A DNA stretch of 64,000 nucleotides from contig CAVRAY010000002.1 of the NCBI GenBank assembly GCA_963719225.1, positions 96,001 to 160,000 of the forward strand, in the 5' to 3' direction. Positions 1 through 64,000 of the stretch are shown in pieces; the stretch's first letter is position 1, and every line of letters begins with the position of its first letter. The position numbers and the translations under genes were made by a program. Under the pieces are notes generated by a model. That model searched no databases. It was not told the origin of the DNA and was given only the letters and a program-made list of their open reading frames with translations. Origin of the DNA: Thermoanaerobaculia bacterium (lineage in GTDB: Bacteria > Acidobacteriota > Thermoanaerobaculia > UBA5066).

Positions 1-70
1 GCACGGCGTAGACGTAGCGGTTCTTTCCACGCACCCGCGGGTGGAGCGTCGGAAGATCCGTGCCGGTCAC
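1..70 (-). CDS. 5' end of a gene running off the window, possibly a radical SAM protein
   Basis: GTG at 70-68 reads MTGTDLPTLHPRVRGKNRYVYAV and is divergent from the kinase. The HPR...NRYVY start resembles a radical SAM family from memory; only 23 codons are visible. Confidence 0.3.
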   Translation of the reverse strand, partial: MTGTDLPTLHPRVRGKNRYVYAV

Positions 71-130
71 GGGTGGATTCTCGCCTCCCGCGGCAGCCGC
101 GGTCCTCCGGTATTCTTCCCGAGGCCAGCC

Positions 131-1924
131 ATGCCGATTACGACCGGCACCATCCTCGGGCGTTACCGCCTCCTCGAAAGGGCAGGCGTGGGTGGAATGT
201 CCGAAGTCTGGAAGGCCGAGGACGAGACCTTGAAGCGCACCGTCGCCGTGAAGGTCATTCTCGGGCCCGTCGCCCAGGAGTCAACGTTTCGCGAGCGCTT
301 CCTGAGGGAAGCGCGTCTCGTGGCCGGCCTCGAGCATCCGAACGTGCTGCCGGTCTTCGATTACGGCAGCGCGACGATCGACGGGGAGGAGCTGTCCTAC
401 CTCGTCATGCCGCTCGTGGCGGGCGGATCCCTCAAGGGCCGCGTCGCGGGGCCCGTTCCGCCCGCTCTCACGATCGCCTGGCTCTCGGCGATCGCCTCGG
501 CCCTCGACCACGCGCACGCCAAGGGCATCCTCCACCGCGACGTCAAGCCGGGGAACGTCCTGATCGACTCGCAGGGACGGCCGCTCCTCGCCGACTTCGG
601 CCTCGCGCGCAGCGCCGAGGTCTCCTCGGGACTGACCGCGACGGGCACCGTTCTCGGGACGCCGCTCTACATGGCTCCCGAGCAGGCGACCGGCGCGACT
701 CTCAGCGGCCGCGCGGACCAGTACGCGCTCGCGGTGATCGCGTTCGAGCTCCTCGCGGGCCGCGTGCCGTTCTCGGCGCAGTCGCCTCTCGCGGTCCTTC
801 ACCAGCACGTCACGGCGCCTCCGCCGCCTCTCTCGTCGATCCTGCCCGGCACGTCCCCCGCGGTAGACGCGGTGCTCGCTCGCGGCCTCTCGAAGGAGCC
901 CGCCGACCGTTTCTCTTCCTGCGGCGCGTTCGTCGCGGCGCTCGCAACGGCGCTGGGCGTCACGGGCACCGCCATGACCGTGCCGCAGAACATGGACGTC
1001 GAATCGCAGGTCCGGACCGTCATCTCGGCGCCGGCGATCGACGCACAGGCGCTCGCGGCGCCGGCCTCGGAATCGAAGCCGCCGAAGGTGGCGCCGGAAG
1101 CGCCCTCGGACTCGTCGCGCGGCGTGAAGGTCGCCCTCGCCGCGCTTTTGCTTCTCAGTGCGGGAGGGGGAATCTATCTGCTCCTGCGCCCGGCTTCGCC
1201 CCGGGAGAAGGAGCAGGGGATTTCTTTGAATGAGAAAAAGACCCCGGCTCTCGGCCAGGCATCCGCTTCGACGGGCGCCACCGCAGTCGCACCGTCCGGC
1301 GTTCCTTCGAAGGTGAACGAAGGTCCGGCCGCGGGCACCGCTTCGGCCGCGAACGAGCCACGACTCCAGTCACCCTTCGAAGAAAAAGACGCCGACACCG
1401 GCGGCTCGAAACGCTCCGGCGCCGCCCTGCGTTCCCTTCCGAAGCAAAAATCTTTTCCCCCTCTTCTCTCCGGCGCCGCGTCTTCCGGCGACACGCATCT
1501 TTCCGCCGCCTGGGAGGCTCTGGACACGAAGGGGCGAAGCCGTCTCACGCGCGAAGACTTCGTCACCGCTATGGGGACCTCGCGCGAGGTGCTCTCCCGG
1601 CGGCCGACGGGCGAAGCGCGTTTTCTCGACGCCTACACGCGGGCCGGGGTGGCGTACGCCGACGGGCGCACGGCCGAGGCCTGGCAGCTCCTGCTTCGCG
1701 CGCTCGAGAACGCGGGGCCCGCGGCCGACACCCGCGTGATGCGCTTCGTCGACGACGAGGTCCGCGCGCTGGGGCCGAACCCCGGCCCGGATGCGGAATG
1801 GGTGATGGGCCTTGCGTTCGGCGACGCGCGAGGCGAGCTCCGCTCCGAGCTGGACAAAGCACAGGAGAGAGCCCCGCGCTCCCCGCGCGTGAGGGAAGCG
1901 CGCGCGCTCGCCGAAGGTCGTTAG
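131..1924 (+). CDS. Hanks-type Ser/Thr protein kinase with one TM helix and C-terminal extracytoplasmic region
   Basis: GxGGMSEVW, VAVK, HRDVKPGN, DFG and GTPLYMAPE motifs; hydrophobic VALAALLLLSAGGGIYLLL; ATG at 131 chosen. Confidence 0.93.
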   Translation: MPITTGTILGRYRLLERAGVGGMSEVWKAEDETLKRTVAVKVILGPVAQESTFRERFLREARLVAGLEHPNVLPVFDYGSATIDGEELSYLVMPLVAGGSLKGRVAGPVPPALTIAWLSAIASALDHAHAKGILHRDVKPGNVLIDSQGRPLLADFGLARSAEVSSGLTATGTVLGTPLYMAPEQATGATLSGRADQYALAVIAFELLAGRVPFSAQSPLAVLHQHVTAPPPPLSSILPGTSPAVDAVLARGLSKEPADRFSSCGAFVAALATALGVTGTAMTVPQNMDVESQVRTVISAPAIDAQALAAPASESKPPKVAPEAPSDSSRGVKVALAALLLLSAGGGIYLLLRPASPREKEQGISLNEKKTPALGQASASTGATAVAPSGVPSKVNEGPAAGTASAANEPRLQSPFEEKDADTGGSKRSGAALRSLPKQKSFPPLLSGAASSGDTHLSAAWEALDTKGRSRLTREDFVTAMGTSREVLSRRPTGEARFLDAYTRAGVAYADGRTAEAWQLLLRALENAGPAADTRVMRFVDDEVRALGPNPGPDAEWVMGLAFGDARGELRSELDKAQERAPRSPRVREARALAEGR

Positions 1925-1932
1925 GAGGAGAC

Positions 1933-2754
1933 ATGCGCCACGCCCGATTTCTCGCCGTCCCGCTTCTCGTTCTCGGTCTTCACGCCGCCGCGCAGGAGAT
2001 TCCGCCCGCCGAGGAGCAGGCGAAGGCGGCCCTCGAGAAGTCGCCGCGCCATGGCGAATGGATCGACGTCAAGATGCCTGCGGGCGGTGCGCCGATCAGG
2101 ACGTGGGTCGTCTACCCGGAGCGGAAGGACAAAGCAGGCGTCGTCCTCGTCATCCATGAGATCTTCGGCCTGTCCGACTGGATCCGCGCCGTCGCGGACC
2201 AGCTCGCGAAGGACGGCTTCATCGCCGTCGCGCCCGACCTTCTGTCCGGCAAGGGTCCCGGCGGCGGCGGGACGGAATCCGCGGCGGGCCGCGACGACGT
2301 CGTCAAGCTCGTTCGGGCTCTCACGCCGGAGGAGACGACCGCGCGCCTGAACACGGTGCGCGAGTGGGCGGTCAAGGTGCCTTCGTCGAACGGGAAGAGC
2401 GCGACGATCGGCTTCTGCTGGGGAGGCACCGCGAGCTTCGCCTTCGCGGCCGCGCAGCCGCTTCTGAACGCGGCCGTCGTGTACTACGGCACCGCGCCGG
2501 CGGACGAGGCGCTCGCCGCCATCACGGCCCCCGTCCTCGGGAATTACGGCGGCGACGACGCGCGCGTCACGGCCACAGTGGCCCCGACCGAAGCCGCGAT
2601 GAAAAAGGCGGGCAAGACGTACGAGCCGCACGTCCACGACGGCGCGGGCCACGGGTTCCTCCGCCAGCAGTCCGGCAAGGAGGGCGCGAACCTGAAGGCC
2701 ACGCGCACCGCGTGGCCCCGGACGATCGCGTTCCTGAAAGACGCGTTGAAGTAG
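1933..2754 (+). CDS. Dienelactone hydrolase family protein (secreted)
   Basis: HEIFGL, GFCWGG nucleophile motif and GAGHGF; signal peptide; AGGAGG RBS before ATG 1933. Confidence 0.92.
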   Translation: MRHARFLAVPLLVLGLHAAAQEIPPAEEQAKAALEKSPRHGEWIDVKMPAGGAPIRTWVVYPERKDKAGVVLVIHEIFGLSDWIRAVADQLAKDGFIAVAPDLLSGKGPGGGGTESAAGRDDVVKLVRALTPEETTARLNTVREWAVKVPSSNGKSATIGFCWGGTASFAFAAAQPLLNAAVVYYGTAPADEALAAITAPVLGNYGGDDARVTATVAPTEAAMKKAGKTYEPHVHDGAGHGFLRQQSGKEGANLKATRTAWPRTIAFLKDALK

Positions 2755-2762
2755 GCGGCGGG

Positions 2763-3683
2763 CTAGTTCCGGAGCGTATCGCCTGCCCGGTAACCCGACC
2801 CGGAGACGGAGACCGCGATCGAGAGACGCGGGCCCTTGACGCTCGAGATCCTCACGCGGCCGACCTTCACTTCGTTCGCGCCGAGGACCTCGCCCGTGTC
2901 CGGGTCCTTAATCTGCTCGCCGACGCGATAGACGTTGAACTCGTCGCCTTCCTTGACGCCCGCTTCCGAGCCGGCGTTCACGTAAAGCGTGCCGCCGTCG
3001 GCCTTCGCGATCTTGCCGACGAGGCCCGAGGCGTCCGCCGTCCCGCCCAGGCCGCCTGTCTCAAGCTTCTTCGCCGAAACCGAGGTGGCGAGCTTTTGGA
3101 CGACGGGCCGGAGGATCTTGTCCAGCTTCTGGCCGTCGTTGCTGCCGCCGCCCGCACCCGCGACGTAGACGCTCTTGTCGGAGGACGAGTCCTTCGCCGT
3201 GTCGGCCCACACGATCTCGCCCGTGGAGGTGTTGATCGCCCGCGCGTCGATGGCCGCGTCCATCCGCTGCGTCTTCATGCTGAACGACGGCAGGCCGCCG
3301 TAGCCGGGGACGTTCGCCCCCGAGTTCGTCACGCCGAATTCCGTGACGGCGCCCACGATGAGGTACTCGACGCCCAGCAGCTTGCCGACCTTCACGGCGG
3401 TCTTGGGATCGACGTCGCCGGAGAGGGAGAGGTTCTTCTCCTGCATCAGTGACTGGAGACGCTCGCGATCGATGACGCGGAACGCGTCGCCCTTGACGAG
3501 CGCGGTGACCATCATGTCCTGCGCGGCGCGGCCCACGTGGTACCAGCTGTAATAGTGGGTCGACTTGTCCACGAACTCCAGAACGGCCACGCGGGGCTTC
3601 GCGCCTCCCGCGGCCTGCGCGGCGGGCGCGCCCGCGAGAAGGACGGCGAACAGGACGAAGAGAAGACTCGAGACACGGCGCAT
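2763..3683 (-). CDS. CsgG/HfaB family protein with FlgT-like C-terminal domain
   Basis: Signal peptide; RVAVLEF...FRVIDRERL...EKNLS...GKLLGVEYLIVGAVTEFG pattern; C-terminal YVNAGSEAGVKEGDEF. Confidence 0.85.
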   Translation of the reverse strand: MRRVSSLLFVLFAVLLAGAPAAQAAGGAKPRVAVLEFVDKSTHYYSWYHVGRAAQDMMVTALVKGDAFRVIDRERLQSLMQEKNLSLSGDVDPKTAVKVGKLLGVEYLIVGAVTEFGVTNSGANVPGYGGLPSFSMKTQRMDAAIDARAINTSTGEIVWADTAKDSSSDKSVYVAGAGGGSNDGQKLDKILRPVVQKLATSVSAKKLETGGLGGTADASGLVGKIAKADGGTLYVNAGSEAGVKEGDEFNVYRVGEQIKDPDTGEVLGANEVKVGRVRISSVKGPRLSIAVSVSGSGYRAGDTLRN

Positions 3684-3735
3684 AATGGGTTTTCCTCCTG
3701 AAGACGAAGGCATTCTAATTCCTTACACTCCCGCC

Positions 3736-4029
3736 GTGCAGACGGACGGCGAGAACGGCCCCATCGCGATCCCCATCGAGGACGTCCTCGACCTCCATCC
3801 TTTCCGTCCGAACGAAACGGCCTCGGTCGTGTCGGAATACGTCGCGGCGGCCGCAGCGAAGGGGTTCAGCGAAATCCGCCTGATCCACGGACGCGGAGTC
3901 GGCGTTCAGCGCGCGATCGTGAGAAAGACGCTCGAGCGTTCCTCTTTCGTCACGTCGTTCGAGGACGCGACGCCCGAGCGCGGCGGGTGGGGCGCGACCG
4001 TGGTGCGGCTCGCGCCGCCCGGCTCGTGA
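3736..4029 (+). CDS. Stand-alone Smr/MutS2 domain protein
   Basis: LDLH...IIHGRGxG...GGWGATVV motifs (here LIHGRGVG); GTG 3736 lies 6 nt after TACACT. Confidence 0.9.
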   Translation: MQTDGENGPIAIPIEDVLDLHPFRPNETASVVSEYVAAAAAKGFSEIRLIHGRGVGVQRAIVRKTLERSSFVTSFEDATPERGGWGATVVRLAPPGS

Positions 4030-5036
4030 GCGAAGACGACCTCCTCGACCTCGTGATCGTGGGCGCCGGCCCGGCCGGCATCGCCCTCGGCGCCGAAGCC
4101 GTCGCGGCCGGGATCTCCCCCGCCCGCGTCCTCATCCTCGAGAGGGGCGAAGCCCACTCGTTCTCGATCCGGAAGTTCTATCCCGAGTCGAAGCTGGTCA
4201 CGGCGAACTACAAGGGCCTTCCGGCGGTCTGCACGGGAGTCCTCTGCCTAACGGACGCGAGCAAGGGCGAGACGCTCACGTATCTCGATCGCGCGATCCA
4301 GGACAACGGCCTCGTCGTGCGATACGGCGAAGCGGTCGGCGCCATCCGCCCGCGCGACGGTTTCTTCCTGGTGGAGACTTCGGCGGCGACCTATCGAGCC
4401 CGGACCTGCGCGGTCGCGATCGGCATCCTCGGCCGGCCGCGGAAACCCGACTGGCCGATCCCGTCTCCCCTCAGGGCGAAGATCACGTACGACATCACGT
4501 CCGTACAGCTCCGCAGGGTCGACACGCTCATCGTGGGAGGCGGCGATTCGGCTTCCGAGTACGCGCAGTACCTCGTCCAGGAGGAGTGCCGGGTCGTCCT
4601 GTCGTACCGAGGTTCCTCGTTCCATCGCATGAACGACATCAACCGCTCTTCGCTCCTGGCCCTCGAGGAGCAGGGCCGCGTGCTCGTCCTCCCCGGCACG
4701 AACGTCGCGCACGTCGAGAGCGACAAGGGTCGGCCCCGCGTCCACTTCACCGAGGGCAAGCCGAAGCCCGAGACGTTCGACCACGTCGTCCTCGCGCTCG
4801 GCGGCACTACGCCCGAGAACTTCCTCAAGACGATCGGCATCGATTTCGACGGGCAGACGCCCGTCCTGCGCGAGGGCTACGAAACGTCGATACCCGGCCT
4901 GTTCCTCGTGGGCGATCTGACCGCGGGGAAGACGGGCGGCTCGATCATCTCGGCCTTCAACTCCGCGAACGACGCGATGCGCGCGCTCTGCGAGGGGCAT
5001 CTCGACTGTCCGATTCCGCCGCGCCCGCGCTCCTGA
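4026..5036 (+). CDS. FAD/NAD(P)H-dependent oxidoreductase, thioredoxin-reductase-like without CxxC (YpdA/FqrB-like)
   Basis: GAGPAG, GGGDSA and TSIPGLFLVGD motifs; GTGA overlap with the Smr gene. Confidence 0.85.
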   Translation: MSEDDLLDLVIVGAGPAGIALGAEAVAAGISPARVLILERGEAHSFSIRKFYPESKLVTANYKGLPAVCTGVLCLTDASKGETLTYLDRAIQDNGLVVRYGEAVGAIRPRDGFFLVETSAATYRARTCAVAIGILGRPRKPDWPIPSPLRAKITYDITSVQLRRVDTLIVGGGDSASEYAQYLVQEECRVVLSYRGSSFHRMNDINRSSLLALEEQGRVLVLPGTNVAHVESDKGRPRVHFTEGKPKPETFDHVVLALGGTTPENFLKTIGIDFDGQTPVLREGYETSIPGLFLVGDLTAGKTGGSIISAFNSANDAMRALCEGHLDCPIPPRPRS

Positions 5037-5074
5037 GCCGCGTTTACGCGCATGATTTCCGCTAGACTCCGCCG

Positions 5075-6172
5075 GTGAAAAACCTGACACCTCCGGCGAA
5101 AAAAGAGCGCACGACCGTCATCCGAGGCTCCGGCTTCTACGTGCCTCCCCGGGTCGTCACGAACGAGATGATGGGCCGGATCATGGACACGAACGACGAG
5201 TGGGTCGTGCCGCGCACAGGAATCCGCGAGCGTCGCTTCGTCGAGCCGGGCATCGGCTCGTCCGAGATCGGCGCGACGGCTTCCGAGGCCGCCCTCCGCG
5301 ATGCCGGCGTCGAGGCCTCCGACATCGACTTCGTGATTTTCGCCACCATGACGCCCGACCACTACTTCCCCGGAAACGGTGGGCTCCTCGCCCGCCGGCT
5401 CGGCATGAAGACGACGCACGCGCTCGACATCCGGATGCAGTGCACGGGCTTTCTTTCGGGCTTGCAGACCGCCGACGCGTTCATTCGCTCGGGTATGTAC
5501 GACCGCATTCTCCTCGTGGGCGCCGAGGTGCACAGCGGCCTCATGCCGTGGCCCGAGCACGTCTGGGACGTCATGCTCGGAAAGTCTCCGGGGCCGTGTG
5601 ACCCGCACTGGTTCGAGCGCGCCACCGGGATGCGCGACCGGGCCGTGCTCTTCGGCGACGGCGCCGGCGCGATGGTCCTCGAGGCGAACACGACCGGTGA
5701 CGGGCGCGGGATCCTCGGGTTCGCGATGTACACGGACGGCGAGCACTGGGACAAGCTCTACGTGCCCGGCGGCGGATGCAAGTCGCGCCCCTACTTCACG
5801 CCCGAGATGTTCGAGAATCTCGGCACGATTCCGATCGTGGAAGGGCGCCAGGTGTTCAAGCTCGCGGCGAGCCTCATGCCTGCCGCCGTGCAGGAAGTTC
5901 TCGCCGGCAATGGAAGAACGCTCGAAGAGCTCGACCTCCTTCTCATGCACCAGGCGAACCTGCGCATCTGCGAGGCGGCGCAGAAGGTCCTGGGCCTTCC
6001 GGACGAGAAGGTGTTCAACAACATCGAGAAGTACGGCAACACGACGGCCGGAACGCTCCCGATCGCGTTCCACGAGGCGAAGATGGCGGGCAAGGTGAAG
6101 CGCGGCGATCTCCTCGCCTTCACCGCGCTCGGCGCGGGCCTTCACTGGGGTGCGGGGCTGGCGGTCGTCTAG
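5075..6172 (+). CDS. fabH: 3-oxoacyl-ACP synthase III family protein
   Basis: RTGIRERR, QCTGF (catalytic Cys), LFGDGAGA, HQAN, YGNT and GAGLHWG. Confidence 0.9.
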   Translation: MKNLTPPAKKERTTVIRGSGFYVPPRVVTNEMMGRIMDTNDEWVVPRTGIRERRFVEPGIGSSEIGATASEAALRDAGVEASDIDFVIFATMTPDHYFPGNGGLLARRLGMKTTHALDIRMQCTGFLSGLQTADAFIRSGMYDRILLVGAEVHSGLMPWPEHVWDVMLGKSPGPCDPHWFERATGMRDRAVLFGDGAGAMVLEANTTGDGRGILGFAMYTDGEHWDKLYVPGGGCKSRPYFTPEMFENLGTIPIVEGRQVFKLAASLMPAAVQEVLAGNGRTLEELDLLLMHQANLRICEAAQKVLGLPDEKVFNNIEKYGNTTAGTLPIAFHEAKMAGKVKRGDLLAFTALGAGLHWGAGLAVV

Positions 6173-6570
6173 CCCTTCGCGACCTTCGCCGAGACGCGCT
6201 TCATCAGGCGCGCGACCTCGACGGGTGCGCGGCGGTGCGTGCCCGAGCCGATGAGGTCCACGCCGTCGTGCGCCTCGACCGCGAAGGTCACGTCCTTCTC
6301 GCCGACCGCGGTGACGACCGCCTTCGACGTCACCGTCGCGCCGACCGGCGTCGCCGCGAGGTGCGTCACGTTCACCTCGATGCCCACCGAGACCCAGCCC
6401 TCCGGCAGAAACGGCTGGATCGCGTCGGCGGCGGCCGTCTCCATGTGAAGGATGAGCATCAGGGTGCCGTAGACCTCCGGCATCCCCGGGACGAAGTGCC
6501 CGACCGTCTGCTCCTTCGTGACGACGTCGCGCCGCACGAAGGACGTACCGACTGGAATCGCAAAGGCCAT
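6169..6570 (-). CDS. FlK-like hot-dog fold thioesterase
   Basis: VYGTLMLILHME...SVGIEVNVTHLAATPVG...GTHRRA; RBS-like GGAGG before ATG 6570. Confidence 0.88.
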   Translation of the reverse strand: MAFAIPVGTSFVRRDVVTKEQTVGHFVPGMPEVYGTLMLILHMETAAADAIQPFLPEGWVSVGIEVNVTHLAATPVGATVTSKAVVTAVGEKDVTFAVEAHDGVDLIGSGTHRRAPVEVARLMKRVSAKVAKG

Positions 6571-6602
6571 CTCGCCCTCCCGGCCCGATTCTAGTTGCGG
6601 GC

Positions 6603-6638
6603 CGGACAGATGTCCGCGGATCGGCGGACACCTGTCAC
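6603..6638. promoter_or_regulatory. Tandem palindromic enhancer (UAS) for a sigma54 activator
   Basis: CGGACA-GA-TGTCCG (6603-6616) and CGGACA-CC-TGTCAC (6625-6638), 22 bp apart, upstream of a -24/-12 promoter. Confidence 0.7.
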
Positions 6639-6700
6639 CCGCTTCGCTGCCCGGCTCCCGAAAGCTCCTGCAAAACTGCGTGTCGAATCGCGAGCGGGGC

Positions 6701-6715
6701 TGGCCCCGGGGTTGC
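6701..6715 (+). promoter_or_regulatory. sigma54 (-24/-12) promoter of the ABC exporter operon
   Basis: TGGCCCCGGGGTTGC has the GG-N10-GC spacing of TGGCAC-N5-TTGC; an NtrC-type activator lies in the same cluster. Confidence 0.72.
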
Positions 6716-6728
6716 TCTCTTCCCGCCG

Positions 6729-8003
6729 ATGATCGAGAGCATCTCCCCGATGGACAAGGTTCTCGAGCGACCGAAGCGCCTCTCGAGAGTCCCTCGCGTC
6801 TGGATCGCCGCGGGCGCGGGTGTCGTGCTGCTCTCCCTCGCTGCGATTCCGACACTGCGCCGCTGGACGAAGGCGGAGAGAACCGTCTCGCTCGCCTCCC
6901 TCCGCATCGGCACGGTGGAGCGCGGGGATCTCGTGCGGGACGCCTCCGCGCAGGGGAAGGTCGTGGCTGCGCTCCATCCGACGCTCTTCGCCCCGGCCCA
7001 GGGAATCGTCTCCTTGAGCGTGAAGGCCGGAGACACCGTGAAGAAAGGGCAGCTCCTCGCGCGGATCGAGAGCCCCGAGCTCATGAGCCGCCTCATGCAG
7101 GAGAGGTCGACGCTCCTTTCGATGCAGTCGGCCCTCGGGCGCCAGCGAATCCTCGCGCGCCAGTCCGCCGCGAAGAGCGCGCAGGACATCGACGTCCTCG
7201 AGGTGAAGCTCAGCGCCGCCGAACGGCTCATGGACCGCGCCGACCGCACGTTCAAGGAAGGCCTCCTCAACAAGACGGACTACGAGAAGGCGAAGGACGA
7301 CCTGAAGATCGCCCAGTACGAGCTCCGGAACGCGAAGGGCGCGGCGCTCCTCGACAAGGAGACGGCCGAGTTCGACATCCGGGACAAGGAGGCGCTCGAG
7401 CGCCGTGAGGCCTCCGTCGTGGGCGAGCTGCAACGGCAGGTCTCGGAGCTCACGATCGCGGCTCCGTTCGACGGCATGGTCGCCTCCGTCGCCGTTCAGG
7501 ACCGCGATTCGGTTCCGGCGGCGACCCCCGTCCTCATGCTCGTGAACCTCGCGACGTACGAGGTCGAGATCACCGTGCCGGAAAACTACGGCGCCGACCT
7601 CGCGCCGGGCGCCGAGGCGCGCATCTTCTACGAGGGCAGGGAATACCCCGGGAAGCTCACGACGATCTCGCCCGAGGTGAAGGACAGCCAGGTGAAGGGC
7701 ATCGTCGTCTTCGCGGGCGAGTCTCCGTCGGGCCTGAGGCAGAGCCAGCGGGTCAGCGTCCGGCTGCTCTTCGAGACGCGTAAGGGCGTCCTCAAGCTCC
7801 CGCGCGGGCCGTTCCTCGAAAGCGGCGGCGGCCGCGCCGCCTGGGTCGTGGATGCGTCCGGCGTCGCGACGCGCCGCGAGATCCAGACCGGCGCCGTGAG
7901 CGTTGCGGAAGTCGAGGTCGCCCGCGGCCTCGCCGAGGGCGAGCGCGTCATCCTGTCCGACACCACCGAGTTCGGCCCCGCGAAGAACGTTCTCGTGCGC
8001 TGA
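6729..8003 (+). CDS. Efflux periplasmic adaptor (HlyD/MacA-like membrane fusion protein)
   Basis: N-terminal TM; VKAGDTVKKGQLLA and IAAPFDGMV lipoyl-like halves; coiled coil. Confidence 0.9.
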   Translation: MIESISPMDKVLERPKRLSRVPRVWIAAGAGVVLLSLAAIPTLRRWTKAERTVSLASLRIGTVERGDLVRDASAQGKVVAALHPTLFAPAQGIVSLSVKAGDTVKKGQLLARIESPELMSRLMQERSTLLSMQSALGRQRILARQSAAKSAQDIDVLEVKLSAAERLMDRADRTFKEGLLNKTDYEKAKDDLKIAQYELRNAKGAALLDKETAEFDIRDKEALERREASVVGELQRQVSELTIAAPFDGMVASVAVQDRDSVPAATPVLMLVNLATYEVEITVPENYGADLAPGAEARIFYEGREYPGKLTTISPEVKDSQVKGIVVFAGESPSGLRQSQRVSVRLLFETRKGVLKLPRGPFLESGGGRAAWVVDASGVATRREIQTGAVSVAEVEVARGLAEGERVILSDTTEFGPAKNVLVR

Positions 8004-8029
8004 GCGTCCCACCACCAAGGAGAAATCTC

Positions 8030-8761
8030 ATGTTGTCGATGCGTGGAATCCAGAAGGTCTACCGGACCGATCTCGTCGAGACGCACGCCCTCCACGAATT
8101 CTCTCTGGACGTCGCGTCCGGCGAGTTCGTGGCCGTGATGGGGCGGTCGGGCTCCGGGAAGACGACGTTCCTGAACATCGCCGGGCTCCTCGACACGTTC
8201 GACGCGGGCACCTACACGCTCGACGGCGAGGACGTGAGCCGGCTCAAGGACCGGGAGATGTCGCGCATCCGCAACCACAAGATCGGGTTCGTCTTCCAGA
8301 GCTTCAACCTGATTCCGGACCTGGACGTCTTCGACAACGTCGACGTCCCGCTGAGGTACCGGCGGCTTCCGTCAAGCGAGCGAAAGGAGCGCATCGAGCG
8401 GGCCGTCGAGCTCGTCGGCCTCTCCTCGCGCCTCCATCACCTGCCGTCCCAGCTTTCCGGCGGCCAGCAGCAGCGCGTCGCGGTCGCGCGCGTCCTCGCG
8501 GGAGATCCGAAGCTCATCCTCGCCGACGAGCCGACGGGCAACCTCGACACGATGATGTCGCGCGAGGTCATGGACCTCCTCGAGAAGATCAACGCGAGCG
8601 GCACGACGATCGTCATGGTCACGCACGCGCCCGAGTGCGCGGCGCGCGCCTCGCGCGAGATCCACCTCCTGGACGGGAAGGTGATCGACCTCGAGGCTCC
8701 CGCCGCCGGAGACGTGCGCGTGAGGTCCGTCTCCGCCAGCCTCGCGTCGGCGCTTGCCTGA
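8030..8761 (+). CDS. ABC transporter ATP-binding protein (LolD/MacB-like)
   Basis: GRSGSGKT, LSGGQQQRV, ILADEPTGNLD and VTH. Confidence 0.96.
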   Translation: MLSMRGIQKVYRTDLVETHALHEFSLDVASGEFVAVMGRSGSGKTTFLNIAGLLDTFDAGTYTLDGEDVSRLKDREMSRIRNHKIGFVFQSFNLIPDLDVFDNVDVPLRYRRLPSSERKERIERAVELVGLSSRLHHLPSQLSGGQQQRVAVARVLAGDPKLILADEPTGNLDTMMSREVMDLLEKINASGTTIVMVTHAPECAARASREIHLLDGKVIDLEAPAAGDVRVRSVSASLASALA

Positions 8762-8771
8762 GGAGGACGCG

Positions 8772-10100
8772 ATGCTGCTCCACAACCTCCACATTGCGTA
8801 CAAGAGCATGAAGCGCAACCGGACGCTCTCGGCGCTCATCGTCACGGGCATCGCGCTCGGCATTGCGCTCTCGACGACCTTCGCGGCCGCGCGGCACGCG
8901 TTCGCGCGCGATCCCATTCCCGCGAAGAGCCGCGTCCTCCACTACGTGCGGCTGGACTCCTGGGATCCCCAGAAGGAATACCCGGCCCGCAACGGCCCGG
9001 CCGTTCCGACGCAGATTGCCTATCGCGACATGGTCGAGATCATGAAGTCGAAGATCCCGGTCCGGCAGTCGGGGATGTTCAAGACGGCGCTCTACGTCTT
9101 TCCCGATCCGAAGGCCGGACGTCCCTTCAAGGAGATGACCCGGCTCTGCTTCGCGGATTTCTTCCCGATGTTCCTCGCGCCGTTCCAGTACGGCTCGGCG
9201 TGGGACGCCCAAGCCGACGCAAACGCCGAGCCGGTCGCCGTGATCTCGAAGGAGATGAACGAGAAGCTCTTCGGCGGCGGGAACAGCGTCGGGAAGACCG
9301 TGCGCCTCGAGGATCGCGATTTTCGGGTCGTCGGCGTCCTCGCTCCCTGGACTCCGAACATCAAGTTCTACGACCCGACGCAGAACGTCCTCGGCCCGCC
9401 CGAGAACATCTTCATTCCGTTCGCACACCTGATTGCGATGAAGCTCCGGACGAACGGCAATTCCGACGGCTGGGGCCCGTCTCCCGTGACGCCGGGCTTC
9501 GAGGGGCTGCTCGTCTCGGAGACGTGCTGGATCCAGATGTGGGTCGAGCTCAAAGACGCCGCGGCGGTGTCCGCCTACCACGCGTTCCTGGACGCCTACG
9601 CGCTCGACCAGAAGAGACACGGGCGCTTCCTGAGGCCTTTGAACAACCACGTCACGAACGTCCGCGCGCTCATGGACGACTTCCAGATCGTGCCGAAGGA
9701 AGCGAACACGCTCTTCATCGTCGCGCTCCTCTTCCTCGCGGTCTGCGCGCTGAACCTCGTGGGGCTGTTGCTCGGGAAGTTCCTCGCCCGCGCCTCGGAA
9801 GTCGGCGTCAGGCGCGCGCTCGGCGCGAGCCGCTTCGACATCTTCGTGCAGCACCTCGTCGAGTGCGAGCTCGTCGCCCTCGTGGGAGGCTTCATCGGCC
9901 TCGCGCTCTCGATCGGCACGCTCGCGGCCCTGAACACGGTCATGAAGGTGCAGGGCGCGCGGCCCGACTTCTTCCATCTCGACGTCAACATGGTGGGTCT
10001 CTCGCTCGTCCTCTCGCTCGCCGCGGGGTTCATCGCCGGCGTCTATCCGGCCTGGCGCACGTGCCAGCTCCCTCCCGCGGTCCACCTCAACCTTTCCTGA
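8772..10100 (+). CDS. ABC transporter permease (MacB_PCD/FtsX)
   Basis: N-terminal TM, large periplasmic loop, EVGVRRALGA, three C-terminal TMs. Confidence 0.92.
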   Translation: MLLHNLHIAYKSMKRNRTLSALIVTGIALGIALSTTFAAARHAFARDPIPAKSRVLHYVRLDSWDPQKEYPARNGPAVPTQIAYRDMVEIMKSKIPVRQSGMFKTALYVFPDPKAGRPFKEMTRLCFADFFPMFLAPFQYGSAWDAQADANAEPVAVISKEMNEKLFGGGNSVGKTVRLEDRDFRVVGVLAPWTPNIKFYDPTQNVLGPPENIFIPFAHLIAMKLRTNGNSDGWGPSPVTPGFEGLLVSETCWIQMWVELKDAAAVSAYHAFLDAYALDQKRHGRFLRPLNNHVTNVRALMDDFQIVPKEANTLFIVALLFLAVCALNLVGLLLGKFLARASEVGVRRALGASRFDIFVQHLVECELVALVGGFIGLALSIGTLAALNTVMKVQGARPDFFHLDVNMVGLSLVLSLAAGFIAGVYPAWRTCQLPPAVHLNLS

Positions 10101-10110
10101 GGAGTCCCCC

Positions 10111-11376
10111 ATGGAATTCGGCCCGATCCTCCGTTCGATGTCGCGCAACAAGGTGCGCTACGGGCTCATCGTCCTCGAGATCGCCCTGACGCTCGCGATC
10201 GTGACCAACTGCGTGAGCCTCATCCGGGACGCGAGGGCCGAGCTCGGAAAAGAGTCCGGCTTCGACGACGAGCACATCCTCTCGGTGCGGACGCAGCCGT
10301 TCGCGGCGGAGTTCAAGGAGACCGGCTACGTCGCGAACTCCGTGCAGCAGGACCTCGACGTGCTGAGGCGGCTGCCCGGCGTCAAGGCCGTCTCGAACAC
10401 GCGCTTCTTGCCCTGGCAGGGAGGCGGAAGCTCGACGGAGATGAGGCTCGCAGGCGGGCAGGCTCCGTGGCTGAGAACGCAGATCTACAACGCGGACGAG
10501 GGAACGTTCACGACGCTCGGCTCCTCGGTCGTCGAAGGCCGCGGGTTCCGTCCGGACGAGGCGCCGGCCGAGTCGCTGCGGATCGCCGCTCTTCTCGCGA
10601 AAGAGCGTCCTCTGGGCGCGGACGGGACGCCGAAGGAGAAGATCTCGCAGGACGTCGTGATCAGCCAGGGGTTCGCGAAGCTGGCGTTCGGTCCCGGCTC
10701 CCCGCTCGGCAAGCGGCTCGAAGACACCGACGGCGACCAGTACCACGTCGTCGGCGTGATCGACCGTTTCTACAACCCGTACGACTGGCCGATCCACGAT
10801 TACGCCGTGTTCTTCGCGAGCTCCTCGGCGTCCTATCAGGGCGGGGCGGCCTTTCTCGTGCGGGCGCAGCCGGGAGCGCTCGACTCCGTCAAGGCGTCGA
10901 TAGAGAAGTCGCTCGTCGCGGCGAACGCCGGCCGCAACGTGACGGTCCGGGCCCTGCCGGACATCAAGGACCGGTTCCAGACGGGACAGAAGCTCGTCCT
11001 GCGTGTCCTCTCGGCGGTCATCTTCCTCCTGCTCTTCGTCACGTCTCTCGGGATCATCGGCCTGACGTCCTTCTCCGTCGCCGAAAGGACCCGCCAGATC
11101 GGGACCCGCCGGGCGCTCGGGGCCCAGAGGTCCGACATCCTGCGCTATTTCCTTCTCGAGAACTGGCTCGTGACGACGCTCGGCCTCTCGCTCGGGGTGC
11201 TCCTCGCCGTCGGTCTGAACGTCTTCCTCGTCGAGAAGGGGTTCGGCAAACGCCTGGACCTCTCCCTCGTCGCCGCGGGCGTCCTGCTCCTCTGGGCCGC
11301 CGGCCTCCTCGCGACGTTCTTCCCCGCCCTCAAGGGAGCGCGGGTGGCTCCGGCCGTCGCCACGCGCAACGTGTGA
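10111..11376 (+). CDS. ABC transporter permease (MacB_PCD/FtsX)
   Basis: RTRQIGTRRALGA; same topology as the preceding permease. Confidence 0.92.
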   Translation: MEFGPILRSMSRNKVRYGLIVLEIALTLAIVTNCVSLIRDARAELGKESGFDDEHILSVRTQPFAAEFKETGYVANSVQQDLDVLRRLPGVKAVSNTRFLPWQGGGSSTEMRLAGGQAPWLRTQIYNADEGTFTTLGSSVVEGRGFRPDEAPAESLRIAALLAKERPLGADGTPKEKISQDVVISQGFAKLAFGPGSPLGKRLEDTDGDQYHVVGVIDRFYNPYDWPIHDYAVFFASSSASYQGGAAFLVRAQPGALDSVKASIEKSLVAANAGRNVTVRALPDIKDRFQTGQKLVLRVLSAVIFLLLFVTSLGIIGLTSFSVAERTRQIGTRRALGAQRSDILRYFLLENWLVTTLGLSLGVLLAVGLNVFLVEKGFGKRLDLSLVAAGVLLLWAAGLLATFFPALKGARVAPAVATRNV

Positions 11377-11428
11377 AAGTTCGTCCGGCTGCGGAACTTT
11401 CGGGTCCTGCCGTACGTCTTCAGGGAGG

Positions 11429-12862
11429 ATGTCGGCCCGGCGGAGCCCTGTCGCGCGGAAAGAGCGCGTGTCCAGCGTCCTGATCGTCGAGGACGACGAG
11501 GCGGTCGCCCAGGCGCTGGAGGTCCTCCTGGAGCTCCACGACATTCCCTGCCGGTCCGCGAAGACGCCCGCGGAGGCCCTCGCCGCCGTGGCGGCCGGAG
11601 AAGTCGGCGTCGTCCTGCAGGACATGAACTTCCGGCCCGGCGCGACGTCGGGCGACGAGGGCGCCACGCTCTTCCGGGCTCTCCGCAAGGCCGACTCCGA
11701 GCTCCCCGTCCTCCTCATGACGGCCTGGGCGTCTCTCGAAACCGCGGTCGCGCTCGTCCGGGAGGGGGCGACGGATTATTTCGGCAAGCCCTGGGACGAC
11801 GCGAAGCTCATCTCCTCTCTGAGGAACCTCCTGAGGCTGCGCGCGCTCGAGGCCGAAAGCGCGCGGAGGAGGATCGAGCGCTCGACCTCCCGGGCCGAGC
11901 TCCTCGCGCGCTACGACCTCCGCGGCCTCGTCTACGAGAGCGACGCGATGCACCGCGTCGTCTCTCTCGCCGTGAAGATCGCCGCGGCGGACGTCCCGGT
12001 CCTCGTGACGGGACCGAACGGCGCCGGCAAGGAGCGGCTCGCCGAGATCGTGCAGGCGAACTCGCGGAGACGCGAAGGACCATTCGTCAAGGTCAACATC
12101 GCGGCGCTTCCACACGAGCTCATCGAGAGCGAGCTCTTCGGTGCCGACGCGGGCGCTTACACCGGCGCGAGCCGGAGCCGTCCGGGCCGCTTCGAAGCCG
12201 CGCAGGGAGGAACGCTCTTTCTCGACGAGATCGGCGCGCTGCCCCCCGAGGGCCAGGTGAAGCTCCTCCGCGTTCTCCAGAGCGGTGAGTTCGAGCGGCT
12301 CGGATCGAATCAGACCCGCCGTGTCGACGTGCGCGTGATCGGCGCGACGAACACGGACCTGTCCCTGGCGATCCGGGAAGGACGCTTCCGCGAGGACCTT
12401 TACTTCCGCCTGAACGTCGTGGAGCTCCATGTTCCCGCCCTCAAGGACAGACCCGACGACATCCTCCCGCTCGCGAGCGCATTCCTCGCGCTCTCGAGCG
12501 GCTCCTCACGTGCCGTGCCCGCGCTCTCCCCCGCCGCGCAGCGCGCGCTCCTTTCGCACGCGTGGCCCGGCAACGTGCGCGAGCTCGAGAACCGCATCCG
12601 GCGCGCCCTCCTCGTCGAGCCCGGGGAAATCCTCGATCCCGCGTCGCTCGGGTTCGGCGAAGCCGCGGCGGGGTCCGGCACGGGGCCGCGGCGTGACCTC
12701 GGAGAGAGTGAAGGCGCCGAGAAGGCCGCGCTCGAGGCGCTCCTCGTGAGACACGAGGGCCGCGTGTCTCAGGCCGCGGAGGAGCTCGGGCTCTCGCGGC
12801 AGGCCCTTTACCGGAAGATGGAGAAGCTCGGGATCACGCTGGAACGCCGGCCGAAGGACTGA
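11429..12862 (+). CDS. sigma54-dependent response regulator (REC-AAA+-HTH, NtrC family)
   Basis: LIVEDD, LQDMN, GPNGAGKE, ESELFG...GAYTGA, LFLDEIG, WPGNVRELEN and Fis-type HTH; start may be GTG 11468. Confidence 0.95.
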   Translation: MSARRSPVARKERVSSVLIVEDDEAVAQALEVLLELHDIPCRSAKTPAEALAAVAAGEVGVVLQDMNFRPGATSGDEGATLFRALRKADSELPVLLMTAWASLETAVALVREGATDYFGKPWDDAKLISSLRNLLRLRALEAESARRRIERSTSRAELLARYDLRGLVYESDAMHRVVSLAVKIAAADVPVLVTGPNGAGKERLAEIVQANSRRREGPFVKVNIAALPHELIESELFGADAGAYTGASRSRPGRFEAAQGGTLFLDEIGALPPEGQVKLLRVLQSGEFERLGSNQTRRVDVRVIGATNTDLSLAIREGRFREDLYFRLNVVELHVPALKDRPDDILPLASAFLALSSGSSRAVPALSPAAQRALLSHAWPGNVRELENRIRRALLVEPGEILDPASLGFGEAAAGSGTGPRRDLGESEGAEKAALEALLVRHEGRVSQAAEELGLSRQALYRKMEKLGITLERRPKD

Positions 12863-12867
12863 GGGCG

Positions 12868-14238
12868 GTGCGCCGACGCTCCAGCCTCGAGGGCCGGTTC
12901 GCGCTCGCGGCCGCTCTCGCCGTCCTCGGCTCCGTGGGACTCACGTCGCTCCTCGTCGTGATCGACCTCTCCCTTCCGCTCGCGGCCTCGCTCGCCTCCG
13001 CCGCGGGGATCGCCGGCGCCGTCTCGGGGATCGCGTGGGCGTGGCGGCCCATCGCGTCCGCCGTGAAAGGGGTCGCGGACGGAGTGCGCGGGTTCCAGGA
13101 AAACGACTTCGGGTTCCGGCTCGCGGGAGAGAACGACGACGAGATCGGGGATCTCGTGGCGCTCTACAACCGGATGGGCGACGTCCTGCGCGACAAGCGC
13201 AACGAGATCTACGAGAGAGAGCTCCTACTCGACTCGCTCCTCCAGGGCGCGCCGATGGCGCTCGTCCTTTTCAACCCGCTCGACCGCGTGGCGTACGCGA
13301 ATGCGGCCGCGCGGCGGCTTTTCGGAAGGAAGGGACGCCTCGAAGGCCTCACGCTCGACGACCTCGACGCTCCGGCTCCGGCGCTCAAGGCAGCCCTTCT
13401 CGCGGGGGACGACGCGACGGTTACGGCGCTCACGCCCGCGGGCGAAGACGAGACGTTCCGGCTCGTCTTCCGGTCGTTTCACCTGAACACACAGCGTCAC
13501 CGGCTGGCCGTCGTCGAGGTCCTCACGCCCGACGTGCGGCGCCAGGAGCTCTCGGCCTGGAAGAAGGTCATCCGCGTCGTCAGCCACGAGGTCAACAACT
13601 CTCTCGCCCCCGTCAGCTCGCTCGTCCATTCCGCCCGCGTCGCCGCGCGGACCCCCCGGCACGCGGAGCGCCTCGAAAACATCCTCGCGACGATCGACGA
13701 GCGCGTCCGTCACCTGTCGCGCTTCCTCGAGGGCTACGCCGCGCTCGCGCGCCTGCCGGTGCCTCGCCGGGAGGAGATCGCATGGGCGCCGTTTCTCGAG
13801 TCCGTGAGCCGCGCGGTTCCGTTCCGCGTCGAGGGGACTCCCGATCCGCCGGCCGCGTACTTCGACCCCGCCCAGATGCAACAGGTGCTGCTCAACCTCT
13901 TGAAGAACGCCGGCGAAGCCGGAAGCCCGCCGGAGGAAACCTGCGTCGCCGTCGAACCCGCGCCCTCTGGCGGGTGCTTCCTGCGCATCTCGGACCGCGG
14001 CACGGGTATGGACGAGGATTCGATGCGGCGCGCCGCGCTCCCGCTCTCCTCGGCGGACCGCGGAGGTCGCGGTCTCGGCCTCCCCCTCGTCGCCGAGATC
14101 CTCGCCGCGCACGGAGGGGAGCTCGTCGTGGCCAGGCGCCCCGGCGGGGGCACGGTCGTCACGTGCCGCCTTCCCGAAGGCCGCTCCGGTTCCAGCCTCC
14201 CGCGCCGTTCGGCGTCGGCCGGGCCAGGAGCGCTTTGA
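12868..14238 (+). CDS. HAMP/PAS sensor histidine kinase (NtrY-like)
   Basis: Two TMs, HAMP, SHEVNNSL H-box, NLLKNA, DRGTG and GLGL. Confidence 0.92.
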   Translation: MRRRSSLEGRFALAAALAVLGSVGLTSLLVVIDLSLPLAASLASAAGIAGAVSGIAWAWRPIASAVKGVADGVRGFQENDFGFRLAGENDDEIGDLVALYNRMGDVLRDKRNEIYERELLLDSLLQGAPMALVLFNPLDRVAYANAAARRLFGRKGRLEGLTLDDLDAPAPALKAALLAGDDATVTALTPAGEDETFRLVFRSFHLNTQRHRLAVVEVLTPDVRRQELSAWKKVIRVVSHEVNNSLAPVSSLVHSARVAARTPRHAERLENILATIDERVRHLSRFLEGYAALARLPVPRREEIAWAPFLESVSRAVPFRVEGTPDPPAAYFDPAQMQQVLLNLLKNAGEAGSPPEETCVAVEPAPSGGCFLRISDRGTGMDEDSMRRAALPLSSADRGGRGLGLPLVAEILAAHGGELVVARRPGGGTVVTCRLPEGRSGSSLPRRSASAGPGAL

Positions 14239-14244
14239 CGCGGG

Positions 14245-15459
14245 TCAGGCGGGCTGGAGGGCCACCGAGGACCCCACCCACGTGAAGTCCTTGTTGAAGT
14301 CCACGCCGAGCATCTTGCCGCGCGAGAGCCGGCACAGGTTGAGGGACAGCGTGGGTGCCTCGTCGCCGTCGGGGCGGAAGAACATCATTCGGATCTCGAC
14401 CTTCACCCCGCCGCCGTCTTTGGCGACGAGGCAGGGGTCGTACGCGATCTTCTCCTGCAGGCACCACGAGCCGCGCTCGCTCTCGGGAATTCGCGCGAGA
14501 TCCTCCGGAGTCGGGTCCACGTTCACGCCGCCTCCCGCGAAGGAGAAAAGCGGCTTCAGGACGTAACGTTCCGTGAGGTCCTTCGGAACGGCGTCGAGCT
14601 CCGAGAGGTACGTGGCCTTCGGCACCGTCTCGTGCGCGAGGAGCGGGAGCGAGTATTTCGACCACGTCCAGTACCAGTTCGGATGCGGGACCCAGCGGAC
14701 GTCGAGGTCGTCGCGAAAGTCGAAAGGCAGCTCGAGGTCCTTCTTGATGAGCTCGTCGAAGACGACGCGGTTGTAGATCCTCTTGACGGGAACGCGGCGC
14801 CCGTCTTTCACGCGGAAGAGGCGCCTTCCTTCCGTGACGAGGCTCCGCGGGTCAACGGCGTCGACGCCGACGAGCCGTTTCGTCGCGGAGAAATCGATCG
14901 CCGTCTTCTGCTCCTCGGGATCGAGATCGAGGAGCACGACTTCCGCCGGGTCCTCGTCACCGACGATCGTGCGCCTGAGGAGGGCGACGAACCCGTCCCG
15001 CGAAAGGCCCGAGAAGTACGGTCTCCACGTCGCCTTCGGGAGGCCGGCCACTCCCGCGAGAGCCTCGTTCCACGCGTCCGACTGCAGGACCTCGAACGCG
15101 GAGAGCGACGGGAAGCCCTGCAGCTCGATGAGACGGGGAACGAGGCGCCCGTCCTGTCCCTTCACGATCGCGAAGTCCACCTGCGCGAGCGAGGGCAACG
15201 CGTCCATTCCCGGCGCCGCCCAGCGGGCCGGGATCGCCTGTTTCATGCGCACGATCGCTTCCGGCCTCGAGAGCTGCGCGACGATCGCGCGCGCGCCGTC
15301 CTGGAGCGCGGCGGCGAGATCCGTGGTCAGGAAGACCGGCGTCTCCGCGAGCCGGAAACCCGGCTCGACGCCGGCTCGACCTACCAGATCCCGCGCGTAG
15401 GCGGAGGCGAGCGCGGGCGTGAAGGCCGCGTTGAACGCCGCGCGAAACCCCGGATGCAT
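14245..15459 (-). CDS. Circularly permuted ATP-grasp-like (glutathionylspermidine synthase-like) putative ligase
   Basis: VDFAIV...LIELQGFPS, RIYNRV, HPNWY..SK, YVLKPLFSFAGGGV, LQEKI. Confidence 0.7.
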   Translation of the reverse strand: MHPGFRAAFNAAFTPALASAYARDLVGRAGVEPGFRLAETPVFLTTDLAAALQDGARAIVAQLSRPEAIVRMKQAIPARWAAPGMDALPSLAQVDFAIVKGQDGRLVPRLIELQGFPSLSAFEVLQSDAWNEALAGVAGLPKATWRPYFSGLSRDGFVALLRRTIVGDEDPAEVVLLDLDPEEQKTAIDFSATKRLVGVDAVDPRSLVTEGRRLFRVKDGRRVPVKRIYNRVVFDELIKKDLELPFDFRDDLDVRWVPHPNWYWTWSKYSLPLLAHETVPKATYLSELDAVPKDLTERYVLKPLFSFAGGGVNVDPTPEDLARIPESERGSWCLQEKIAYDPCLVAKDGGGVKVEIRMMFFRPDGDEAPTLSLNLCRLSRGKMLGVDFNKDFTWVGSSVALQPA

Positions 15460-15486
15460 GGGCGCGGAGTTTAGACCTGGCCGGCT

Positions 15487-16359
15487 TCAGCGCGCGTCGA
15501 ACGCTCTCATCCGGCGGAACTCCTTCTCCTCGTAGTCCCGCCTCACCTTCCCGAAGAGTCCCGCCGGCACGACGGTGCAGACGACTCCGAAGAGGAGGAA
15601 CGTGAAGAGCAGCTCGGACGGCTGCGCGCGCCACCAGCCGGCGACGGCGGCCAGGAGGGCGACGACGCCGAGCGCGAACATCCCCTTGAGAAGCGCGAGG
15701 ACGAGCCCGCGCGCCTGACCCCGCGACGCGAAGATGCCGACGACGGCCCCGAGAAGGCCCAGGATCGAGCCTCCGATCCCTCCGAAGAGGGAGATTTGGC
15801 GAGGCGTGAGCCAGGAACCCGGGGCGACGAAGAACTCATCGCCGGGCTCGAGCTCTACGAGGCTCACCTTTCCCAGGGACACGGCTCCCCGGCCGGGGAA
15901 GGCGACGTTCACGGCGAGCTTCTCGGGGGCCATCCCCGGCTCTGCCGTGAACGGGAGGAGGAAAGGGCGAAAGCGGAATGTGCCGCCGAGGGCCGCCATG
16001 GGTCCGGCCTGAGCGAGCGTCCGGGAAAAGTACCTTCCGCCGCCGGCGAAGAAGCTCCACATCTCGAGGTACGCCTGGCCCTCGATTCCCTCCCCCCGTA
16101 CCTCTCCGCGGAACAGGTATCGGGAAGACTTCACGCCCGCTCCGTCGATCACGAAAAGCGAAATCGTGCGCGGCATGCCGTCCGGGTTCGCCACCCGGAG
16201 CGTTTCGAACGGCGAGCCGGCGCCGCGGGGCACGACCTCGCCTCCCGCGAGCGTCCCTTCGGCTTTCAGGGCCGTCCAGGAGATTTCCCGGACGAGTCTC
16301 TCGGCGCTCGCGCTCGTCGCGAGACAAAGGAAGCTAAAGAACGCGACGAGTCTTTTCAC
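15487..16359 (-). CDS. Hypothetical membrane protein (signal peptide, beta-rich ectodomain, three C-terminal TMs)
   Basis: 290-aa ORF overlapping the DUF2089 gene end; hydrophobic C-terminus. Confidence 0.75.
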   Translation of the reverse strand: MKRLVAFFSFLCLATSASAERLVREISWTALKAEGTLAGGEVVPRGAGSPFETLRVANPDGMPRTISLFVIDGAGVKSSRYLFRGEVRGEGIEGQAYLEMWSFFAGGGRYFSRTLAQAGPMAALGGTFRFRPFLLPFTAEPGMAPEKLAVNVAFPGRGAVSLGKVSLVELEPGDEFFVAPGSWLTPRQISLFGGIGGSILGLLGAVVGIFASRGQARGLVLALLKGMFALGVVALLAAVAGWWRAQPSELLFTFLLFGVVCTVVPAGLFGKVRRDYEEKEFRRMRAFDAR

Positions 16360-16639
16360 GGCGCCCCTCCATTTCCTTCCGATGCTCCTTCAGGAGGAGC
16401 TTCAGCGTGTCGAGCTCGATCTTTCCTTCGGCAAAGGCCGCTCTCAGGACGCGCTCGAAGTCGCTCCGGATCTCCTGATCGTCGAGAATCTTGATCTTCT
16501 CGATGAGGCGGTCGAGCCTCAGGCGCACGGTCGGATAGCTGATGTCGTAGGCCATGGCCAATTCCTTCAGCGAGCCCGAAGCGAGGAGAAAGCGCTTCAG
16601 AAAGGCCAAGTCCTCGTCGGCGAGGTGGTCGCTCCACAT
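16334..16639 (-). CDS. DUF2089 family HTH protein
   Basis: FLKRFLLASGSLKELAMAYDISYPTVRLRLDRLI signature. Confidence 0.85.
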   Translation of the reverse strand: MWSDHLADEDLAFLKRFLLASGSLKELAMAYDISYPTVRLRLDRLIEKIKILDDQEIRSDFERVLRAAFAEGKIELDTLKLLLKEHRKEMEGRREKTRRVL

Positions 16640-16700
16640 TCTTAAACTCAACCTTGAGTATGATGTTATTTAAATGAAAGTCAAATTGAATTTAACTTAG
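16640..16700. promoter_or_regulatory. AT-rich promoter region with an inverted repeat upstream of the DUF2089 gene
   Basis: Strongly AT-rich island; ACTCAA-CC-TTGAGT at 16646-16659. Confidence 0.55.
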
Positions 16701-17372
16701 GTGGCGAGCCGCGCCCGCCCTGGCGAGCGCGTACGCGGAAAGGAGGAGCTTGCCGGCGCGCGGCTCTCCCAAACCGCGCGACGCGAAGTACTCCCGGGCC
16801 TTCGCGTCCGGGAGCAGGGCGAGGTCGGCCTCGAGCCGGGCCGAGATCACGGCGGTCTCCGAACCCCGGCGCCGGGAGATGTCGCGGACCTTCTTCACGA
16901 GGGGGAGGTCGTCCGCGCGCGCGAGGTCGCCTTCGGCGACGTTGCACACGAAAAGGGTGGGCTTTTTCGTCAGCGACTCGAGGTCCGCGAGGATGAGCTC
17001 CGCCGTGATGGTCTCGATGTCGGCCAGCGGATCGAGCGTGTCGGAGACGTGGACGATGGCCTCGTTCTCGAAGCAACGCACGACGTGGAGGATCGCGTCC
17101 ACCTCGCGGGCGCGGGCGAGAAACTTGTTGCCGAGCCCTTCGCCCTTGCTCGCGCCCCTCACGAGGCCCGCGAGGTCGACGAGCTCGAGGGCAGCGGGGG
17201 CGCCGTCGGAGGACGGCGCGAACGGCGTGAGAGGTATCGTCGCGGGGCCGACGTTCTTCTCGATCGTGCAAAACGGGTAGCTCGCGACGCGCGCGTCGCC
17301 AGTCCGCGTGAGGGCGTTGAAGAGCGTCGACTTCCCGACGTTCGGAAGGCCGACGATCGCGGCGCTGAGCAT
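16692..17372 (-). CDS. ychF: Truncated YchF/Obg-like ATPase (G-domain only); possible pseudogene
   Basis: GLPNVGKST, YPFCT, DLAGLV.GASKGEGLGNKFL and HVVRCF are present; the coiled-coil insert and TGS domain are absent (226 aa). Confidence 0.8.
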   Translation of the reverse strand: MLSAAIVGLPNVGKSTLFNALTRTGDARVASYPFCTIEKNVGPATIPLTPFAPSSDGAPAALELVDLAGLVRGASKGEGLGNKFLARAREVDAILHVVRCFENEAIVHVSDTLDPLADIETITAELILADLESLTKKPTLFVCNVAEGDLARADDLPLVKKVRDISRRRGSETAVISARLEADLALLPDAKAREYFASRGLGEPRAGKLLLSAYALARAGAARHLS

Positions 17373-17469
17373 GGGCTTGGAAGGTTAACAGTCCCCGAAG
17401 CGCGCGTCCCGCTCGACGCGAATGCATCTCACCTTCGACTATCATGCCGTGCGTGAAGAAGAGGGGCTG

Positions 17470-18636
17470 ATGTCCCCGGCCGCGCGCTTTCGCCGGGCCG
17501 CCGTCGACAGGCTCTACAGCGTCAAGCGGCGGCTGCTGCGGGCGGCGCCCGCGCTCGATCGCGTAGGTCTGAGGCGATTCCGCATCGCGGACGTGGAGCA
17601 TGCCCGGGATCTCCTTGGCAGCGGAGTCGAAAATCTCCGCGTCCTGATTCCGGGGGGAACCGTTTCGTTCGCCGATCCGCGGGAAGAGCCCTTTCTGGGC
17701 CTCTGCAAATACTATTCGTCGGGCACGTTCGAACGGCCGGATGTCTTCGTCTGCGACGTTCCCTCGGGCCAAGTCCACGTCGGGACCGGCATCGTCCTCA
17801 CCGGGGGCGGCACGATCGTGGAGGAATCCGTCCTCGCGTATCGCCTCCCCTATTCGAGCGTCTACCAGGGACTTCGGCCGCTCAGGCCGGTCCGGATCCG
17901 CGGCTCCGTTGCGACGATCCTCAACGTCTTCGGCGACAACCTCTGGCACTGGCTCATCGACTCGCTCCCCCGGCTCGTCTCCCTCGCGAAGGAGATGCCG
18001 GCCAGGGAACCCGTCACTCTCGTCCTGCCAGACACTCTTCATGCGGCGCAGCGGGAAATCCTCGCGGCGCTCCTCCCTTCGAGTTTCTCCGTGCTCGTCC
18101 TGCCGAAGCGGACGTGGGTGCGGGCCGACCGCGTGATCCTCGCTTCCTTTCTCTCGGGCCATTCGAACGGGTTCCTCCCGCCCGAGTACGCGAGCGTCAT
18201 CCGCGACCGCGTTTTCCGCGGGCTCGGCCTGCGCGGGACGAAGGGGCTGCGCGGGCGGATCTGGGTATCGCGCGAAGGCGACCGGCACCGGCGGGTCCGG
18301 AACGAAAGCGAAGTGATGGAGGCCATCGCGCCACTGGGCTTCCGGTCGGTGCGCCTCGCCGGGATGTCCGCACGCGACCAGGTCGAGACGTTTCGGACCG
18401 CGGAAATCGTCGCGGGAGCCTACGGGGCCGGCCTGGGATGGCTGTTGTTCTCCGATCGCATCCCGGTCGTCGTCCTCTATCCGAACGCCGTCCCGAACAC
18501 GCACTTCATCACCCAGACCTCCAGCCTCGGGCAGAGGCACCACTTCCTGCTCGACGACGCCCCCGACGAGTACACCGATTTCGACGCGGACGTCCCGCGC
18601 CTCAGGGCGCTTCTCGAAGCAGCGGTCCCGCCGTGA
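17470..18636 (+). CDS. Glycosyltransferase family 61 (DUF563)-like protein
   Basis: NLWHWLIDSLPRL, IWVSR...RRVRNE, QVETF..AEIVAGAYGAGL. Confidence 0.82.
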   Translation: MSPAARFRRAAVDRLYSVKRRLLRAAPALDRVGLRRFRIADVEHARDLLGSGVENLRVLIPGGTVSFADPREEPFLGLCKYYSSGTFERPDVFVCDVPSGQVHVGTGIVLTGGGTIVEESVLAYRLPYSSVYQGLRPLRPVRIRGSVATILNVFGDNLWHWLIDSLPRLVSLAKEMPAREPVTLVLPDTLHAAQREILAALLPSSFSVLVLPKRTWVRADRVILASFLSGHSNGFLPPEYASVIRDRVFRGLGLRGTKGLRGRIWVSREGDRHRRVRNESEVMEAIAPLGFRSVRLAGMSARDQVETFRTAEIVAGAYGAGLGWLLFSDRIPVVVLYPNAVPNTHFITQTSSLGQRHHFLLDDAPDEYTDFDADVPRLRALLEAAVPP

Positions 18637-20369
18637 GCCCCGAGCGCGCCGGGACCGGCGCGGCGTGGCTGCTTCGCGCCTACGAGGAATACACGCGCGC
18701 GTTCGCCGAGATCACGCGCCGGGCTCCCAAGCGTTTCTCGGAGCGCGACTGGCACGGGATCCGGGCCGACGCCCTGGAACGTCTCCAGCTGTATCGCGAG
18801 AGGCTCGATCCCGCGATCCGCGACCTCGAATCCCTCTTCGGCGAAGGGGTTTCGGACGTCGCTCTGTGGACGAAGATGAAGTCTCTCTTCGCGCGTCTCG
18901 CCGAGAACCGGCCGGATCTCGAGCTCGCCGAGACTTTCTTCAACTCGGCTTCCCGCCGCATTTTTCATACCGTAGGCGCCGATGCGCGTGCCGAATTCGT
19001 GTCGTCCGTACCTCCGGATCTTCCGCTCGAGGCCGCAGCCGCGATCCTCGCGTCCTTCGAGGGAGGCGCCGGGACCCGGGCCATCCTCGAAAGGGCGCTC
19101 TCGTCGGTGCCACTCGACGCCGGCTGGGAGGACCTCGCGCGCGACGCCGCTCTCGGCGCCGCGAAGCTCGACGCGTCGCTCACCCGGGCGTGGGGCGATC
19201 CCGCTTTCGATTCCCTCGAGATGCTTCGGCCCGTCTTCTTCCGCAGCAAGGGGGCCTACCTCATCGGACGCCTGCGGCGCGGGGAGAGGACTCGTCCGCT
19301 CGTCGTCGCCCTCTTGAACCGCGACGGGCGGGTCACGGTGGACGCCGTCCTCGCCGACGAGGACGAGGCTTCGATCGTTTTCAGCTTCACCCGCTCGTAC
19401 TTCCACGTGGAGTGCCCGAGGCCCGCGGCGCTCGTCGCGTTCCTGAAAGCCCTCATGCCCAAGAAGCCCGTCGGCGAGCTCTACACCGCGCTGGGATTCA
19501 ACAAGCACGGAAAGACCGAGCTCTACCGCGACCTCCTCCGTCACCTCGCGTCGTCCGACGACCGCTTCGTCGAGGCTCCGGGCGCGGCGGGAATGGTCAT
19601 GATCGTCTTCACCCTTCCCTCCTATGACGTGGTCTTCAAGGTCATCCGCGATTCGTTCTCCCCGCCGAAGACGACGGAGCGGCGCGACGTGCTCGACAAA
19701 TACCGGCTCGTCTTTCACCACACGCGCGCGGGACGCCTCGCGGACGTGCAGGAGTTCGAGCACCTTTCCTTTCCGATTTCGCGCTTCGACGCGCGCCTCC
19801 TCGAGAAGCTTCTCGCCTGCGCCGCTAAAACTGTCGAGAGGCGCGGCTTGGAGGTCGTGCTCCATCACGTCTTCACGGAGAGAAGGCTGACGCCGCTCGA
19901 CATCTTCCTTCGCGATGCCGACGCCGGGCGGGCCCGCGCGGCCGCGGTCGACTTCGGAGAAGCCATTCGCGACCTCGCGAAGTCGAACATCTTCCCGGGC
20001 GACCTCCTTCCCAAGAACTTCGGGCTGACGCGGCACGGCCGCGTCGTCTTCTACGACTACGACGAGATCTGCTTCCTGACCGACGTGAACTTCCGGGAGC
20101 TTCCTGCCGGAGTGGACGAGGAGAGCTCGAACGCCGAGCCCTCGTTCTGGGTCGGGCCCGGCGACGTCTTTCCCGAGGAGTTCTTCACGTTCATGGGGCT
20201 CCGCGGCCCGGCCCGCGAAGCCTTCCTCGAACGCCATGCGGACCTCCTCGACGTGCGGTTCTGGCTCGAGGCCCAGAGACAGGAGCGCGCCGGCGAGATC
20301 GTGGACGTTTTTCCGTACCCGCCCGAGAGCCGCATCCAGGTCCCCCGCCTCGAGGAGCGGCGGGCATGA
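18633..20369 (+). CDS. aceK: Isocitrate dehydrogenase kinase/phosphatase
   Basis: ELAETFFNS, FSFTRSYF, GFNKHGKTE, APG..GMVM, VFKVIRD, NIFPGDLL.KNFG.TRHGRVVFYDYDE. Confidence 0.95.
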   Translation: MSPERAGTGAAWLLRAYEEYTRAFAEITRRAPKRFSERDWHGIRADALERLQLYRERLDPAIRDLESLFGEGVSDVALWTKMKSLFARLAENRPDLELAETFFNSASRRIFHTVGADARAEFVSSVPPDLPLEAAAAILASFEGGAGTRAILERALSSVPLDAGWEDLARDAALGAAKLDASLTRAWGDPAFDSLEMLRPVFFRSKGAYLIGRLRRGERTRPLVVALLNRDGRVTVDAVLADEDEASIVFSFTRSYFHVECPRPAALVAFLKALMPKKPVGELYTALGFNKHGKTELYRDLLRHLASSDDRFVEAPGAAGMVMIVFTLPSYDVVFKVIRDSFSPPKTTERRDVLDKYRLVFHHTRAGRLADVQEFEHLSFPISRFDARLLEKLLACAAKTVERRGLEVVLHHVFTERRLTPLDIFLRDADAGRARAAAVDFGEAIRDLAKSNIFPGDLLPKNFGLTRHGRVVFYDYDEICFLTDVNFRELPAGVDEESSNAEPSFWVGPGDVFPEEFFTFMGLRGPAREAFLERHADLLDVRFWLEAQRQERAGEIVDVFPYPPESRIQVPRLEERRA

Positions 20370-22687
20370 AGGCTTTCGCCCGAAGGCATCCGCTCGTCGT
20401 CTTCCTCGTTCTTCACGTCGCGGGCGTCGCGCTTTTCTTTTCGCCGGCGATCCTGGTCCGCGGCATCGTGGTGCCGGCCGAGCTCCTCCACTCGTTCTAT
20501 CCCTGGGGCGCCTATTTGCAGAATCAGGTCGACCACAATGCGGAGCTGCCGGACGTCATCCTTCAGTTCTATCCGTGGTTTCTGAGGTGGGGCGAGGAGA
20601 TCCTCTCGGGCCACTGGCCGCTGTGGAATCCGGATTCGGGACTCGGCCTGCCGTTCGCCGGGAATCCCCTCACCGCGTCGTTCTTCCCCCTGACGTTCCT
20701 GGCCGTGCTCGGCCCCTGGGCGTGGACGCTCGTCCTCGCGAGCCGCCTCGTCGTCGCGGGAGCGGCCGCGTTTCTCTGGCTGCGTTCCCTCGGCCGCTCC
20801 CGAGGCGCTTCGACGCTCGGCGGTTTTGCGTTCGCGTACTCCCTTCCTTTCGTGACGTGGCTCGCGTGGCCGCACGCGAACGTCAACATGCTCCTGCCGC
20901 TCTTTCTGCTGTGGGCCGTCCGATTGGCGCGGGCGCCCAGCCCGGGCTCGGCGTGCGGCCTTGCCCTCACGCTCTTCGCGATGCACCTCGGCGGCCATCC
21001 GGAGTCGGCGTTTCTCGACCTCCTCGCCGCTCTTTTCGTCTGGGCGTTCTCGTTGCCGACGTCGCCCCGGGAGAGAATCGTGCGTTCCGGCGCCTTCTTC
21101 GCTCTCGGAGGGCTGCTCGGCACGCTCGCCGCCGCAATTCAGCTCGTGCCCTTCCTCGAGTATTTCGGCAGGAGCCGCGTTCTCCTGGAGCAGAAGCACG
21201 CGCCCCTTGTCCTCGCGAAGTCCTGGCTCGTGACGTGGATCGTCCCGCTCTTCTACGGCCGCCCGATGGATGGCATGAAGTGGCGCACCGGGTTTCTAGA
21301 CGGGGCGGCCTTTGCGGGGGCCTCGATGCTGTGCCTGGCGGGGATCGCCGTCGTGACGATTCGCCTGCGCCGAACCCTGCCCATCCTCGTCTTCGGCTTG
21401 ATTCCGGCGGGGCTGGCTTACGGCGTTCCGCCCGTCTCTTTCCTCGGAGCGCTGCCGCCGCTCGACCGAACGAATACGCATCGGTCCCTCCATATCGCGG
21501 CGCTCGCAGTCGTGACGCTGGGGGCATTCGGGTGGGACCGGCTCCTGGCGCTCGTGAGGGCGCGAGAACGACGCATCGTCTGGCGTCTCTTCGCCGTTCC
21601 GGCACTTCTCGCAGCCGCCGCCGGAGCGGGAGTCCTGATCCTCGGGCGTGCCGTGCCCGGTCGGCTCCTCCAGGCGACCGCGGTTCCGGAAACGCGCCTC
21701 GCTCTATTCTTCCTCTGCGGGCCTCTCCTTCTCGCTCTCCTCTCGCTCCGTGCGAGAGCCCTTCTCACGCCTGCGATCCTCACTCTCCTCTCGTTCGATC
21801 TCTGGCATGCCTCGTTCGGTTACTACGGCGTCGTGAACCGCGGCCTCTCGTTCTTTCCGACCGGTCTGACCGATTTTTTGCGACGGGACGCCGGCCGTTC
21901 GAGGGTCGTGCCGACCGGCCGGCTCATGCCGCCGAACCTGAATCTCCCGTATGACATCCCTAGTGTCATGTCCTACGACGCGATCGACTCGCGCGAGCAG
22001 GCGGTCTTTCTCCGGAAGCTCGGAGGCTACGACGCCACGCTGTTGTTCAGCCCCGTCGATCCACGGAAGCTCACGAATCCTCGCGTGGCCGAGCTCGCGG
22101 CTCTCAAGTACTGGCTGGACGACCCACAGAATCCACGGATGGACACTCCGGAATTCGAGAGGCGGACGGGCTTCCGGTTCACGCTCGTCTACGACCAGCC
22201 CGACGGGCGGGCCTACGAGCTCACGGACGTGCTTCCGCGCGCGCGGTTCCTCGGGCGCGCCACCGCCGATCCGGGCTTCGAAGCGTACGAAAAGCTCCTC
22301 GGAGCCCGTGACAGGAGGGCGAGCCGGGAGCTCTTCGTGGACGCGCCGAAACTGCCGCTCGAAGACGGAGGGACCGGGCGCGTCGTGGTTCTCTCGCGCC
22401 GTTCAGGCGCGATCGAGACGAGGGTCGAGAGCGAGACCGGAGGCTGGCTCGTCCTCGCCGATGCCTTCGACCCCGGCTGGACCGCCGACGTCGGCGGCCG
22501 GCCGGCGCAGGTCTATCGCGCCAACGGCCCGTTCATGGCCGTTCCGGTTCCCGCCGGATCGTCGGTCGTGAGCGTGCGTTACCGCCCCCGCTCCCTGATG
22601 TTCGGCGCGGCGCTCTCGGCCCTCGCTCTCCTTTCCCTCGCGTATCTCGGCCGTCTCGGCAGGAGGGGCCGAGCCGCTATTCGATGA
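20366..22687 (+). CDS. YfhO family polytopic membrane protein (GT-C-like)
   Basis: PLWNP..G.G.PF, many TMs, C-terminal [13 protein letters not shown]...YRANG...VPVPAG...YRP. Confidence 0.85.
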
Positions 22688-23828
22688 CGTGGATGTTGCG
22701 CTTCGCGCACATCTCCTTCAGGACCTTGGGCCATACCGTGACGCTGACCTCGCCGAGGTGCGCCTTCCGGAGAAGGAGCATCAGGACGCGCGACTGGCCG
22801 ATGCCGCCGCCGATCGAGAGAGGGAGCGTCCCGTTTACGATGCCCTGGTGATACGGGAACTTCAGGAAGTGGAGCTGGTGCGTGAGCTCGAGCTGCTGCT
22901 TCAGCGTCTCGGCGTTCACGCGGATGCCCATGGACGAGAGCTCGTGCCGCCGCTTCGTGATCGGGTTCCAGACGAGGATGTCGCCGTTCAGCCCGTGCAT
23001 GACGCGGCCGTCCGCCGTATGCGTTGGCGTGACCCAGTCGTCGTAGTCGGCCGCGCGCATCTCGTGCGGGTAGCCGTCCTTGAGGGTCCAGCCGATGCCG
23101 TAGATGAAGACGGCCGGATGCTCCTTGAGGATCGCCGTCTCGCGCGCCTTGCGCGGCAGGTCCGGGAACCGGTCGAGGATCTCCTCGGCGTGAAGGAACA
23201 CGAGCTTCTCGGGCAGGGTGGGGAGCTTCCTCGTCCTGAGGCCCGGAAAGGACTCGAGCGCGAACTTCTCGGCTCCCACGATCACCTTCCAGATGCCCTC
23301 GACGGTCTTCGTGAGGAAGTCGAGGTTGCGTTCCGCCGGCGTGATGGCCTTCTCCCAGTCCCACTGGTCGACGTACGCGCTGTGGTCGTGGTCGAGGAAA
23401 TAGTCCTTGCGGACCGCGCGCATGTCGGTCACGAGCCCTTCGCCGGGGTCCATCCCGAATTGTTTCAGCGCGATCCTCTTCCATTTCGTCGCGGCCTGGA
23501 CGACCTGCCCCTCGATCGGGTGCTTCTCGTTGTCGTTCGCGATGTGGAACGTCACGGGCCCGCGCGAGCCGTCGCGGTCGAGGTAGTCGTTCACGCCGCT
23601 CTCGGCGTCGACGATGAGGGGCACCTCGACCCGCATGAGGTTCAGCTCGCGGCAGAGGCCGTCTTCGATGTACCTCTTCACGGCCGTGATCGCGAGCTGC
23701 GTCTTTTTCGGGTCGAGGAGCGGCTCGTAGTCCGTCGGCAGGACCTTCTCCAGCTCCTGGTAGCTTCCGATGCCCGGACCCGCGAGGTCGGCCTTCTTGT
23801 CGAGAACTTCCGTCTTGAGCTTCGTCAT
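22677..23828 (-). CDS. asnA: Aspartate-ammonia ligase
   Basis: [44 protein letters not shown] and [10 protein letters not shown]. Confidence 0.95.
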
Positions 23829-23981
23829 GAAACTTCCTTTCTCCTAGGCCCGGGGGAAACACGAGGGCCCAGGGAAAAGGTGGTTCCAGGACCCCGGCCA
23901 AAAGACCGGTGCAGATGCATCAGGGACCGGTTCTTCGGTCCTCCGTTCCCCTATGATTCGCGCCCACGGAGGAGGTCAGCC

Positions 23982-25297
<1,316 letters not shown>

Positions 25298-25298
<1 letters not shown>

Positions 25299-26158
25299 TG
25301 ATGAAAGCTCTCGTCTTAGGCGGCACCGGCACCGTCGGCAGTCAGGTCGTGCAGGAGCTCCTCCGCCGCGGCGCGGAGGTCTCCGTTCTCACGCGCGACC
25401 CGAAGAAGCCTCTCCCGGATGGCGTGAGACGGGTCGTCGGTGACCTCCTCGACCCCGGCACGGTGCGGTCGGCGTTCGCCGGCATGGACGGTGTCTTCCT
25501 GCTCACGGCCCTGAGCGCGGGCGAGTGCCACGAAGGCCTCATGGCCGTCAACGGCTGCCGGCTCTCAGGGGTGAAGAAGGTCGTCTTCCTCTCCGTCCAC
25601 CGCGTGGACGAGGCGCCCCATCTCCCGCACTTCGGGGCGAAGCTCCCGATCGAGACGGCGATCAAGGCGTCGGGGATCCCCTTCACGATCCTGAGGCCGA
25701 ACAACTTCTACCAGAACGACACCTGGTACAAGGACGCCATGCTCTCCTACGGCGTCTACCCGCAGCCGTTCGGCGACGCGGGCCTCTCGCGCGTGGACGT
25801 CCGCGACATCGCCGAGGTCGCCGCACTCGCGCTCACGACGGACGCGGCGAAGAACGAAACGGTCAACCTCGTCGGTCCGGAGCTCCTGACCGCGACGGGC
25901 ACGGCGACGACGTGGGGCGGCGTCCTCGGCCGCAAGATCGCCTACGGGGGAAACGACCTCGACGCGTGGGAGAAGGCGTCGCTCGCGTTCCTTCCCCCGT
26001 TCGCGGTCTTCGACTTCCGGCTCATGTACGCGTTCTTCCAGGAGAAGGGCCTCAAGGCGACTCCCGAGGACGTCGCGCGCCTCACGTCCCTCCTCGGACA
26101 CGCGCCGCGCCGCTTCGACGCGTTCGCCGCCGAGACCGCCCGCGCCTGGAGCGCCTGA
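25298..26158 (+). CDS. NmrA-like/SDR NAD(P)H-binding protein
   Basis: [22 protein letters not shown] and VDVRDIAE. Confidence 0.9.
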
Positions 26159-26180
26159 GCTTCACGGTAGGATCGCGTCC

Positions 26181-26675
26181 ATGAAGAAAGGCGAGCGGCC
26201 TCTCGTCGGGGTCGTCATGGGGTCGACCTCCGACTGGGAGACGATGAAGCACGCCGACGAGCTGCTGACGCGGTTCGGCGTCACCCACGAGTGCCGGGTC
26301 ATGTCGGCCCACCGGAGCCCGAAGCTCACCGCCGAGTGGGCCACGAGCGCCGAGAAGCGCGGCCTCGCCGTCATCATCGCCGCCGCCGGCGGTGCCGCGC
26401 ACCTCGCGGGGGTCCTCGCCTCGCACACGGTCCTGCCCGTCCTGGGAGTTCCGATGGAAAGTGCTTCCTTGAAGGGCCTCGACTCGCTCCTCTCGACGGT
26501 CCAGATGCCCGCCGGCGTGCCCGTCGGAACGCTCGGTATCGGAAAGGCCGGCGCCGTGAACGCCGCCCTCCTCGCCGTTGCCATTCTCTCCATCGGCGAT
26601 CCGAGGCTCCGCGCGAAGCTGCGCGAGTTCCGCGCCGATCAGGAGAGGGCCGTCCGCTCACAGAAAGTGCCCTGA
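26181..26675 (+). CDS. purE: N5-carboxyaminoimidazole ribonucleotide mutase
   Basis: MGSTSD, SAHR, AGGAAHL and [16 protein letters not shown]. Confidence 0.97.
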
Positions 26676-26680
26676 CCGTC

Positions 26681-27205
26681 ATGCGTCGATTCGCGCTTCG
26701 GGCGCTCACCGTCGTATTCGCTGCCGGCTCCGCTTTCCTCGCCGCCGCCGGGGGGATTCCCGAGACGCTGAAGCCGGAGGAGGCGCTGAACTACCGAAAG
26801 TCCGGCGCGTCGCTCGCGACTTCCGGCAAGCCCTCGCCCGCGACGCTCGCGAAGCTGAAGGAGCTGGGTTTTCGCACGGCTGTCGATCTCCGGCAGCCGG
26901 CCGAGGGGGTCGAAGCGGCCCGCAAGGCCGTGGAAGAGCAGGGGCTGAGGTTCGTGTCGGTTCCGGTTTCGCCCCAAACGTTCCGTGCGAACGACGCGAA
27001 GAAGATCGCGGCGATCCTCGACGACCCGAAGGCCGCTCCCGTCCTCCTCTATTGCTCGAGCTCGAACCGGGTGGGAGCCGTGATCGCGGTCGTCGAAGGT
27101 CTGAACGGAAGGCCGCGCGACGAGGCGCTCGCCGAAGGAAAGAAGGCGGGCCTCAAGAGCGCGCCGATGATCGAAGCCGTGGAGCGCGTCCTCGCGGGGA
27201 AGTGA
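26681..27205 (+). CDS. Secreted DUF442/protein-tyrosine-phosphatase-like (sulfur transferase) protein
   Basis: Signal peptide, SGKP, VDLR and P-loop YCSSSNR. Confidence 0.8.
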   Translation: MRRFALRALTVVFAAGSAFLAAAGGIPETLKPEEALNYRKSGASLATSGKPSPATLAKLKELGFRTAVDLRQPAEGVEAARKAVEEQGLRFVSVPVSPQTFRANDAKKIAAILDDPKAAPVLLYCSSSNRVGAVIAVVEGLNGRPRDEALAEGKKAGLKSAPMIEAVERVLAGK

Positions 27206-27225
27206 GGGAGTCAGGGAGGGTTACG

Positions 27226-28053
27226 CTACTTCGCCTCAATCGCAGTGGGTCGTTGGTGACTTCGTCGATGACCGAGGCGAAGCCGGTGAAAGCGGCGCCG
27301 GGGGTGGAGCTGGACAGGACGAGCCGGGCGCCGGTGATGAGGCCCGAAACGCCCATGTCGCGGACGAAGCGATTGATCTGTGTCATTCCGCTCGGGGGAA
27401 TGGAGTAGCTCCTCGCAGCGAGCATCGCACCGGCGGGAGACACGAGCATCGCATCCATCGTAGTGGAAACGTCAGCGTTGCTGGCGAGGATGAGATTGGA
27501 GCGGAAGCCCTCGCCCTCGCGGATGTCGAGGATCGAGCGTGACGAGCCGGCGGGAATCAGATCCGAGGCGCGGACGGCCGGAATGGTCTGGCTCAGGGTT
27601 CCCCCGAAGCCGGGCGTTGACGTCACAGAGACGATGTTGAGAGAGGGCGTGTCCGACGTGATGCGGATGGCTCCGAAGGCGGAGGTCTGGTTGAAGACCG
27701 AGCCGAGGACGTCGAAGTAGGTGACAGACTTGCCGGACTCGAGGTTGAAGGGTCTTCTTGGGGCCGCCCGAGCCATCCTGGTTGTTGCCGAGGAACTTCA
27801 TCGTGAAGGAAGCGGGCGCAGCGCCGACGTTTGCGACCGCGATGTTGGTCGTGTAGAAGGCTCCGTTGACGCCCGGAGAATGGGCGCTCGTGGAAAGGAG
27901 GAAGGTGGTGGTGGTGCCGCCCGGTGGAGCCGACAATTGCCACACGCCGCCGCCCTCCAGCCCGACGTAAAGGGTCGTCTCCTCAGTGGGGTCCAGGACC
28001 AGAACCGGTACGTTCAGGTTCGGCAGGCCCGCGTTGATGGCATACCAGGTACT
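27226..28053 (-). pseudogene. 3' half of a split BNR-repeat gene (last blade plus ~235-aa C-terminal domain)
   Basis: Near-identical to the C-terminal domain at 33307-33990; +1 frameshift near 27750 and -1 near 27248; ancestral stop TAG at 27228-27226. Confidence 0.85.
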
Positions 28054-28450
28054 GACCCGCGGACGCTTACCGGGCTCGAGCACGTTGAACGGATTCTCCG
28101 CGCGGTCGAGGACGAAGCTCTGCATGCGCTGGCTCATCCCGATACCGGCCTTCCCCGCGATCACGCTTGGCAGCCAGCCGCCCGACGGCGTGACCGAGAC
28201 GACCCAGCCCTCCGCGTCCGCCGCCTCGACGGAGGTCGTGCCGGAGAAGAAAGGCCCGGAGAAGGGAGATTCTTCGAGAGTGGAAGAGGCGGCGTCCCGG
28301 CGCGAGAGGTGGACCGCGGGTTCCGGAGCGGCCTCGCGGCGCGCCGGGGCCGTCCTCCACCTTTCTAAGAGACTCTTGAACGGATTCTCTTCTCCCTGGA
28401 ACGGATAAGGGTTCCCGGGCTTCACGTTGGGGTCGTTTCTCGTCCAGTCA
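28054..28450 (-). pseudogene. ggt: Internal fragment of a gamma-glutamyltransferase gene
   Basis: GTTSVEAADAEGWVVSVTPSGGW...GIGMSQRMQSF...PGKRPRV matches the start of the GGT small subunit (catalytic Thr); both ends of the gene are missing. Confidence 0.8.
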
Positions 28451-28784
28451 CTCGCCTTCATCCATGCTACTGCCGGATGCCTGATCATTCTGATCCGGGA
28501 ATACGCGTTGTATGCCACGGCACTCGATGTCCCCGCACTATTTTGTCAGCGGTCCCGACCGTTCACGCCCTCATGCCATCACCATTGCCGTCATGATCAG
28601 AATTGCGATGAACGCCATGAGCCGCGAAAGAACCACACGCACCTGTGGCGCCCAATGCCGCGCCCGAACGGCAAGACCGCCTAATTAAGCCTGCGCATCG
28701 GGTTAGAGCTACCGCGCAGCGTTGCCCCGCCATGCTACGGGCGGCGCATGTGGTTGAACCGCGCGATTTGAACCTCTCCGGCTC

Positions 28785-31700
28785 CTACATCTTGTAGAGG
28801 TCCTCGATTCGATACCGTCCGGGAATCTGAAGATCGCGCACTTTTTCAGGAAGGAACTTTGCTGTGATCATTTCTTGTTGGATGCTAAAATCGAGTTTGC
28901 TCGAGTCCGGGTTTGTCAAAGCGTTCAATGTATTCAATACTCGGCAATTGTTTTCGAACTGTTCCTCCACGAAGTCAATCACCGCGGTTGCCTCGGCTTG
29001 TGTCAACTTGAGTTTGCCGAGGAAGAAGGTCTCTGCTGCCCCCGCCAACCATTTGAGACTGGACTGTGGTTCAGCGGTTGTCGCGCATCCGTATGCGGCC
29101 AGTTCGTAAGTAAGCATCTGCTTGAAGCTCGCGGGTGGACCTGTCTGCCGGAATTGCTCGACGTGAACCACCTCGTGCCGCACGACGGCAGCTGAAGATC
29201 CTCGCGCGTACAACACTGCGTCTTTGGCGGACTTGCGCGACGGGCCTTTCTGTAGATCTGCGATCATCTGCAAGTAGGCCTCAATATCGACATAGATGTC
29301 GGCCGAGCTGTTGGTCCATGCGAAGAGCCCGATTGCTCGAAATCGCGCGCCGAGTGGATGGTCGCGCATCGCGTGCAGGGTCACACCCTGCAAAGACATG
29401 CCTGAAGCCTCCACGTCGTCGCGGATGAACGCGAGCATCACGGTTTCGAGCGGCTGCATCACGTTCGGAGACGCCGCCGTGAGATTCGACGCGAGTCCCC
29501 CGAGTGCCCCAACACCAAGTGCGTTCGCCGTTCCGGCCAGCATTGCCGGCGACACACCCGTCGCCGCCGTGTCCGCAAATGCAAGCTCTCGCGAGATGGC
29601 CGGGTTTCCGCCCCCGGTGCCTCCGCCTGCGCTGCCGTCGCCTCCGCCTCCGGCTCCCTGAAACTCACTCTGCGATCCTGTGACTTTGAAGCCGTCGCCT
29701 CCGCCGTCGGGTACTCCGCGCTGATCCATGTCCCGTCCGTGATTGATGCGCGCCCCGTCGGCGGAGATGTTCGAACCCGAACCACTGCCGGCGGCACCGC
29801 TACCGCCACCCTTTCCGTGCATGGTCTTCCACATGTCGGCGGCTTCCTTGCCCATTGCAACCGCCTGGTCCGTCACCGTCTTCAGATTTGCGCCTGCGAG
29901 CTTGCCGGCTTCGGTGGCCGCATTAAGGGTGCCCGCGGAAACCGCTTCCGACAGCGCCTGAGTACCGGCCAACCCGCTCATGTCTCGGAACATGTTCGCG
30001 CTGGCCACGGCGCCAAGTACCGCCGAGAGGCCCGCCGGGTCCGGGATCGTGGTTGGATTGAGTATGTTGAGGACCGGCGCACCCAGCTGGCCAGGCCTCA
30101 GGTCTTCGGCCATCGCTCGGCTGCCCATGTTGACCGCCGCGATCTCTGTCGGCTGCAGCGGAATCGGCGAGTCCTGCCAGTTCCAGAACCGCGTAATGTC
30201 CAGTTTCTCTGCCGAGTTGGAACGTCCCAGCACCGCCTCGGCGAACACGCCGCCGGTAGGGATCGGAACAAGGCGATCGTCGCGTTGTTCCGATGTAAGC
30301 GCCCGTTCATTCAAAAGCTCGCCCCATGTCGTGCCGACGTCGTCGATGCCGGCGGCCTCGTCCTCTTCGATGGGAGCGCGCAGCACGAGGTAGTTGCCGG
30401 CTACGGCCACGGGAGTCGGCTCCACCTGGTCACCCAACGGCCTGCCCTTCCACGTGAAACGCGAAAGCAGCATTACGAGCGTAGCGGAGTCCAGTCTCGC
30501 CAGCACAGCTTGAGAATAGTAGGCACGATTCGCTTGCAGATGCGCCATGAGCTCGGCTTTTCGATTCGACGGATCCGCCGTAACAAACGCGACTTTCTGC
30601 ATGCTGGTATCTGGCGCGAGGTCGAGCGGCATTGGTAGCGCGAACTGCTGTGTCGTAGTGCGATAGTGAAGCGTCATCGTGCCGGAATCGGCATCGGCGT
30701 CCACCTTCGCGACTTGAATGGTCGTGACGTTGCGCAGCGGCAGGCCGCCGGGCAGGTCGACCTGAAATGTCGTGTCAGGAACCGCGAATGTGCTGCTGTC
30801 AGCTGGCACACCTGCTTGGTCGAAACGGGCACGGTCAACGCGCACACTATCGAAGGATACGGCCACCAACTCCACGTCCCCCGGCACCGTAGCGAGCAAA
30901 GGGCCGGGACTGGTGATGCGACGAACGGCAAGCGGCGCGGGCGCCGTCAGAACAGTGGGCGCACTCGCCGACGGCTGTGCGCTCGAGGCTGGCGTCGCGA
31001 TTCCGTCCGCGGAAGTAACACGGGCCATCGTGGCCGCGACGCCAACTGCCGCCACGTCGCTGAAACGCGTCGGCAGTTGCATTCTGACCGCTGCGCGGAC
31101 CTCCACCTCGCCACGATCGTCCCGCAGCAAGGCGGCCACTCGTCGCGTAAGTGCGGCTGCGAGCAGCTGCCCGCGGAAGCGCGCCACGACGTCGGAAGCT
31201 CCGTCGCCACTGAAGTCCAGTAGTTCAAACGGCAGGAACAGCACGCGTTGCGCGGAATGCAGCTGCGCCAATACTCGGTAAATCTGCACGACCTCGTAGT
31301 ACTGCACAGTGAGCGCGTGCATGTGGTTGTAATTGGCGACCACGCGCGTGCTGACCTGCTCGTGCTCGGACTGGGACACTTCGCGGACCGACGATGCGCG
31401 CCTGTTGCGGACCGACGTTGAGTGCTGCTCGGTCCGGTCGTTTACGTGCTGAGACATTTCAGCTGTTACCGAGCGGTTGCCGACCGACCAAGAACTACTG
31501 AGGGCACTCATCTCGGTCTCCGCTTCCTGCGATGACTTGGCCATACCTGCGCCGATACCAAAGACACCGGTAACGCCCATGTAGTCGCCGGCCACGCCGC
31601 CTCCCGCGCTGACCCCGCTGGACCTGCCGACGCTGCTGGACTTCGACCAGCCTGAGCTCATCGAGCCGCCGACCTGCATCTCGCTGGCGACGGCATTCTG

Positions 31701-32516
31701 TACCTCACTGATCGCTCGCGAATGTTCGCTGGCGTTGTCCAGCCGGTCGGTCTCTTCGATCGTATCCGAGGTACTCGTGCGGGTTCTGCGGGACCAATCG
31801 ACGACGGCAATGCGCGTAGCCTCGCCCGGCGCTAGCGCGAGCGAATGAAGCATGTGTCCCAGCGTGATCCCTTTCGCGTACCACGACTGCGAAAGGGTGA
31901 CGAGCGCGCCGACTGCGGGCTTGCCGAAACCGGCCGCATCGTCTACCGCAGGCTGAAGAGAGATGACTCCCGTAAGCGGCTGCAGGGCCGTGTCTTCGGT
32001 GACGGCCAGCATGACCAGGGAGTTGTAGTAGACGCGCTCTGTCGGAAATTCGCCCAACCGCGGACGCAACGCCTCAGCATGCGCTTCTTCAGGATCGCCT
32101 CCAGCGCCGCTGGCGTCGCTCACCATGCGCTTTGCCACGAGGCGTGGCGGCCAAAGAGCAAACTCGCGAACGCTCTCAATCGCGAGCGCCTGCTTTAGGG
32201 CGTCCGCGTCTTCATTGGACATGCCCCTCAAGCTCGACAGCGACACGGACGCGCTGTCACGTTCTTCATCAGGAAGTCCCTCGATGAGGTGGTTGCGCGA
32301 CAGGCCCGTCTCGCCAGTGTCAGATTGGATCGAAGCGGCCGCGTTCGCGAATAGCCAGGATGACCCGAGGTCGAAGATGGTCTCAACCCCAATTCTCCCG
32401 AGCGCGCTGGCGGCGCTGTCGCTGACGCCGAGGAGGGCTGACACGCGCAACTGCAGGACTTCGTCCGCTGATAGGGCTGAGTAACCTGCCTTGAGATGAT
32501 CGGCGACGGTTGTCAT
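28785..32516 (-). CDS. Large hypothetical protein (1243 aa): putative beta-pore-forming/translocating core with C-terminal HExxH metallopeptidase-like domain
   Basis: Long ORF with AAGGAG RBS; S/T/G-rich alternating segment; Gly-rich linker; HEVVH at 29177-29163. The function is inferred. Confidence 0.8.
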   Translation of the reverse strand: MTTVADHLKAGYSALSADEVLQLRVSALLGVSDSAASALGRIGVETIFDLGSSWLFANAAASIQSDTGETGLSRNHLIEGLPDEERDSASVSLSSLRGMSNEDADALKQALAIESVREFALWPPRLVAKRMVSDASGAGGDPEEAHAEALRPRLGEFPTERVYYNSLVMLAVTEDTALQPLTGVISLQPAVDDAAGFGKPAVGALVTLSQSWYAKGITLGHMLHSLALAPGEATRIAVVDWSRRTRTSTSDTIEETDRLDNASEHSRAISEVQNAVASEMQVGGSMSSGWSKSSSVGRSSGVSAGGGVAGDYMGVTGVFGIGAGMAKSSQEAETEMSALSSSWSVGNRSVTAEMSQHVNDRTEQHSTSVRNRRASSVREVSQSEHEQVSTRVVANYNHMHALTVQYYEVVQIYRVLAQLHSAQRVLFLPFELLDFSGDGASDVVARFRGQLLAAALTRRVAALLRDDRGEVEVRAAVRMQLPTRFSDVAAVGVAATMARVTSADGIATPASSAQPSASAPTVLTAPAPLAVRRITSPGPLLATVPGDVELVAVSFDSVRVDRARFDQAGVPADSSTFAVPDTTFQVDLPGGLPLRNVTTIQVAKVDADADSGTMTLHYRTTTQQFALPMPLDLAPDTSMQKVAFVTADPSNRKAELMAHLQANRAYYSQAVLARLDSATLVMLLSRFTWKGRPLGDQVEPTPVAVAGNYLVLRAPIEEDEAAGIDDVGTTWGELLNERALTSEQRDDRLVPIPTGGVFAEAVLGRSNSAEKLDITRFWNWQDSPIPLQPTEIAAVNMGSRAMAEDLRPGQLGAPVLNILNPTTIPDPAGLSAVLGAVASANMFRDMSGLAGTQALSEAVSAGTLNAATEAGKLAGANLKTVTDQAVAMGKEAADMWKTMHGKGGGSGAAGSGSGSNISADGARINHGRDMDQRGVPDGGGDGFKVTGSQSEFQGAGGGGDGSAGGGTGGGNPAISRELAFADTAATGVSPAMLAGTANALGVGALGGLASNLTAASPNVMQPLETVMLAFIRDDVEASGMSLQGVTLHAMRDHPLGARFRAIGLFAWTNSSADIYVDIEAYLQMIADLQKGPSRKSAKDAVLYARGSSAAVVRHEVVHVEQFRQTGPPASFKQMLTYELAAYGCATTAEPQSSLKWLAGAAETFFLGKLKLTQAEATAVIDFVEEQFENNCRVLNTLNALTNPDSSKLDFSIQQEMITAKFLPEKVRDLQIPGRYRIEDLYKM

Positions 32517-32664
32517 GGTTGCCTCTCCTTCGCTTGGTCAACGTCAACTGAGGGATCGAAGAATTGCCGCATGAGCGCGGCGACGTCATTGACGGGATCT
32601 AAAACCATACGTGGGCGGACACCGCGTTATCAGCCGAGCTACTACGATCGGCGCATCTCGTTGT

Positions 32665-33270
32665 ACCGGAATCGGTGGATCTGAGGACCCCGCCGCCATA
32701 TGTCCAGGCCTAGATCGTGGCGGGGTTGGCAGGATTGATGGCCTGGGCTGGCACGTTCAGGTTCGTAACTTCCGCCATGGCGGCGGTCCACGTCCCACCA
32801 GCGTCAGTGGACTTGAAGACCCCGCCAGCCATCCCGGCATAGAGTGTAGCGGGGTCTACGGGATTTATGGCCAGAGCCAGGACCTGCAGGTTCGTGAGTC
32901 CCGTGTTGGCGGCGGCCCAGGTGCTGCCGGAGTTGGTGGACTTGAAGACCCCGTCGATCGTCGCAGCGTAGAGCGTAGCGGGGGTCGAGGGATTGATGGC
33001 CAGGGCGCTGACGGCCCCGGACGTGAGTCCCGTGCTGGCGTCCGTCCAAATGCCGCCGGCGTCAGTCGACCTGATGACCCCGCTGCCGCCCGCGGCGTAG
33101 ATCGTGGCGGGAGTCACTGGGTTGATGGCCAGAGCTGTGATGTTTCCGTCGAATGGCCCGCCGCCCGTCCAGACGCCCTGTCCGGCGTGAGCGACCGTGG
33201 AGAACGATGTGCCGATCGCCAGGAGGAGGCAGGCTGCCGTGTAACGCAGTGGAGAGTCTGTGTGTCGCAT
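32665..33270 (-). pseudogene. 5' half of the split BNR-repeat gene
   Basis: Signal peptide plus ~3.5 repeats; premature TAG at 32712-32710, after which the frame continues AWTYGGGVLRSTDSG up to the insertion. Confidence 0.85.
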
Positions 33271-33306
33271 TTTGCTACCTCAATCTTCCGACTGTGGAAC
33301 GCGGTT

Positions 33307-36300
33307 CTATTTCGCTTCGACGGCGGTGGGATCGTTGGTGGTCTCGTCGATGACGGAGGCGAAGCCGGTGAAAGCGGCTCCTGGCGTGGATGAAGAGAGA
33401 ACGAGCCGGGCGCCGGTGACCAGGCCCGAGACTCCCATGTCGCGGACGACCCGATTGATCTGCGTCATGCCGTTCGGGGGAACGGAGTAGCTCCTCGTGG
33501 CAAGGGTCGCGCCGGCAGGAGATACGAGAGCGGCGTCGACCGTCGTGGAAACGTCGGCGTTGCTGGCGAGGATGAGATTGGAGCGGAAGCCGTCGCCCTC
33601 GCGGATGTAGAGGATCGAGCCTGAAGAGCCGGCGGGAATCAAGTTCGAGGCAGAAACGGCCGGAATGGTCTGGCTCAACGTTCCGCCAAACCCGGGCGTG
33701 GACGTCACGGAGACGATGTTGAGAGAAGGGGTGTCCGACGAGATACGGATAGCTCCGAAGTTCGAGGTCTGGTTGAAGACCGAGCCGAGAACGTCCAAGT
33801 AGGTGACAGACTTGCCGGACTCGAGGTTGAAGGTCTTCTCGGGGCCGCTCGAGCCGTCCTGGTTGTTGCCGAGGAACTTCATCGTGAAATTCGCGGGCGC
33901 GGCGCCGACGTTGGCGACCGCGACTTTCGTCGTATAGAAGGCGAGGTTGAGGCCGCTCGAATGGGCGCTCGCGGGAAGAAGCCAGATGTACGGCGCGGAC
34001 CCGGAGACGGCGAGGGGTTGGGCGAGGACCGCGGTCGGATCATTCGTCGTCTCGTCGATGACGGAGGCGAGAGCGGTGAAGGAGGCGCCCGTAGTCGAGG
34101 AGGAGAGAACGAGACGTGCGCCGGTGACGGGACCCGAGACTCCCATGTCCCTCACGACGCGGCTGATCTGGGTCATGCCGTTCGGCGGAACGGGGTAGGT
34201 CTTCGTCGCGAGGGTCTCGCCCGCCGGCGAGACGAGCGCGACGTCGACTTCCGTGGTGACGGAGGATCCGCTCGCGAGGATGAGGTTGGAGCGGAAACCG
34301 TCGCCCTCGCGGATGTAGAGGATCGATCGTGTGGAGCCGGCGGGAATGAGATCGGTGAAAGGGATGGTCGGAATCGCCTGACCGAAAGTTCCGCCGAAGC
34401 CGGGAGTGGAAGTCACCGAGACGATGTCAAGCGTCGAGGAATTCGACGTGATGCGGATGGCGCCGAAGTTATTCGTCTGGCTGAAGACCGAGCCGAGGAC
34501 GTCGAGGAACGTCGTGGACTTGCCCGGATCGAGGTTGAAGGACCGCTCGGGACCGGTCGAGCCGTCCTGGTTGTTGCCGAGGAACTTCAGTGTAAAGGAA
34601 GCCGCCGAGACGCCGGTGTTCGCGACCGCGACGTTCGTCGTGTAGAAGGCGCCGTTTACGCCAGAGGAGTGAGCGCTCGTGGGGAGGAGTGCGGTGATCG
34701 TGCTCGCTGCTGGAGCCGTCAATTGCCACACGCCGCCGCCCTCGAGCCCGGCGTAGAGGGTCACGGTTGCCCCCGTTGGGGCCAGGGCCAGAGCGTTGAC
34801 GTACAGGCTCGGCAGGCCGGTGTTAATCGCCTCCCAGGTGCCCCCGGAGTCGGTGGACCTGAGGACCCCGCCATTCGTCCCGGCGTACAGCGTGGCTGGC
34901 GTCGTCGGATCGATGGCCAGGGCGTTGACGCTCAGGTTCGTCAGCCCCGTGTTGGCGGCGGCCCAGGTCGACCCGCCGTTAGTGCTCTTGAAGACGCCCC
35001 TGTCAGTCCCGGCATAGAGCGTGGCCGTCTTCGAAGGATCGATGACCAGGTTTTCAACGCGGGTGGCGGTCAGGCCTGCGTTGATGGCGCTCCAGCTCCC
35101 CCCACCGTTGGTGCTCTTGAAGGCGCCGCCGTTCGACGTGCCGGCGTAGAGCGTGGCAGGCGTCGAGGGATCGATGGCCAGGGCCGTCACGTAAGTCACG
35201 TAAGTGTCGGGCGCAAGTTGCAGACCTGTGTTGATCGCGCTCCAGCTCCCCCCGCCGTTGGTGCTCTTGAAGAGGCCCCCGCCACCCTCCCGATAGCTGC
35301 GAGTCCCTGCATAGAGCGTGGCCGGCGACAAAGGATCAATCACCAGCGCGTAGACGGAACCCAGTGCGAAGACATAACTCCCGAGGCTCCCCGACCAGTG
35401 AGCTCCGCCGTCGGTGCTTTTGTAGAACCCGGGGTATTCATAATAGAAATCAGATGATGTGCCGGCGTAGACGGTGTCCGGCGCCGAAGGATCGACGGCC
35501 AGGGCCTGGAGCTTGGAGTAGAGGGCTTGGATAGCCGTCCAGCTCCCTCCGCCGTCGGTGCTCTTGAAGACGCTGCCATTGGGGTAACTGCCGGCGTACA
35601 CGGTGGTCGGCGCCGAGGGACCAACGGCCAGGGCGGTGACAGAGGACTTCATGCCCGTGTTGGTGGCCGTCCAGCTCTCCCCGCCGTCGGTGCTCTTGAA
35701 GACTCCTAGGAGAGTGCCGGCATAGAGGGTGGCTCCCGAAGGATCAATGGCGAGGGCCTGGACACCGCTGTCGGTCAGGCCGGAGTTGATGGGGCTCCAG
35801 CTCCCCCCGCCGTTGGTGCTCTTGAAGACGCCGCCGCCATAGGTTCCGGCGTAGAGGGTGGCCGGCGCAGAAGGGTCGATGACCAGGGCGTAGACGTACC
35901 GATTCGCCAGGCCCGTGTTGATGGCCGTCCAGCTCTCCCCACCGTTGGTGCTCTTGAAGGCACCGTTATACGCACCGGCGTAGAGCGTGGCGGGAGTCGA
36001 GCGATCGATGACCAGGGCGTCGACGGAGACGTTGGTCAGGCCGGTGTTGATGGCGGTCCAGCTCCCCCCGCCGTTGGTGCTCTTGAAGACACCGCCGCCC
36101 TCGTTCGCCGTGCTCGCGTAAAGCGTGGTCGGCGTCGACGGGTCAACCGCCAGGGCGATGACCAGGGTGCTGGTCAGGCCCGTGTTGATGGCTGTCCAGC
36201 TCGCCCCGCCGTTGGTGCTCTTGAAGACGCCCGCCAGGAGCGTGCCGGCGTAGAGCGTAGCTGGAGTCATAGGCTCAATGGCCAGGGTGTTGACATAAGT

Positions 36301-36690
36301 GTCTGTCAGGCCAGTGTTGATGGCTATCCAGCTCTCCCCGCCATTGGTGCTCTTGAAGACGCCGCCCTGAGTACCGGCGTACACCGTGGCTGGGTTCGAG
36401 GGGTCGATGGCCAGGGCGTAGACGCCCACGTTCGTCAGTCCGGTGTTGGCGGCAGCCCATGTGCCGCCCGAGTCGGTGCTCTTGAGGACGCCGCGGCCGT
36501 CGCCTGTGCCGGCGTAGAGCGTCGCCGGGTTCGCGGGGTTTATGGCCAGGGCTCTGATGTCCCCGCCGTAGGGTCCGTTGGTTGTCCAGGCTCCGACGCC
36601 CGCCGAGACTGTCGATGCGGGAGAAGCCAGGCCTGCGAGTATGAGGAGGGGAAGAAGACGGCGGATGCGGTTGTGCGTGGCGTTCTTCAT
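33307..36690 (-). CDS. Secreted BNR/Asp-box repeat beta-propeller protein with two tandem ~235-aa C-terminal domains
   Basis: Signal peptide; about 14 repeats of ALAIDPxxPATLYAGT..GVFKSTxGGxSW; duplicated LLP.SAHSSG...ASVIDETTNDPT domain. Confidence 0.92.
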   Translation of the reverse strand: MKNATHNRIRRLLPLLILAGLASPASTVSAGVGAWTTNGPYGGDIRALAINPANPATLYAGTGDGRGVLKSTDSGGTWAAANTGLTNVGVYALAIDPSNPATVYAGTQGGVFKSTNGGESWIAINTGLTDTYVNTLAIEPMTPATLYAGTLLAGVFKSTNGGASWTAINTGLTSTLVIALAVDPSTPTTLYASTANEGGGVFKSTNGGGSWTAINTGLTNVSVDALVIDRSTPATLYAGAYNGAFKSTNGGESWTAINTGLANRYVYALVIDPSAPATLYAGTYGGGVFKSTNGGGSWSPINSGLTDSGVQALAIDPSGATLYAGTLLGVFKSTDGGESWTATNTGMKSSVTALAVGPSAPTTVYAGSYPNGSVFKSTDGGGSWTAIQALYSKLQALAVDPSAPDTVYAGTSSDFYYEYPGFYKSTDGGAHWSGSLGSYVFALGSVYALVIDPLSPATLYAGTRSYREGGGGLFKSTNGGGSWSAINTGLQLAPDTYVTYVTALAIDPSTPATLYAGTSNGGAFKSTNGGGSWSAINAGLTATRVENLVIDPSKTATLYAGTDRGVFKSTNGGSTWAAANTGLTNLSVNALAIDPTTPATLYAGTNGGVLRSTDSGGTWEAINTGLPSLYVNALALAPTGATVTLYAGLEGGGVWQLTAPAASTITALLPTSAHSSGVNGAFYTTNVAVANTGVSAASFTLKFLGNNQDGSTGPERSFNLDPGKSTTFLDVLGSVFSQTNNFGAIRITSNSSTLDIVSVTSTPGFGGTFGQAIPTIPFTDLIPAGSTRSILYIREGDGFRSNLILASGSSVTTEVDVALVSPAGETLATKTYPVPPNGMTQISRVVRDMGVSGPVTGARLVLSSSTTGASFTALASVIDETTNDPTAVLAQPLAVSGSAPYIWLLPASAHSSGLNLAFYTTKVAVANVGAAPANFTMKFLGNNQDGSSGPEKTFNLESGKSVTYLDVLGSVFNQTSNFGAIRISSDTPSLNIVSVTSTPGFGGTLSQTIPAVSASNLIPAGSSGSILYIREGDGFRSNLILASNADVSTTVDAALVSPAGATLATRSYSVPPNGMTQINRVVRDMGVSGLVTGARLVLSSSTPGAAFTGFASVIDETTNDPTAVEAK

Positions 36691-36806
36691 GGTCCCCTTC
36701 CTACGTGATGATCAAGATGTCGCCGCGACGTCGGGAAGTCGTTGGAGAAACAATGGAAAGTTCCGGGATTCTTCCGGGAGCGCTGATGCGGATTCGATTC
36801 GGGAAG
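36650..36806. repeat. Duplicate of the 39330-39490 block (signal-peptide codons, divergent promoter, first codons of the wHTH-FHA gene)
   Basis: ATCAAGATGTCGCCGCGACGTCGGGAAGTCGTTGGAGAAACA is identical in both copies; remnant ATG at 36786 reads MRIRFGK versus MRIQFGE. Confidence 0.9.
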
Positions 36807-36844
36807 GTGCCGGGCCGGGCTCAGGGCCCGAACGGCCTGCCCGC

Positions 36845-39373
36845 TCACGGGTAAACGAAGAAGTACGGGTCGTAGAGCAGCGTCTTGTTTCCGGGTGCGC
36901 TGTGATACTCCTTCGACTGTCCGCTGACGGTGTCCGTAACGTCGATCCAGAATTCCACGTCCGTGAACGTCGGGATCGCGATCCAGGCCCGGCCGTTATC
37001 CGTCGCCGTGTTGATCCGGATCAGATACTCGTACGTGCTCGCGTTCGCGATCCAGAAGGCGCCTATAACGTCGGTCAGCTTCGCCTTTGAGAGGGTCGAC
37101 ACGGCGCCGCCCGCGTACTGGTTCCTCCAGTGGCTGCGGATCCGGTAGCGCCCCCCGGCGAGGCACATTGTGGCCGCGTCCTCGACACAGCTACTCGCCC
37201 CAGCGGACGCCACGGTGATCGACTTCGTCGTCGCATTCGAGCCGCCGCTGTTGCTCGCGGTAAGCGTAACCGGGAACGCGCCCGCCGTCGCAAAGGCGTG
37301 GGTCGGACTCTGCGCAGGGGAGCTAAACCCGTCCCCGAAATCCCACGACCACGACGTCGGCCCGCCGGTCGACGTGTCCGTGAACTGGATCGTCTGGCCG
37401 GCTGAGGGGGACGAAGGGGTGAACGAGAAGTTCGCGATGGTGCCGCTCGTAGGAGCTGTCAATTGCCACACGCTGCCGCCGTAGAGTCCGGCGTAAAGGG
37501 TCGTCGCTCCTGTGGGATCGAGGACGAGAGTTTTGATGTTCAGGTTCGGCAGACCAGCATTAACGGCCTCCCACGTACTGCCGGAGTTGGTGGACCTGAA
37601 GACCCCGCCGCCCCAGATCGCGGCGTAGAGCGTTATCGGAGCTGCTGGATTGATGGCCAGGGCAGTGACGTGCATGCCCGTCAGCCCCGTGTTGGCGGCG
37701 GCCCATGTGTCGCCAGAATCGACGGACTTGAAGACCCCGCCGTTGTATGTCCCGGCGTAAAGCGTGGCGCTAGTCGAAGGATCGATGGCCAAGGCGAAGA
37801 CGTTCAGGCCCGTCAGGCCCGAAGCAGCCCAGCTGGCCCCGGAGTCGGTGGACTTGAAGACTCCGCCGGGGCCGTATGTACCGGCGTAGAGGGTAGCCGG
37901 GGACGAGGGATCGATGGCCAAGGCGCTGAAGTACGCGTTCGTCAGGCCCGTATTCGCGGCGGTCCAACTGGCCCCCGAGTCAGTGCTCTTGAAGACGCCG
38001 CCGCCCAACGTGCCAGCGTAGAGCGTGGCGGGGGTCGTGGGGTTGATGGCAACGGCACTCACGTTCAGGTTTGTCAATCCCGTGCTGGCGGCCGCCCACG
38101 TACCGCCGGAGTCCGTGGACTTGAAGAGTCCGCTGCCGTTCGTCCCGGTATAGAGGGTTGTGGGGCTCGACGGATTGATGGCGAGGACGTATGGTGAATT
38201 CGACAATCCCGTGTTGGCGGCGGTCCAGGTGCCGCCTGAGTCGGTGGACTTGAGGACTCCTCCGCCGCCGTACGTCCCGGCGTAGAGCGTGGCGGGGGTC
38301 GTGGGGTTAATCGCCAGGGCCAAGACGTCTACGTTTGTCAGGCCCGTGTCGGCACGGACCCACGTGCTCCCTGAGTCGGTGGACTTGAAAACCCCATCGC
38401 CCGCGGCATAGAGCGTGGCAGGCGCCACGGGATTGATGGCCAGGGTTCGGATCGAAAAGTCCGTCGTTTCCCTATGGACGGCGACCCATGTCCCGCCAGC
38501 GTTGGTGGACTTGAAGATTTCGCCACCGCCCGCGGCGTAGAGCGTTGTGGGGGTCCGCGGATCGATGGCCAGGGCGCTGGCCCAATTCACCAGTCCACTG
38601 TTGGCGGCTCCCCACGTGCGGCCGGAATTGATGGACTTGAAGACTCCGCTGTTCGTCAAGACGTAGAGCGTTGTCGGCGTCGCGGGATCGATGACCGGGG
38701 TGGAGACGGAGTTGAACCACCACGGGTCGTACGGCAGTCCCACGTTGGCGTCGGCCCAGGTGCCGCCGGAGTCACTGGACCTGAAGACTCCGCCACTCCC
38801 CGCGGCGTATAGCGTTGTGGGAGTCGCGGGGTCGATGGCCAGGGAATAGACGTCCACGCTCGGCAGTCCCTCGCTGGCGGCGGCCCAAGTGCCGCCGGAG
38901 TCGGTGGACTTGAAGACCCCGCTGCCGCCCGCGGCGTAGATCGTGGCGGGAGTCACTGGGTTAATGGCCAGGGCGGAGATGTACACGCTCGGCAGTCCCT
39001 CGCTGGCGGCGGCCCAGGTGCCGCCGGAGTCCGTGGACTTGAAGACTCCGTCATTCGCCCCGGCGTAGAGCGTGGCGGGAGTTAGTGGGTTGATGGCCAG
39101 GGCGTAAACGGACACGCCGGTCAGGCCGCTGTTGACGGCGGCCCAACTGGCTCCGCCATCGGTGCTCTTGAAGACGCCGCCGCCATTCGCCCCGGCATAG
39201 AGCGTGGCGGGGTTCACGGGATCGATGGCCAGGGCTGTGATGTCTCCGCCGTACGGCCCACCGGTCGTCCAGACCCCGACGCCCGCCGCGACCGTCGAGG
39301 CGGGAAAGGCCAGGCCAACGAGAATGAGGAGGGGAAGAAGAGGGCGGATTCGGCTGTGTGCGGCGTTCTTCAT
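36845..39373 (-). CDS. Secreted BNR-repeat beta-propeller protein with PKD domain and Cys-containing C-terminal domain
   Basis: Signal peptide; about 14 repeats; PKD motif FTDTSTGGPTSWSWDFGDG; C-terminal CVEDAATMCLAGGRY...VTDT.SG..KEY. Confidence 0.92.
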   Translation of the reverse strand: MKNAAHSRIRPLLPLLILVGLAFPASTVAAGVGVWTTGGPYGGDITALAIDPVNPATLYAGANGGGVFKSTDGGASWAAVNSGLTGVSVYALAINPLTPATLYAGANDGVFKSTDSGGTWAAASEGLPSVYISALAINPVTPATIYAAGGSGVFKSTDSGGTWAAASEGLPSVDVYSLAIDPATPTTLYAAGSGGVFRSSDSGGTWADANVGLPYDPWWFNSVSTPVIDPATPTTLYVLTNSGVFKSINSGRTWGAANSGLVNWASALAIDPRTPTTLYAAGGGEIFKSTNAGGTWVAVHRETTDFSIRTLAINPVAPATLYAAGDGVFKSTDSGSTWVRADTGLTNVDVLALAINPTTPATLYAGTYGGGGVLKSTDSGGTWTAANTGLSNSPYVLAINPSSPTTLYTGTNGSGLFKSTDSGGTWAAASTGLTNLNVSAVAINPTTPATLYAGTLGGGVFKSTDSGASWTAANTGLTNAYFSALAIDPSSPATLYAGTYGPGGVFKSTDSGASWAASGLTGLNVFALAIDPSTSATLYAGTYNGGVFKSVDSGDTWAAANTGLTGMHVTALAINPAAPITLYAAIWGGGVFRSTNSGSTWEAVNAGLPNLNIKTLVLDPTGATTLYAGLYGGSVWQLTAPTSGTIANFSFTPSSPSAGQTIQFTDTSTGGPTSWSWDFGDGFSSPAQSPTHAFATAGAFPVTLTASNSGGSNATTKSITVASAGASSCVEDAATMCLAGGRYRIRSHWRNQYAGGAVSTLSKAKLTDVIGAFWIANASTYEYLIRINTATDNGRAWIAIPTFTDVEFWIDVTDTVSGQSKEYHSAPGNKTLLYDPYFFVYP

Positions 39374-39414
39374 GGTTTCCCTCCCGGCGTGATAATCAAG
39401 ATGTCGCCGCGACG

Positions 39415-39465
39415 TCGGGAAGTCGTTGGAGAAACACTGGGAAGTTCCGGGGTTTCTCCGGGAGC
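39415..39465. promoter_or_regulatory. 11-bp-periodic direct repeats, putative wHTH operator (module 1)
   Basis: GGGA/GGAG/GGGG cores at about 39417, 39428, 39439, 39450 and 39460; conserved in the duplicate at 36733, 36744, 36755, 36765 and 36776. Confidence 0.6.
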
Positions 39466-39470
39466 GCTGA

Positions 39471-40127
39471 TTGAGGATTCAATTCGGGGAGTGCGTGCTC
39501 GACTCCGAGACGCGGCAGCTCTCCGTTCGAGGTGAGGCGGTTCACCTTTCGCCGAAGGCCTTTCAGTTTCTGGAGCTGCTCCTGGAGAGCCGTCCCAAGG
39601 CCGTATCCAAGAGCGAGATCCACGAGCGCCTCTGGCCCGGCACGTTCGTTTCGGAGGGCACGCTCACGAGCCTTCTCGCCGAGGTCCGGTCGGCGACCGA
39701 AGACAGCGCTCGAGACTCGCGTTTCGTGCGGACCGTTCACCGCTTTGGCTATGCCTTCAGCGGACCTGCCGAGGAACATCGGGGAAGGGCTTCCGTCGCC
39801 GAAGGCCAGAACTTCGTTTACCGGCTCATCTGGGGAAACCGCGAAATCGCGCTGGGCCCAGGCGAGAACTTGTTTGGACGCGACGAAGATGCCGTCGTCT
39901 GGATCGACGATGCTCTCGTGTCGCGCCGGCATGCCCGAATCGTCATCGACGCGACGGGGGCGGTTCTGGAAGATCTCGGCAGCAAGAACGGGACGTACCT
40001 GCGCGGGAAGAGAATCGAAAACTCCAGGGAGCTCGCCGACGAGGATCAGATGACGATCGGACCGGCCTCGATGATCTTCCGCGTCTTCAAGCAGACGGCT
40101 TCGACGGCCACTGCGGTCGAGAAATAG
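39471..40127 (+). CDS. Winged-helix (OmpR/CadC-type) plus FHA domain transcriptional regulator
   Basis: LSPKAFQFL...LWP...VRTVHRFGYAF wHTH; GRD...VSRRHARI...LEDLGSKNGT FHA. Confidence 0.93.
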   Translation: MRIQFGECVLDSETRQLSVRGEAVHLSPKAFQFLELLLESRPKAVSKSEIHERLWPGTFVSEGTLTSLLAEVRSATEDSARDSRFVRTVHRFGYAFSGPAEEHRGRASVAEGQNFVYRLIWGNREIALGPGENLFGRDEDAVVWIDDALVSRRHARIVIDATGAVLEDLGSKNGTYLRGKRIENSRELADEDQMTIGPASMIFRVFKQTASTATAVEK

Positions 40128-40187
40128 TCAGAACGTCACTCCCCTGCCTGTGGATTGTGCGACGATCGGAGACGAGCGCTGGTGCCG

Positions 40188-43157
40188 ATGAAGGCCAGGA
40201 TCTCAATTGTCTCCCTGCTGAGCGTAGTCCTTGGACTCGTCGGTGGGAGCGCGCTCTCCCAGGTGGACGTCACGACCGGGCGCATCGTGGGAACCGTCGT
40301 GGATCCCGATGGGCAGCCCTTGCCGGGCGCGACGATCGCCGCGAAGAGCAAGGCGACCGGCTTGACGCTCACGGGTCTCACCGATGCACGCGGCACCTAC
40401 CGCATCGTGAGCATGCCCGTCGGAACCTATTCGGTGACGGCGTCGCTTTCGGGTTTCGGAAGTCAAAGCGAGCCCGACGTCGTGATCACCCTCGGCTCGG
40501 CCCGCACGGTCGACTTCAACCTCGGTCTCGCGCCCCGCTCCGCGGCCATCACGATCACCGACGAGGTTCGCACAGTCGAAACGACGCAGACGGCCAGCCA
40601 AACCACGGTCGACAACAACGCGATCAGGAGCCTCCCCATCAACGGGCGCAACTTCTCGGACCTCGTCCTCCTCGTGCCCAACGCGCAGAAGGACCCCGTC
40701 AAGGGAAACATCCAGCTCGCCGGCCAGCGCGGCATCAACACGAGCGTCACGCTCGACGGCGTCGACTACAACGACGCGTTCTTCGGCGGTTCGTCCGGAG
40801 ACGGCTCCGCCGAAGGCCGGGCTCCGTTCACCTTGTCGCAGGAGTCCGTCCGTGAATTGCAGGTGATCGGAAACGGCGCCTCGGTGGAGTTCGGGCGCTC
40901 CGGCGGCGGCTTCGTGAACGTCGTCACGAAGAGCGGGAGCAACGCTCTACACGGCTCGGCATTCACTTACAGCCGTCCAAAATCGCTCACGGCCCGATTC
41001 GCAGACGGCACGGATCCAAAGGACCAGCAGACGCAGCAGGTCGGCGCGTCGATCGGTGGGCCGGTTCTTCGCAACAAGCTGTTCTTTTTCGGAGCGTGGG
41101 ACCAGCAGAAACAGTCGACGACGATTCCGATCACGTCGAGCCTCATCACCGACCCGGACATCGCCGCTCGCTATCCGAGGCTCGGACAGACGGACACGAG
41201 CTACGTCCAGGAGCAGAACGGCAGGGTGTTTTTCGGCCGTGTCGACCTGCAACTCGGCAGCCGGCACCGCGTTTACGCCCGGGCGAACTACGCGACGTAC
41301 GACGGGCTGAACGGCACGTCGAGCAGCCAGGCGCAGTCCACGAGCCACAACGGTATCGAGGGGCTGACGTCGAGCTCGTACGTGGCGAGCTGGAACGCGC
41401 TCTATTACCCAAGCACCATCAACGACCTCAACTTCCAGTATGCCCGGAACGATGTCCCGCGCAGGGACAAGGGCCTGGGCCTGCCGGAGATCCGGCTCGG
41501 AAGACCCAGGGGCCCATTTGCCTCGTTCGGCGAGGTCAGTCTCCTCCCGACCCTGGCGACGGACGACCGCATCAGCATCGGCGACACGGCGGCCTTTCTC
41601 GCCGGCGCTCACATGATGAAGGTGGGTGGCGACTACAACGACACCGGCGCGGACCAGATCTTCAAGACCTACTGGCGTGGCAGCTTCAGCTTCAGCTACG
41701 TGACGGCGGACCTTGCAAAGCAAGCCTTTCTCGCCGGCAAGTGGACCCAATACGTCGAGTTCCTCGGCTTGAAAGGCAACACGGTGGACCAGGCCGGACG
41801 GTTCAACGCCCGCCAGAGGGAACTCGCCTTCTTCGTTCAGGACCAGTGGTACGTCAGCTCGTCGCTGACCATCACGGCGGGCCTGAGGTACGAGCGCCTC
41901 GACAATCCCGACGATCCGGTTCTAGACGCGAGAAAGGTCGTCGTGCCGGGCGCCAGGAACGTCCAGCCCGACGCGCAGATTCCGGATGCAAACAACCAGT
42001 GGTCGCCGCGCCTGTCGCTCGCGTGGTCGCCCGGGAGGGACGCGAAGAGCGTCGTACGCATCTCCCTCGGCCGCTACTGGAGCCGCACACCGGCAGTCCT
42101 CTTCGCCCAGCTCTACTCGAACAACGGCCTTGCCGGGGCGACCTACGCCGTGGACGCCAACACCGCGGGGCCGACCGGATTCCCCGCCCCCGGGTGGGGA
42201 ACGGACTTCAACCCGAACGCCGTCCAGCAGCTCGGGAATCTGCCGCCCGGCACCTCCATCGGGGCCCTGAGCGTTTACAGCATGTCGCCGGATTTCAAGA
42301 ACCCGCACACCGACAAGATTACGGTCGGCGCCGAGCGCGAGCTCTTCGGCATCGCCTGGGGCCTCGAAGGGATCTGGGCCAAGAGCTACGACCTCGAGCG
42401 CCTGGACGACCCGAACCTCCTCGCCGCGCCGGCCGCGAACTGCCCCCTGCTCGACCCGAATTCCGGCTCGGCCTGCTACGGCGCCTCGCCGATTTCCGCC
42501 GCGCAGAACTCGGTCAACCCGAACTACGGGCGCCTCACGGTCTACGCGTCGGACGCGCGTTCGGATTTCAAGTCCTTGACGCTGTCCTTCCGGAGGAATT
42601 TCTCGAATGGCTTCCGCTTCTTCGGCTCGGTCACGCGCGCGTCCGATTACGACACCGACTCGAACGAGCGCAACTTCGTCGGCGTCACGCTCTGGGACCG
42701 CCACAACCCTGAGCTGAACTGGGGCCCGTCCGATCGCGACATCGAGTGGCGCGGCGTGGCGAACGCCTCGTATGAGCGCCGGTTCGGGAAAGTCGACGCG
42801 TTCTCGTCCGTTCTCTTCGTCTACCAGACCGGCCACCCGTACACCGCGTACACGGGCAGGGACGACAACAAAGACGGGGCCTTTTTCGACCGCGCCACGA
42901 TCGACGGCGTCGTCGTCGGACGGAATTCGTTCCGCCAGCCCGACTTCTACACGGTGGACGTGCGCTTCGGCCTGGGCTTTCGGCTGGGGCCCGGCACGCT
43001 TGCGGTGTTCCTCGACGTTTTCAACCTCACGAACACGGGCAACCGCTCGACGAGCCTGACGATTTATCCGGGCAGCGGATCGACGTCCTTCGGCGCACTC
43101 GACGCCTTCACGACGACCCCGCGCACGCTACAGCTTTCGGGCCGGTACGATTTCTAG
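40188..43157 (+). CDS. TonB-dependent receptor, Oar-like with carboxypeptidase-regulatory N-domain
   Basis: Signal peptide, G.I.GTV.D..G..LPGATI, LPINGRNF, EFGRSGGG.VNVVTKSG, FVQDQW, terminal PRTLQLSGRYDF. Confidence 0.93.
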   Translation: MKARISIVSLLSVVLGLVGGSALSQVDVTTGRIVGTVVDPDGQPLPGATIAAKSKATGLTLTGLTDARGTYRIVSMPVGTYSVTASLSGFGSQSEPDVVITLGSARTVDFNLGLAPRSAAITITDEVRTVETTQTASQTTVDNNAIRSLPINGRNFSDLVLLVPNAQKDPVKGNIQLAGQRGINTSVTLDGVDYNDAFFGGSSGDGSAEGRAPFTLSQESVRELQVIGNGASVEFGRSGGGFVNVVTKSGSNALHGSAFTYSRPKSLTARFADGTDPKDQQTQQVGASIGGPVLRNKLFFFGAWDQQKQSTTIPITSSLITDPDIAARYPRLGQTDTSYVQEQNGRVFFGRVDLQLGSRHRVYARANYATYDGLNGTSSSQAQSTSHNGIEGLTSSSYVASWNALYYPSTINDLNFQYARNDVPRRDKGLGLPEIRLGRPRGPFASFGEVSLLPTLATDDRISIGDTAAFLAGAHMMKVGGDYNDTGADQIFKTYWRGSFSFSYVTADLAKQAFLAGKWTQYVEFLGLKGNTVDQAGRFNARQRELAFFVQDQWYVSSSLTITAGLRYERLDNPDDPVLDARKVVVPGARNVQPDAQIPDANNQWSPRLSLAWSPGRDAKSVVRISLGRYWSRTPAVLFAQLYSNNGLAGATYAVDANTAGPTGFPAPGWGTDFNPNAVQQLGNLPPGTSIGALSVYSMSPDFKNPHTDKITVGAERELFGIAWGLEGIWAKSYDLERLDDPNLLAAPAANCPLLDPNSGSACYGASPISAAQNSVNPNYGRLTVYASDARSDFKSLTLSFRRNFSNGFRFFGSVTRASDYDTDSNERNFVGVTLWDRHNPELNWGPSDRDIEWRGVANASYERRFGKVDAFSSVLFVYQTGHPYTAYTGRDDNKDGAFFDRATIDGVVVGRNSFRQPDFYTVDVRFGLGFRLGPGTLAVFLDVFNLTNTGNRSTSLTIYPGSGSTSFGALDAFTTTPRTLQLSGRYDF

Positions 43158-43186
43158 ACCCCGCGCCGCGGCAGCCGCCTGCGCCC

Positions 43187-45790
43187 TCACTTCAACCCCT
43201 CGACGAGGAAGAGCTCGGAGGAATAGCGGTGGTGCGTGTAGACGCAGGCCTTCCCGTCCGCCGAGAAGAGGATCGCCCCGATGGCTCCGCCACCCGACGG
43301 ATTGACGGGCGGGATCTCCTTCCAGAGCTCCCGGCGTCCGGTGCGTGGATCGAGGCGGTGGACACGCGTGGGGATCGCCGGCTCGCCGGCGCGCAGCTCG
43401 TCCGCGCTGCGGACGTAGAGGAGCTTTCCGTCCGCGGAAAACTGATTCGGCTCCTCACCGGGAAGGAGGCCGACGACCTTGTGGGTTTCCGTCGTCTCCG
43501 TTGAATAGAGGGTCCAGTCGCCATCGGCCGCTTGCGCACAGAAGAAGCGTCCGTCGCCCGACAGCAGCGTCCCTCCGACCCCCAGGGGCGTGACCGCGCG
43601 GGGCTTCCCCCCGGAGAGATCCTGCACCCATGCACGCCGTCCGTGCGCGGAATCCTCCGCCATGAACCAGATTCTTCGACTGTCCGGAAAGAAACCCATC
43701 CGTCCCCCCTGGAGGAGGCCAGGCGTCTCGATGAGCCGTTTCTGTCCGGGACCGGTTGGAATGAGCAGAATCAGCGGGTCCGGACGGGCGCTGGCGAGCA
43801 CCAACTTTCCGTCCGGCGAAAGCGCCCACGCATAGCCGTCGCCCAGCCGTTTCGGCGGCGCGCCGTCGGTCCGCCGCAGATAGAGCCCGCGCCGGCCGCC
43901 CTGCCCCATGTCGTTGAAGAGAAGAGTGTCGCCGCTCGGAGCCAGATCCACGGCCACCGGGCGGTCGAGGTGGGAGAGATTCCGTGGGCGGGCCTCGCCC
44001 GGAAAGTCCCCCAGGATCTCCGAGCTCTCGGAGATGCGACCGAGGAGCACACGACCATCCGACGAGATGTCGTGGAGGACGAAGTCTCCCGGCAGCGTCG
44101 TCACGCGCCTCTTCGGGCGGCCCGGAACGACGGCGAACAGCTCGGTGGTCCCGCCCGCGACGGAGTTGAACCAGATCTCATTCGTCGCGCGGCTCCACGC
44201 AACCTCCAGGGCTCGCTCGCCCAGATCGCGGACCTGGCCACCGGGCTCCGTCACGTAGAGGTTGAGGCGGGAGACGAACGCAACCCGATCACCCGACGGC
44301 GAGATCGAAATGCGGGGATAAAGAGGGGTTCTTTCGTAGAGCACCTTGCCCACCGGAAACTCGAGCTGGTTCTTGCCTCCGACTTGGCGCACGACCGCGA
44401 GTGACTTGCCGTCCGGGCTCCAGTTTGCGAAGTACACGTCTTCGAGAAGCTCTCGTGGGGTGCCGCCGGCGAGCGGCGCCTCGGCGAGCACCCCCCGGGC
44501 CTGACTCGGGCTGGCACCCGAAATGTCCGAGTGTGGCGCGCGAAAAAACAAGGAGAACCGCGGCGCGAGAAGAAGCGCCATCTGGCCGGAGGAGGAGATG
44601 GAGAGAATCTCCGCCCCCCGAAGGCCGAGCGAACGCGTCTCTGGGCTGTCGAGGCGCGCGGTGAAGAGCTCGAGGGGCTTGCCCTCCCACTGCGCGGCGT
44701 ACACCACCGTTTGCCCGTCCGGCGCAAACCGCGCCGTCGAGATGCCGGCGCCGCGAAATGTCAGCTGCCGGAAGCGTGGCGGGGAGGTGCTCGACCGCTC
44801 GACGCGCCGGCCGAGCAGATAGATTCCGCCCAGCGCTGCTAGCAGCGCAGCCGCCAGACCGATCGCTCCCCATCGTGCCCGGCGCCGCGGAGTCTCGAGC
44901 GAGTGTCTGGCCTCGCCCGAGAGATCCGAGACGTGCTCCCGCAGGGTTGCGAGATCTCGCGCGAGGTCCTCCGTCGCCGCATAGCGGCCCCGCGGCTCCT
45001 TGGCGAGGCACCGCTCGACGATCCAGCGCAACTGAGAGGGGGCCTTGGAATTGAGTGCCGCAATCGACTCCGGCTGCTCCCGAATGATCGCCGCGAGTAC
45101 TTCCGGCCTGGTCGCCCGGTCGAATGCCTGTTTGCCAGTCATCATCTCGTAGAGGATCGAGCCAAAGGAGAACTGATCGGACCGGAAATCCACCGCTTGT
45201 CCGGCCGCCTGCTCGGGCGACATGTAGCCGACGGTCCCCAGGACGACACCGGGCTCGGTCGCGCCGGAAATTGTGATGCCTGGCTCCGTCTGCCCTCTTT
45301 CCGACTCGGAATGCGTCAACTTCGCGACGCCGAAATCGAGGATCTTGACGAAGCCGTCGCTCGTGACCATGACGTTTTCGGGCTTCAGGTCCCGGTGAAC
45401 GATGCCCGACGCATGAGCCTTGGCGAGCCCGTCGGCCACCTGAGCGGCGATCGAGAGCACCTTGCGCAGAGGAAGAGGGTCGGCATAAAGCAACTCCCGC
45501 AACGTATTTCCATCTACCAGCTCCATGACGATGAAAGAGGTCGAATCGCTCTGTCCGACCTCGTGGATCGTCACGATGTTGGGATGGTTCAAGGCGGAGG
45601 CCAGTCGCGCCTCCGCCTCGAAGCGTTTCAGGCGAGCCGTATCGGAGGACAGCGCGGCGGGCAGCACCTTGATCGCGACCTCGCGCTCAAGCCGCGTGTC
45701 CCTGGCACGGTAAACCTCCCCCATCCCGCCCGCTCCAAGCGGGCTCAGCACCTCGTACGGGCCAAGTCGCGTACTCGCGGGAATCGTCAT
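43187..45790 (-). CDS. Membrane Ser/Thr kinase with PD40/TolB-like beta-propeller C-terminus
   Basis: LGAGGMGEVY, HRDLKPEN, DFG, GTVGYMSPEQ; one TM; FAPDG/WSPDG repeats. Confidence 0.95.
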   Translation of the reverse strand: MTIPASTRLGPYEVLSPLGAGGMGEVYRARDTRLEREVAIKVLPAALSSDTARLKRFEAEARLASALNHPNIVTIHEVGQSDSTSFIVMELVDGNTLRELLYADPLPLRKVLSIAAQVADGLAKAHASGIVHRDLKPENVMVTSDGFVKILDFGVAKLTHSESERGQTEPGITISGATEPGVVLGTVGYMSPEQAAGQAVDFRSDQFSFGSILYEMMTGKQAFDRATRPEVLAAIIREQPESIAALNSKAPSQLRWIVERCLAKEPRGRYAATEDLARDLATLREHVSDLSGEARHSLETPRRRARWGAIGLAAALLAALGGIYLLGRRVERSSTSPPRFRQLTFRGAGISTARFAPDGQTVVYAAQWEGKPLELFTARLDSPETRSLGLRGAEILSISSSGQMALLLAPRFSLFFRAPHSDISGASPSQARGVLAEAPLAGGTPRELLEDVYFANWSPDGKSLAVVRQVGGKNQLEFPVGKVLYERTPLYPRISISPSGDRVAFVSRLNLYVTEPGGQVRDLGERALEVAWSRATNEIWFNSVAGGTTELFAVVPGRPKRRVTTLPGDFVLHDISSDGRVLLGRISESSEILGDFPGEARPRNLSHLDRPVAVDLAPSGDTLLFNDMGQGGRRGLYLRRTDGAPPKRLGDGYAWALSPDGKLVLASARPDPLILLIPTGPGQKRLIETPGLLQGGRMGFFPDSRRIWFMAEDSAHGRRAWVQDLSGGKPRAVTPLGVGGTLLSGDGRFFCAQAADGDWTLYSTETTETHKVVGLLPGEEPNQFSADGKLLYVRSADELRAGEPAIPTRVHRLDPRTGRRELWKEIPPVNPSGGGAIGAILFSADGKACVYTHHRYSSELFLVEGLK

Positions 45791-45856
45791 CGGACCACCG
45801 GAAATCATATCGCCCGGGGGGCCGTCGCCTCATCGTGTACCGGTGCCCTGACCGTT

Positions 45857-47611
45857 CTACGGGCCCTCCTTCCAGGTGAACTTCCGCGACGGGTAATGAC
45901 GCACGAGACCGCCGGGGCCCTGGAAGACGACCGAGAGCTCGTGCTCACCCTTGTCCCCCGGGTGAAAAGCGAAGGAGCTCTCATAACCCGCAGTCGAGCA
46001 GTCTCCGAGTGACGGGAGCGCCGCCTGGACGTCCGGGCGCGCGACGCGCGACTGGCTGATCGCGAATCGCGGAGCGCCGTCGATGAGGACGGTCACCCCG
46101 AGGTCGCTCCCCGGAACGCGCGCCCAGCCCTTCACGGTGAGGTCTCCCGTCACAGTGGCGCCCTCGGCCGGCATGTCGATCGAGCCCGTCAGCGTCGCCG
46201 CCTCCGTGCCGATCGGAATCAGCAGCGAGCCGTCCATCTCCGCCCAGGAGATGAACACCCCCGCGACGGATTTTCCGAGCTGCACACCTGCCACGTTGTC
46301 CATCTGGTAGTGAATGCCGGCCCAGATTCTCGAGTCGCCGCCCTCCTTGCCGACGGCCCGGATGAAATCGGCACGCGTCGGGAACAGGTACGCGAGGATC
46401 TCGGACCGGCTCGCCGAGAACGTCGAGTGGTTCGAGGGATAGGACGGGAAGTTGGGAACCGCGAAGAGCGGCACGATCGCGGGATCGAGCTGATGTGGCC
46501 GCGGGTACCAGTACGCAAACTTCCCGTCCTGGCTTGCGATGAAGGCGTCGTACTGCGTCGAGGCGAGGAGCGCGTACACGCGCGCCGCGCGGGGCGGATT
46601 CCGGTCCAGCCCGTCCTCGAACATGAACTTGTCGGCGTACCGGTAGGGCCAGCTGTTGAGGCCTTCCGGACTCTGCCAGTAATAGGCCTTGTAATTGCTC
46701 ACGAACGTCCGCGGAAAGTTTCGAACCGTCGCCACGTCGGCCAGCACCTCGGGCGTGTCGCACGCCGGCGGCGCCGCCGGTCTGAACTCGCTGGCAGAGG
46801 TCAGCAGAAGTGGTCTCCAGGTCCCGCCCGTGACGTTGCCCGGATTCGTGCCGGTCCACTTGCAGGGTCCGGTCGGCACGCTGCCCGTCCAGACGGCATC
46901 CGAACCATCCGCTTTCGCCTTCGCGATGACCTGCTCGGCGACTTTCCGGCCGAGCTCGAGTCCGGCCGTGTAGTCGCTGGGGTACTGAAGGCCGGCGAGG
47001 ACCCGGGACCAACCCGCCTCCTCGGCCATCGCCTGGAAAGACTGTGCCTCCGCGGGCAGGAAATACGCGAGCACGGACGCCGCGGCCTGCGCCGTCGCGG
47101 CGTGCTCGGACGGATACGACGGGCTGTTCGGAACCGACAGGGCCGTGGGCAGGCCGCGCCGGACCTCGCTCGGCCGCCGACGGTTGTAGACGTACTTTGA
47201 TTCCCACGTCGCGATCGTCGCGTCGTACATAGCCTGCGCCAGGTACGTGTAAACGCGGTGCGCGTAAGCGGTCGTCGCCGTTCCGGCGAGGAGGCGCGCG
47301 TTGAGCATATCCATCCAGCGATAGGCCGGGGCCCCGGCGTCCCAGAACTCGATTCGCTGAAGGGTCTGCGCATCGTTGCGGCCGACGAGGCTTCCGAGAG
47401 CGTTCAGTTCGGCTTGGGTCTCCGCGAATCCCGGAGGCGCGGGGGCGCGAAAGTCCTTGCCGGAGGAAATGACCCACGTGCGCCAGGTGCCGGCTGTCGG
47501 CTCGATCTGGGCGCGATCGCGTCCCCCGCCGTCCGCGTGGGCGCGTGACGCGATGCAGGCGACGATGAGCGACATGCCGATGCCGGTCGCAAGATGTGAT
47601 CGAGTCTTCAT
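45857..47611 (-). CDS. Secreted vanadium haloperoxidase/PAP2-like protein with duplicated catalytic domain and C-terminal Ig-like domain
   Basis: Two sets of K-x-RP / PSYPSxH / SR..AG.xY..D motifs; signal peptide; tail GSIDMP.EG..V.G...V.GWA. Confidence 0.85.
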   Translation of the reverse strand: MKTRSHLATGIGMSLIVACIASRAHADGGGRDRAQIEPTAGTWRTWVISSGKDFRAPAPPGFAETQAELNALGSLVGRNDAQTLQRIEFWDAGAPAYRWMDMLNARLLAGTATTAYAHRVYTYLAQAMYDATIATWESKYVYNRRRPSEVRRGLPTALSVPNSPSYPSEHAATAQAAASVLAYFLPAEAQSFQAMAEEAGWSRVLAGLQYPSDYTAGLELGRKVAEQVIAKAKADGSDAVWTGSVPTGPCKWTGTNPGNVTGGTWRPLLLTSASEFRPAAPPACDTPEVLADVATVRNFPRTFVSNYKAYYWQSPEGLNSWPYRYADKFMFEDGLDRNPPRAARVYALLASTQYDAFIASQDGKFAYWYPRPHQLDPAIVPLFAVPNFPSYPSNHSTFSASRSEILAYLFPTRADFIRAVGKEGGDSRIWAGIHYQMDNVAGVQLGKSVAGVFISWAEMDGSLLIPIGTEAATLTGSIDMPAEGATVTGDLTVKGWARVPGSDLGVTVLIDGAPRFAISQSRVARPDVQAALPSLGDCSTAGYESSFAFHPGDKGEHELSVVFQGPGGLVRHYPSRKFTWKEGP

Positions 47612-47719
47612 AACTGCCGTCCTTTCACTTTCGCGTGTGGATTAACCGCCGTTCCTGAGACTCCGTCGCATTCCCGTGGCTCTCAAAATGGGTTCGCCTC
47701 CTCGAGATGTCTCAGGAGT

Positions 47720-47760
47720 GCGATAAGCTCTCGCTACCTTTTCGCTAAGGGTTCGCGGAT
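47720..47760. promoter_or_regulatory. 11-bp-periodic direct repeats, putative wHTH operator (module 2)
   Basis: GCGATAAG (47720), TCGCTACC (47731), TCGCTAAG (47742), TCGCGGAT (47753). Confidence 0.68.
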
Positions 47761-48403
47761 GCGGCTGACGATCGGTCGTTGCCTCTTCGATTCGGGAGCC
47801 CGGGAGGTTTCTCGGGACGGTCGGCCCGTGGCGATTTCTCCGAAAGCCTTTCAGCTCCTGGACCTCCTCATCGGCAGGCGCCCCAACGCCGTCTCGAAGG
47901 AGCAGCTTCACGAGGTCCTCTGGCCGGACACGTTCGTTTCCGACGCGAACCTGCCGAACCTCGTCGCGGAGCTGCGTGCGAGCCTCGGCGACGAGGCCCG
48001 AAATCCCCGCGTGATCCGGACGGTGCCGCGGTTCGGCTACGCGTTCTGCGGCGAAGCGGTGCCGGTGCCGAGCGAGCCGGGCCGCCCAGCCGGATTCAAG
48101 CTGACCTGGAGCGGCCGCGCGATCGCGCTTCGGGAAGGAGAGAACATCCTGGGCAGAGAGCCCGACGCCGCGGTCTGGCTCGACGTGGGCAGCGTGTCGC
48201 GCCGCCATGCGCGCATCGTCGTGTCGGGAGATTCGGCGACGCTGGAGGACCTCGGCAGCAAGAACGGAACGTTCCGGAAGGGTAAGGCGGTCACACGGCC
48301 GGCCGCCCTTGCCGACGGCGATCGCTTACGCATCGGAACCGTGGAGATGACCTTACGGTACTACGCTGGGGCCGTCTCGACGCAGGGGGTGCGAAGCCGG
48401 TGA
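47759..48403 (+). CDS. Winged-helix plus FHA domain transcriptional regulator (paralog of 39471)
   Basis: ISPKAFQLL...LWPDTFVS...IRTVPRFGYAF; GRE...VSRRHARI...LEDLGSKNGT. Confidence 0.93.
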   Translation: MRLTIGRCLFDSGAREVSRDGRPVAISPKAFQLLDLLIGRRPNAVSKEQLHEVLWPDTFVSDANLPNLVAELRASLGDEARNPRVIRTVPRFGYAFCGEAVPVPSEPGRPAGFKLTWSGRAIALREGENILGREPDAAVWLDVGSVSRRHARIVVSGDSATLEDLGSKNGTFRKGKAVTRPAALADGDRLRIGTVEMTLRYYAGAVSTQGVRSR

Positions 48404-51081
48404 GCGGACCACACGCCGCTGCGGGCCGCGACCTGACGGGGTCCCGACTCGGCCACTACGAGATTCGCGCGCGCCTCGGCGCAGGCGGCATGGGAGACGT
48501 CTACAGAGCGCAGGATTCGCGGCTCGAGAGGGAGGTCGCGCTGAAGGTCCTGCCGGAAGACTTCTTCGATGACAAGGACAGGAGAAGGCGCTTCGAGCAG
48601 GAAGCGAAACTGCTCGCCGCGCTCAGCCACCCGAACGTCGCGGCCGTCTATTCGTTCGAAGAGGTTCCCGGCTTCACCGGTTCCCCTGCCCGGCACCTTC
48701 TCGCGATGGAGCTCGTCGAGGGAAAGACGCTGCGCGAGCTTCTCGCCGCGGGTCCGCTTCCTCCGAAGACCCTTCTCGACCTCTCCTGCCAGGTCTCGAC
48801 GGGCCTGGCGCAGGCGCACGAGGCGGGGATCGTCCATCGGGACCTCAAGCCCGAGAACATCATGGTCTCGAAGGACGGCTTCGTGAAGATCCTCGACTTT
48901 GGTCTGGCGAAGAGGCTGCCCTTCGAACGGGGCGCTCCGGTCTCCGGCGCGACGGTGACCGCCCTGACGGAAGCCGGGCACGTCGTCGGGACCGCGGGTT
49001 ACATGTCGCCCGAACAGGCCGGGGGCGGCGCCGTGGACTTTCGCTCGGACCAGTTCTCGTTCGGATCGATCCTGTACGAGATGGTCGCGGGCGTGAGAGC
49101 GTTTCAAAAAAAGACCGCCGTCGAAACGCTTTCGGCGATTCTGAACGAAGAGCCGAGACCCGTCGCCGAGATCAACCCGGCCGCGCCCCCGCCTGTGCGC
49201 TGGGTCATCGAGCGGTGCCTGGCCAAGGATCCGGCGGGCCGCTACGCCTCCACCCAGGACCTGGCGAGAGAGCTGAGAACCGTTCGCGATCACTTGACGG
49301 AAGTGTCTGGCATGTCGGCCCCCGCTTTCGCCGCCGCCGCGCCGCGCCGCCGGATCATCGCGCTCATGGGATTTGCGGCAGCGATTCTTCTCGCGCTCGG
49401 CTGGGCGGCCGGGCGACTCCCCCGGGCTGGCGCTGCATGGGAAAACCCCCTGGCGGGAGCCCGCTTCACCCGACTCACGGACTTCGAAGGTTCAGAACTG
49501 GACGCGGTGATCTCAGCGGACGGCAAGCTCGTGGCGTTTCTCGCGGACCGTGATGGCCCGTTCGATGTCTGGGTGGGTCAGGTTGGCGGCACGGGATTCG
49601 TGAATCTCACGCGTGGGCGCTTTCCATCGCTGTACAACGCCTCCACACGCAACATCGGCTTCACCCCGGATGGCACTCAGGTTTGGGTCCACGTCACCGG
49701 CAAAGGCATGACCGAGCACACCATCTGGCTCATCCCCACGCTCGGAGGCGAGGCCCGCCCGTTCCTCACCAATGCGGTTTCCGTCGCCTGGTCACCCGAC
49801 GGGAAGCGCCTCGTCTACCACGAGCCCACGAAAGGGGATCCGGTCTTCCTGGCTGACGCGACCGGTGGCGGCATCGCCAGGCGGTTCGAGGACAAGCCGG
49901 GGCTTCACTGGCACGACCCGGCGTGGGGATCTGACGGACGTTCGCTCTTCTTCTCGCGCGGCCTGCCGCGGGAGGACATGGATCTCTGGCACCTTCCCGT
50001 CGCAACGGGCCCGCCCGAGCGGATGACGAAGCACAGTGCGCGGGTGCGTTATCCGGCGCCGCTAAACGCCAGAACGATCGTCTACTGCGCGATCGGCGAA
50101 GAGGCTTCGGGTTCCGCCCTTTACGCGCTCGACGTGGAGTCCCGGGTGACGCGACGCATCAGCTCCGGACTCGAGGAGTACCTTTCGATCGCCGTTAGCG
50201 CGGACGGCATGCGTCTCGTCGCCGCAGTGGCAAATCCGGATCGGAATCTCTGGACCGTTCCGGTAACCGAGGGGGTCGTCGAGGAGGCGAGCGCCACACG
50301 TGTTTCCCTGTCCGCGGTGCGGGCGATCCGTCCGCGGTGGGACCACGATTCTCTGCTCTTCCTTTCGTACAAGGGCGGCTCGGATCGCCTGTTCAGGAGC
50401 AGCGGCCGGGAGGTCTCGGAACTTTGGAATCCGGTCGGAGGTTCGATAAGCGGGGCGCCCGCCGTTTCCCCCGATGGCGCAAGTATCTGTTTTCCGGTTC
50501 GACGGGCCGGCCGCACTCAGCTTCAGATCATTGCCGCGGACGGCACGAACCCGCGAATCCTCGGAGCGTCTCTCGAGCTCCATGACGGCGCGACCTGGTC
50601 GGCCGACTCGAAGTCGATTGCGGTCTCCGCGACGGACGAGACGGGCTTCGGGCTCTTCAAGGTGCCCGTGGACGGGGGAGCCGTGCAGCGCCTCGTCACG
50701 GGAATCGTCTGGAATCTGGTCTGGTCGCCGGACGGCCGCTTCATCGTCTATTCGGAATCGATTGCCGGGCCGCTCCGGCGCATTCGCGCCGTGACGGCGG
50801 CCGGGACACCACACCCCGTTCCGGAGCTGACCGTTTGGCATGAGGCGGATCGATACCGCTTCCTCGGCGACAGCAGACGTCTCGTCGTCCTGAAGGGACC
50901 GTACCGGCACCAGGACTTCTGGCTGGTCGACCTCGAGACGGGAAAGGAGCGTCGACTCACGAACCTCAAGCCGGGATACGAGCCCAACAGCTTCGACATT
51001 TCGCCCGACGGTCGCCAGATCGTGTTCGACCGCGTTCGGGAGAACTCCGACATCGTCCTGATCGACCGGGTCCGGCAATGA
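48400..51081 (+). CDS. Membrane Ser/Thr kinase with PD40/TolB-like beta-propeller C-terminus
   Basis: GAGGMGDVY, HRDLKPEN, DFG, GTAGYMSPEQ; one TM; SPDG repeats; GTGA overlap with the regulator. Confidence 0.95.
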   Translation: MSGPHAAAGRDLTGSRLGHYEIRARLGAGGMGDVYRAQDSRLEREVALKVLPEDFFDDKDRRRRFEQEAKLLAALSHPNVAAVYSFEEVPGFTGSPARHLLAMELVEGKTLRELLAAGPLPPKTLLDLSCQVSTGLAQAHEAGIVHRDLKPENIMVSKDGFVKILDFGLAKRLPFERGAPVSGATVTALTEAGHVVGTAGYMSPEQAGGGAVDFRSDQFSFGSILYEMVAGVRAFQKKTAVETLSAILNEEPRPVAEINPAAPPPVRWVIERCLAKDPAGRYASTQDLARELRTVRDHLTEVSGMSAPAFAAAAPRRRIIALMGFAAAILLALGWAAGRLPRAGAAWENPLAGARFTRLTDFEGSELDAVISADGKLVAFLADRDGPFDVWVGQVGGTGFVNLTRGRFPSLYNASTRNIGFTPDGTQVWVHVTGKGMTEHTIWLIPTLGGEARPFLTNAVSVAWSPDGKRLVYHEPTKGDPVFLADATGGGIARRFEDKPGLHWHDPAWGSDGRSLFFSRGLPREDMDLWHLPVATGPPERMTKHSARVRYPAPLNARTIVYCAIGEEASGSALYALDVESRVTRRISSGLEEYLSIAVSADGMRLVAAVANPDRNLWTVPVTEGVVEEASATRVSLSAVRAIRPRWDHDSLLFLSYKGGSDRLFRSSGREVSELWNPVGGSISGAPAVSPDGASICFPVRRAGRTQLQIIAADGTNPRILGASLELHDGATWSADSKSIAVSATDETGFGLFKVPVDGGAVQRLVTGIVWNLVWSPDGRFIVYSESIAGPLRRIRAVTAAGTPHPVPELTVWHEADRYRFLGDSRRLVVLKGPYRHQDFWLVDLETGKERRLTNLKPGYEPNSFDISPDGRQIVFDRVRENSDIVLIDRVRQ

Positions 51082-51123
51082 GGTACCGCGTATGGCTGGC
51101 AGTCGGCCGGATGTTCGGCGCCC

Positions 51124-51264
51124 TCACTTCGGGAAAGCCGAGGTGTCGATCGAGGGAAGGATCCTGAGCGCGTTCTTGTAATAGAACTCCTCGATCGACA
51201 TCGTCTGGGCGTTTGCGAACCGGGCAAGAAGTAGCGCGGTCAGCGCTCCGGTGCGCAATCTCAC
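51124..51264 (-). pseudogene. Collapsed amidohydrolase gene remnant (46 aa)
   Basis: GTGA overlap with the murF stop; signal peptide plus AQTMSIEE joined to FYYKNALRILPSIDTSAFPK, resembling both termini of secreted amidohydrolase-2 proteins (from memory). Confidence 0.6.
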
Positions 51265-52715
51265 GGGTGACTTTCCTCCGACGCCGCGAGCGCGTCGACC
51301 ACGCGCTCGAGCTTCATCCCGCGACTCCCCTTGACGAGGACGGTGTCGCCCGGCTGAAGGATTGGGCGAAGCCAGGCGAGGAGCGGCTCGATCTCGGTGA
51401 AGTGGGCCGAGGGATGAGAGGAAGAAGAAGAGAATTCCTTGAAAGTAAGAGAGGAACGCGGCCCGAAGAATGCCGCCAGCTCGACGGATTCCGCGGCCTT
51501 CCGTCCCAGCTTTCGATGCTCTTCCTCTTCGGAGGCTCCGAGCTCGAGCATGTCGCCCAGCACCGCGATCGCGCGGGCGGACCCGGGCACGCTCAGGCTC
51601 GCGAGGGTCGTGAGCGCAGCCTCCATGGACGCAGGCGAGGCGTTGTAGCAATCGTCGAGGATCGTGATCCCGCCCGCGCCCGCCACCAAGCGGGAGCGGT
51701 GCGAATAAGGCTTCGCAGCGGCAAGCCCGCGGGAGATTTCCTCGAATGTATAAGAGAGCGCGAGAGCCGTGGCCGCCGCGGCTGCCGCATTCATGGCGTT
51801 GTGCTCCCCCACGAACCCCAGCCTGACGGTGACCTTGCGGAGCTGTAGGTCGCCGCCGAGACGTCCACGCCCCGGATGGCCGTCCCACTCTTCCCCTTCC
51901 AAGCAGATTTCCTGCCCTTGAATTCCGAGAGGCGTTACCCGCACAAGACGGACGTCCGCAACGGCGCTCTTGCCAAAGAAGATCTTCTTCACGCCGCTCG
52001 CCACCCGCTCCGCCTGCGTCAGGCAGCGCGCGTCGTCCGCGTTCACGACCGCGACGGAGCCCGGAAGGAGGCCGCGGTAGAGCTCGCCCTCGGCTTCCGC
52101 GACGCCGTCGAGGTCCTTCAGGAACTCGAGGTGCTCGGCCGCCACGAGCGTCAGGACACCGGCGTCCGGGCGGGCCATCGCGGTGATCCGCTGGAGCTCG
52201 CCCGGCGTCGACATGCCGAGCTCCACGACCGCGGCCTTATGCTCGCTTCGGAGGGAGAGAAGCGTCAGCGGGACTCCGATCTCGTTGTTGAAGTTACCTT
52301 CCGTCGCGAGCGCGGGACCGCGCGTCCTGAGGATCGCCGCGACCATCTCCTTCGTGGTGGTCTTGCCGGCCGATCCGCCGACCGCCGCGACGGGAATCGA
52401 GAACCGGCTTCGGTGGAAAGCCGCGAGAGCCCCGAGCGCCCGGAGCGTGTCGTCGACCTCGAAGAGCGGAAGTCCCCAAACGCGCGGCGTTCCCTTCCTC
52501 ACGACCGCCGCGACCGCGCCTTTGGCGGCCGCCTCGCCGAGAAACGCGTGCCCGTCGAACCGGTCGCCCTTCAGCGCGACGTAGAGCGCGCCCGGAAGCA
52601 GCGTGCGCGTGTCGATCGAAACGGACGAAAACGCAGGTGGAAAAGCGTCGGCCCGGGAAGCAGCCGTCGCGCGCGCGACGTCCTCCGCCGTGAAGACTCC
52701 CTCAGTCGAGGCCGT
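51261..52715 (-). CDS. murF: UDP-N-acetylmuramoyl-tripeptide--D-Ala-D-Ala ligase
   Basis: SIDTR..PG.LYVALKGDRFDGH upstream of the called ORF, GSAGKTTTKE, NFNNEIG.P, DDCYNA.P.SM, LGDMLELG and VKGSRG; the apparent start is ACG at 52715. Confidence 0.93.
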   Translation of the reverse strand, partial: TASTEGVFTAEDVARATAASRADAFPPAFSSVSIDTRTLLPGALYVALKGDRFDGHAFLGEAAAKGAVAAVVRKGTPRVWGLPLFEVDDTLRALGALAAFHRSRFSIPVAAVGGSAGKTTTKEMVAAILRTRGPALATEGNFNNEIGVPLTLLSLRSEHKAAVVELGMSTPGELQRITAMARPDAGVLTLVAAEHLEFLKDLDGVAEAEGELYRGLLPGSVAVVNADDARCLTQAERVASGVKKIFFGKSAVADVRLVRVTPLGIQGQEICLEGEEWDGHPGRGRLGGDLQLRKVTVRLGFVGEHNAMNAAAAAATALALSYTFEEISRGLAAAKPYSHRSRLVAGAGGITILDDCYNASPASMEAALTTLASLSVPGSARAIAVLGDMLELGASEEEEHRKLGRKAAESVELAAFFGPRSSLTFKEFSSSSSHPSAHFTEIEPLLAWLRPILQPGDTVLVKGSRGMKLERVVDALAASEESHP

Positions 52716-53814
52716 AGCGCGTCTCCTGGAGGATGTAGTCCACGACCGCGGGCAGGCTCTGCGTCTTCTCGTAGACCTCGCGCTGGCGGTCCGCGCCCGT
52801 GCGGCGCGCCAGGATCGTGTGGACGTACTCGATCTCCTTCCGCGACCCGAGGTCGTCCAGGACGTCGTCCACGAACGCGAGAAGCTCCCCGAGGAGCGAC
52901 GCGAACGGAACCTCCTCTTTCTTCCCGAAGTCGATCAGGGGGCCGTCGATGCCGAAGCGCGCCGCGCGTGTCTTGTTCTCGCTGATGAGGGCCCGCGGGT
53001 AGAGCCGGAAGGTCAGGTTCCCGTCGTAGAGCTTCCAGAGCTTTACGGTGATCGCCTGGAAAAGCGCCGCCAGGCAGATCGTCTCGTCCACGCGCATCGG
53101 GATGTCGCAGATCCGGTACTCGAGGGTCGGGAAGAACGGGTGCGGCCGCACGTCCCACCAGATCTTCTTCGGGTTGTCGATGCAGTTCGTCTTCACGAGC
53201 GTCTCGACGTAGCTCATGTAATCGGCCCACGAGAAATACTGGTCCGGAATTCCCGTGCGCGGGAACCGTTCGAACACCTTCGCGCGGAAGCTCTTCCACC
53301 CCGTGTCGCGTCCCGACCAGAACGGCGAGTTCGTCGAGAGCGCGAAGACGTGCGGAAGAAAGTACCGAACTGCGTTCTGCAGCGCGATCCGGGTCTCGTC
53401 GTGCTCGACGGCGACATGCACGTGGAGCCCGAAGATCAGGTTGCCGCGCGCGACATCCCCGAGGTCGTAGAGGATCCTCTCGTAGCGCGGGTTCTCGGTG
53501 ATCGGCACTTCCGACCAGTTCGTGAAGGGATGCGTTCCGGCGGCGCCGATCGCGAGGCCCGCCGAGCCCGTGAGCGCCACGAGCTCCCGCCTGAGGTTCG
53601 TCACGTCGGCACGCGCCTCGGCGATGTCCTTGCAGATTCCCGTTCCCACCTCGACGACGGACTGGTGGAATTCGCGCTTGATCTTGTCCTTGAGGCGCAG
53701 CTCGCCGGCCGCGAAGAGCTCCTGGATGTGGGCCTTGAGCGCGCGCGTCCCGGGATCGATGATCTGGAACTCCTCCTCGATCCCGAGGGTGAACGACGGG
53801 CGCGGCGCTCCCAC
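52702..53814 (-). CDS. Carboxylate-amine ligase (YbdK/GCS2 glutamate-cysteine ligase family)
   Basis: TLGIEEEFQ, GTHPF, FGLHVHV, SPFW.G.DTG, IWWDVRPHP...TLEYRICD. Confidence 0.93.
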   Translation of the reverse strand: MGAPRPSFTLGIEEEFQIIDPGTRALKAHIQELFAAGELRLKDKIKREFHQSVVEVGTGICKDIAEARADVTNLRRELVALTGSAGLAIGAAGTHPFTNWSEVPITENPRYERILYDLGDVARGNLIFGLHVHVAVEHDETRIALQNAVRYFLPHVFALSTNSPFWSGRDTGWKSFRAKVFERFPRTGIPDQYFSWADYMSYVETLVKTNCIDNPKKIWWDVRPHPFFPTLEYRICDIPMRVDETICLAALFQAITVKLWKLYDGNLTFRLYPRALISENKTRAARFGIDGPLIDFGKKEEVPFASLLGELLAFVDDVLDDLGSRKEIEYVHTILARRTGADRQREVYEKTQSLPAVVDYILQETRYGLD

Positions 53815-53840
53815 GGCTCAGCCCGCGCGGTCCGCGGCTC

Positions 53841-54803
53841 TCATTTCGCGATGCCCAGGAGCTTCGGCCAGGTGCCGAGGCTCTCGAAGGGGCGCGGCTG
53901 ACGAACGCGGTCGAGGAGGAACTCGGCCATCGCGCGGACGATCCAGTCGAAGTTCTCCTGGCCCACGGAGGCGACGTCGGCGTCCGGCGCGCAGTTCATG
54001 AAGTCGATCGCATAGGGAACGCCGTCCCTCACGGCGAACTCCACGGTGTTCAGGTCGTAGCCCAGGGCCTCGCACAGGGCAATGGATCCCTCCGTCACGC
54101 GCTGGACGATCGCCGCGGGGACGGCCCGGCCCCGCGCCGCCTCGTAGCGCAGGTGGTGCGGCTCCTTCGGGGCGTATCCCATGATGCGCACGCGCTTTCG
54201 CCCCACGACGTAGCAGCGATAGTAGTCCGTGAACTCGATCGCCTCCTGCGCCATCATCTCGAGGTCACGGGTCTCTTCGTACGCGGAGAAGAACGCGTCC
54301 GGCGTGTCGCACTTGTAGACGTCCTTCCAGCCTCCGCCGTTCGCGGGCTTCAGGAAGATCGGGAACCCGAGGTACGAGAAGACACGGTCCCAGTCCACCA
54401 TTTCCAGGTTCCGGAAGGACTTCTCGGTCGTGTTCGGCGGGCGGTGCTTGTGCGGGAGGAGGACCGTCTTCGGCACGGCGACGCCGGCCGCGAGCGCGAC
54501 GACGTTGTCGAAGAACTTGTCGTCCGCCGACCACCAGATCGGGTTGTTCACGACGTCGACGCCGCGCGCGACGGCGCACTTCAGGAACGTCCGGTAGAAG
54601 GGAACTTCGTGGCTGATGCGGTCGAGGATGACGGAATCCTCGAAGGACTGCTCCTGCGTCAGATGGGAAATCTTCACGGGGCCGGACTCGATCGCTTCTC
54701 CGCTCTTTTTCGCGAGCGTGTTGATCTCGTTCATCAGGGCCCAGGGAAACGTGTCCTCCATGCCGAACAGAATCCCGATCCGCTTGTTCGCCACCTCCGT
54801 CAC
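53841..54803 (-). CDS. RimK-like ATP-grasp ligase
   Basis: DRISH, NNP.WWSADDKF, VPKT, FP.FLKP..GGGWKDVY, QEAI, TVEFA..DG.PYAIDFMN. Confidence 0.85.
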   Translation of the reverse strand: MTEVANKRIGILFGMEDTFPWALMNEINTLAKKSGEAIESGPVKISHLTQEQSFEDSVILDRISHEVPFYRTFLKCAVARGVDVVNNPIWWSADDKFFDNVVALAAGVAVPKTVLLPHKHRPPNTTEKSFRNLEMVDWDRVFSYLGFPIFLKPANGGGWKDVYKCDTPDAFFSAYEETRDLEMMAQEAIEFTDYYRCYVVGRKRVRIMGYAPKEPHHLRYEAARGRAVPAAIVQRVTEGSIALCEALGYDLNTVEFAVRDGVPYAIDFMNCAPDADVASVGQENFDWIVRAMAEFLLDRVRQPRPFESLGTWPKLLGIAK

Positions 54804-54889
54804 CGATTCCTCCCCGAGCGGCGCTCGCCGCGGGCGCATCCTAACGGAGCGGCGAAGAGAAGCGCAAAGGACTTGGTTAGACTCCCTCG

Positions 54890-55594
54890 ATGAAACGCGA
54901 GTACGGATCCTGGAAGAGCGCCGCGCTTTCGAGGCCGATGGAGTTTCTCTGGTTCGGCGACCGCGGGCGGCCCGTCCTCTTCTTCCCGACGTCGATGGGG
55001 CGCTTCTATCAGAACGAGGACTTCGGCCTCACGGGGGCGCTCGCCGACAAGGTGGACGCCGGATGGCTGCAGCTCGTCTGCGTCGACTCCGTGGACGCCG
55101 AGAGCTGGTACAACAAGACGATCCCCCCCGCCGCGCGCGCGCGTCGCCACGACGCCTACGACCGCTACTTTCGAGACGAGATGCTGCCGTACATCACGGC
55201 GCGGACCGGCGGGAACATCGTGACCGTCGGCGCGTCCTTCGGGGCGTACCACGCCGCGAACGTAGCGGCGCGGTATCCCGGCGTCGTCACGAAGGCGATC
55301 TGCTTCTCCGGCCTCTACGACGTGTTCCAGTTCCTCGACGGCTACTGGGACCAGACCTGCTACTACCACTCGCCGATGGCCTACATCGCGAACATGGACG
55401 AAGCCTGGAAAGAGAAGCTTCGCGAGGTCGAATGGGTCGTCGCGACCGGCGAGAACGATTCGCTCGTGCGCCAGAACCGGGAGTTCGCGGCGCTCCTCGA
55501 AAGGCAGGGGCAGCGCGTTCAGGCGGAGTTCTGGCCCGGCGTCTTCGGCCACGACTGGCCGTTCTGGAAAGAGCACATCCGGAGATTCATCTGA
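54890..55594 (+). CDS. Esterase (alpha/beta hydrolase, esterase_PHB/antigen-85-like)
   Basis: FPTSMGRF, GASFG nucleophile elbow, SGLYD and GHDWPFW. Confidence 0.88.
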   Translation: MKREYGSWKSAALSRPMEFLWFGDRGRPVLFFPTSMGRFYQNEDFGLTGALADKVDAGWLQLVCVDSVDAESWYNKTIPPAARARRHDAYDRYFRDEMLPYITARTGGNIVTVGASFGAYHAANVAARYPGVVTKAICFSGLYDVFQFLDGYWDQTCYYHSPMAYIANMDEAWKEKLREVEWVVATGENDSLVRQNREFAALLERQGQRVQAEFWPGVFGHDWPFWKEHIRRFI

Positions 55595-56388
55595 CTCGTG
55601 GCGTTCCGATCGCCTTTTTCGCGAGCCTCGTCTGGATCGGCGCGGCCTCCGTGCAGGCGGCAGGCCTTGAAGCCGCGGACGGTTATTCCTACCCGTATAC
55701 CGTACGGTCCGACCGTCTGATTGTCGAGCAGGAAGGTTCCGTCGCCGTTTCCGGCCCGAGGCGCCGGATCGAGAGGAGAACGGATGGTGTCGCGATCGTG
55801 ACGACGTGGCCGGACTCGAGCCGTTGTTTTTCGTTCGACGTCCAGCGCCGGACGTTCTGGGAATGTTCCGAGGCGGCGGCGCCGGCCTCGCCGGGCCCCC
55901 TGCCCGAAGTCTCCCGGCTGACGGTGCGCGAGATCCCTCCTCCCGAGGACGCTGCCGGCGGAGCCGCGGGCCTGAAGCGCCGCGCCCGGCTTCTCTCCTG
56001 CCGCCTCACGACGCCGCTGCCGGGAGGCGCGAAGAACCCCGCGGCGCGCTTTCTGAAGGCGTACGTCGCGGACCTCAGCGTCGAGCTCGTCGTCTCGGAG
56101 GTGGAGGCGCCGGGTCTCGTCGTGCCGTGGCGGCTGCACGCGAATCTCTTCGGGCAGCATCTCGCGCCGGTCGAGGACGCGCTCGCGGCCTTCCTTGCCT
56201 CCCGCGAAGGGAGGCCCGTGCGCCTGCGCGTGCGTACGACCCGCACGGCCGAGGGCGGTACCGCCGTTCGCGACGAAGTCGAGGTCGTCTTCGGGGAATT
56301 CCGTCCTCTTCCGGCGGACCCGGCGTTCTTCGAGGTGCCGCGGGGCTACCGGCACGAGAAGCCGGTCGTCGGCATTCCCGCGCTCTGA
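55591..56388 (+). CDS. Hypothetical secreted protein (DUF4412-like tail)
   Basis: Signal-peptide-like N-terminus; ends DPAFFEVPRGY; likely CTG start overlapping the esterase TGA, with GGAG 6 nt upstream. Confidence 0.6.
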   Translation: MTRGVPIAFFASLVWIGAASVQAAGLEAADGYSYPYTVRSDRLIVEQEGSVAVSGPRRRIERRTDGVAIVTTWPDSSRCFSFDVQRRTFWECSEAAAPASPGPLPEVSRLTVREIPPPEDAAGGAAGLKRRARLLSCRLTTPLPGGAKNPAARFLKAYVADLSVELVVSEVEAPGLVVPWRLHANLFGQHLAPVEDALAAFLASREGRPVRLRVRTTRTAEGGTAVRDEVEVVFGEFRPLPADPAFFEVPRGYRHEKPVVGIPAL

Positions 56389-56443
56389 CGCAGGGCACTC
56401 TCTTTCCGCGTAGCGGCGCGTTGGGAAAGAAAGCCGTGAATCC

Positions 56444-58360
56444 CTAGGACAGGATCTCCCGGACTTTGCTCGCGAGGATCCCGGGCGTGAACGGCTTCTG
56501 AAGAAAGGCATGCCCCGACCCGAGCTGGCCGCTGCGGACCACGCCGTCGTCCGTGTAGCCGGACATGAACAGGACTCGGACGCCCGGTCGCATCTCCTCC
56601 ACGCGGGACGCGAGCTCCGTTCCCGGCATGTCGGGCATGACGAGATCGGTCAGGAGCAGGTTGATCGGCCCCTCCTCCGCTCGGACTCGTTCCAGTGCGT
56701 CCTTCCCGCTGCCCGCGTCGATCACGCGGTAGCCGCGTCCCTCGAGAACCCGTTTCGCGAGAGCGCGGATCGCCGGCTCGTCCTCCACGACCAGGATCGT
56801 CCCGGTTCCGGAAATGGAAGGGGAGTCTGCCGCGCGCGGGACGCCTACCTCGGCGGCCTCTTCCAACCTTGGAAGGTACACCTTGAAGATCGTTCCCTTT
56901 CCCGGTTCGCTGTACACCCAGATGTTCCCGCCCGACTGCTTGACGATGCCGTACACCGTCGAGAGTCCGAGCCCCGTTCCCCTCCCCTTTTCCTTCGTCG
57001 TGTAGAAGGGCTCGAAGATGTGCGCCTGGGTCTCGGCATTCATGCCCGTGCCGGTGTCGCTCACGGCCACCATCACGTAGCGGCCCGGCTGGACCGTGAC
57101 GTGGCGCTGAGCGTAAAACTCGTCGAGATCGGCGTTGGCCGTTTCGATCGTCAGTCTGCCTCCGTTCGGCATGGCATCGCGGGCGTTGAGGACCAGGTTC
57201 ATGATCACCTGCTCGAGCTGCCCGTAGTCCGCACGGACCCTTCCCGCAAGCGCATCGAGCTTCGTCGCCAGCTCCAAATCCTCTCCGATCAGGCGCCGCA
57301 GCATCTTCTCCAGGTTACGAACCAGCTCGTTGACGTCGAGAACGACCGGCTCGAGCACCTGCTTGCGGCTGAAAGCGAGGAGCTGCTGAGTCAGCGCGGT
57401 CGCGCGCTCCGAAGCGCGGATCATTTCATCGAGCTCCTCGCGGCCGGGGTCGCCGGGCGCCAAACGTGAGGACAGAAGGCTTCCGTATCCGAGGATCGCC
57501 GTCAGGAGGTTGTTGAAGTCGTGCGCGACGCCGCCCGCGAGCCGCCCGACGGCCTCCATCTTCTGCGAGAGGCGAAGCCGCTCCTCGAGAACCTTCTGCG
57601 AAGAAAGGTCCACGATGTGGGCAATGCAGGCTCCTTCCGAGGCCGGCAGCATCGCGACGCCGATCAGGACCGGCACGCGCTTCCCGTCCTTTCGAAGGAG
57701 CTCCTTCTCCCAGGAAGACGCGACGCCCGTTCGCTGCAGCTCTTCGACCGCCTTCCTGTCTCGCTCGAGATGCTCAGGCGGGGTCAGCTCGTCCCACTTG
57801 ATCCTTCCCGCAAGGAGCTCCTCTCGGGTGTACCCCAGCATGTCCAGGTAGGCGTCGTTGGCCTCGAGCGTGCGGCCGGCGAGATCCGCGATCACGATCC
57901 CGATCGTGTGCGAATCGAAGAGCCGCCGAAACCGCTCCTCGCTACGCCGCATCCCCTCTTCGGCCTTTCGTCTTCCCCGCCGCTGCGCGGCCTGCGCGAG
58001 CTCTCGCCCGACCGCTGGAGCGAGGCGCGTCAGGCTTCCTTTCAGAATGAAGTCCTGCGCGCCCGCCCTCATCCCCTCGACCGCGACATCCTCTCCGACA
58101 GTCCCCGAGACGATGATGAAAGGCAGGTCGAGCCCGGACCTCTGGAGCGTCGCGAGAGCGGCCGGCGCGCTGAAAGCCGGCAAGTTGTAGTCGGAGATGA
58201 CGAAGTCCCAGGACTCCTTTTCGAGCGCGGCCTTCATCGCCTCGGCCGTCTCGACACGCTTCGAGGACACGTCGTAGCCGACGCGCTCGAGCTCGCGCGC
58301 CAGGAGGCGCGCGTCGTCTTCCGAGTCCTCGACGATGAGGACCTTGAGCGCTTCCGCCAT
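56444..58360 (-). CDS. Hybrid sensor kinase (REC-PAS-HisKA-HATPase-REC)
   Basis: LIVEDS, PAS, AHDFNNLL, NARDA, DTGTG, GTGLGL and C-terminal REC. Confidence 0.95.
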   Translation of the reverse strand: MAEALKVLIVEDSEDDARLLARELERVGYDVSSKRVETAEAMKAALEKESWDFVISDYNLPAFSAPAALATLQRSGLDLPFIIVSGTVGEDVAVEGMRAGAQDFILKGSLTRLAPAVGRELAQAAQRRGRRKAEEGMRRSEERFRRLFDSHTIGIVIADLAGRTLEANDAYLDMLGYTREELLAGRIKWDELTPPEHLERDRKAVEELQRTGVASSWEKELLRKDGKRVPVLIGVAMLPASEGACIAHIVDLSSQKVLEERLRLSQKMEAVGRLAGGVAHDFNNLLTAILGYGSLLSSRLAPGDPGREELDEMIRASERATALTQQLLAFSRKQVLEPVVLDVNELVRNLEKMLRRLIGEDLELATKLDALAGRVRADYGQLEQVIMNLVLNARDAMPNGGRLTIETANADLDEFYAQRHVTVQPGRYVMVAVSDTGTGMNAETQAHIFEPFYTTKEKGRGTGLGLSTVYGIVKQSGGNIWVYSEPGKGTIFKVYLPRLEEAAEVGVPRAADSPSISGTGTILVVEDEPAIRALAKRVLEGRGYRVIDAGSGKDALERVRAEEGPINLLLTDLVMPDMPGTELASRVEEMRPGVRVLFMSGYTDDGVVRSGQLGSGHAFLQKPFTPGILASKVREILS

Positions 58361-58809
58361 CAGGCTCCTCTTCGAACGGGAGGCGCCTCGTTGAGAACGA
58401 GCCAGTAGAGGCCCATGTGCCGCGCCGCCTCCATGAACTGATTGAAGTCCACGGGCTTGCGCACGTAGCTGTTGGCCCCGAGCGCGTAACTGTTGACCAG
58501 GTCCTGCTCCTCCTTCGAGGAGGTCAGAACGACGACCGGCAGCAGCTTCGTCCTTTCGTCGGCGCGCAGCCGCCGCAGGACCTCGAGGCCGTCGATCTTC
58601 GGCAGCTTCAAGTCGAGAAGGACCATCGTGGGCATCTCGGCCATGTCCCGTCCCGCATGGCGTCCCGTTCCGAAAAGGTAATCCAGCGCTTCCACGCCGT
58701 CGGCCGCCACCACGATCCGGTTGGCGATGTTGTTCTTCCCGAACGCGCGAAGCGTCAGGGCGACGTCGTCCGGATTGTCTTCCACGAGCAGGATCGTCTT
58801 TTCTGCCAT
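58360..58809 (-). CDS. Single-domain response regulator (Rcp1-like)
   Basis: ILLVEDN, LLDLKLP, LTSS and ANSYVRKP. Confidence 0.93.
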   Translation of the reverse strand: MAEKTILLVEDNPDDVALTLRAFGKNNIANRIVVAADGVEALDYLFGTGRHAGRDMAEMPTMVLLDLKLPKIDGLEVLRRLRADERTKLLPVVVLTSSKEEQDLVNSYALGANSYVRKPVDFNQFMEAARHMGLYWLVLNEAPPVRRGA

Positions 58810-58819
58810 GTCTCCCCTC

Positions 58820-60031
58820 TCACAGCGTGAATCGGAAGGTTGCCCCCCCGCCCACCGCGCCTTCCGCCCAGACGCGTCCGCCGTGCCGGCGAACGATCCG
58901 CTGCACCGTGGCGAGGCCGATACCCGTGCCTGGGAACTCGGCCTCGGAATGGAGCCTCTGAAAGGCGCCAAAGAGCTTTTCGCCGTAGGCCATGTCGAAG
59001 CCAGCGCCGTTGTCGCGGACGTAATAGACCGGTCCGCTGCTCTGCCGTTCGACGCCGAACTCCACACGCGCCTCTGGCCGCTTCGATGTGAACTTGAAGG
59101 CGTTGCCCAGCAGGTTCTCCAGGACCTGCTGCAGGAGCGTCTGGTCTCCCTCGACGATGACTCCCTCCTCGATCCGGGTGTCCACGTGCCGGTCCGGCTC
59201 TGCGCGCGCCAGCTCGGCCACCACGCGGCGGGCCGTCTCGCTCAGGTCGACCCGCGACCGTTGCAGGCCCGCCCGGGTGACCCGCGAGAGATTGAGCAGG
59301 TCGTCGATCAGGCGCGACATCCGGCCGGCGCCCGCCCGAACCCGCACGAGCGCGTCCCGTCCCGAGTCCCCGAGCCTCTCCCCGTGATCCTCGAGAAGGA
59401 TCTGGCTGAACCCATCGATCGCCCGCAGCGGCGCGCGCAGATCGTGGGAGACGGAGTAGGCGAAGGCTTCCAGCTCCTTGTTGGCCTCTTCCAGCTGCGC
59501 GCTGCGTTCGGCCAGGACCTGCTCCGCCCGCTTGCGCTCTTCCTCGACCCGCTTGCGGGCGGTGTTGTCGGTGCCGATCAACAGATAGCCGATGATGGCG
59601 TTCTGGGCGTCGCGCAGCGCCGTGACGGACACCACCGCCGGGAACCGGCTGCCATCCTTGCGGAAGTAGGTCAGCTCGTAGATGTCCTCGATCCCACGCG
59701 AGGCTTTGAAGACCAGGGCTTCGAACCCAGGCGCAATCGGGGTCTCGAATTCGAGGCTCAAGGCGGTGGCGCGGGCGATCACTTCCTGCGGATCTGAAAT
59801 CTCGGCCGGCGTGATCTTGTTCATCACCTCCGCGGCCGTGTAGCCGAGCATCCGCTCGGCGCCGACGTTGAAGATCTGGATCACGCCCTTCGCGTCTGTT
59901 GCGATGCTCGAGAAATTGGCGCTGTTGAAAATCGCGCTCTGCAGGGCTCCCGTCGTCAGCAGAGCATCTGTGTGTCGAACGTCTGTCGCGACATCAGTCT
60001 CAGTGGCAGTACGTTTTTCGACGGGAAGCAT
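58820..60031 (-). CDS. Cytoplasmic PAS sensor histidine kinase (phytochrome-type HK core)
   Basis: PAS (FNVGAERMLGY...RKDGSRFP), SHDLRAPL, NAFKF, DNGAG and GTGIGLA. Confidence 0.92.
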   Translation of the reverse strand: MLPVEKRTATETDVATDVRHTDALLTTGALQSAIFNSANFSSIATDAKGVIQIFNVGAERMLGYTAAEVMNKITPAEISDPQEVIARATALSLEFETPIAPGFEALVFKASRGIEDIYELTYFRKDGSRFPAVVSVTALRDAQNAIIGYLLIGTDNTARKRVEEERKRAEQVLAERSAQLEEANKELEAFAYSVSHDLRAPLRAIDGFSQILLEDHGERLGDSGRDALVRVRAGAGRMSRLIDDLLNLSRVTRAGLQRSRVDLSETARRVVAELARAEPDRHVDTRIEEGVIVEGDQTLLQQVLENLLGNAFKFTSKRPEARVEFGVERQSSGPVYYVRDNGAGFDMAYGEKLFGAFQRLHSEAEFPGTGIGLATVQRIVRRHGGRVWAEGAVGGGATFRFTL

Positions 60032-60051
60032 GCATTCCCAGTATCGCCCCG

Positions 60052-62334
60052 TCAGGCCTTTTTCGTCTCCGGCGGATTCGCGCGCAGCGACCTCAGCCGC
60101 CTCTCCGCCTGCCCCGCCTTCCGGCGCGCGTCGCTCGCGTCTTCCTTGGGCCCCAGGATGCCGCGGATCGCCGCGAGAGCGCCCCAGCTCTCCGGGCGGA
60201 AGGGCGCCAGGCGCGTCGCTTCCTGCGCGGCGGCGAGGGCGTCCTCGAACGCGCCCTGGCGCTCGAGATGCCGTGCGTGCGCGGTCGCCATTTCCCACGA
60301 GTCGGAAAAGGCCTTTCGTCCTCTCGCGAGCAGGGCGACCCCTTCGTCGGCACGTCCGGTCCACTCGCGGTACCGCGCGAGCGTCAGGAAATCGACGGGC
60401 TCGCAGTGCGCGGCGTCCGCGATGATCTTCTCGAAGAAGCTCATCGCCGCGTCGTCCACGACACGGCGCCCGTCCATCTCGACGCCGAGGACGAAGCCTT
60501 CGGCGAAGGCGAGCGCGCGATTTCGCGCGAGCGCCACGCTGTCGGGGAAGACGGCGAGCGAGCGGTTGCACTGCGCGAGACAGGCCGCGTACTCGCGAAG
60601 GGAGAGGAGACACTTCGCAAGGAGCTCGGCGGACTCCCGCGCGCGGCGCGTGTCGCGCGCCTCCGAGAGCCCCTCGAGGACGGCGCGTGCCTCCGGCCAG
60701 CGCTCGAGGGCCGCGAAGGCTCGCGCGAGCGGAAGTCGCCACGAGGGATCCAGAGGAGCCTGTTCCCGCGCTTCCGAGAGAAGGGCGACGGCCTCGTGCA
60801 GGGAGGCGAAGCCCTCGGGAAGGCGTGCCTCGGAGACGTGCGCGGCATGCTCGACGAGCTGCTCGGCGACCGTCGAAAGAGAGCCGGCGTCCCGCGAGAC
60901 GGCGAGCCGCTGCCGCGCGGTGGCGACCGCGTCCGAAGTGAGCCCCTGGACCTGCTGCGCCTCGAGGAGACATTCGAGGAGCTTCGGGTTGCCTTCATGG
61001 GCGGCAAGCCCCGCTCGCGCGGCACGCTCGGCGAGCGCCGTGCGACGGAGAGCGAGGTGCGCCCGTGCCAGGAAGATGAACAGATCGACCGGCTTTTCGA
61101 CCGCGCCGGAGAGAGCGTCGAGGGCGGTGGCGGCCTCCGCCGGGCGGCCGAGCTCGAGGAGCCCTTGCGCGAACGTGAGCACGGCCGTCTGCTGCAGGGG
61201 GTCGTCGGGAAGCTCGCGCACGACAGAGGGCAGGACGACGCGCGAGAGGAGATCGACCGCGCCCTTCCAGTCGCCTTTCCCCGCGAGCCTCTTCGCTTCC
61301 TCGACGTCGCGCGCGGCGCCGCGAACGTCGACCGAGGCTCGCCCCTCCACTCCCCGCCCCGTGATGACCGCGCCGCCGGCGACGCGCGCCCGGAGCACGC
61401 CGACGTTGCGCGACGACGCCTGATAGCGCATTTTCGGAACGAAAGGCGTCACCGTGATGCCGCGCCGGGCCGCGGCCATCGTGAGGACGTTCACGAAGGC
61501 TTTCCAGTCGGAAAACCGGTCGTGACGCTCCCGCTGCAGGCAGCGCATGGTGACGTCCTCGGCTCCGAACGAGGTCTTGCGAAAGAGCCCGCTCGCGATT
61601 CGCGGGGGCTCGCCGCGAATTTTTGCCTCGCGGATCTCGTGCCACGTGCCGGAGAACGGAATGCGGCCGGTTTCCCACTCGTACATGAGGCAGCCGAGGC
61701 TGTAGATGTCGGACCTCAGGTCGAGCGGGACGCCGCCCAGGAGCTGCTCGGGCGAGGCGTAAGCCGCCGTGCCGAAGATCAGGTGTCCGCCGTCGGGAGT
61801 CGACTCCAGCTCGCCGTCGCCGAGAGGCGACGAGATGCCCCAATCGCTGACCGCGGCGCGCCCGAGCTCGTCGAGGAGGATGTTCTCCGGCTTGAGGTCA
61901 CGGTGCACGATGCGATGCTCGAGGGCGGCCCACTCCAGGGCGCCCGCGATGCGCACGAGCGTCCTGTAGAACAGCTCGGGATCCTTCGAGAGCATCTGCG
62001 ATCTCAGGCTTCCGCCCGCCATCCACCGCGAGCAGACGACCGGCATCTTCTCGAGCGGAAAGACGCACAGCGCCTCCACGATGCCGTCGCAGACGGAGAG
62101 GGTCAGCCAGACCTGGAGCTCGGCCAGAAATCGCTCGAAGTCCTCCTTGCTGTTGCCGCCGCGCGGCAGCGCTTTCAGCGCGAAGCTGGGGCCCGACGGC
62201 GTCTGCCTCACGCGCGCGCAAACGCCCATTCCTCCCCGGATGACGTCCATCACCGTGAACACATCCGAGTCGAAGCCCTGCGTCCGCGCGAGGGCGGGCA
62301 GGGACAACTCTTCTCCGGGGCGAAAAGGAACCAC
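60052..62334 (-). CDS. Ser/Thr kinase with C-terminal TPR-like repeats
   Basis: GGMGVC, FALK, HRDLKPEN, DWG (variant of DFG), GTAAYASPEQ; Ala/Leu helical repeats. Confidence 0.88.
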   Translation of the reverse strand: MVPFRPGEELSLPALARTQGFDSDVFTVMDVIRGGMGVCARVRQTPSGPSFALKALPRGGNSKEDFERFLAELQVWLTLSVCDGIVEALCVFPLEKMPVVCSRWMAGGSLRSQMLSKDPELFYRTLVRIAGALEWAALEHRIVHRDLKPENILLDELGRAAVSDWGISSPLGDGELESTPDGGHLIFGTAAYASPEQLLGGVPLDLRSDIYSLGCLMYEWETGRIPFSGTWHEIREAKIRGEPPRIASGLFRKTSFGAEDVTMRCLQRERHDRFSDWKAFVNVLTMAAARRGITVTPFVPKMRYQASSRNVGVLRARVAGGAVITGRGVEGRASVDVRGAARDVEEAKRLAGKGDWKGAVDLLSRVVLPSVVRELPDDPLQQTAVLTFAQGLLELGRPAEAATALDALSGAVEKPVDLFIFLARAHLALRRTALAERAARAGLAAHEGNPKLLECLLEAQQVQGLTSDAVATARQRLAVSRDAGSLSTVAEQLVEHAAHVSEARLPEGFASLHEAVALLSEAREQAPLDPSWRLPLARAFAALERWPEARAVLEGLSEARDTRRARESAELLAKCLLSLREYAACLAQCNRSLAVFPDSVALARNRALAFAEGFVLGVEMDGRRVVDDAAMSFFEKIIADAAHCEPVDFLTLARYREWTGRADEGVALLARGRKAFSDSWEMATAHARHLERQGAFEDALAAAQEATRLAPFRPESWGALAAIRGILGPKEDASDARRKAGQAERRLRSLRANPPETKKA

Positions 62335-62437
62335 CTGTCTTCGATTCTCTCACTCCCGCGACGCCGGACCGGTCCAGAACCGGAACGGACCTTTACGCGT
62401 ACGATGGCGCGCCCCGAATTTCCGAAGAGAGGACTCC

Positions 62438-64000
62438 ATGAGACGTCTCTCGCTCGCGGCGGCCGCCGCACTCGTTCTCCTCGCCGCGCCCGTCGCTCGC
62501 TCCCGGGGCGGCGATGCCGAAGAACACGCTTCAAAACCCCTCACGCTCGAGAAGATCTCGGAGCCGTCGCCCGACGGGGCCGGCGCCGGCGGCTTCGTCT
62601 GGCGCGACGCGAGCCACGTGACCTGGCTCGTTTCCGAGGGCGCCGGACCGGAGGCCTCCGCGACGCTCTGGGAGTTCGACGCCGCCCGTGGGACGAGGCG
62701 GAAGCTCTTCGCGCCGCTCTTCGTGAAGGATCGGGCGGGCAAGGAGCGGAAGCTCTCGCTTCGCGGCGGGAAGTGGAGCCCGAAGGGAGACGCTCTCCTC
62801 GTCCCCTTCGACCACGACCTGTGGCTCCTCGTTCCCGGCGGCGAGCCGAGACGTCTCACGAATGATCCCGACGACGAGGAGGCTCCCACGTTCTCTCCGG
62901 ACGGCTCGCGTCTGGCATACGTGAAGAAGTCCGACCTCTTCACGCTCGAGCGCGCGACCGGGATCGAGACCCGCCTCACGACGACGGGCGGCGAGCACGT
63001 CTTCAACGGCAAGCTCGACTGGGTCTACGAGGAGGAGCTCGCGCAGCGGGGCGCCAAGGGCGCGTACACGTGGGCGCCAGACTCCTCCGCGATCGCCTAC
63101 CTCCGCCTCGACGAGAACCGCGTGCCGGCGTTTCCCGTCGTGGATTTCACGCCCGTGAACGGCAAGGTCCTCCCCCAGCGCTATCCGAAGGCGGGCGACG
63201 AAAACGCGATTCCGTCGGTGCACGTCGTCGACCTCACCGGCAGGGAGACCGGCTCTTACGCGCCGGCGCCCGACGACGTCTACGTGGCGCCGGAGCTCTC
63301 CTGGACCTCCGACGGCAAGGAGGCCTGCTTCCTCGTCCTGAACCGCGCGCAGACGACGCTCGACGTCTTCCTCCTGCCGCGCATGGGCGGCGTTCCCAGG
63401 AGGCTTTTCACCCAGACCGACCCGGCCTGGATCAACGCGATCGAGCCGCCGCGATTCCTCGCCGACGGAACGTTCCTGTTCCGGTCCGAGCGCACGGGCT
63501 TCCAGCATCTCGATCGCCATTCGCCGGACGGCACGCTCCTCAACGCCGTCACGAAGGGCGACTGGATGATCGACGGGCCGTGGAGCGTCGACGAGAAGGC
63601 GGGGCTCGTCTTTTTCGTCGCGACCGAGAAGGATCCTCGCGAACGCCACGTGTACCGGGTGAAGCTGGACGGGAGCGGCTTCCAGCGCATCACCCAGGAG
63701 CGCGGCACACATTCGCTCGTTCCGGCTCCCTCCGGGGGGTCCTTCGTGAGCACGTACTCGAACGTCACGACGTCCCCGAAGACGTTCGTGCGCAGGGCCG
63801 ACGGTTCCCTCGTGGCCGTCCTCGTCGACGCGCCCGACCGGCTGGCCGGCTACACCCTCGGTTCCATCGAGATGGACTCTTTCCGCGGTTCCGACGGGAC
63901 GCTCTTCTACACGCGGCTCGTCAAGCCGGTGCCTTTCGATTCCTCGAAGAGGTATCCCGCGATCGTCTTCGTCTACGGCGGTCCGCATGCGCAGCTCGTG
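62438..64000 (+). CDS. S9B dipeptidyl peptidase IV family protein (runs off the window)
   Basis: Not in the ORF track; ATG 62438 with signal peptide; NGKLDWVYEEE, YPKAG..N, SERTGF.H, KP..FD.SKRYP.IVFVYGGP. Confidence 0.93.
   Translation, partial: MRRLSLAAAAALVLLAAPVARSRGGDAEEHASKPLTLEKISEPSPDGAGAGGFVWRDASHVTWLVSEGAGPEASATLWEFDAARGTRRKLFAPLFVKDRAGKERKLSLRGGKWSPKGDALLVPFDHDLWLLVPGGEPRRLTNDPDDEEAPTFSPDGSRLAYVKKSDLFTLERATGIETRLTTTGGEHVFNGKLDWVYEEELAQRGAKGAYTWAPDSSAIAYLRLDENRVPAFPVVDFTPVNGKVLPQRYPKAGDENAIPSVHVVDLTGRETGSYAPAPDDVYVAPELSWTSDGKEACFLVLNRAQTTLDVFLLPRMGGVPRRLFTQTDPAWINAIEPPRFLADGTFLFRSERTGFQHLDRHSPDGTLLNAVTKGDWMIDGPWSVDEKAGLVFFVATEKDPRERHVYRVKLDGSGFQRITQERGTHSLVPAPSGGSFVSTYSNVTTSPKTFVRRADGSLVAVLVDAPDRLAGYTLGSIEMDSFRGSDGTLFYTRLVKPVPFDSSKRYPAIVFVYGGPHAQLV

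What the first reader, a model, noticed from the sequence alone, without database searches (positions are those of the whole stretch)
28049..32666. A 4.6-kb insertion without transposase splits a repeat gene at GTAC
The pseudogene starting at 33270 stops at ...GVLRSTDSG (32665) and resumes at STWYAINAGLPNL (28053), matching the intact paralog's RSTNSGSTWEAVNAGLPNL. GTAC lies at both junctions, as a target duplication or microhomology. No recombinase gene or terminal inverted repeat is visible, so the cargo arrived by an in-trans or illegitimate mechanism. Both halves have since decayed (one stop, two frameshifts), which favours a real, older event over misassembly.
Basis: seen in the sequence. 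Interest (0 to 1): 0.7.

Follow-up and report, generated by a model that had tools for sequence, protein, structure and literature searches.

The report
Foreign toxin-like gene splits repeat gene
A 4.6-kb patchwork of DNA sits inside a broken bacterial repeat-protein gene; it likely arrived by repair-type end joining rather than as a transposon, and it carries an intact gene of a large, unnamed protein family predicted to pair a membrane-pore module with interchangeable enzyme tails.

Summary
The insertion is real, but GTAC is not a target duplication. The halves rejoin in register with their paralogs at 32666|28054 with nothing duplicated; a join at GTAC loses one codon (26 of 26 host repeats). 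Contigs of strains 4-5% diverged span the left junction. One of them has a different right side, so the right junction rests on register alone. The 4,611-nt insert is a mosaic: an intact 1,243-aa gene found in 0 of 28 congeners, a spacer, and an internal gamma-glutamyltransferase fragment that forms the right end. An end inside a housekeeping gene argues against a transposon or cassette; the host has two Ku genes, so end-joining capture is likeliest (inferred). The cargo is the stronger result: a conserved ~935-aa core (2,277 clusters) with 41 unrelated tail groups among 124, the named ones mostly cell-wall hydrolases or peptidases. Here the tail has a HExxH zinc motif. A Ser/Thr/Gly-rich hairpin and two weak searches point to an aerolysin-type pore module; this is unproven.

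The parts
32666..33270 (-). 5' half of the split BNR/Asp-box repeat gene: hydrophobic leader, three full repeats and part of the last repeat; premature TAG at 32712-32710
   Evidence: (Sortilin-Vps10/BNR hits below cut-off)
28055..32665 (-). The insert, 4,611 nt, no target duplication (28054-32664 if the broken Gly codon ended in T)
   Evidence: register against the paralogs' last repeats
32663..32666 (.). GTAC at the left junction; overlaps the host flank by one base; not a duplication
28049..28052 (.). GTAC inside the 3' half, two bases beyond the junction
32642..32668 (-). Direct repeat copy A, starting at the left junction; loosely attC-like by eye, not detected by an attC model
28735..28761 (-). 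Direct repeat copy B, 24 nt after the cargo stop; 22/27 identical to copy A
32522..32530 (-). Shine-Dalgarno-like purine run before the cargo ATG
   Evidence: sequence
28785..32516 (-). Intact 1,243-aa cargo gene (P0001): conserved core (about residues 1-935) plus variable tail; no Pfam, NCBIfam or PDB sequence match
31461..31676 (-). Residues 281-352: Ser/Thr/Gly-rich segment with a hydrophobic tip, predicted membrane-spanning beta-hairpin (low model confidence)
30582..30884 (-). Residues about 545-645: confidently predicted beta-sandwich, weakly like PLAT/C2 domains
   Evidence: Z 5.8, rmsd 3.3, 92 aligned
28788..29711 (-). Tail, residues 936-1243, with H1114-E-x-x-H1118 and conserved E1138 (gluzincin-like zinc motif, activity inferred)
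28464..28784 (.). Low-GC spacer of unknown origin, no match elsewhere in the genome
28055..28463 (-). Internal gamma-glutamyltransferase fragment forming the right end of the insert; 76% to the host GGT (gaps counted), up to 82% to congeners' GGTs
27226..28054 (-). 3' half of the split gene: rest of the last repeat and one C-terminal domain; +1 frameshift near 27750, -1 near 27245
33307..39373 (-). Two intact upstream paralogs (1,127 and 842 aa, 13 repeats each) used to define the empty site

Best explanation
A single BNR-repeat gene is split, with no bases duplicated, by a 4,611-nt mosaic of an intact foreign gene, a spacer and a piece cut from inside a gamma-glutamyltransferase gene, which was likely joined into a chromosome break by homology-independent end joining (Ku/LigD type) rather than by a transposase or integrase. 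Shown: the anatomy, the exact register, no duplication, the shared left junction, decay of both host halves, and an intact cargo. Inferred: one or two loose DNA pieces were ligated into a break in a dispensable third copy of a paralog array inside a 24-kb island. The host halves then decayed while the cargo stayed open in two strains. In the X1 lineage a later deletion likely removed the right part. Also inferred: the cargo is a polymorphic conflict protein whose core would oligomerise into an aerolysin-type beta-barrel, with its zinc-peptidase-like tail acting on a neighbouring cell's envelope.
For: Register: 26 of 26 host repeats fix the empty site, and the split repeat best matches the last repeat of the nearest paralog. 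Left junction in two contigs at 95-96% identity. The right end falls inside GGT, about 115 codons before that gene's end, with only 1-2 nt of overlap; an element end would not be expected there. Ku: 2 matches over the cut-off; LigD-like ligase and polymerase pieces; ComEC. Ku/LigD captured a 1.3-kb foreign fragment, twice two in tandem, into a chromosomal break in Sinorhizobium (PMC6379672, passages). Cargo is foreign: 0 of 28 congeners; GC3 0.72 against 0.82-0.83 for the paralogs; nearest named relative is a Lysobacter MAG and phyla are mixed on the tree. Cargo is polymorphic: 41 tail groups among 124; 48 of 73 differences from the X1 copy lie in the last 20%. Pore lead.
Against: The X1 contig shares only the left junction and continues into another paralog's start at 28773, so the history needs at least one more rearrangement. 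The 27-nt repeat flanking the cargo, one copy exactly at the junction, is rare by chance (2 of 3,000 random 27-mers reach 22/27), and end joining does not explain it. No LigD match reached the full-length cut-off (0 of 5). Having Ku does not show that Ku did it. The published capture used cut, mostly compatible ends and 1.3 kb. For the pore reading, the Foldseek hits have TM 0.05-0.08 and rmsd 16-25 A, the Atlas score is 0.80 (a lead only), and the hairpin region has pLDDT under 50. No immunity gene is conserved beside homologues, and 51 of 67 tails scanned have no Pfam match.
Confidence: 0.6

Rival explanations
1. The cargo is a decayed integron-type cassette or other site-specific unit bounded by the two 27-nt repeats, placed in trans at a secondary site; the GGT piece came separately.
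For: Repeat A begins at the left junction and repeat B lies 24 nt after the stop; they are the only such pair in the genome. The X1 strain diverges 12 nt before repeat B. The genome has an integron integrase. A homologue is followed by a full attC in loci L085 and L087 (L085 was in the training set).
Against: An attC model built from 15 sites lists neither repeat among 32 hits at E up to 10. Against those sites, box spacings are 2-3 nt short and the AAC box is missing. Only 2 of 100 homologue loci, near-identical to each other, carry an attC hit beside the gene. The motif occurs in 1 of 400 other genomes of the phylum. The true right end is in GGT, about 680 nt beyond repeat B.
Confidence: 0.15
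2. Only the left junction is the original insertion end. The right side is a later deletion or a local misassembly that brought a GGT piece and the 3' half of a different paralog next to the cargo.
For: The X1 strain has another paralog's start at this side. Contig C2 holds a second, diverged copy of about 200 kb of core genome, so the assembly may be mixed.
Against: The 3' half resumes at the exact base where the 5' half stops, within a repeat of about 130 nt, and both sides are last-repeat type. The GGT piece has no near-identical source in the genome (76%). The window's segment shares IS copies 99.9-100% identical with C1.
Confidence: 0.15
3. GTAC is the 4-bp target duplication of a transposon that later lost its transposase and ends, with a 3-nt deletion at the left copy.
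For: GTAC is present at both sides. The genome has multi-copy IS elements.
Against: It needs an extra exact 3-nt loss. A shared 4-mer arises by chance in 21% of trials. No terminal inverted repeat appears among the 25 longest pairs, the ends occur nowhere else in the genome, and the right end is GGT coding sequence.
Confidence: 0.07

Closest known systems
NHEJ capture of heterologous DNA in Sinorhizobium meliloti (PMC6379672; passages read)
   Same: Foreign DNA joined into a chromosomal break without homology or a recombinase; tandem capture of two pieces seen; the host encodes several Ku proteins.
   Different: That work used an engineered break and a 1.3-kb cassette. Here a natural 4.6-kb mosaic is inferred from sequence only.
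[quoted passage not shown]
   Same: Recombinase-free integration of foreign DNA at microhomologies.
   Different: SPDIR gives indels of 3 to about 100 bp; this insert is about 45 times the upper size.
Polymorphic toxin systems (PMC3482391; passages)
   Same: Conserved N-terminal part with unrelated, exchangeable C-terminal enzyme domains; faster divergence in the tail.
   Different: No conserved immunity gene, orphan tail cassettes or secretion locus beside the homologues; no known trafficking domain. 'Aerolysin' does not occur in the 300,000 characters held of that paper; its supplements were not read.
Aerolysin-family beta-pore-forming toxins (PF01117, PF03318; features from PMC6572795 passages)
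   Same: Predicted elongated beta structure with very long strands, a Ser/Thr-rich hairpin region and an attached beta-sandwich; nearest named rows in two searches.
   Different: No sequence match; structural superposition is poor; the protein is much larger, with a helical N-terminal domain and a C-terminal enzyme tail; no clear signal peptide.
Integron gene cassette
   Same: Single promoterless-looking gene between two related imperfect repeats; host integrase present.
   Different: The repeats fail an attC model, and the insert extends beyond them into a GGT fragment.

Membership tests
Insertion sequence / transposon | Target-site duplication flanking the insert | tested here: not met
   A GTAC join loses a codon against 26 of 26 host repeats
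Insertion sequence / transposon | Terminal inverted repeats | tested here: not met
   None of the 25 longest of 219 pairs joins the two ends; shorter pairs not shown
Insertion sequence / transposon | Transposase in the element, or further copies of its ends | tested here: not met
IS200/IS605 or REP-type (Y1) element moved in trans | Y1 transposase in the genome | tested here: not met
   0 matches; control rang in 6 of 14 genomes; genome 97% complete
IS91/ISCR one-ended transposition | Y2 transposase in the genome | tested here: inconclusive
   0 matches, but the control rang in 0 of 14 genomes
Integron cassette | attC site with R and L boxes at canonical spacing | tested here: not met
   Model from 15 attC sites, filters off: neither repeat among 32 hits at E up to 10; the model is narrow, mostly one family
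Integron cassette | Integron integrase available | tested here: met
   TIGR02249 at 467 bits on C1, cut-off 265
Ku/LigD end-joining capture | Ku in the host | tested here: met
   2 matches over the cut-off
Ku/LigD end-joining capture | LigD in the host | tested here: inconclusive
   5 partial matches on separate frames, none over the cut-off, one with a TGA
Ku/LigD end-joining capture | Junctions with no or minimal homology and no duplication | tested here: met
   0-2 nt overlap at the right end; the left donor flank is unknown
Ku/LigD end-joining capture | Dependence of the event on Ku/LigD | not testable with these tools
   Historical event
Polymorphic toxin | Conserved N-terminal part with diverse C-terminal enzyme domains | tested here: met
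   41 tail groups among 124; 12 of the 16 tails with a Pfam hit (67 scanned) are hydrolase or peptidase types
Polymorphic toxin | Adjacent immunity gene | tested here: not met
   No downstream ORF on the same strand in the insert; no neighbour family in more than 8 loci; one 144-aa downstream gene in 4 loci
Polymorphic toxin | Known export signal or secretion locus | tested here: inconclusive
   No Pfam/NCBIfam domain; only a weak N-terminal hydrophobic stretch; no signal-peptide predictor available
Aerolysin-type beta-pore-forming protein | Ser/Thr-rich insertion hairpin | tested here: met
   S+T+G 54% against 21% elsewhere, mean over 139 of 139 sequences; composition only
Aerolysin-type beta-pore-forming protein | Aerolysin pore-forming-module fold | tested here: inconclusive
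   Foldseek best E 9e-4, TM under 0.1; Atlas 0.80
Aerolysin-type beta-pore-forming protein | Profile match to PF01117 or PF03318 | tested here: not met
   0 Pfam families at E up to 0.1; 0 PDB sequences
Aerolysin-type beta-pore-forming protein | Oligomerisation and membrane pores | not testable with these tools
   The complex predictor was not available; needs a bench assay
Gluzincin-type zinc peptidase (tail; motif definition recalled) | HExxH plus a downstream Glu ligand | tested here: met
   HExxH in 19 of 20 related tails; E1138 in at least 90%; fold and activity not tested

The most novel reading that the evidence does not exclude
The cargo defines an undescribed, very large family of single-chain polymorphic toxins in which an aerolysin-type beta-pore module carries an interchangeable cell-wall hydrolase or peptidase tail. 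It spreads across bacterial phyla (with hits on haloarchaeal plasmids) as a lone gene without a secretion locus or immunity partner, and this locus is a natural snapshot of its capture into a chromosome by end joining.
Probability: 0.3. Interest if true: 0.8.

Novelty: new variant of a known kind. Interest (0 to 1): 0.5.

Why it matters
The insertion shows how a large gene can enter a bacterial chromosome with no mobile-element machinery. That route has been shown in the laboratory but is rarely pinned to a natural locus with a reconstructable empty site. The cargo matters more: thousands of unannotated proteins share this core and differ in enzyme tails. If the core is a beta-pore, it would link pore-forming proteins to polymorphic antibacterial enzymes and give a directly testable function to a family that Pfam and NCBIfam do not cover. 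As an event alone, a foreign insertion in a redundant paralog inside an island is ordinary.

Tried and rejected
The tables were cut (821 and 116 piece rows hidden), so this lack of cover shows nothing. No RNA holder was listed. Empty allele: not found among the matches listed for 40 relatives (63 rows not shown); the whole island is missing at this site in 9 congeners, and no joint skipping the insert is listed. The contigs lacking the extra base at 27750 are other strains or paralogs and do not date the frameshift. My regex attC scans missed even the host's true attC and were dropped in favour of the model. No Rfam hit, tRNA or promoter excess (1 found against 0.9 expected). No resolvase match. 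The first structure model (pLDDT 61) gave no useful match. The wide structural search of the better model did not list aerolysin-family chains; its rows cover only the beta-sandwich, best Z 5.8. The viral library gave nothing interpretable. The whole-protein Atlas search gave one cluster auto-named DUF4332 at 0.80. A protein-level frameshift census timed out and was replaced by a DNA-level count. The complex predictor was not available. Earlier scan notes: nothing. Literature: six searches listed no paper that describes this family; I saw listings and abstract starts only, apart from the passages cited.
Full report
Observation. The region holds three tandem minus-strand genes for BNR/Asp-box repeat proteins. 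Two are intact (842 and 1,127 aa, 13 repeats each). The third starts at 33270, stops within a repeat at 32666 and resumes at 28054. It carries one premature stop and two frameshifts.

The junction. GTAC occurs at both sides, but it is not a duplication. In 26 of 26 repeats of the two host paralogs, and 29 of 31 repeats in five relatives' proteins (the other two have no Trp within six residues), two residues separate the Gly from the Trp. Joining at GTAC leaves one. Joining 32666 to 28054 restores the paralog pattern with nothing lost or doubled. Some 4-mer is shared near two random junctions in 21% of 200,000 trials under my window of shifts. The residues before the break score best against the last repeat of the adjacent paralog (third best in the other), and the 3' half begins with the remainder of a last repeat. 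Resuming at the exact base of a repeat of about 130 nt is the main argument that the halves are one gene.

Is it real? Seven public runs hold parts of the stretch; I laid six. A 4,793-nt contig of run X1 matches 28773-32993 with 167 differences, and a 272-nt contig of X2 matches 32601-32872 with 13. Both cross the left junction. They are one study, but 4-5% diverged from the window, so they are not its source, and the insertion predates that divergence. Against my reading, the X1 contig leaves the window 12 nt after the cargo stop and enters the first codons of another repeat paralog (joint 33247 to 28773). The right side therefore differs between strains, and the right junction has no independent support. 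Decay looks real: two frameshifts in about 830 nt, against 7 isolated non-triplet gaps in 140,901 bases aligned between two core-genome copies in the same contig. One of the two frameshifts lies in a short C run, so a read error cannot be excluded for it.

What the insert is. It is 4,611 nt: about 150 nt of upstream DNA, an intact 1,243-aa gene, a low-GC spacer, and about 410 nt from the interior of a gamma-glutamyltransferase gene (PF01019 over the cut-off). The GGT piece is 76% identical to the host's only GGT and at most 82% to congeners' full-length matches, whereas the host GGT is 84-88% to the same congeners. It is thus from an unsampled relative, or old and decayed. It ends in mid-gene exactly at the junction, with 1-2 nt of overlap. 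A 27-nt direct repeat (22/27) flanks the cargo, one copy at the left junction. Only 2 of 3,000 random 27-mers of the region do as well, the pair is unique in the genome, and the motif occurs in 1 of 400 other genomes of the phylum. The locus lies in a 24-kb island (about 27209-51284) missing at this site in 9 of the 9 informative congeners fetched (a tenth stretch ended at its contig end) and in the contig's second core copy. The island's six other large ORFs show no integrase or transposase family.

How it arrived. Transposon features fail: no duplication, no terminal inverted repeat among the 25 longest pairs, no further copies of the ends. The genome has no Y1 transposase or resolvase match; the IS91 test was uninformative. 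It does have an integron integrase with attC sites, but a model built from 15 attC sites does not detect either repeat. It found attC beside the homologous gene in only 2 of 100 loci, one of them a training sequence. The host has two Ku genes, LigD-like pieces below the full-length cut-off, and ComEC. Ku/LigD-dependent capture of foreign DNA into chromosomal breaks, including two fragments in tandem, is reported in PMC6379672 (passages). SPDIR makes only indels up to about 100 bp (passages). I therefore favour end-joining capture of loose DNA (0.6). This is inference from junction anatomy and gene content. The flanking repeat remains unexplained.

The cargo. It is found in 0 of 28 congeners (0 of 19 high-quality genomes), has lower GC3 than its neighbours, and has no Pfam, NCBIfam or PDB sequence match. 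Relatives are many: 1,405 of 7,993 candidates scored, 2,277 clusters at 50% identity, 360 of 415 genome stretches, 33 plasmid records including haloarchaea and 1 weak phage record. On a quick tree of 54 rows (the window plus 53 named-genome loci; metagenome and unnamed rows left out) phyla are interleaved, with 17 Pseudomonadota rows needing 14 changes. The nearest row is a Lysobacter MAG; no root or donor was tested. The first 935 or so residues are conserved. The tails of 124 proteins fall into 41 unconnected groups, 26 of them singletons. Of 67 tails scanned, 51 have no Pfam hit. Of the 16 with a hit, 12 are hydrolase or peptidase types: Amidase_6/NlpC, Amidase_2, GH25, Hedgehog/M15, CHAP, DUF2272, beta-lactamase-like and C70; 10 of these exceed the curated cut-off. 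Amidase_6 and DUF2272 are discussed as wall-degrading papain-like enzymes in PMC10318531 (passages). The window's tail has HExxH in 19 of 20 related tails and a conserved Glu 20 residues further on. The X1 copy is intact and 94% identical, with 48 of 73 differences in residues 1001-1243. No neighbouring gene is conserved across the loci.

What the core may do. A model of residues 140-860 from 139 sequences (mean pLDDT 73, pTM 0.61) shows very long beta-strands, a low-confidence middle segment and a confident beta-sandwich weakly like PLAT/C2 domains. The middle segment is 54% Ser/Thr/Gly against 21% elsewhere, with a hydrophobic tip, as described for the insertion region of aerolysin-family pores (PMC6572795, passages). 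Foldseek's first six rows are aerolysin, followed by lysenin and other beta-pore proteins, but the best E is 9e-4 and TM-scores are under 0.1. The Atlas's nearest named clusters are aerolysin and ETX/MTX2 at 0.80. The wide structural search did not recover them. Long strands alone could give such rows. I read the protein as a likely polymorphic conflict protein with a possible beta-pore module (about 0.35 for the pore). How it is exported, and why it needs no immunity gene, are open.

Novelty. The event is a new natural instance of a known kind of recombinase-free insertion. Six literature searches listed no description of the cargo family; the library omits most subscription journals, and I read no supplements, including those of PMC3482391, which may list such architectures. 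Earlier scan notes held nothing. The host lineage is not named by any search.

Verdict. Observation partly confirmed; duplication reading rejected; illegitimate insertion supported. Interest 0.5, carried mainly by the cargo family.

Noticed in passing
G000 contig C2: about 6-222 kb and 610-801 kb: Two syntenic, inverted copies of about 200 kb of core genome, 67-85% identical. The second has higher GC (70-72%) and lists no copy of the IS that the first shares with C1: a chimeric join or contaminant from a congener, or a very large transfer.
   Followed up: partly
window 27209-51284: 24-kb island between a phosphatase-like gene and a Mur ligase gene, holding the repeat paralogs, two winged-helix/FHA regulators, two Ser/Thr kinases, a TonB-type barrel and a PAP2 protein; no integrase or tRNA found.
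   Followed up: partly
G000 C1:1108000-1116122: Integron integrase with its attC sites downstream of the integrase gene and on the same side; one attC is interrupted by a multi-copy IS, present twice in tandem here.
   Followed up: partly
window 27472-28518 (-): The GGT fragment is in frame with the 3' half, giving a 348-aa chimeric open frame up to the first frameshift; probably accidental.
   Followed up: no
L056:4845-5522: A Pelosinus homologue has a Hedgehog N-terminal signalling domain as its tail (PF01085, 160 bits).
   Followed up: no
L033-L040: Eight Legionella genomes carry the family with a shared, unnamed tail type also found in other phyla.
   Followed up: no
L064, L071, L072, L134; and L003, L006, L015, L025, L090: Two small partner genes recur next to some homologues: a 144-aa gene just downstream in 4 loci (possible immunity gene) and a 276-aa gene in 5 loci.
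   Followed up: no
G000 C1:3158000-3165000: Type VI secretion-like genes (ClpV-like, VgrG-like; named by eye from translations) with an apparent frameshift at a G run in the ClpV-like gene, possibly a read error.
   Followed up: no
run X1, 4,793-nt contig: Its copy of the 5' half skips 142 nt (32993 to 33136), so that strain's copy is broken too.
   Followed up: no

Follow-up and report, generated by a model that had tools for sequence, protein, structure and literature searches.

In classical polymorphic toxin systems, an immunity gene is located adjacent to the toxin gene. Such systems (Rhs, CdiA, MafB, LXG, etc.) are described in passages of Zhang et al. (2012, PMC3482391). The 1243-aa protein considered here and its relatives resemble them in the conserved N-terminal part, the recombining C-terminal domains (hereafter, tails), and the conserved junction motifs. 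However, genes of this family have no immunity gene beside them and are not linked to a secretion system, the proteins lack a signal peptide, and their recognisable tails are mostly wall hydrolases.

The stems of toxins of the aerolysin and protective antigen type are about 100 Å long, and in protective antigen-type translocases, the enzyme travels through or with the stem. The protein under study shares with aerolysin/ETX-MTX2, protective antigen, and CDTb/iota Ib a hairpin that is rich in Ser, Thr, and Gly, has a hydrophobic tip, and lies between long strands, as well as a neighbouring beta-sandwich domain and a soluble form. Nevertheless, aerolysin, protective antigen, and CDTb/iota Ib have no Pfam or sequence match to it, and the PDB rows found by sequence are all at chance level. 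It also differs from these toxins in that its enzyme is part of the same polypeptide and a signal peptide is absent, and its hairpin is about 2–3 times longer than stems of the aerolysin/protective antigen type, taking the stem length given above.

Pesticin, colicin M, lectin-like bacteriocins, and tailocins are made in the cytoplasm and released without a signal peptide. A tailocin drives a long tube through the envelope and the membrane is depolarised, while its producers escape by missing receptors; the import of colicin-type bacteriocins relies on outer-membrane receptors. Some of these proteins have a muramidase or another wall-directed end, like most annotatable tails of this family. On the other hand, no sequence or fold relation to bacteriocins and tailocins was found, there is no lysis cassette near the gene, and a tailocin is a multi-protein tail, whereas here one polypeptide is present. 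The family spans monoderm and diderm phyla, which sets it apart from the receptor-dependent import of the colicin type. Lectin-like bacteriocins are stated in a passage of PMC6465234 not to need an immunity factor.

The gene lies on the minus strand of the window, i.e., the whole analysed stretch of 64,000 nucleotides, and is present in its own genome in one copy (Table 1). The 1243-aa ORF and all the sequence blocks quoted in the preliminary description were located, and the conservation supposed for these blocks was borne out, since column identity in 74 aligned relatives averages 96% at residues 751–775 and 94% at residues 376–400. Judged by hydropathy alone, there is indeed no signal peptide (no N-terminal hydrophobic stretch) and no evident transmembrane helix; the maximum 19-residue Kyte–Doolittle mean is 1.36. 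A scan for promoters and terminators gave results at or under shuffle expectation.

Table 1. Features of the gene and its product, with positions in the window.
Feature	Residues	Window positions	Strand	Remarks
Whole ORF		28785..32516	minus	1243 aa and stop
Shine–Dalgarno-like AAGGAGAGG		32522..32530	minus	5 nt upstream of ATG; direct sequence reading
Helical N-terminal domain	1–150	32067..32516	minus	confident model (pLDDT about 90 in its greater part)
Core A, one antiparallel beta-hairpin	~194–439	31200..31937	minus	register i+j ~ 625; DCA, sum parity, period-2 conservation, AF2 strands
Block GITLGH...VVDW	216–241	31794–31871	minus	
S/G-rich stretch	293–329	31530–31640	minus	
Hairpin tip (turn)	305–325	31542..31604	minus	Gly-rich, hydrophobic
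Block STRVV...YYEV	389–409	31290–31352	minus	
Beta-sandwich domain	~530–650	30567..30929	minus	confident model
Helical/beta domain and core B	~650–850	29967..30569	minus	650–755 (confident) and core B 757–849
Block GVFAEA...SPIP	756–786	30159–30251	minus	
Single long helix	848–901	29814..29975	minus	
Gly-rich flexible tether	902–1040	29397..29813	minus	
C-terminal HExxH...E domain	1041–1243	28788..29396	minus	
HEVVH	1114–1118	29163–29177	minus	

The protein belongs to a very large bacterial family that is as yet without a name. A phmmer search revealed 2943 representatives of 50% clusters at E ≤ 1e-3, and 1512 cluster representatives were still found at E ≤ 1e-30. Among 7988 candidates scored, 982 are relatives at E ≤ 1e-3, and a relative is encoded by 284 of the 307 candidate stretches of species genomes. 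Relatives from different phyla show about 50% identity. At least 11 bacterial phyla, monoderm as well as diderm, are represented among the 75 loci retained, and most of the host organisms are free-living soil and water bacteria. Thus, the word “orphan”, applied to the protein earlier, is apt for its annotation and gene context and does not hold for its sequence. The suggestion of similar blocks in fungal proteins found no support, as the ESM Atlas clusters are 92–100% bacterial and all organisms named among the scored relatives and the species genomes are bacteria (one is titled just “bacterium”).

None of the models of Pfam, NCBIfam, PHROGs, and PADLOC covers the first 935 residues. No Pfam family, including the aerolysin and ETX-MTX2 profiles PF01117 and PF03318, matches the whole protein at E ≤ 1, and no defence family of PADLOC-DB 2.0 (2023 library) matches any of four members at E ≤ 0.1. 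The PHROGs matches are confined to the Amidase_2 tail of one family member (P0047), and the row for the front part is at chance level (E 0.0096, 32 residues). Two PDB candidates, the 8eaw “capsid protein” found by sequence (E 0.078) and an unrelated fusion protein found with the family profile (E 0.7), were also taken as chance. A full-text literature search found no description of the family; papers beyond the searched literature could exist.

The main new result concerns core A. Residues ~194–439 are a single antiparallel beta-hairpin of constant register, and its turn is the Gly/hydrophobic stretch flagged earlier. When residue pairs coupled by DCA were ranked, 13 of the top 20 fell into the band where the sum i+j is 617–633, versus 1.1 expected, and 35 of the top 100 did so, versus 5.4 expected (hypergeometric p 1e-19). 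The in-band couplings run unbroken from pair 194–439 to pair 308–315, and the sum is odd in 25 of the 26 in-band pairs with i ≥ 240. Conservation alternates with a period of 2 and in the same phase in both arms (0.75 vs 0.48, p 2e-5; 0.76 vs 0.53, p 2e-4), and no such periodicity is present in the control region. The strands drawn by AF2 at 201–222, 286–304, 323–341, and 404–429 follow the same register at low confidence; the pLDDT is below 50 across 222–404, where helices are drawn at 268–279 and 385–400. The same covariation method gave no antidiagonal and no hairpin pattern for core B, which can therefore be regarded as a compact domain and serves as a control. A beta-hairpin had been expected at the S/G-rich stretch, and it is far larger than was claimed; since it spans ~194–439, both blocks said to flank the stretch are its two arms.

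The hairpin varies little in size (138–163 residues across 173 proteins). Its proximal part (about 200–230 and 396–430) is hydrophobic and lies within a folded domain. Farther out, the arms (231–305 and 320–394) are polar on both faces, one of which is strongly conserved. Hydrophobic residues are limited to the tip, about 8–20 residues; consequently, the alternating hydrophobic pattern reported for the S/G-rich stretch stands at the tip (about 308–325) and fails for the arms. In about half of the relatives, the tip has a form shorter by 9 residues. A Gly/hydrophobic tip flanked by Ser-rich arms is also present in distant members of the superfamily.

The remaining front part consists of several domains. 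In the helical N-terminal domain, two helix-hairpin-helix-like motifs can be noted by eye; they have no profile or fold match. The best fold rows for the beta-sandwich domain are N-domains of PLAT/lipoxygenase proteins, and they are weak (Z 5.2, rmsd 3.8, 91 aligned). Conservation in core B reaches 96%, although the model of this part has low confidence, and covariation indicated that it packs against residues 663–720. The Gly-rich linker expected before the last domain was found (35% Gly across residues 896–975). The tether contains two conserved motifs, GARINHGRDMDxRG (about 921–934) and SRELAxxD..A.G.SP (about 975–990); the recombination breakpoints at ~935 and ~1000 of the query fall at these motifs.

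The conserved front with exchangeable C-termini, proposed in the preliminary description, was recovered. BLAST alignments break at query ~935, ~1000, and ~1142, the tails of 212 proteins form 52 clusters, and, in a core tree built for 156 proteins, the tail type switches 49 times (minimum 34). Pfam matches were obtained for 21 of the 75 scanned tails; the other 54 have none. We classed 13 of the 21 annotatable tails as cell-wall-type (Amidase_2, Amidase_6, DUF2272, GH25, Beta-lactamase2, HH_signal/Peptidase_M15_3, and SLT). The peptidoglycan enzyme classes among the tails are amidase, NlpC/P60-like, GH25, LAS peptidase, and others. Outside the wall enzymes, the annotated tails include Peptidase_C70, DUF3238, PKD, collagen, and SpoIIE. 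Families of nucleases, deaminases, or ADP-ribosyltransferases were not recognised among the 75 scanned tails. GH25 is also carried by a distant member. At the end of one distant member, an OmpA-like stretch can be seen by eye only.

The tail of the protein itself is a family-specific HExxH...E domain, putatively zincin-like in view of its weak fold matches. The HEVVH motif and the glutamate of the downstream “YE” (E1138) had been noticed before; H1114, E1115, H1118, and E1138, as well as W1067 and T1068, show no variation in the 47 sequences with this tail, and E1138 is located 20 residues past the second His. The model of the domain is confident (pLDDT 87, pTM 0.82) and has a small sheet followed by the active-site helix. 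Like zincin/gluzincin metallopeptidases, it thus has the HExxH motif, a putative third-ligand Glu, and this order of sheet and helix; unlike them, it has no Pfam family and no Foldseek match (nothing at E ≤ 0.001, best E 0.77). The rows of the wide VIA search are mostly zincins with Z of 4.7–7.1, all below 8: the HExxH domain of 8s5f (Z 7.1), 3e11 (Z 6.2, rmsd 2.9, 97 aligned), and Wss1 (Z 5.8), followed by SprT, BlaR1, M1 aminopeptidases, and selecase. DUF7659 was considered as the Pfam family of this domain and reached an E of 0.043 only, which is not an accepted match. The domain is nearly restricted to the fusion family; one short protein carries it alone.

All fold matches fall under the trust lines of Foldseek, VIA, and the ESM Atlas. 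With the model of residues 1–1000, aerolysin pore rows come first in the Foldseek search of the PDB (E 8e-3, prob 0.13), over the part with pLDDT below 50, and no row in the PDB or BFVD reaches E ≤ 0.001. The weak Foldseek rows also include chains of the flagellar rod and of phage tails. Of the named ESM Atlas clusters, those of aerolysin/ETX are the nearest (score 0.80–0.81, under the 0.9 line). In VIA, the stems of CDTb, iota Ib, and lysenin align to residues 283–344 only (Z 3.4–3.6; 3.5–3.6 for CDTb and iota Ib), which, like the aerolysin leads, agrees weakly with a hairpin stem. The wide VIA search with the same model was uninformative, its rows being filled by the single long helix (844–903), and VIA on the Foldseek list gave just generic rows of a beta-sandwich and hairpin (Z ≤ 5.8). 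The protein did not turn out to combine the fold of a known non-membrane enzyme or of a phage structural protein with an invariant C-terminus; the tails vary.

We tentatively favour, as quite possible though short of probable, the reading that the protein is an antibacterial weapon complete in itself, with a tethered wall enzyme and with hairpins that would build up a very long beta-barrel stem. The protein would leave the producer, probably by lysis, because it has no signal peptide. After release, the head domains would oligomerise, and neighbouring hairpins would come together in a beta-barrel stem whose lumen the conserved face would line. It is equally conceivable that such a polar ribbon, conserved on one face, packs against another protein or makes up a fibre. 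With ordinary strand geometry and 62–82 residues per arm, the stem would be roughly 160–270 Å long. Local cleavage of peptidoglycan by the tethered enzyme would allow the stem to pass the wall, and the hydrophobic tip would insert in the cytoplasmic membrane of the target; the proposal leaves the crossing of the diderm outer membrane aside. The exchangeable tail may then be chiefly a wall-opening tool and the pore the lethal part, which would account for chemically different peptidoglycan hydrolases replacing each other. Producers would be spared through a missing receptor and not through an immunity protein, as in tailocins and lectin-like bacteriocins. A more far-reaching version is more doubtful: a single-chain envelope-crossing beta-barrel needle of 160–270 Å or longer with its own tethered wall-cutting enzyme, a protein-only counterpart of the phage tail or tailocin, which would represent a new weapon class without secretion system or immunity gene, spread by gene transfer over at least 11 phyla.

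The gene context bears on the main rival, which we consider unlikely. According to it, the protein is an inside-out suicide device that stays in the cytoplasm and, when triggered by phage infection or stress, oligomerises; the tip would breach the cell’s own membrane in a holin-like manner, and the tethered hydrolase would reach the wall like an endolysin, resulting in altruistic lysis. Such a device would agree with the absence of both a signal peptide and an immunity gene. No immunity gene adjoins the gene across the 75 loci, where no neighbour cluster is common to more than 5 of 75, and in many loci, including this window, there is no same-strand ORF of at least 60 aa within 250 nt downstream. 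The same result limits the earlier view of a polymorphic toxin-like family, which holds as to the exchangeable C-termini. The gene is solitary and sporadic, with a full-length copy in none of the 62 other genomes of its taxonomic family, and looks horizontally acquired, as its GC content is 0.615–0.638 versus about 0.67 and it is located inside a broken gene; both features would suit a suicide device. On its flanks, neither direct nor inverted terminal repeats could be convincingly identified. Many defence proteins have exchangeable effector ends, as this family does, and the long Gly-rich tether could pass the enzyme through a large pore. However, PADLOC found nothing in the four members, and of the 122 ORFs that neighbour the gene in 12 loci, most are housekeeping genes and none form a clear defence island. 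The protein has no recognisable sensor-type domain, and 60–80 polar residues per arm with a hydrophobic far tip are hard to reconcile with an adjacent membrane as the first barrier.

Considerably less probable is a non-toxic envelope or particle component, in which the ribbon would be a stalk or needle (a domesticated protein of the phage tail or ejection type, or a trans-wall conduit) and the hydrolase would remodel the producer’s own wall for assembly. FlgJ and VirB1-type enzymes do so, and phage virion-associated lysins, like the wall enzymes of flagella and secretion systems, typically combine a large structural part with a C-terminal peptidoglycan hydrolase that can be exchanged. This likeness of architecture, the flagellar rod and phage tail chains in the weak Foldseek rows, and the OmpA-like end seen by eye in one distant member are in its favour, while PHROGs has no match on the front part, BFVD has none at E ≤ 1e-3, and the gene is solitary and not kept within lineages. 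In addition, no phage, flagellar, or secretion genes occur within 4–6 kb at any examined locus; secretion genes are absent both among the 122 neighbouring ORFs and around five distant members, and a lysis cassette was not found near the gene in the loci examined.

A host-directed pore-forming toxin with tails acting in protist or animal cells is the least probable reading, very unlikely in our estimation, because, although eight Legionella species, one Coxiellaceae MAG, and one Rickettsiales MAG carry copies with a common tail type (26 members, no Pfam match) and the nearest leads, if weak, are aerolysin-type toxins, the hosts are mostly free-living soil and water bacteria, the annotatable tails are mostly peptidoglycan-enzyme families, eukaryotes have no peptidoglycan, and the genes around the locus in this window show no sign of a host-associated lifestyle.

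If the reading of an antibacterial weapon is true, thousands of “hypothetical proteins” of soil, water, and host-associated bacteria would represent a hitherto unrecognised kind of antibacterial protein, combining a membrane-piercing stem with interchangeable peptidoglycan hydrolases and active in Gram-positive and Gram-negative lineages. To our knowledge, no pore-former has a stem of comparable length; the stem of this family would be much longer. The finding would then bear on bacterial killing without secretion machines and offer a modular scaffold that naturally accepts many enzyme ends. The ~240-residue beta-hairpin with one conserved face, revealed here by covariation, period-2 conservation, and AlphaFold strands, is a structural oddity worth solving. 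Even without the toxin reading, a family of 2943 clusters at 50% identity that retains about 50% identity across phyla merits a name and a structure.

The data show that the 1243-residue protein is modular. Head domains are combined with a polar beta-ribbon, very long and hydrophobic at its tip, and a flexible tether links these to an interchangeable enzyme, mostly of a wall-cutting type. All sequence blocks quoted for this protein in the preliminary description were found at their positions. Its ORF is preceded by a good ribosome-binding site, as read from the sequence, and hydropathy indicated neither a signal peptide nor a transmembrane helix (top 19-residue mean 1.36).

Mean-field direct-coupling analysis (DCA) of residues 191-469, based on 276 distinct sequences (192 effective), placed the strongest couplings along one antidiagonal. 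The band i+j 617-633 holds 13 of the 20 strongest pairs and 35 of the 100 strongest, where 1.1 and 5.4 would be expected (p 1e-19); the top-scoring antidiagonals are 625, 627 and 623. The ladder is continuous (194-439, 206-419, 235-389, 261-366, 265-360, 279-352, 288-337, 294-335, 301-322 and so on to 308-315). The sums are odd in 25 of the 26 in-band pairs with i>=240, which indicates a beta ladder of fixed register, not a helical hairpin. The same DCA gave no antidiagonal pattern in residues 640-905. Period-2 conservation, seen without covariation data, is in phase with this register: at alternating positions, the mean frequency of the top residue is 0.75 versus 0.48 in the descending arm (p 2e-5) and 0.76 versus 0.53 in the ascending arm (p 2e-4), with no difference in a control stretch. 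Given the antidiagonal, the odd sums and the period-2 conservation, residues ~194-439 are one giant two-stranded beta-hairpin, and the Gly/hydrophobic stretch at which a beta-hairpin had been proposed earlier is its turn.

In the AlphaFold2 model of residues 1-1000 (74 sequences), confidence is high for the domains at 1-150 (helical), 405-490 and 530-755. The stretches with the highest conservation, 222-404 and 757-849, are exactly those with pLDDT below 50. The model has long strands at 201-222, 286-304, 323-341 and 404-429; low-confidence helices at 268-279 and 385-400 are locally at odds with the hairpin. The arms are polar; their conserved face carries many paired charges and small residues, and the opposite face is variable. 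The hydrophobic base lies within a folded domain. The spacing of the anchor motifs is constrained to 138-163 residues in 173 proteins, which fall into two classes 9 residues apart at the tip. Ordinary strand geometry gives ~3.3 A per residue, less when tilted; by this arithmetic, the arms of 62-82 residues would be ~160-270 A long. Under the register, the invariant H224, H398 and H400 converge by eye at the hairpin base and could bind a metal or act as a pH switch.

The preliminary description regarded the protein as an orphan, which does not hold in sequence space. Of 7988 candidates scored in a word-indexed search (query residues 150-1000), 982 are relatives at E<=1e-3. When residues 1-1000 were searched exhaustively with phmmer, 2943 cluster representatives (50% identity) came up, 2361 of them at E<=1e-10 and 1512 at E<=1e-30. 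The best 120 relatives are 'hypothetical protein' or unnamed throughout, except for one labelled DUF2272. No model in Pfam, NCBIfam, PHROGs or PADLOC covers the first 935 residues, and full-text literature searches, at abstract level, found no published description of the family. With one genome per species, 284 of the 307 candidate stretches encode a relative. According to record titles, the 75 retained loci belong to Pseudomonadota (including 8 Legionella species), Actinomycetota, Acidobacteriota, Myxococcota/Desulfobacterota, Chloroflexota, Gemmatimonadota, Bacteroidota, Planctomycetota, Nitrospirota, Bacillota and Verrucomicrobiota; sequence identity across phyla is still ~50%.

Within the taxonomic family, two genomes encode a 367-aa protein that aligns to residues 216-419 (E 1e-5). 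Its arms are likewise Ser-rich, its tip is likewise Gly/hydrophobic, and the anchor motifs are retained. Used as a query against 301 genomes of the class, it revealed five large proteins (828-1845 aa) with both conserved cores and different ends: GH25 in one, another HExxH in one and none in one. Two distant members, L086:4657-7143 and L087:2283-7064 (loci from other genomes; L087 on the minus strand), have NHCHA where the study protein reads NHMHA (residues 395-401) and GxCxxCE where its second core reads GRSNSAEK (764-771). In the ESM Atlas, clusters with lengths of 429-444 aa (684 and 664 members) reach a score of 0.93 to the hairpin region, and proteins consisting of the hairpin alone may thus be common.

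The exchangeable C-termini proposed earlier were borne out. In many of the 120 relatives, BLAST homology breaks off at query position ~935, ~1000 or ~1142. Clustering of the sequence past the end of the conserved part, as defined by an HMM of residues 740-935, gave 52 tail types in 212 proteins; the type of the study protein is the largest (87 members). On a quick FastTree tree of the hairpin region with no support filter, 49 tail-type changes were counted for 156 proteins, the possible minimum being 34 and the shuffled-label mean 79. The HExxH tail by itself changes 8 times, and DUF2272 4 times for 5 members. A Pfam match at E<=0.01 was found in 21 of 75 scanned tails or proteins. By our classification, 13 of the 21 are wall-enzyme families: Amidase_2 (2), Amidase_6 (3), DUF2272 (2), Beta-lactamase2 (3), GH25 (1), HH_signal/Peptidase_M15_3 (1) and SLT (1, weak); DUF2272 and Beta-lactamase2 are presumed to be wall-directed from their folds. 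The remaining 8 are DUF3238 (3), Peptidase_C70, PKD, collagen, DUF4072 and SpoIIE. Two unannotated types with catalytic-looking motifs were noted by eye in the tails of the relatives P0095, P0133 and P0155 and of loci L057, L060 and L061: 'GVDL ... ILDNKAQ' recalls PD-(D/E)xK nucleases, and 'GLCT..A..HH' recalls papain-like Cys/His peptidases.

The study protein's own tail (residues 1041-1243) was modelled confidently (pLDDT 87, pTM 0.82). Of the metallopeptidase proposed for it earlier, the motif stood: H1114, E1115, H1118 and E1138 show gluzincin spacing and do not vary across 47 sequences. VIA-align rows are mostly zincins at Z 4.7-7.1, under the tool's trust line of 8, and Foldseek gave no match to the model. 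The predicted domain is called zincin-like here. It is nearly restricted to the family, the sole short match being one 293-aa protein.

Features in the window and the short relatives in other genomes (L077, L078)
Feature	Coordinates	Strand	Remarks
Study ORF	28785..32516	minus	1243 residues
Broken third paralogue of the two upstream BNR/sortilin-repeat genes	27153-28518 and 32710-33270	minus	
Its N-terminal piece	33270-32710	minus	with signal peptide, terminated by stop
Its C-terminal pieces	28518-27472 and 27776-27153	minus	frameshifted
Gamma-glutamyltranspeptidase-like fragment	residues 79-157 of 28518-27472 frame	minus	between paralogue pieces
Two tandem secreted proteins	33307-36690 and 36845-39373	minus	many Sortilin-Vps10/BNR-type repeats
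Ser/Thr protein kinase with PD40 repeats	43187-45808	minus	~10 kb from study gene
367-aa 'mini' relative	L077:1156-2259 and L078:1153-2256	minus	hairpin module, charged coiled coil, Cys-rich end

The gene is present once in the 4.75-Mb genome, lying between the fragments of a disrupted paralogue of the adjoining BNR/sortilin-repeat genes; the last fragment (27776-27153) matches the end of the 1127-aa neighbour at 85% identity. Local GC is 0.615-0.638 versus ~0.67 in the surroundings, and none of 62 other genomes of the taxonomic family has a full-length copy. Together with the distribution across phyla at ~50% identity, this setting points to horizontal spread. The first tandem repeat protein ends in a pair of ~200-aa domains with no Pfam match ('SAHSSGxNxAFYTTN ... 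FGAIRI'), and the second in a PKD domain and a further Pfam-unmatched domain. In a further genome of the class, a kinase of matching make-up (L089:91-2448) lies directly 5' of the gene for a distant family member, which may be coincidence or shared synteny.

No neighbour family is common to more than 5 of the 75 loci, and many lack a downstream same-strand ORF altogether. Most of the 122 ORFs next to the gene at 12 loci have metabolic or housekeeping roles; a resolvase or integrase occurs now and then, and there are no secretion, phage or lysis genes and no clear defence island; secretion, phage, lysis or defence context was likewise absent around the distant members. A resolvase gene lies directly 5' of the Mesorhizobium copy and integrase fragments near two further copies (L018:7027-7605, L048:18397-19098, L089:2730-3512), which may hint at single-gene mobility.

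Beta-barrel pore-formers are, to our knowledge, the only proteins with Ser/Gly-rich hairpins of such style, and they are the top leads, all non-significant, in Foldseek, ESM Atlas and VIA. On these grounds we tentatively favour, at somewhat less than even chances, a self-contained weapon against bacteria. In this model, a long barrel stem would be built from the hairpins, their conserved face turned inward; the tips would insert into the membrane of the target cell, and the tail enzyme would open the wall for the stem. The missing immunity genes weigh against such a weapon, as do the difficulties of exit from the producer and of passage through an outer membrane, and these points keep other explanations alive. 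Among these, a device for suicide lysis acting from the inside out is unlikely, and a structural component of the envelope is quite improbable. A toxin directed at a host is very improbable.

With an antibacterial weapon of this kind, the interchange of chemically different hydrolases would be explained, since the tail would serve as a wall-opener, and so would the great length of the stem, since it would have to reach the target membrane through the wall. If the 'GVDL ... ILDNKAQ' tail is a nuclease, some tails at least would need to get into a cytoplasm.

Follow-up and report, generated by a model that had tools for sequence, protein, structure and literature searches.

How can a bacterial Ser/Thr kinase be connected to one particular promoter? 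Kinases of this kind are generally called pleiotropic, and one account of them treats substrate choice as an open question (PMC4601284). The question is raised by a locus in the window analysed here, a stretch of 64,000 nucleotides from a Thermoanaerobaculia bacterium, in which small regulators lie near genes for membrane kinases and exported proteins. With a probability of roughly 0.7, these cassettes of membrane Ser/Thr kinase, winged-helix/FHA regulator and divergent repeat promoter would act as a switch: the kinase phosphorylates a threonine in the tail of the regulator, and the regulator activates the exported gene.

The two regulators, reg1 (39471..40127, plus strand, 218 aa) and reg2 (47759..48403, plus strand, 214 aa), agree with a sequence-only reading of the locus, which had described two proteins of about 215 aa made only of an OmpR-type winged helix and an FHA domain. 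The winged helix matches Trans_reg_C (PF00486, E 1e-13 and 8e-16), and no match to BTAD (PF03704) is found in either protein or at the regulator loci of the genome. In reg1 the OmpR/CadC-type winged helix takes up residues 1-96 (in the structure model, helices 28-39, 47-54 and 64-76, then the wing). A linker of about 15 residues runs straight from it into the strands of the FHA domain (115-207), and a disordered tail follows; reg2 likewise has winged helix, FHA domain and tail. The wHTH-FHA family is large, with 2114 representatives at 50% identity (E up to 1e-30).

The phosphothreonine pocket of the FHA domain (G136, R137, S151, H154, N173, G174) is invariant in 110 of 110 sequences and in 141 of 141 distant members, and the predicted fold matches the FHA domain of FhaA with an rmsd of 1.0 Å. 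The tail carries an S-T-x-T motif: S211-T212-A-T214 in reg1 (T212 codon, 40104-40106) and S207-T208 in reg2 (T208 codon, 48380-48382). T212 is present in 104/110 sequences and 130/141 distant members, and T or S stands at position 214 in 106/110 and 125/141; the inter-domain linker shows no conservation comparable to this. The motif is the predicted phosphosite of the kinase. AlphaFold monomer models leave the tail unplaced (pLDDT 32-53). In 72 of the 110 sequences the tail Thr lies 39 residues past the conserved FHA Asn, and its tether is short in the model, where Thr comes 5-6 residues beyond the last FHA strand (strand end 202, Thr 208).

Each regulator had also been said to diverge from a secreted-protein gene. 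This holds: the neighbouring products have signal peptides, and the gaps are 97 nt for reg1 and 147 nt for reg2. The predicted target of reg1 is an exported BNR/sortilin-like propeller and PKD protein (842 aa; 36845..39373, minus strand). That of reg2 is an exported PAP2-superfamily protein, acid phosphatase/haloperoxidase-like and with two PAP2 stretches (45857..47611, minus strand); 83% orthologues of its gene adjoin kin2 orthologues at loci L080 and L097. The PAP2 gene, whose product is exported, was not adopted as a resetting phosphatase. The genome has three PP2C phosphatase genes, none of them close to a regulator.

Membrane Hanks kinases with propeller C-termini had been reported as well, and both are confirmed. 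The kin2 gene (48400..51081, plus strand) overlaps reg2 by GTGA, the coupling already pointed out, and encodes a PD40/TolB-like propeller; kin1 (43187..45790, minus strand; frame open as far as 45808) has a PD40 propeller. Both products have intact catalytic motifs, PD40 repeats and one predicted transmembrane helix (about 308-326 in kin1, about 319-338 in kin2). The kin1 gene may be co-transcribed with the PAP2 gene, the predicted reg2 target. On a profile built from paired kinases, the regulator-linked kinases of this genome are within the top 17 of 66. Probable ECF-linked kinases score much lower (for example 182 against 378-493); the ECF label of their neighbours is presumed from N-terminal sequence.

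Which regulator does kin1 serve? It had been placed close to reg1, which stands only in part: it is encoded on the minus strand, and the 3.06 kb that separate it from reg1 hold a gene for a TonB-dependent-receptor-like outer-membrane barrel (40182..43157, plus strand); its distance to reg2 is 1.97 kb. At locus L009 of another genome, a kinase ends 35 nt after a reg1 orthologue (83% identical). This kinase shows 81% identity to kin1 over 869 columns, and the receptor-like gene is missing from the corresponding place. Because of this orthologous synteny kin1 is assigned to reg1 as its likely partner, and a pairing with reg2 by distance was dropped.

Evidence for the arrangement can be provided by other copies. 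All six wHTH-FHA paralogues of this genome have a Hanks kinase within 3.1 kb (background, 351 of 4032 genes with such a kinase within 3 kb), and all six stand back to back with a signal-peptide-like gene (background, 300/4028). A survey of other genomes, as the sequence-only reading had suggested, covered 81 regulator copies in 77 loci and came out in its favour. A co-oriented kinase gene directly follows the regulator in 37 of the 74 copies with enough flank (background, 46/4028), or in 23/42 when one copy per 65% cluster is counted; 20 of the 37 adjacent pairs overlap by 4 nt. The upstream gene is divergent in 66/76 copies and is both divergent and signal-peptide-like at its N-terminus in 45/76. 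The pairing is not one-to-one, and the regulators of some clades lack a neighbouring kinase: within 5 kb a kinase is absent from 19 of 50 well-flanked copies, including one whole clade (L034, L035, L038 and others). A single conserved target family is ruled out, since 37 targets are spread over 18 BLAST families (25/37 without a Pfam family). Target genes are freely swapped among genomes.

Co-phylogeny of kinase and regulator, which had also been put forward, is found in some respects. Their similarities correlate (Mantel rho 0.51 over 38 pairs, null maximum 0.35), with pairwise correlations not independent of descent and a kinase tree that is a quick version; no more than 14 of the 38 pairs have matching nearest neighbours. 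Such co-phylogeny is expected from linkage alone.

The promoter that faces the exported gene consists of 11-bp repeats ending nnGACW, then 17-18 nt, then nAnnnT. Among 55 representatives, lag-11 identity has a z of 13.5, and for 38 of them the best leave-one-out site is found at a distance of 0-20 nt from where the regulator starts (chance 12%). At all 33 anchored sites nAnnnT, a putative -10 element, follows at a spacer of 17 or 18, beyond the segment used for motif finding. Divergent promoter 1 (39391..39460, minus strand) has repeats at 39427-39460, a -35-like ACGACT at 39421-39426, 17 nt, and a -10-like CATCTT at 39398-39403. In divergent promoter 2 (47685..47747, minus strand), TAGCGA-type repeats at 47714-47747 are followed by a -35-like GAGACA at 47708-47713, 17 nt, and a -10-like CATTTT at 47685-47690.

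When the genome was scanned with a matrix made without its own loci, seven sites scored at least 25 in 9.5 million positions, and none did in 3.9 million positions of a shuffled control. All seven precede signal-peptide genes. Promoter 1 scores 44.1 and promoter 2 scores 35.5; for the paralogue at C1:1360630 the scan gives no site of at least 19. Of the held-out, more distant loci, 13/25 beat all 30 shuffles and 7/25 score at least 15. The repeat units are particular to their locus (identity 0.45 within loci against 0.34 across them; 0/5000 permutations) and covary with the winged helix (rho 0.31-0.35), not with the FHA domain (-0.12). Gene linkage, the similarity correlation and this conserved operator-like promoter together support the modular pathway of kinase, regulator and divergent target proposed earlier.

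A duplicated promoter (36714..36776, minus strand) precedes the gene of another exported BNR/sortilin-like beta-propeller protein (1127 aa; 33307..36690, minus strand), the predicted second target of reg1. It has repeats at 36743-36776, a -35-like ACGACT at 36737-36742 and a -10-like CATCTT at 36714-36719, and scores 42.7 (genome rank 3). The promoter is 90% identical over 93 nt; for the duplicated coding sequence, the figures at four-fold sites are 19/31 and 34/61. Operator, -35 and -10 are retained while the regulator is lost. A third, truncated regulator start had been placed at 36786, but a third regulator gene has to be given up: the 22-codon frame there (36786..36854, plus strand) has homology to reg1 limited to the six codons of MRIRFG, and is a remnant from the tandem duplication in which the propeller gene was copied together with its promoter.

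The proposed switch would work in five steps. The extracytoplasmic propeller would sense a signal, judging from topology; two of this genome's six linked kinases carry a different C-terminal part, so the sensor is not necessarily a propeller. By analogy with PknH-EmbR, the kinase would then autophosphorylate its Thr-rich activation segment, where the FHA domain of the regulator would dock. Next, the kinase would phosphorylate the conserved S-T-x-T tail. This tail is probably not long enough to enter the pocket of its own molecule, and therefore the phospho-tail would bind the FHA domain of a neighbour, so that copies line up head to tail on the 11-bp repeats; this is the least certain step. 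Finally, the array upstream of the poor -35 would recruit sigma-70 RNA polymerase in the style of PhoB/ToxR activators, whose 11-bp direct repeats extend to -35. It is a more tentative proposal that the part of the receiver is taken by the FHA domain together with a phospho-Thr tail at the C-terminus, which polymerise the regulator head to tail on the repeats, with paralogues insulated by kinase-regulator specificity and a helix-to-repeat code, and that this is a widespread dedicated class, with thousands of members in Acidobacteriota, orthogonal to His-Asp two-component systems.

Alternatively, the regulator may work like EmbR without oligomerisation, its FHA domain only docking on the autophosphorylated kinase. 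The regulator would then be phosphorylated, either in its tail or in its winged helix, or would simply be tethered to the membrane until it is set free, and the tail would act in cis or via RNA polymerase. This is somewhat unlikely: the fixed spacing from FHA domain to tail Thr and the short tether make cis binding awkward, and tandem 11-bp repeats need an oligomerising module in a regulator that has neither receiver nor BTAD. It agrees, however, with what experiments have shown the FHA domain of EmbR to do (PMC4601284) and with the activation segments of paired kinases, which average 3.3 Thr and have T-x-T/S in 36/38; GarA/OdhI-type cis binding is one listed mode (PMC6733907). It is quite improbable that the repeats serve as an UP-element or phased A-tract of a constitutive sigma-70 promoter, or else as a site of autorepression, and that the regulator does not activate the divergent gene. 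The matrix does show phased A-rich columns, and the repeats sit between the candidate -10 of the regulator (for reg1, GATAAT at 39391-39396, plus strand) and its start codon, a place from which a bound protein would repress the regulator gene too. Yet the units are locus-specific and track the winged-helix sequence, and both -35 and -10 are poor relative to the consensus TTGACA/TATAAT, as at activator-dependent promoters. The duplicated promoter also keeps its operator with no regulator to repress, the regulator-side GATAAT now being GATGAT (36707-36712).

The regulators might also form a many-to-few network, collecting signals from the entire pool of related kinases, with adjacency produced by co-duplication of cassettes and not by cognate specificity. 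About 28 kinases of the linked subfamily stand against six regulators in this genome, which makes strict one-to-one pairs unlikely, and an array of nine kinases at C1:2.29-2.32 Mb has no regulator within 20 kb; most kinases of the subfamily therefore signal elsewhere or converge. Two operators (C1:1089229 and C1:1089255) have no local regulator. The regulator nearest to reg2, from L063, is 68% identical, yet full-length identity between its kinase and kin2 is just 35%, and several kinases phosphorylate mycobacterial EmbR (PMC6213207). Such a network is nevertheless rather unlikely, given that more than half of the adjacent pairs are translationally coupled, that clades match in the two trees even where the paralogues come from a single genome (L018, L041), and that kin1 has been kept with reg1 despite its opposite orientation and the intervening gene.

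The proposed switch shares parts with several known systems. Among the ten best PDB sequence matches, EmbR of Mycobacterium tuberculosis (SARP family; PDB 2FEZ/2FF4) alone is aligned in both domains (E 2.6e-12). Like the regulators here, it has an N-terminal OmpR-type winged helix, a C-terminal FHA domain with an intact pocket (G-R, S-x-x-H, N-G) and an adjacent, catalytically intact membrane Hanks kinase. PknH phosphorylates EmbR in an FHA-dependent manner, and promoter binding is thereby raised (PMC4601284). EmbR, however, has 388 aa and a BTAD, and no conserved phospho-candidate tail after its FHA domain; the family here is large and modular, has a kinase subfamily of its own and acts on exported targets that vary. 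SARP promoters have a 3' direct repeat 8 bp from -10 (PMC10936776), whereas the repeats here end at -35, 17-18 nt from the putative -10. The missing BTAD and the different geometry rule out SARP membership: the system works like PknH-EmbR but is no SARP. Added here to the sequence-only reading are the invariant pocket, the conserved tail, and the divergent promoter with repeats that vary along with the winged helix.

The DNA-binding fold is shared with OmpR/PhoB and CadC/ToxR (matches to CadC 5JU7, ToxR, PhoB and OmpR). Target promoters of OmpR/PhoB also have direct repeats with a period of 10-11 bp, for which held-out support here is partial, and two-component systems also couple sensor and regulator genes translationally. 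OmpR and PhoB have a receiver with phospho-Asp and a His kinase, and the regulators here have neither: Response_reg has no match in them, and PhoB/OmpR models cover only residues 2-99, far under the cut-off. Their winged helix comes first and the FHA domain second, and stable pThr chemistry is predicted. No transmembrane segment is predicted in the regulators, and the FHA domain stands where CadC/ToxR carry a transmembrane and periplasmic part.

Dedicated membrane Ser/Thr kinases beside a transcriptional output are also found in the Hanks kinase-ECF pairs PknT-EcfP (Vibrio) and PknS-EcfK (Xanthomonas) (PMC13147305, PMC7826278). Their output is a sigma factor; here it is a predicted activator at a sigma-70-type promoter, and no sigma factor gene is among the genes scanned at 28785-52502. 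Tail-FHA activation is described for DgcB of Bdellovibrio (PMC6733907). Like other tail-switched FHA proteins (GarA/OdhI, TIFA, MDC1) and the regulators here, DgcB has a disordered tail with a conserved Thr next to the FHA domain, but its tail is N-terminal, about 30 aa long and controls an enzyme, whereas that of the regulators is C-terminal, short and linked to DNA binding. In Myxococcus xanthus, FHA domains reportedly replace the receiver in sigma-54 enhancer-binding proteins (Jelsbak et al. in 2005); these are AAA+ sigma-54 activators, whereas winged-helix sigma-70 activators are predicted here. A literature search did not find the wHTH-FHA/kinase/divergent-promoter system described.

In its many paralogous versions the family brings together a kinase and a regulator that match, along with a predicted phosphosite and a predicted promoter, and therefore pair specificity and FHA-tail switching can be tested directly in a laboratory strain. 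Part of the kinase expansion in Thermoanaerobaculia and Vicinamibacteria, so far unexplained, would gain an output; regulons would become predictable for many exported proteins that lack annotation, and the family could yield signalling parts orthogonal to two-component systems.

Two further genes of the window may be mentioned. For the 1243-aa protein at 28785 neither Pfam nor NCBIfam gives a family (sole lead, Atlas 0.80), and it is not linked to the kinase/regulator system. A truncated third copy of the exported BNR/sortilin-like propeller gene (186 aa; 32710..33270, minus strand) lies 36 nt downstream of the gene at 33307 and is 52-60% identical to the other two copies.

The regulator, its kinase and the promoter of a divergent exported gene form a real, non-random set, and the set is a well-defined candidate signalling system for transcriptional control by Ser/Thr kinases. 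Architecture, linkage, residue conservation and promoter anatomy are direct observations. The overall pathway, from kinase through regulator to promoter, has about two chances in three of being correct.

Gene calls and domain searches place two such sets in the window. In the first, reg1 (39471-40127, +) is divergent from an exported BNR/sortilin-like propeller gene (36845-39373, -) and is followed by a TonB-dependent-receptor-like gene (40182-43157, +) and the membrane Hanks kinase kin1 (43187-45790, -). In the second, reg2 (47759-48403, +) is divergent from an exported PAP2-family gene (45857-47611, -), and the coupling proposed for the Hanks kinase kin2 (48400-51081, +) is borne out by its GTGA overlap with reg2. 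Trans_reg_C and FHA are the sole domains found in reg1 and reg2, confirming that neither contains the BTAD helical domain, and neither reaches an NCBIfam cut-off. The Gly loop and the A-x-K, HRDLKPEN, DFG and YMSPE motifs are intact in both kinases, and each also has a basic patch, a single hydrophobic helix and PD40 repeats.

Other genes lie alongside. A second exported BNR/sortilin-like gene (33307-36690, -) encodes a 1127-aa protein whose C-terminal part is internally duplicated (34027-34326 and 33319-33618; 81% identity over 300 nt); the duplicated domain has no Pfam name and recurs in further exported proteins encoded by this genome. Next come a truncated propeller gene (32710-33270, -) and, in a lower-GC stretch (0.61-0.64), a gene for a 1243-aa protein (28785-32516, -) with no Pfam or NCBIfam match, for which the ESM Atlas gives a 0.80 lead to an unnamed cluster of 77 members. 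Downstream of it, the ORF at 27472-28518 also has a weak codon-model score.

The sequence-only reading placed kin1 close to reg1. The two are 3.06 kb apart; kin1 is on the minus strand, and reg2 is closer, at 1.97 kb. The best match of kin1 among the fetched loci is the kinase of locus L009 (81% over 869 columns), which ends 35 nt after a reg1 orthologue (83%) with no receptor gene between, and this synteny argues that kin1 belongs with reg1. The divergent position in L009 is held by another exported gene, so the target is exchangeable. Since kin1 starts 66 nt behind the reg2 target on the same strand, module 2 could raise kin1 expression, and a cascade is possible.

The labels of the closest homologues point to a Thermoanaerobaculia-like acidobacterium as the source. 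The genome (97% complete, 6% contamination) contains six full regulator genes and 66 Hanks kinases. Each of the six regulators has a kinase no more than 3.1 kb away (at 0, 19, 642, 1775, 2044 and 3060 nt) and a signal-peptide-like gene that runs divergently at a distance of 89-186 nt. The backgrounds are 351/4032 genes for a kinase within 3 kb and 300/4028 for a divergent signal-peptide-like neighbour, using the author's own gene caller and a hydrophobicity rule that is positive for 1113/4028 genes. The kinase behind the sixth regulator (C1:1361341-1364017, genome coordinates) is broken into two frames, of 718 and 204 aa, by a frameshift or an assembly error. No PP2C phosphatase gene is linked to a regulator in this genome.

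The enrichment expected elsewhere was found in 77 foreign loci drawn from the 80 best among 578 confirmed matches (81 full plus-strand copies scored). Among the 74 copies with 1.5 kb of flank or more, 37 have a co-oriented kinase as the next gene (46/4028 in the background), and 20 of these 37 pairs overlap by 4 nt. Of the 50 copies flanked by 5 kb on each side, 31 have a kinase within that distance (527/4032 in the background). The upstream gene is divergent in 66/76 copies, and divergent and signal-peptide-like in 45/76 (300/4028 in the background). Taking one copy per 65% cluster gives 23/42, 19/28, 36/41 and 23/41, respectively. The other 19 of the 50 well-flanked copies have no kinase within 5 kb. 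They include a clade of nine loci (L034, L035, L038, L042, L043, L046, L054, L055 and L057) with an MTFRFG start, an STxTATG tail and a fixed housekeeping-like context; their fetched flanks contain no kinase and the canonical promoter is missing, but both the tail and the FHA pocket have stayed intact. Thirty-seven targets were sorted into 18 families; 12 of the 37 match Pfam: six sortilin/BNR propellers, three CarboxypepD_reg, and one each of Vgb lyase, beta-helix and tannase. Receptor-like genes of about 950-1050 aa, as at 40182-43157, recur beside regulator-kinase pairs in many loci (among L010-L064; for instance L014, L031, L032, L033, L063 and L064).

Gibbs sampling was applied to the divergent strand of 55 representatives (<65% identity, of 110). 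A 44-nt motif reached an IC of 18.1 in 3/6 runs, compared with 10.9-11.0 for shuffled sequence. In the stretch 5-60 nt upstream of the regulator, identity at lag 11 is 0.365 versus 0.263 (z 13.5), a signal missing from the control window, and in 38/55 the best leave-one-out site falls 0-20 nt away from where the regulator starts. In the 33 sites kept (score at least 8, GAC-like core, within 60 nt; 22/55 dropped), the -35-like repeat end nnGACW precedes a -10-like nAnnnT hexamer by a spacer of 17 (17 sites) or 18 (16 sites), and never 16, 19 or 20. Together they read as a putative weak sigma-70 promoter and, upstream of it, an operator.

A matrix built on the 29 foreign sites scores at least 25 at seven positions in 9.5 million (none in 3.9 million shuffled), and a signal-peptide gene follows all seven. 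Four lie behind regulators (including 39460 and 47747 in the window), one is a duplicate at 36776, and the remaining two, at C1:1089229/1089255, form a divergent pair. This pair serves divergent signal-peptide genes (C1:1088011-1089802; 370 and 162 aa; scores 44.5 and 33.8) that have neither a regulator nor a kinase in their vicinity; their repeats look like the ones in the clade of the C1:395409 regulator, and the two genes may therefore belong to a regulon in trans.

That the 11-bp repeats are not an activator site is a less likely rival reading. The fifth regulator of the genome has a site scoring 19.7, the sixth has none of at least 19 in the matrix scan, and 13/25 held-out loci beat all 30 shuffles (seven scored at least 15), which makes the element common without being universal. 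Repeat units are specific to their locus, and site similarity tracks that of the winged helix (rho 0.31-0.35, partial 0.22) but shows no such relation to the FHA domain (rho -0.12, partial -0.07), the pairs not being independent. The differing units of reg1 (CCCGGA-type) and reg2 (TAGCGA-type) suggest that the two are insulated. The supposed third regulator start at 36786 is a remnant of 22 codons, six of them homologous, that came along in a duplication of propeller gene and promoter. Over 93 nt the two promoter copies are 90% identical, while the duplicated genes agree at 19/31 and 34/61 four-fold sites; in the duplicate, -35, spacer and -10 are unchanged, and the regulator-side GATAAT is now GATGAT. 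Selection on a reg1-controlled promoter would leave this pattern; gene conversion could be behind it instead.

In the proposed pathway a signal would be sensed, regulator and kinase would dock, the kinase would phosphorylate the regulator tail, regulators would oligomerise in trans, and the divergent gene would be activated. FHA pocket residues are invariant (110/110 in the alignment, 141/141 in the distant set), and the predicted FHA model superposes on the FhaA FHA at 1.0 A rmsd. Past the last FHA strand, a disordered tail (pLDDT 32-53) carries [S/T/P]-T-x-[T/S], with the threonine (T212 in reg1) in 104/110 and 130/141 sequences; the second count is slightly biased, because the tail was part of the profile used to rank the 141. 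In the linker (101-116), which is just as flexible, no position is conserved above about 30%. Because it is conserved in the disordered tail of a kinase-linked FHA protein, the threonine is most simply a predicted phosphosite. Docking alone, or tail binding in cis, would be rival mechanisms. FHA termini lie at the end opposite the pocket and the threonine is 5-6 residues beyond the last strand, so binding in cis is unlikely and trans is the favoured guess; given the pathway, the trans-tail detail has an even chance.

A network of many kinases serving few regulators is a further rival. Across 38 adjacent pairs, kinase identity correlates with regulator identity (rho 0.51, against at most 0.35 in 2000 permutations). 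Several clades appear in both trees, even among paralogues of a single genome (the kinase tree being a quick version). Nearest neighbours match in 14/38, and linkage alone can yield such agreement. The six linked kinases rank 1, 3, 5, 12, 14 and 17 of 66 on a paired-kinase profile that had kin2 in its training set; 28 score at least 287. Nine tandem membrane Hanks kinases with propeller C-termini (C1:2293328-2319827) form an array with no regulator gene within 20 kb and no operator of at least 19. Propeller C-termini, claimed for the neighbouring kinases, hold for kin1 and kin2 (PD40), but two linked kinases of the genome are non-propeller. A one-component wHTH-TM-propeller gene (C1:1722271-1724454, -) has the same winged-helix type (34-38% identity) and a propeller weakly similar to those of the kinases, which is consistent with the propeller having a sensory role.

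FHA-containing sigma-54 enhancer-binding proteins were reportedly described in Myxococcus xanthus by Jelsbak in 2005. No description of the wHTH-FHA family, its tail or its promoter was found in the full-text literature searched; this covered few subscription papers and no supplements, so the architecture may be listed in some census table. PknH-EmbR works in the way proposed here (PMC4601284), and mycobacterial EmbR is phosphorylated by several kinases (PMC6213207), whereas SARPs, the EmbR-type family, have two features that these regulators lack, BTAD and a repeat 8 bp from the -10 (PMC10936776). Kinase-ECF pairs are a partial precedent for the kinase-regulator system (PMC7826278, PMC13147305), and DgcB/GarA tails for a tail-bearing FHA regulator (PMC6733907).

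The family is large: 7993 of 7996 scored candidates have E <= 0.001, and there are 2114 representatives at 50% identity with E <= 1e-30, with 141 of the top 150 full length (195-250 aa). It occurs in 27/31 related genomes and in 20/251 drawn from the phylum (E <= 1e-40; 12 candidates scored per genome), and is therefore patchy outside its class. Of the foreign loci, 76/77 are labelled Acidobacteriota (Thermoanaerobaculia, Vicinamibacteria) and one Longimicrobiales. One genome, G019, is counted in both tallies, in the 110-sequence alignment (L090) and as a held-out miss (L116); the conclusions are independent of it. Two family members, P0105 and P0122, have two tandem winged helices ahead of the FHA domain, as if a dimer had been fused for two repeats.
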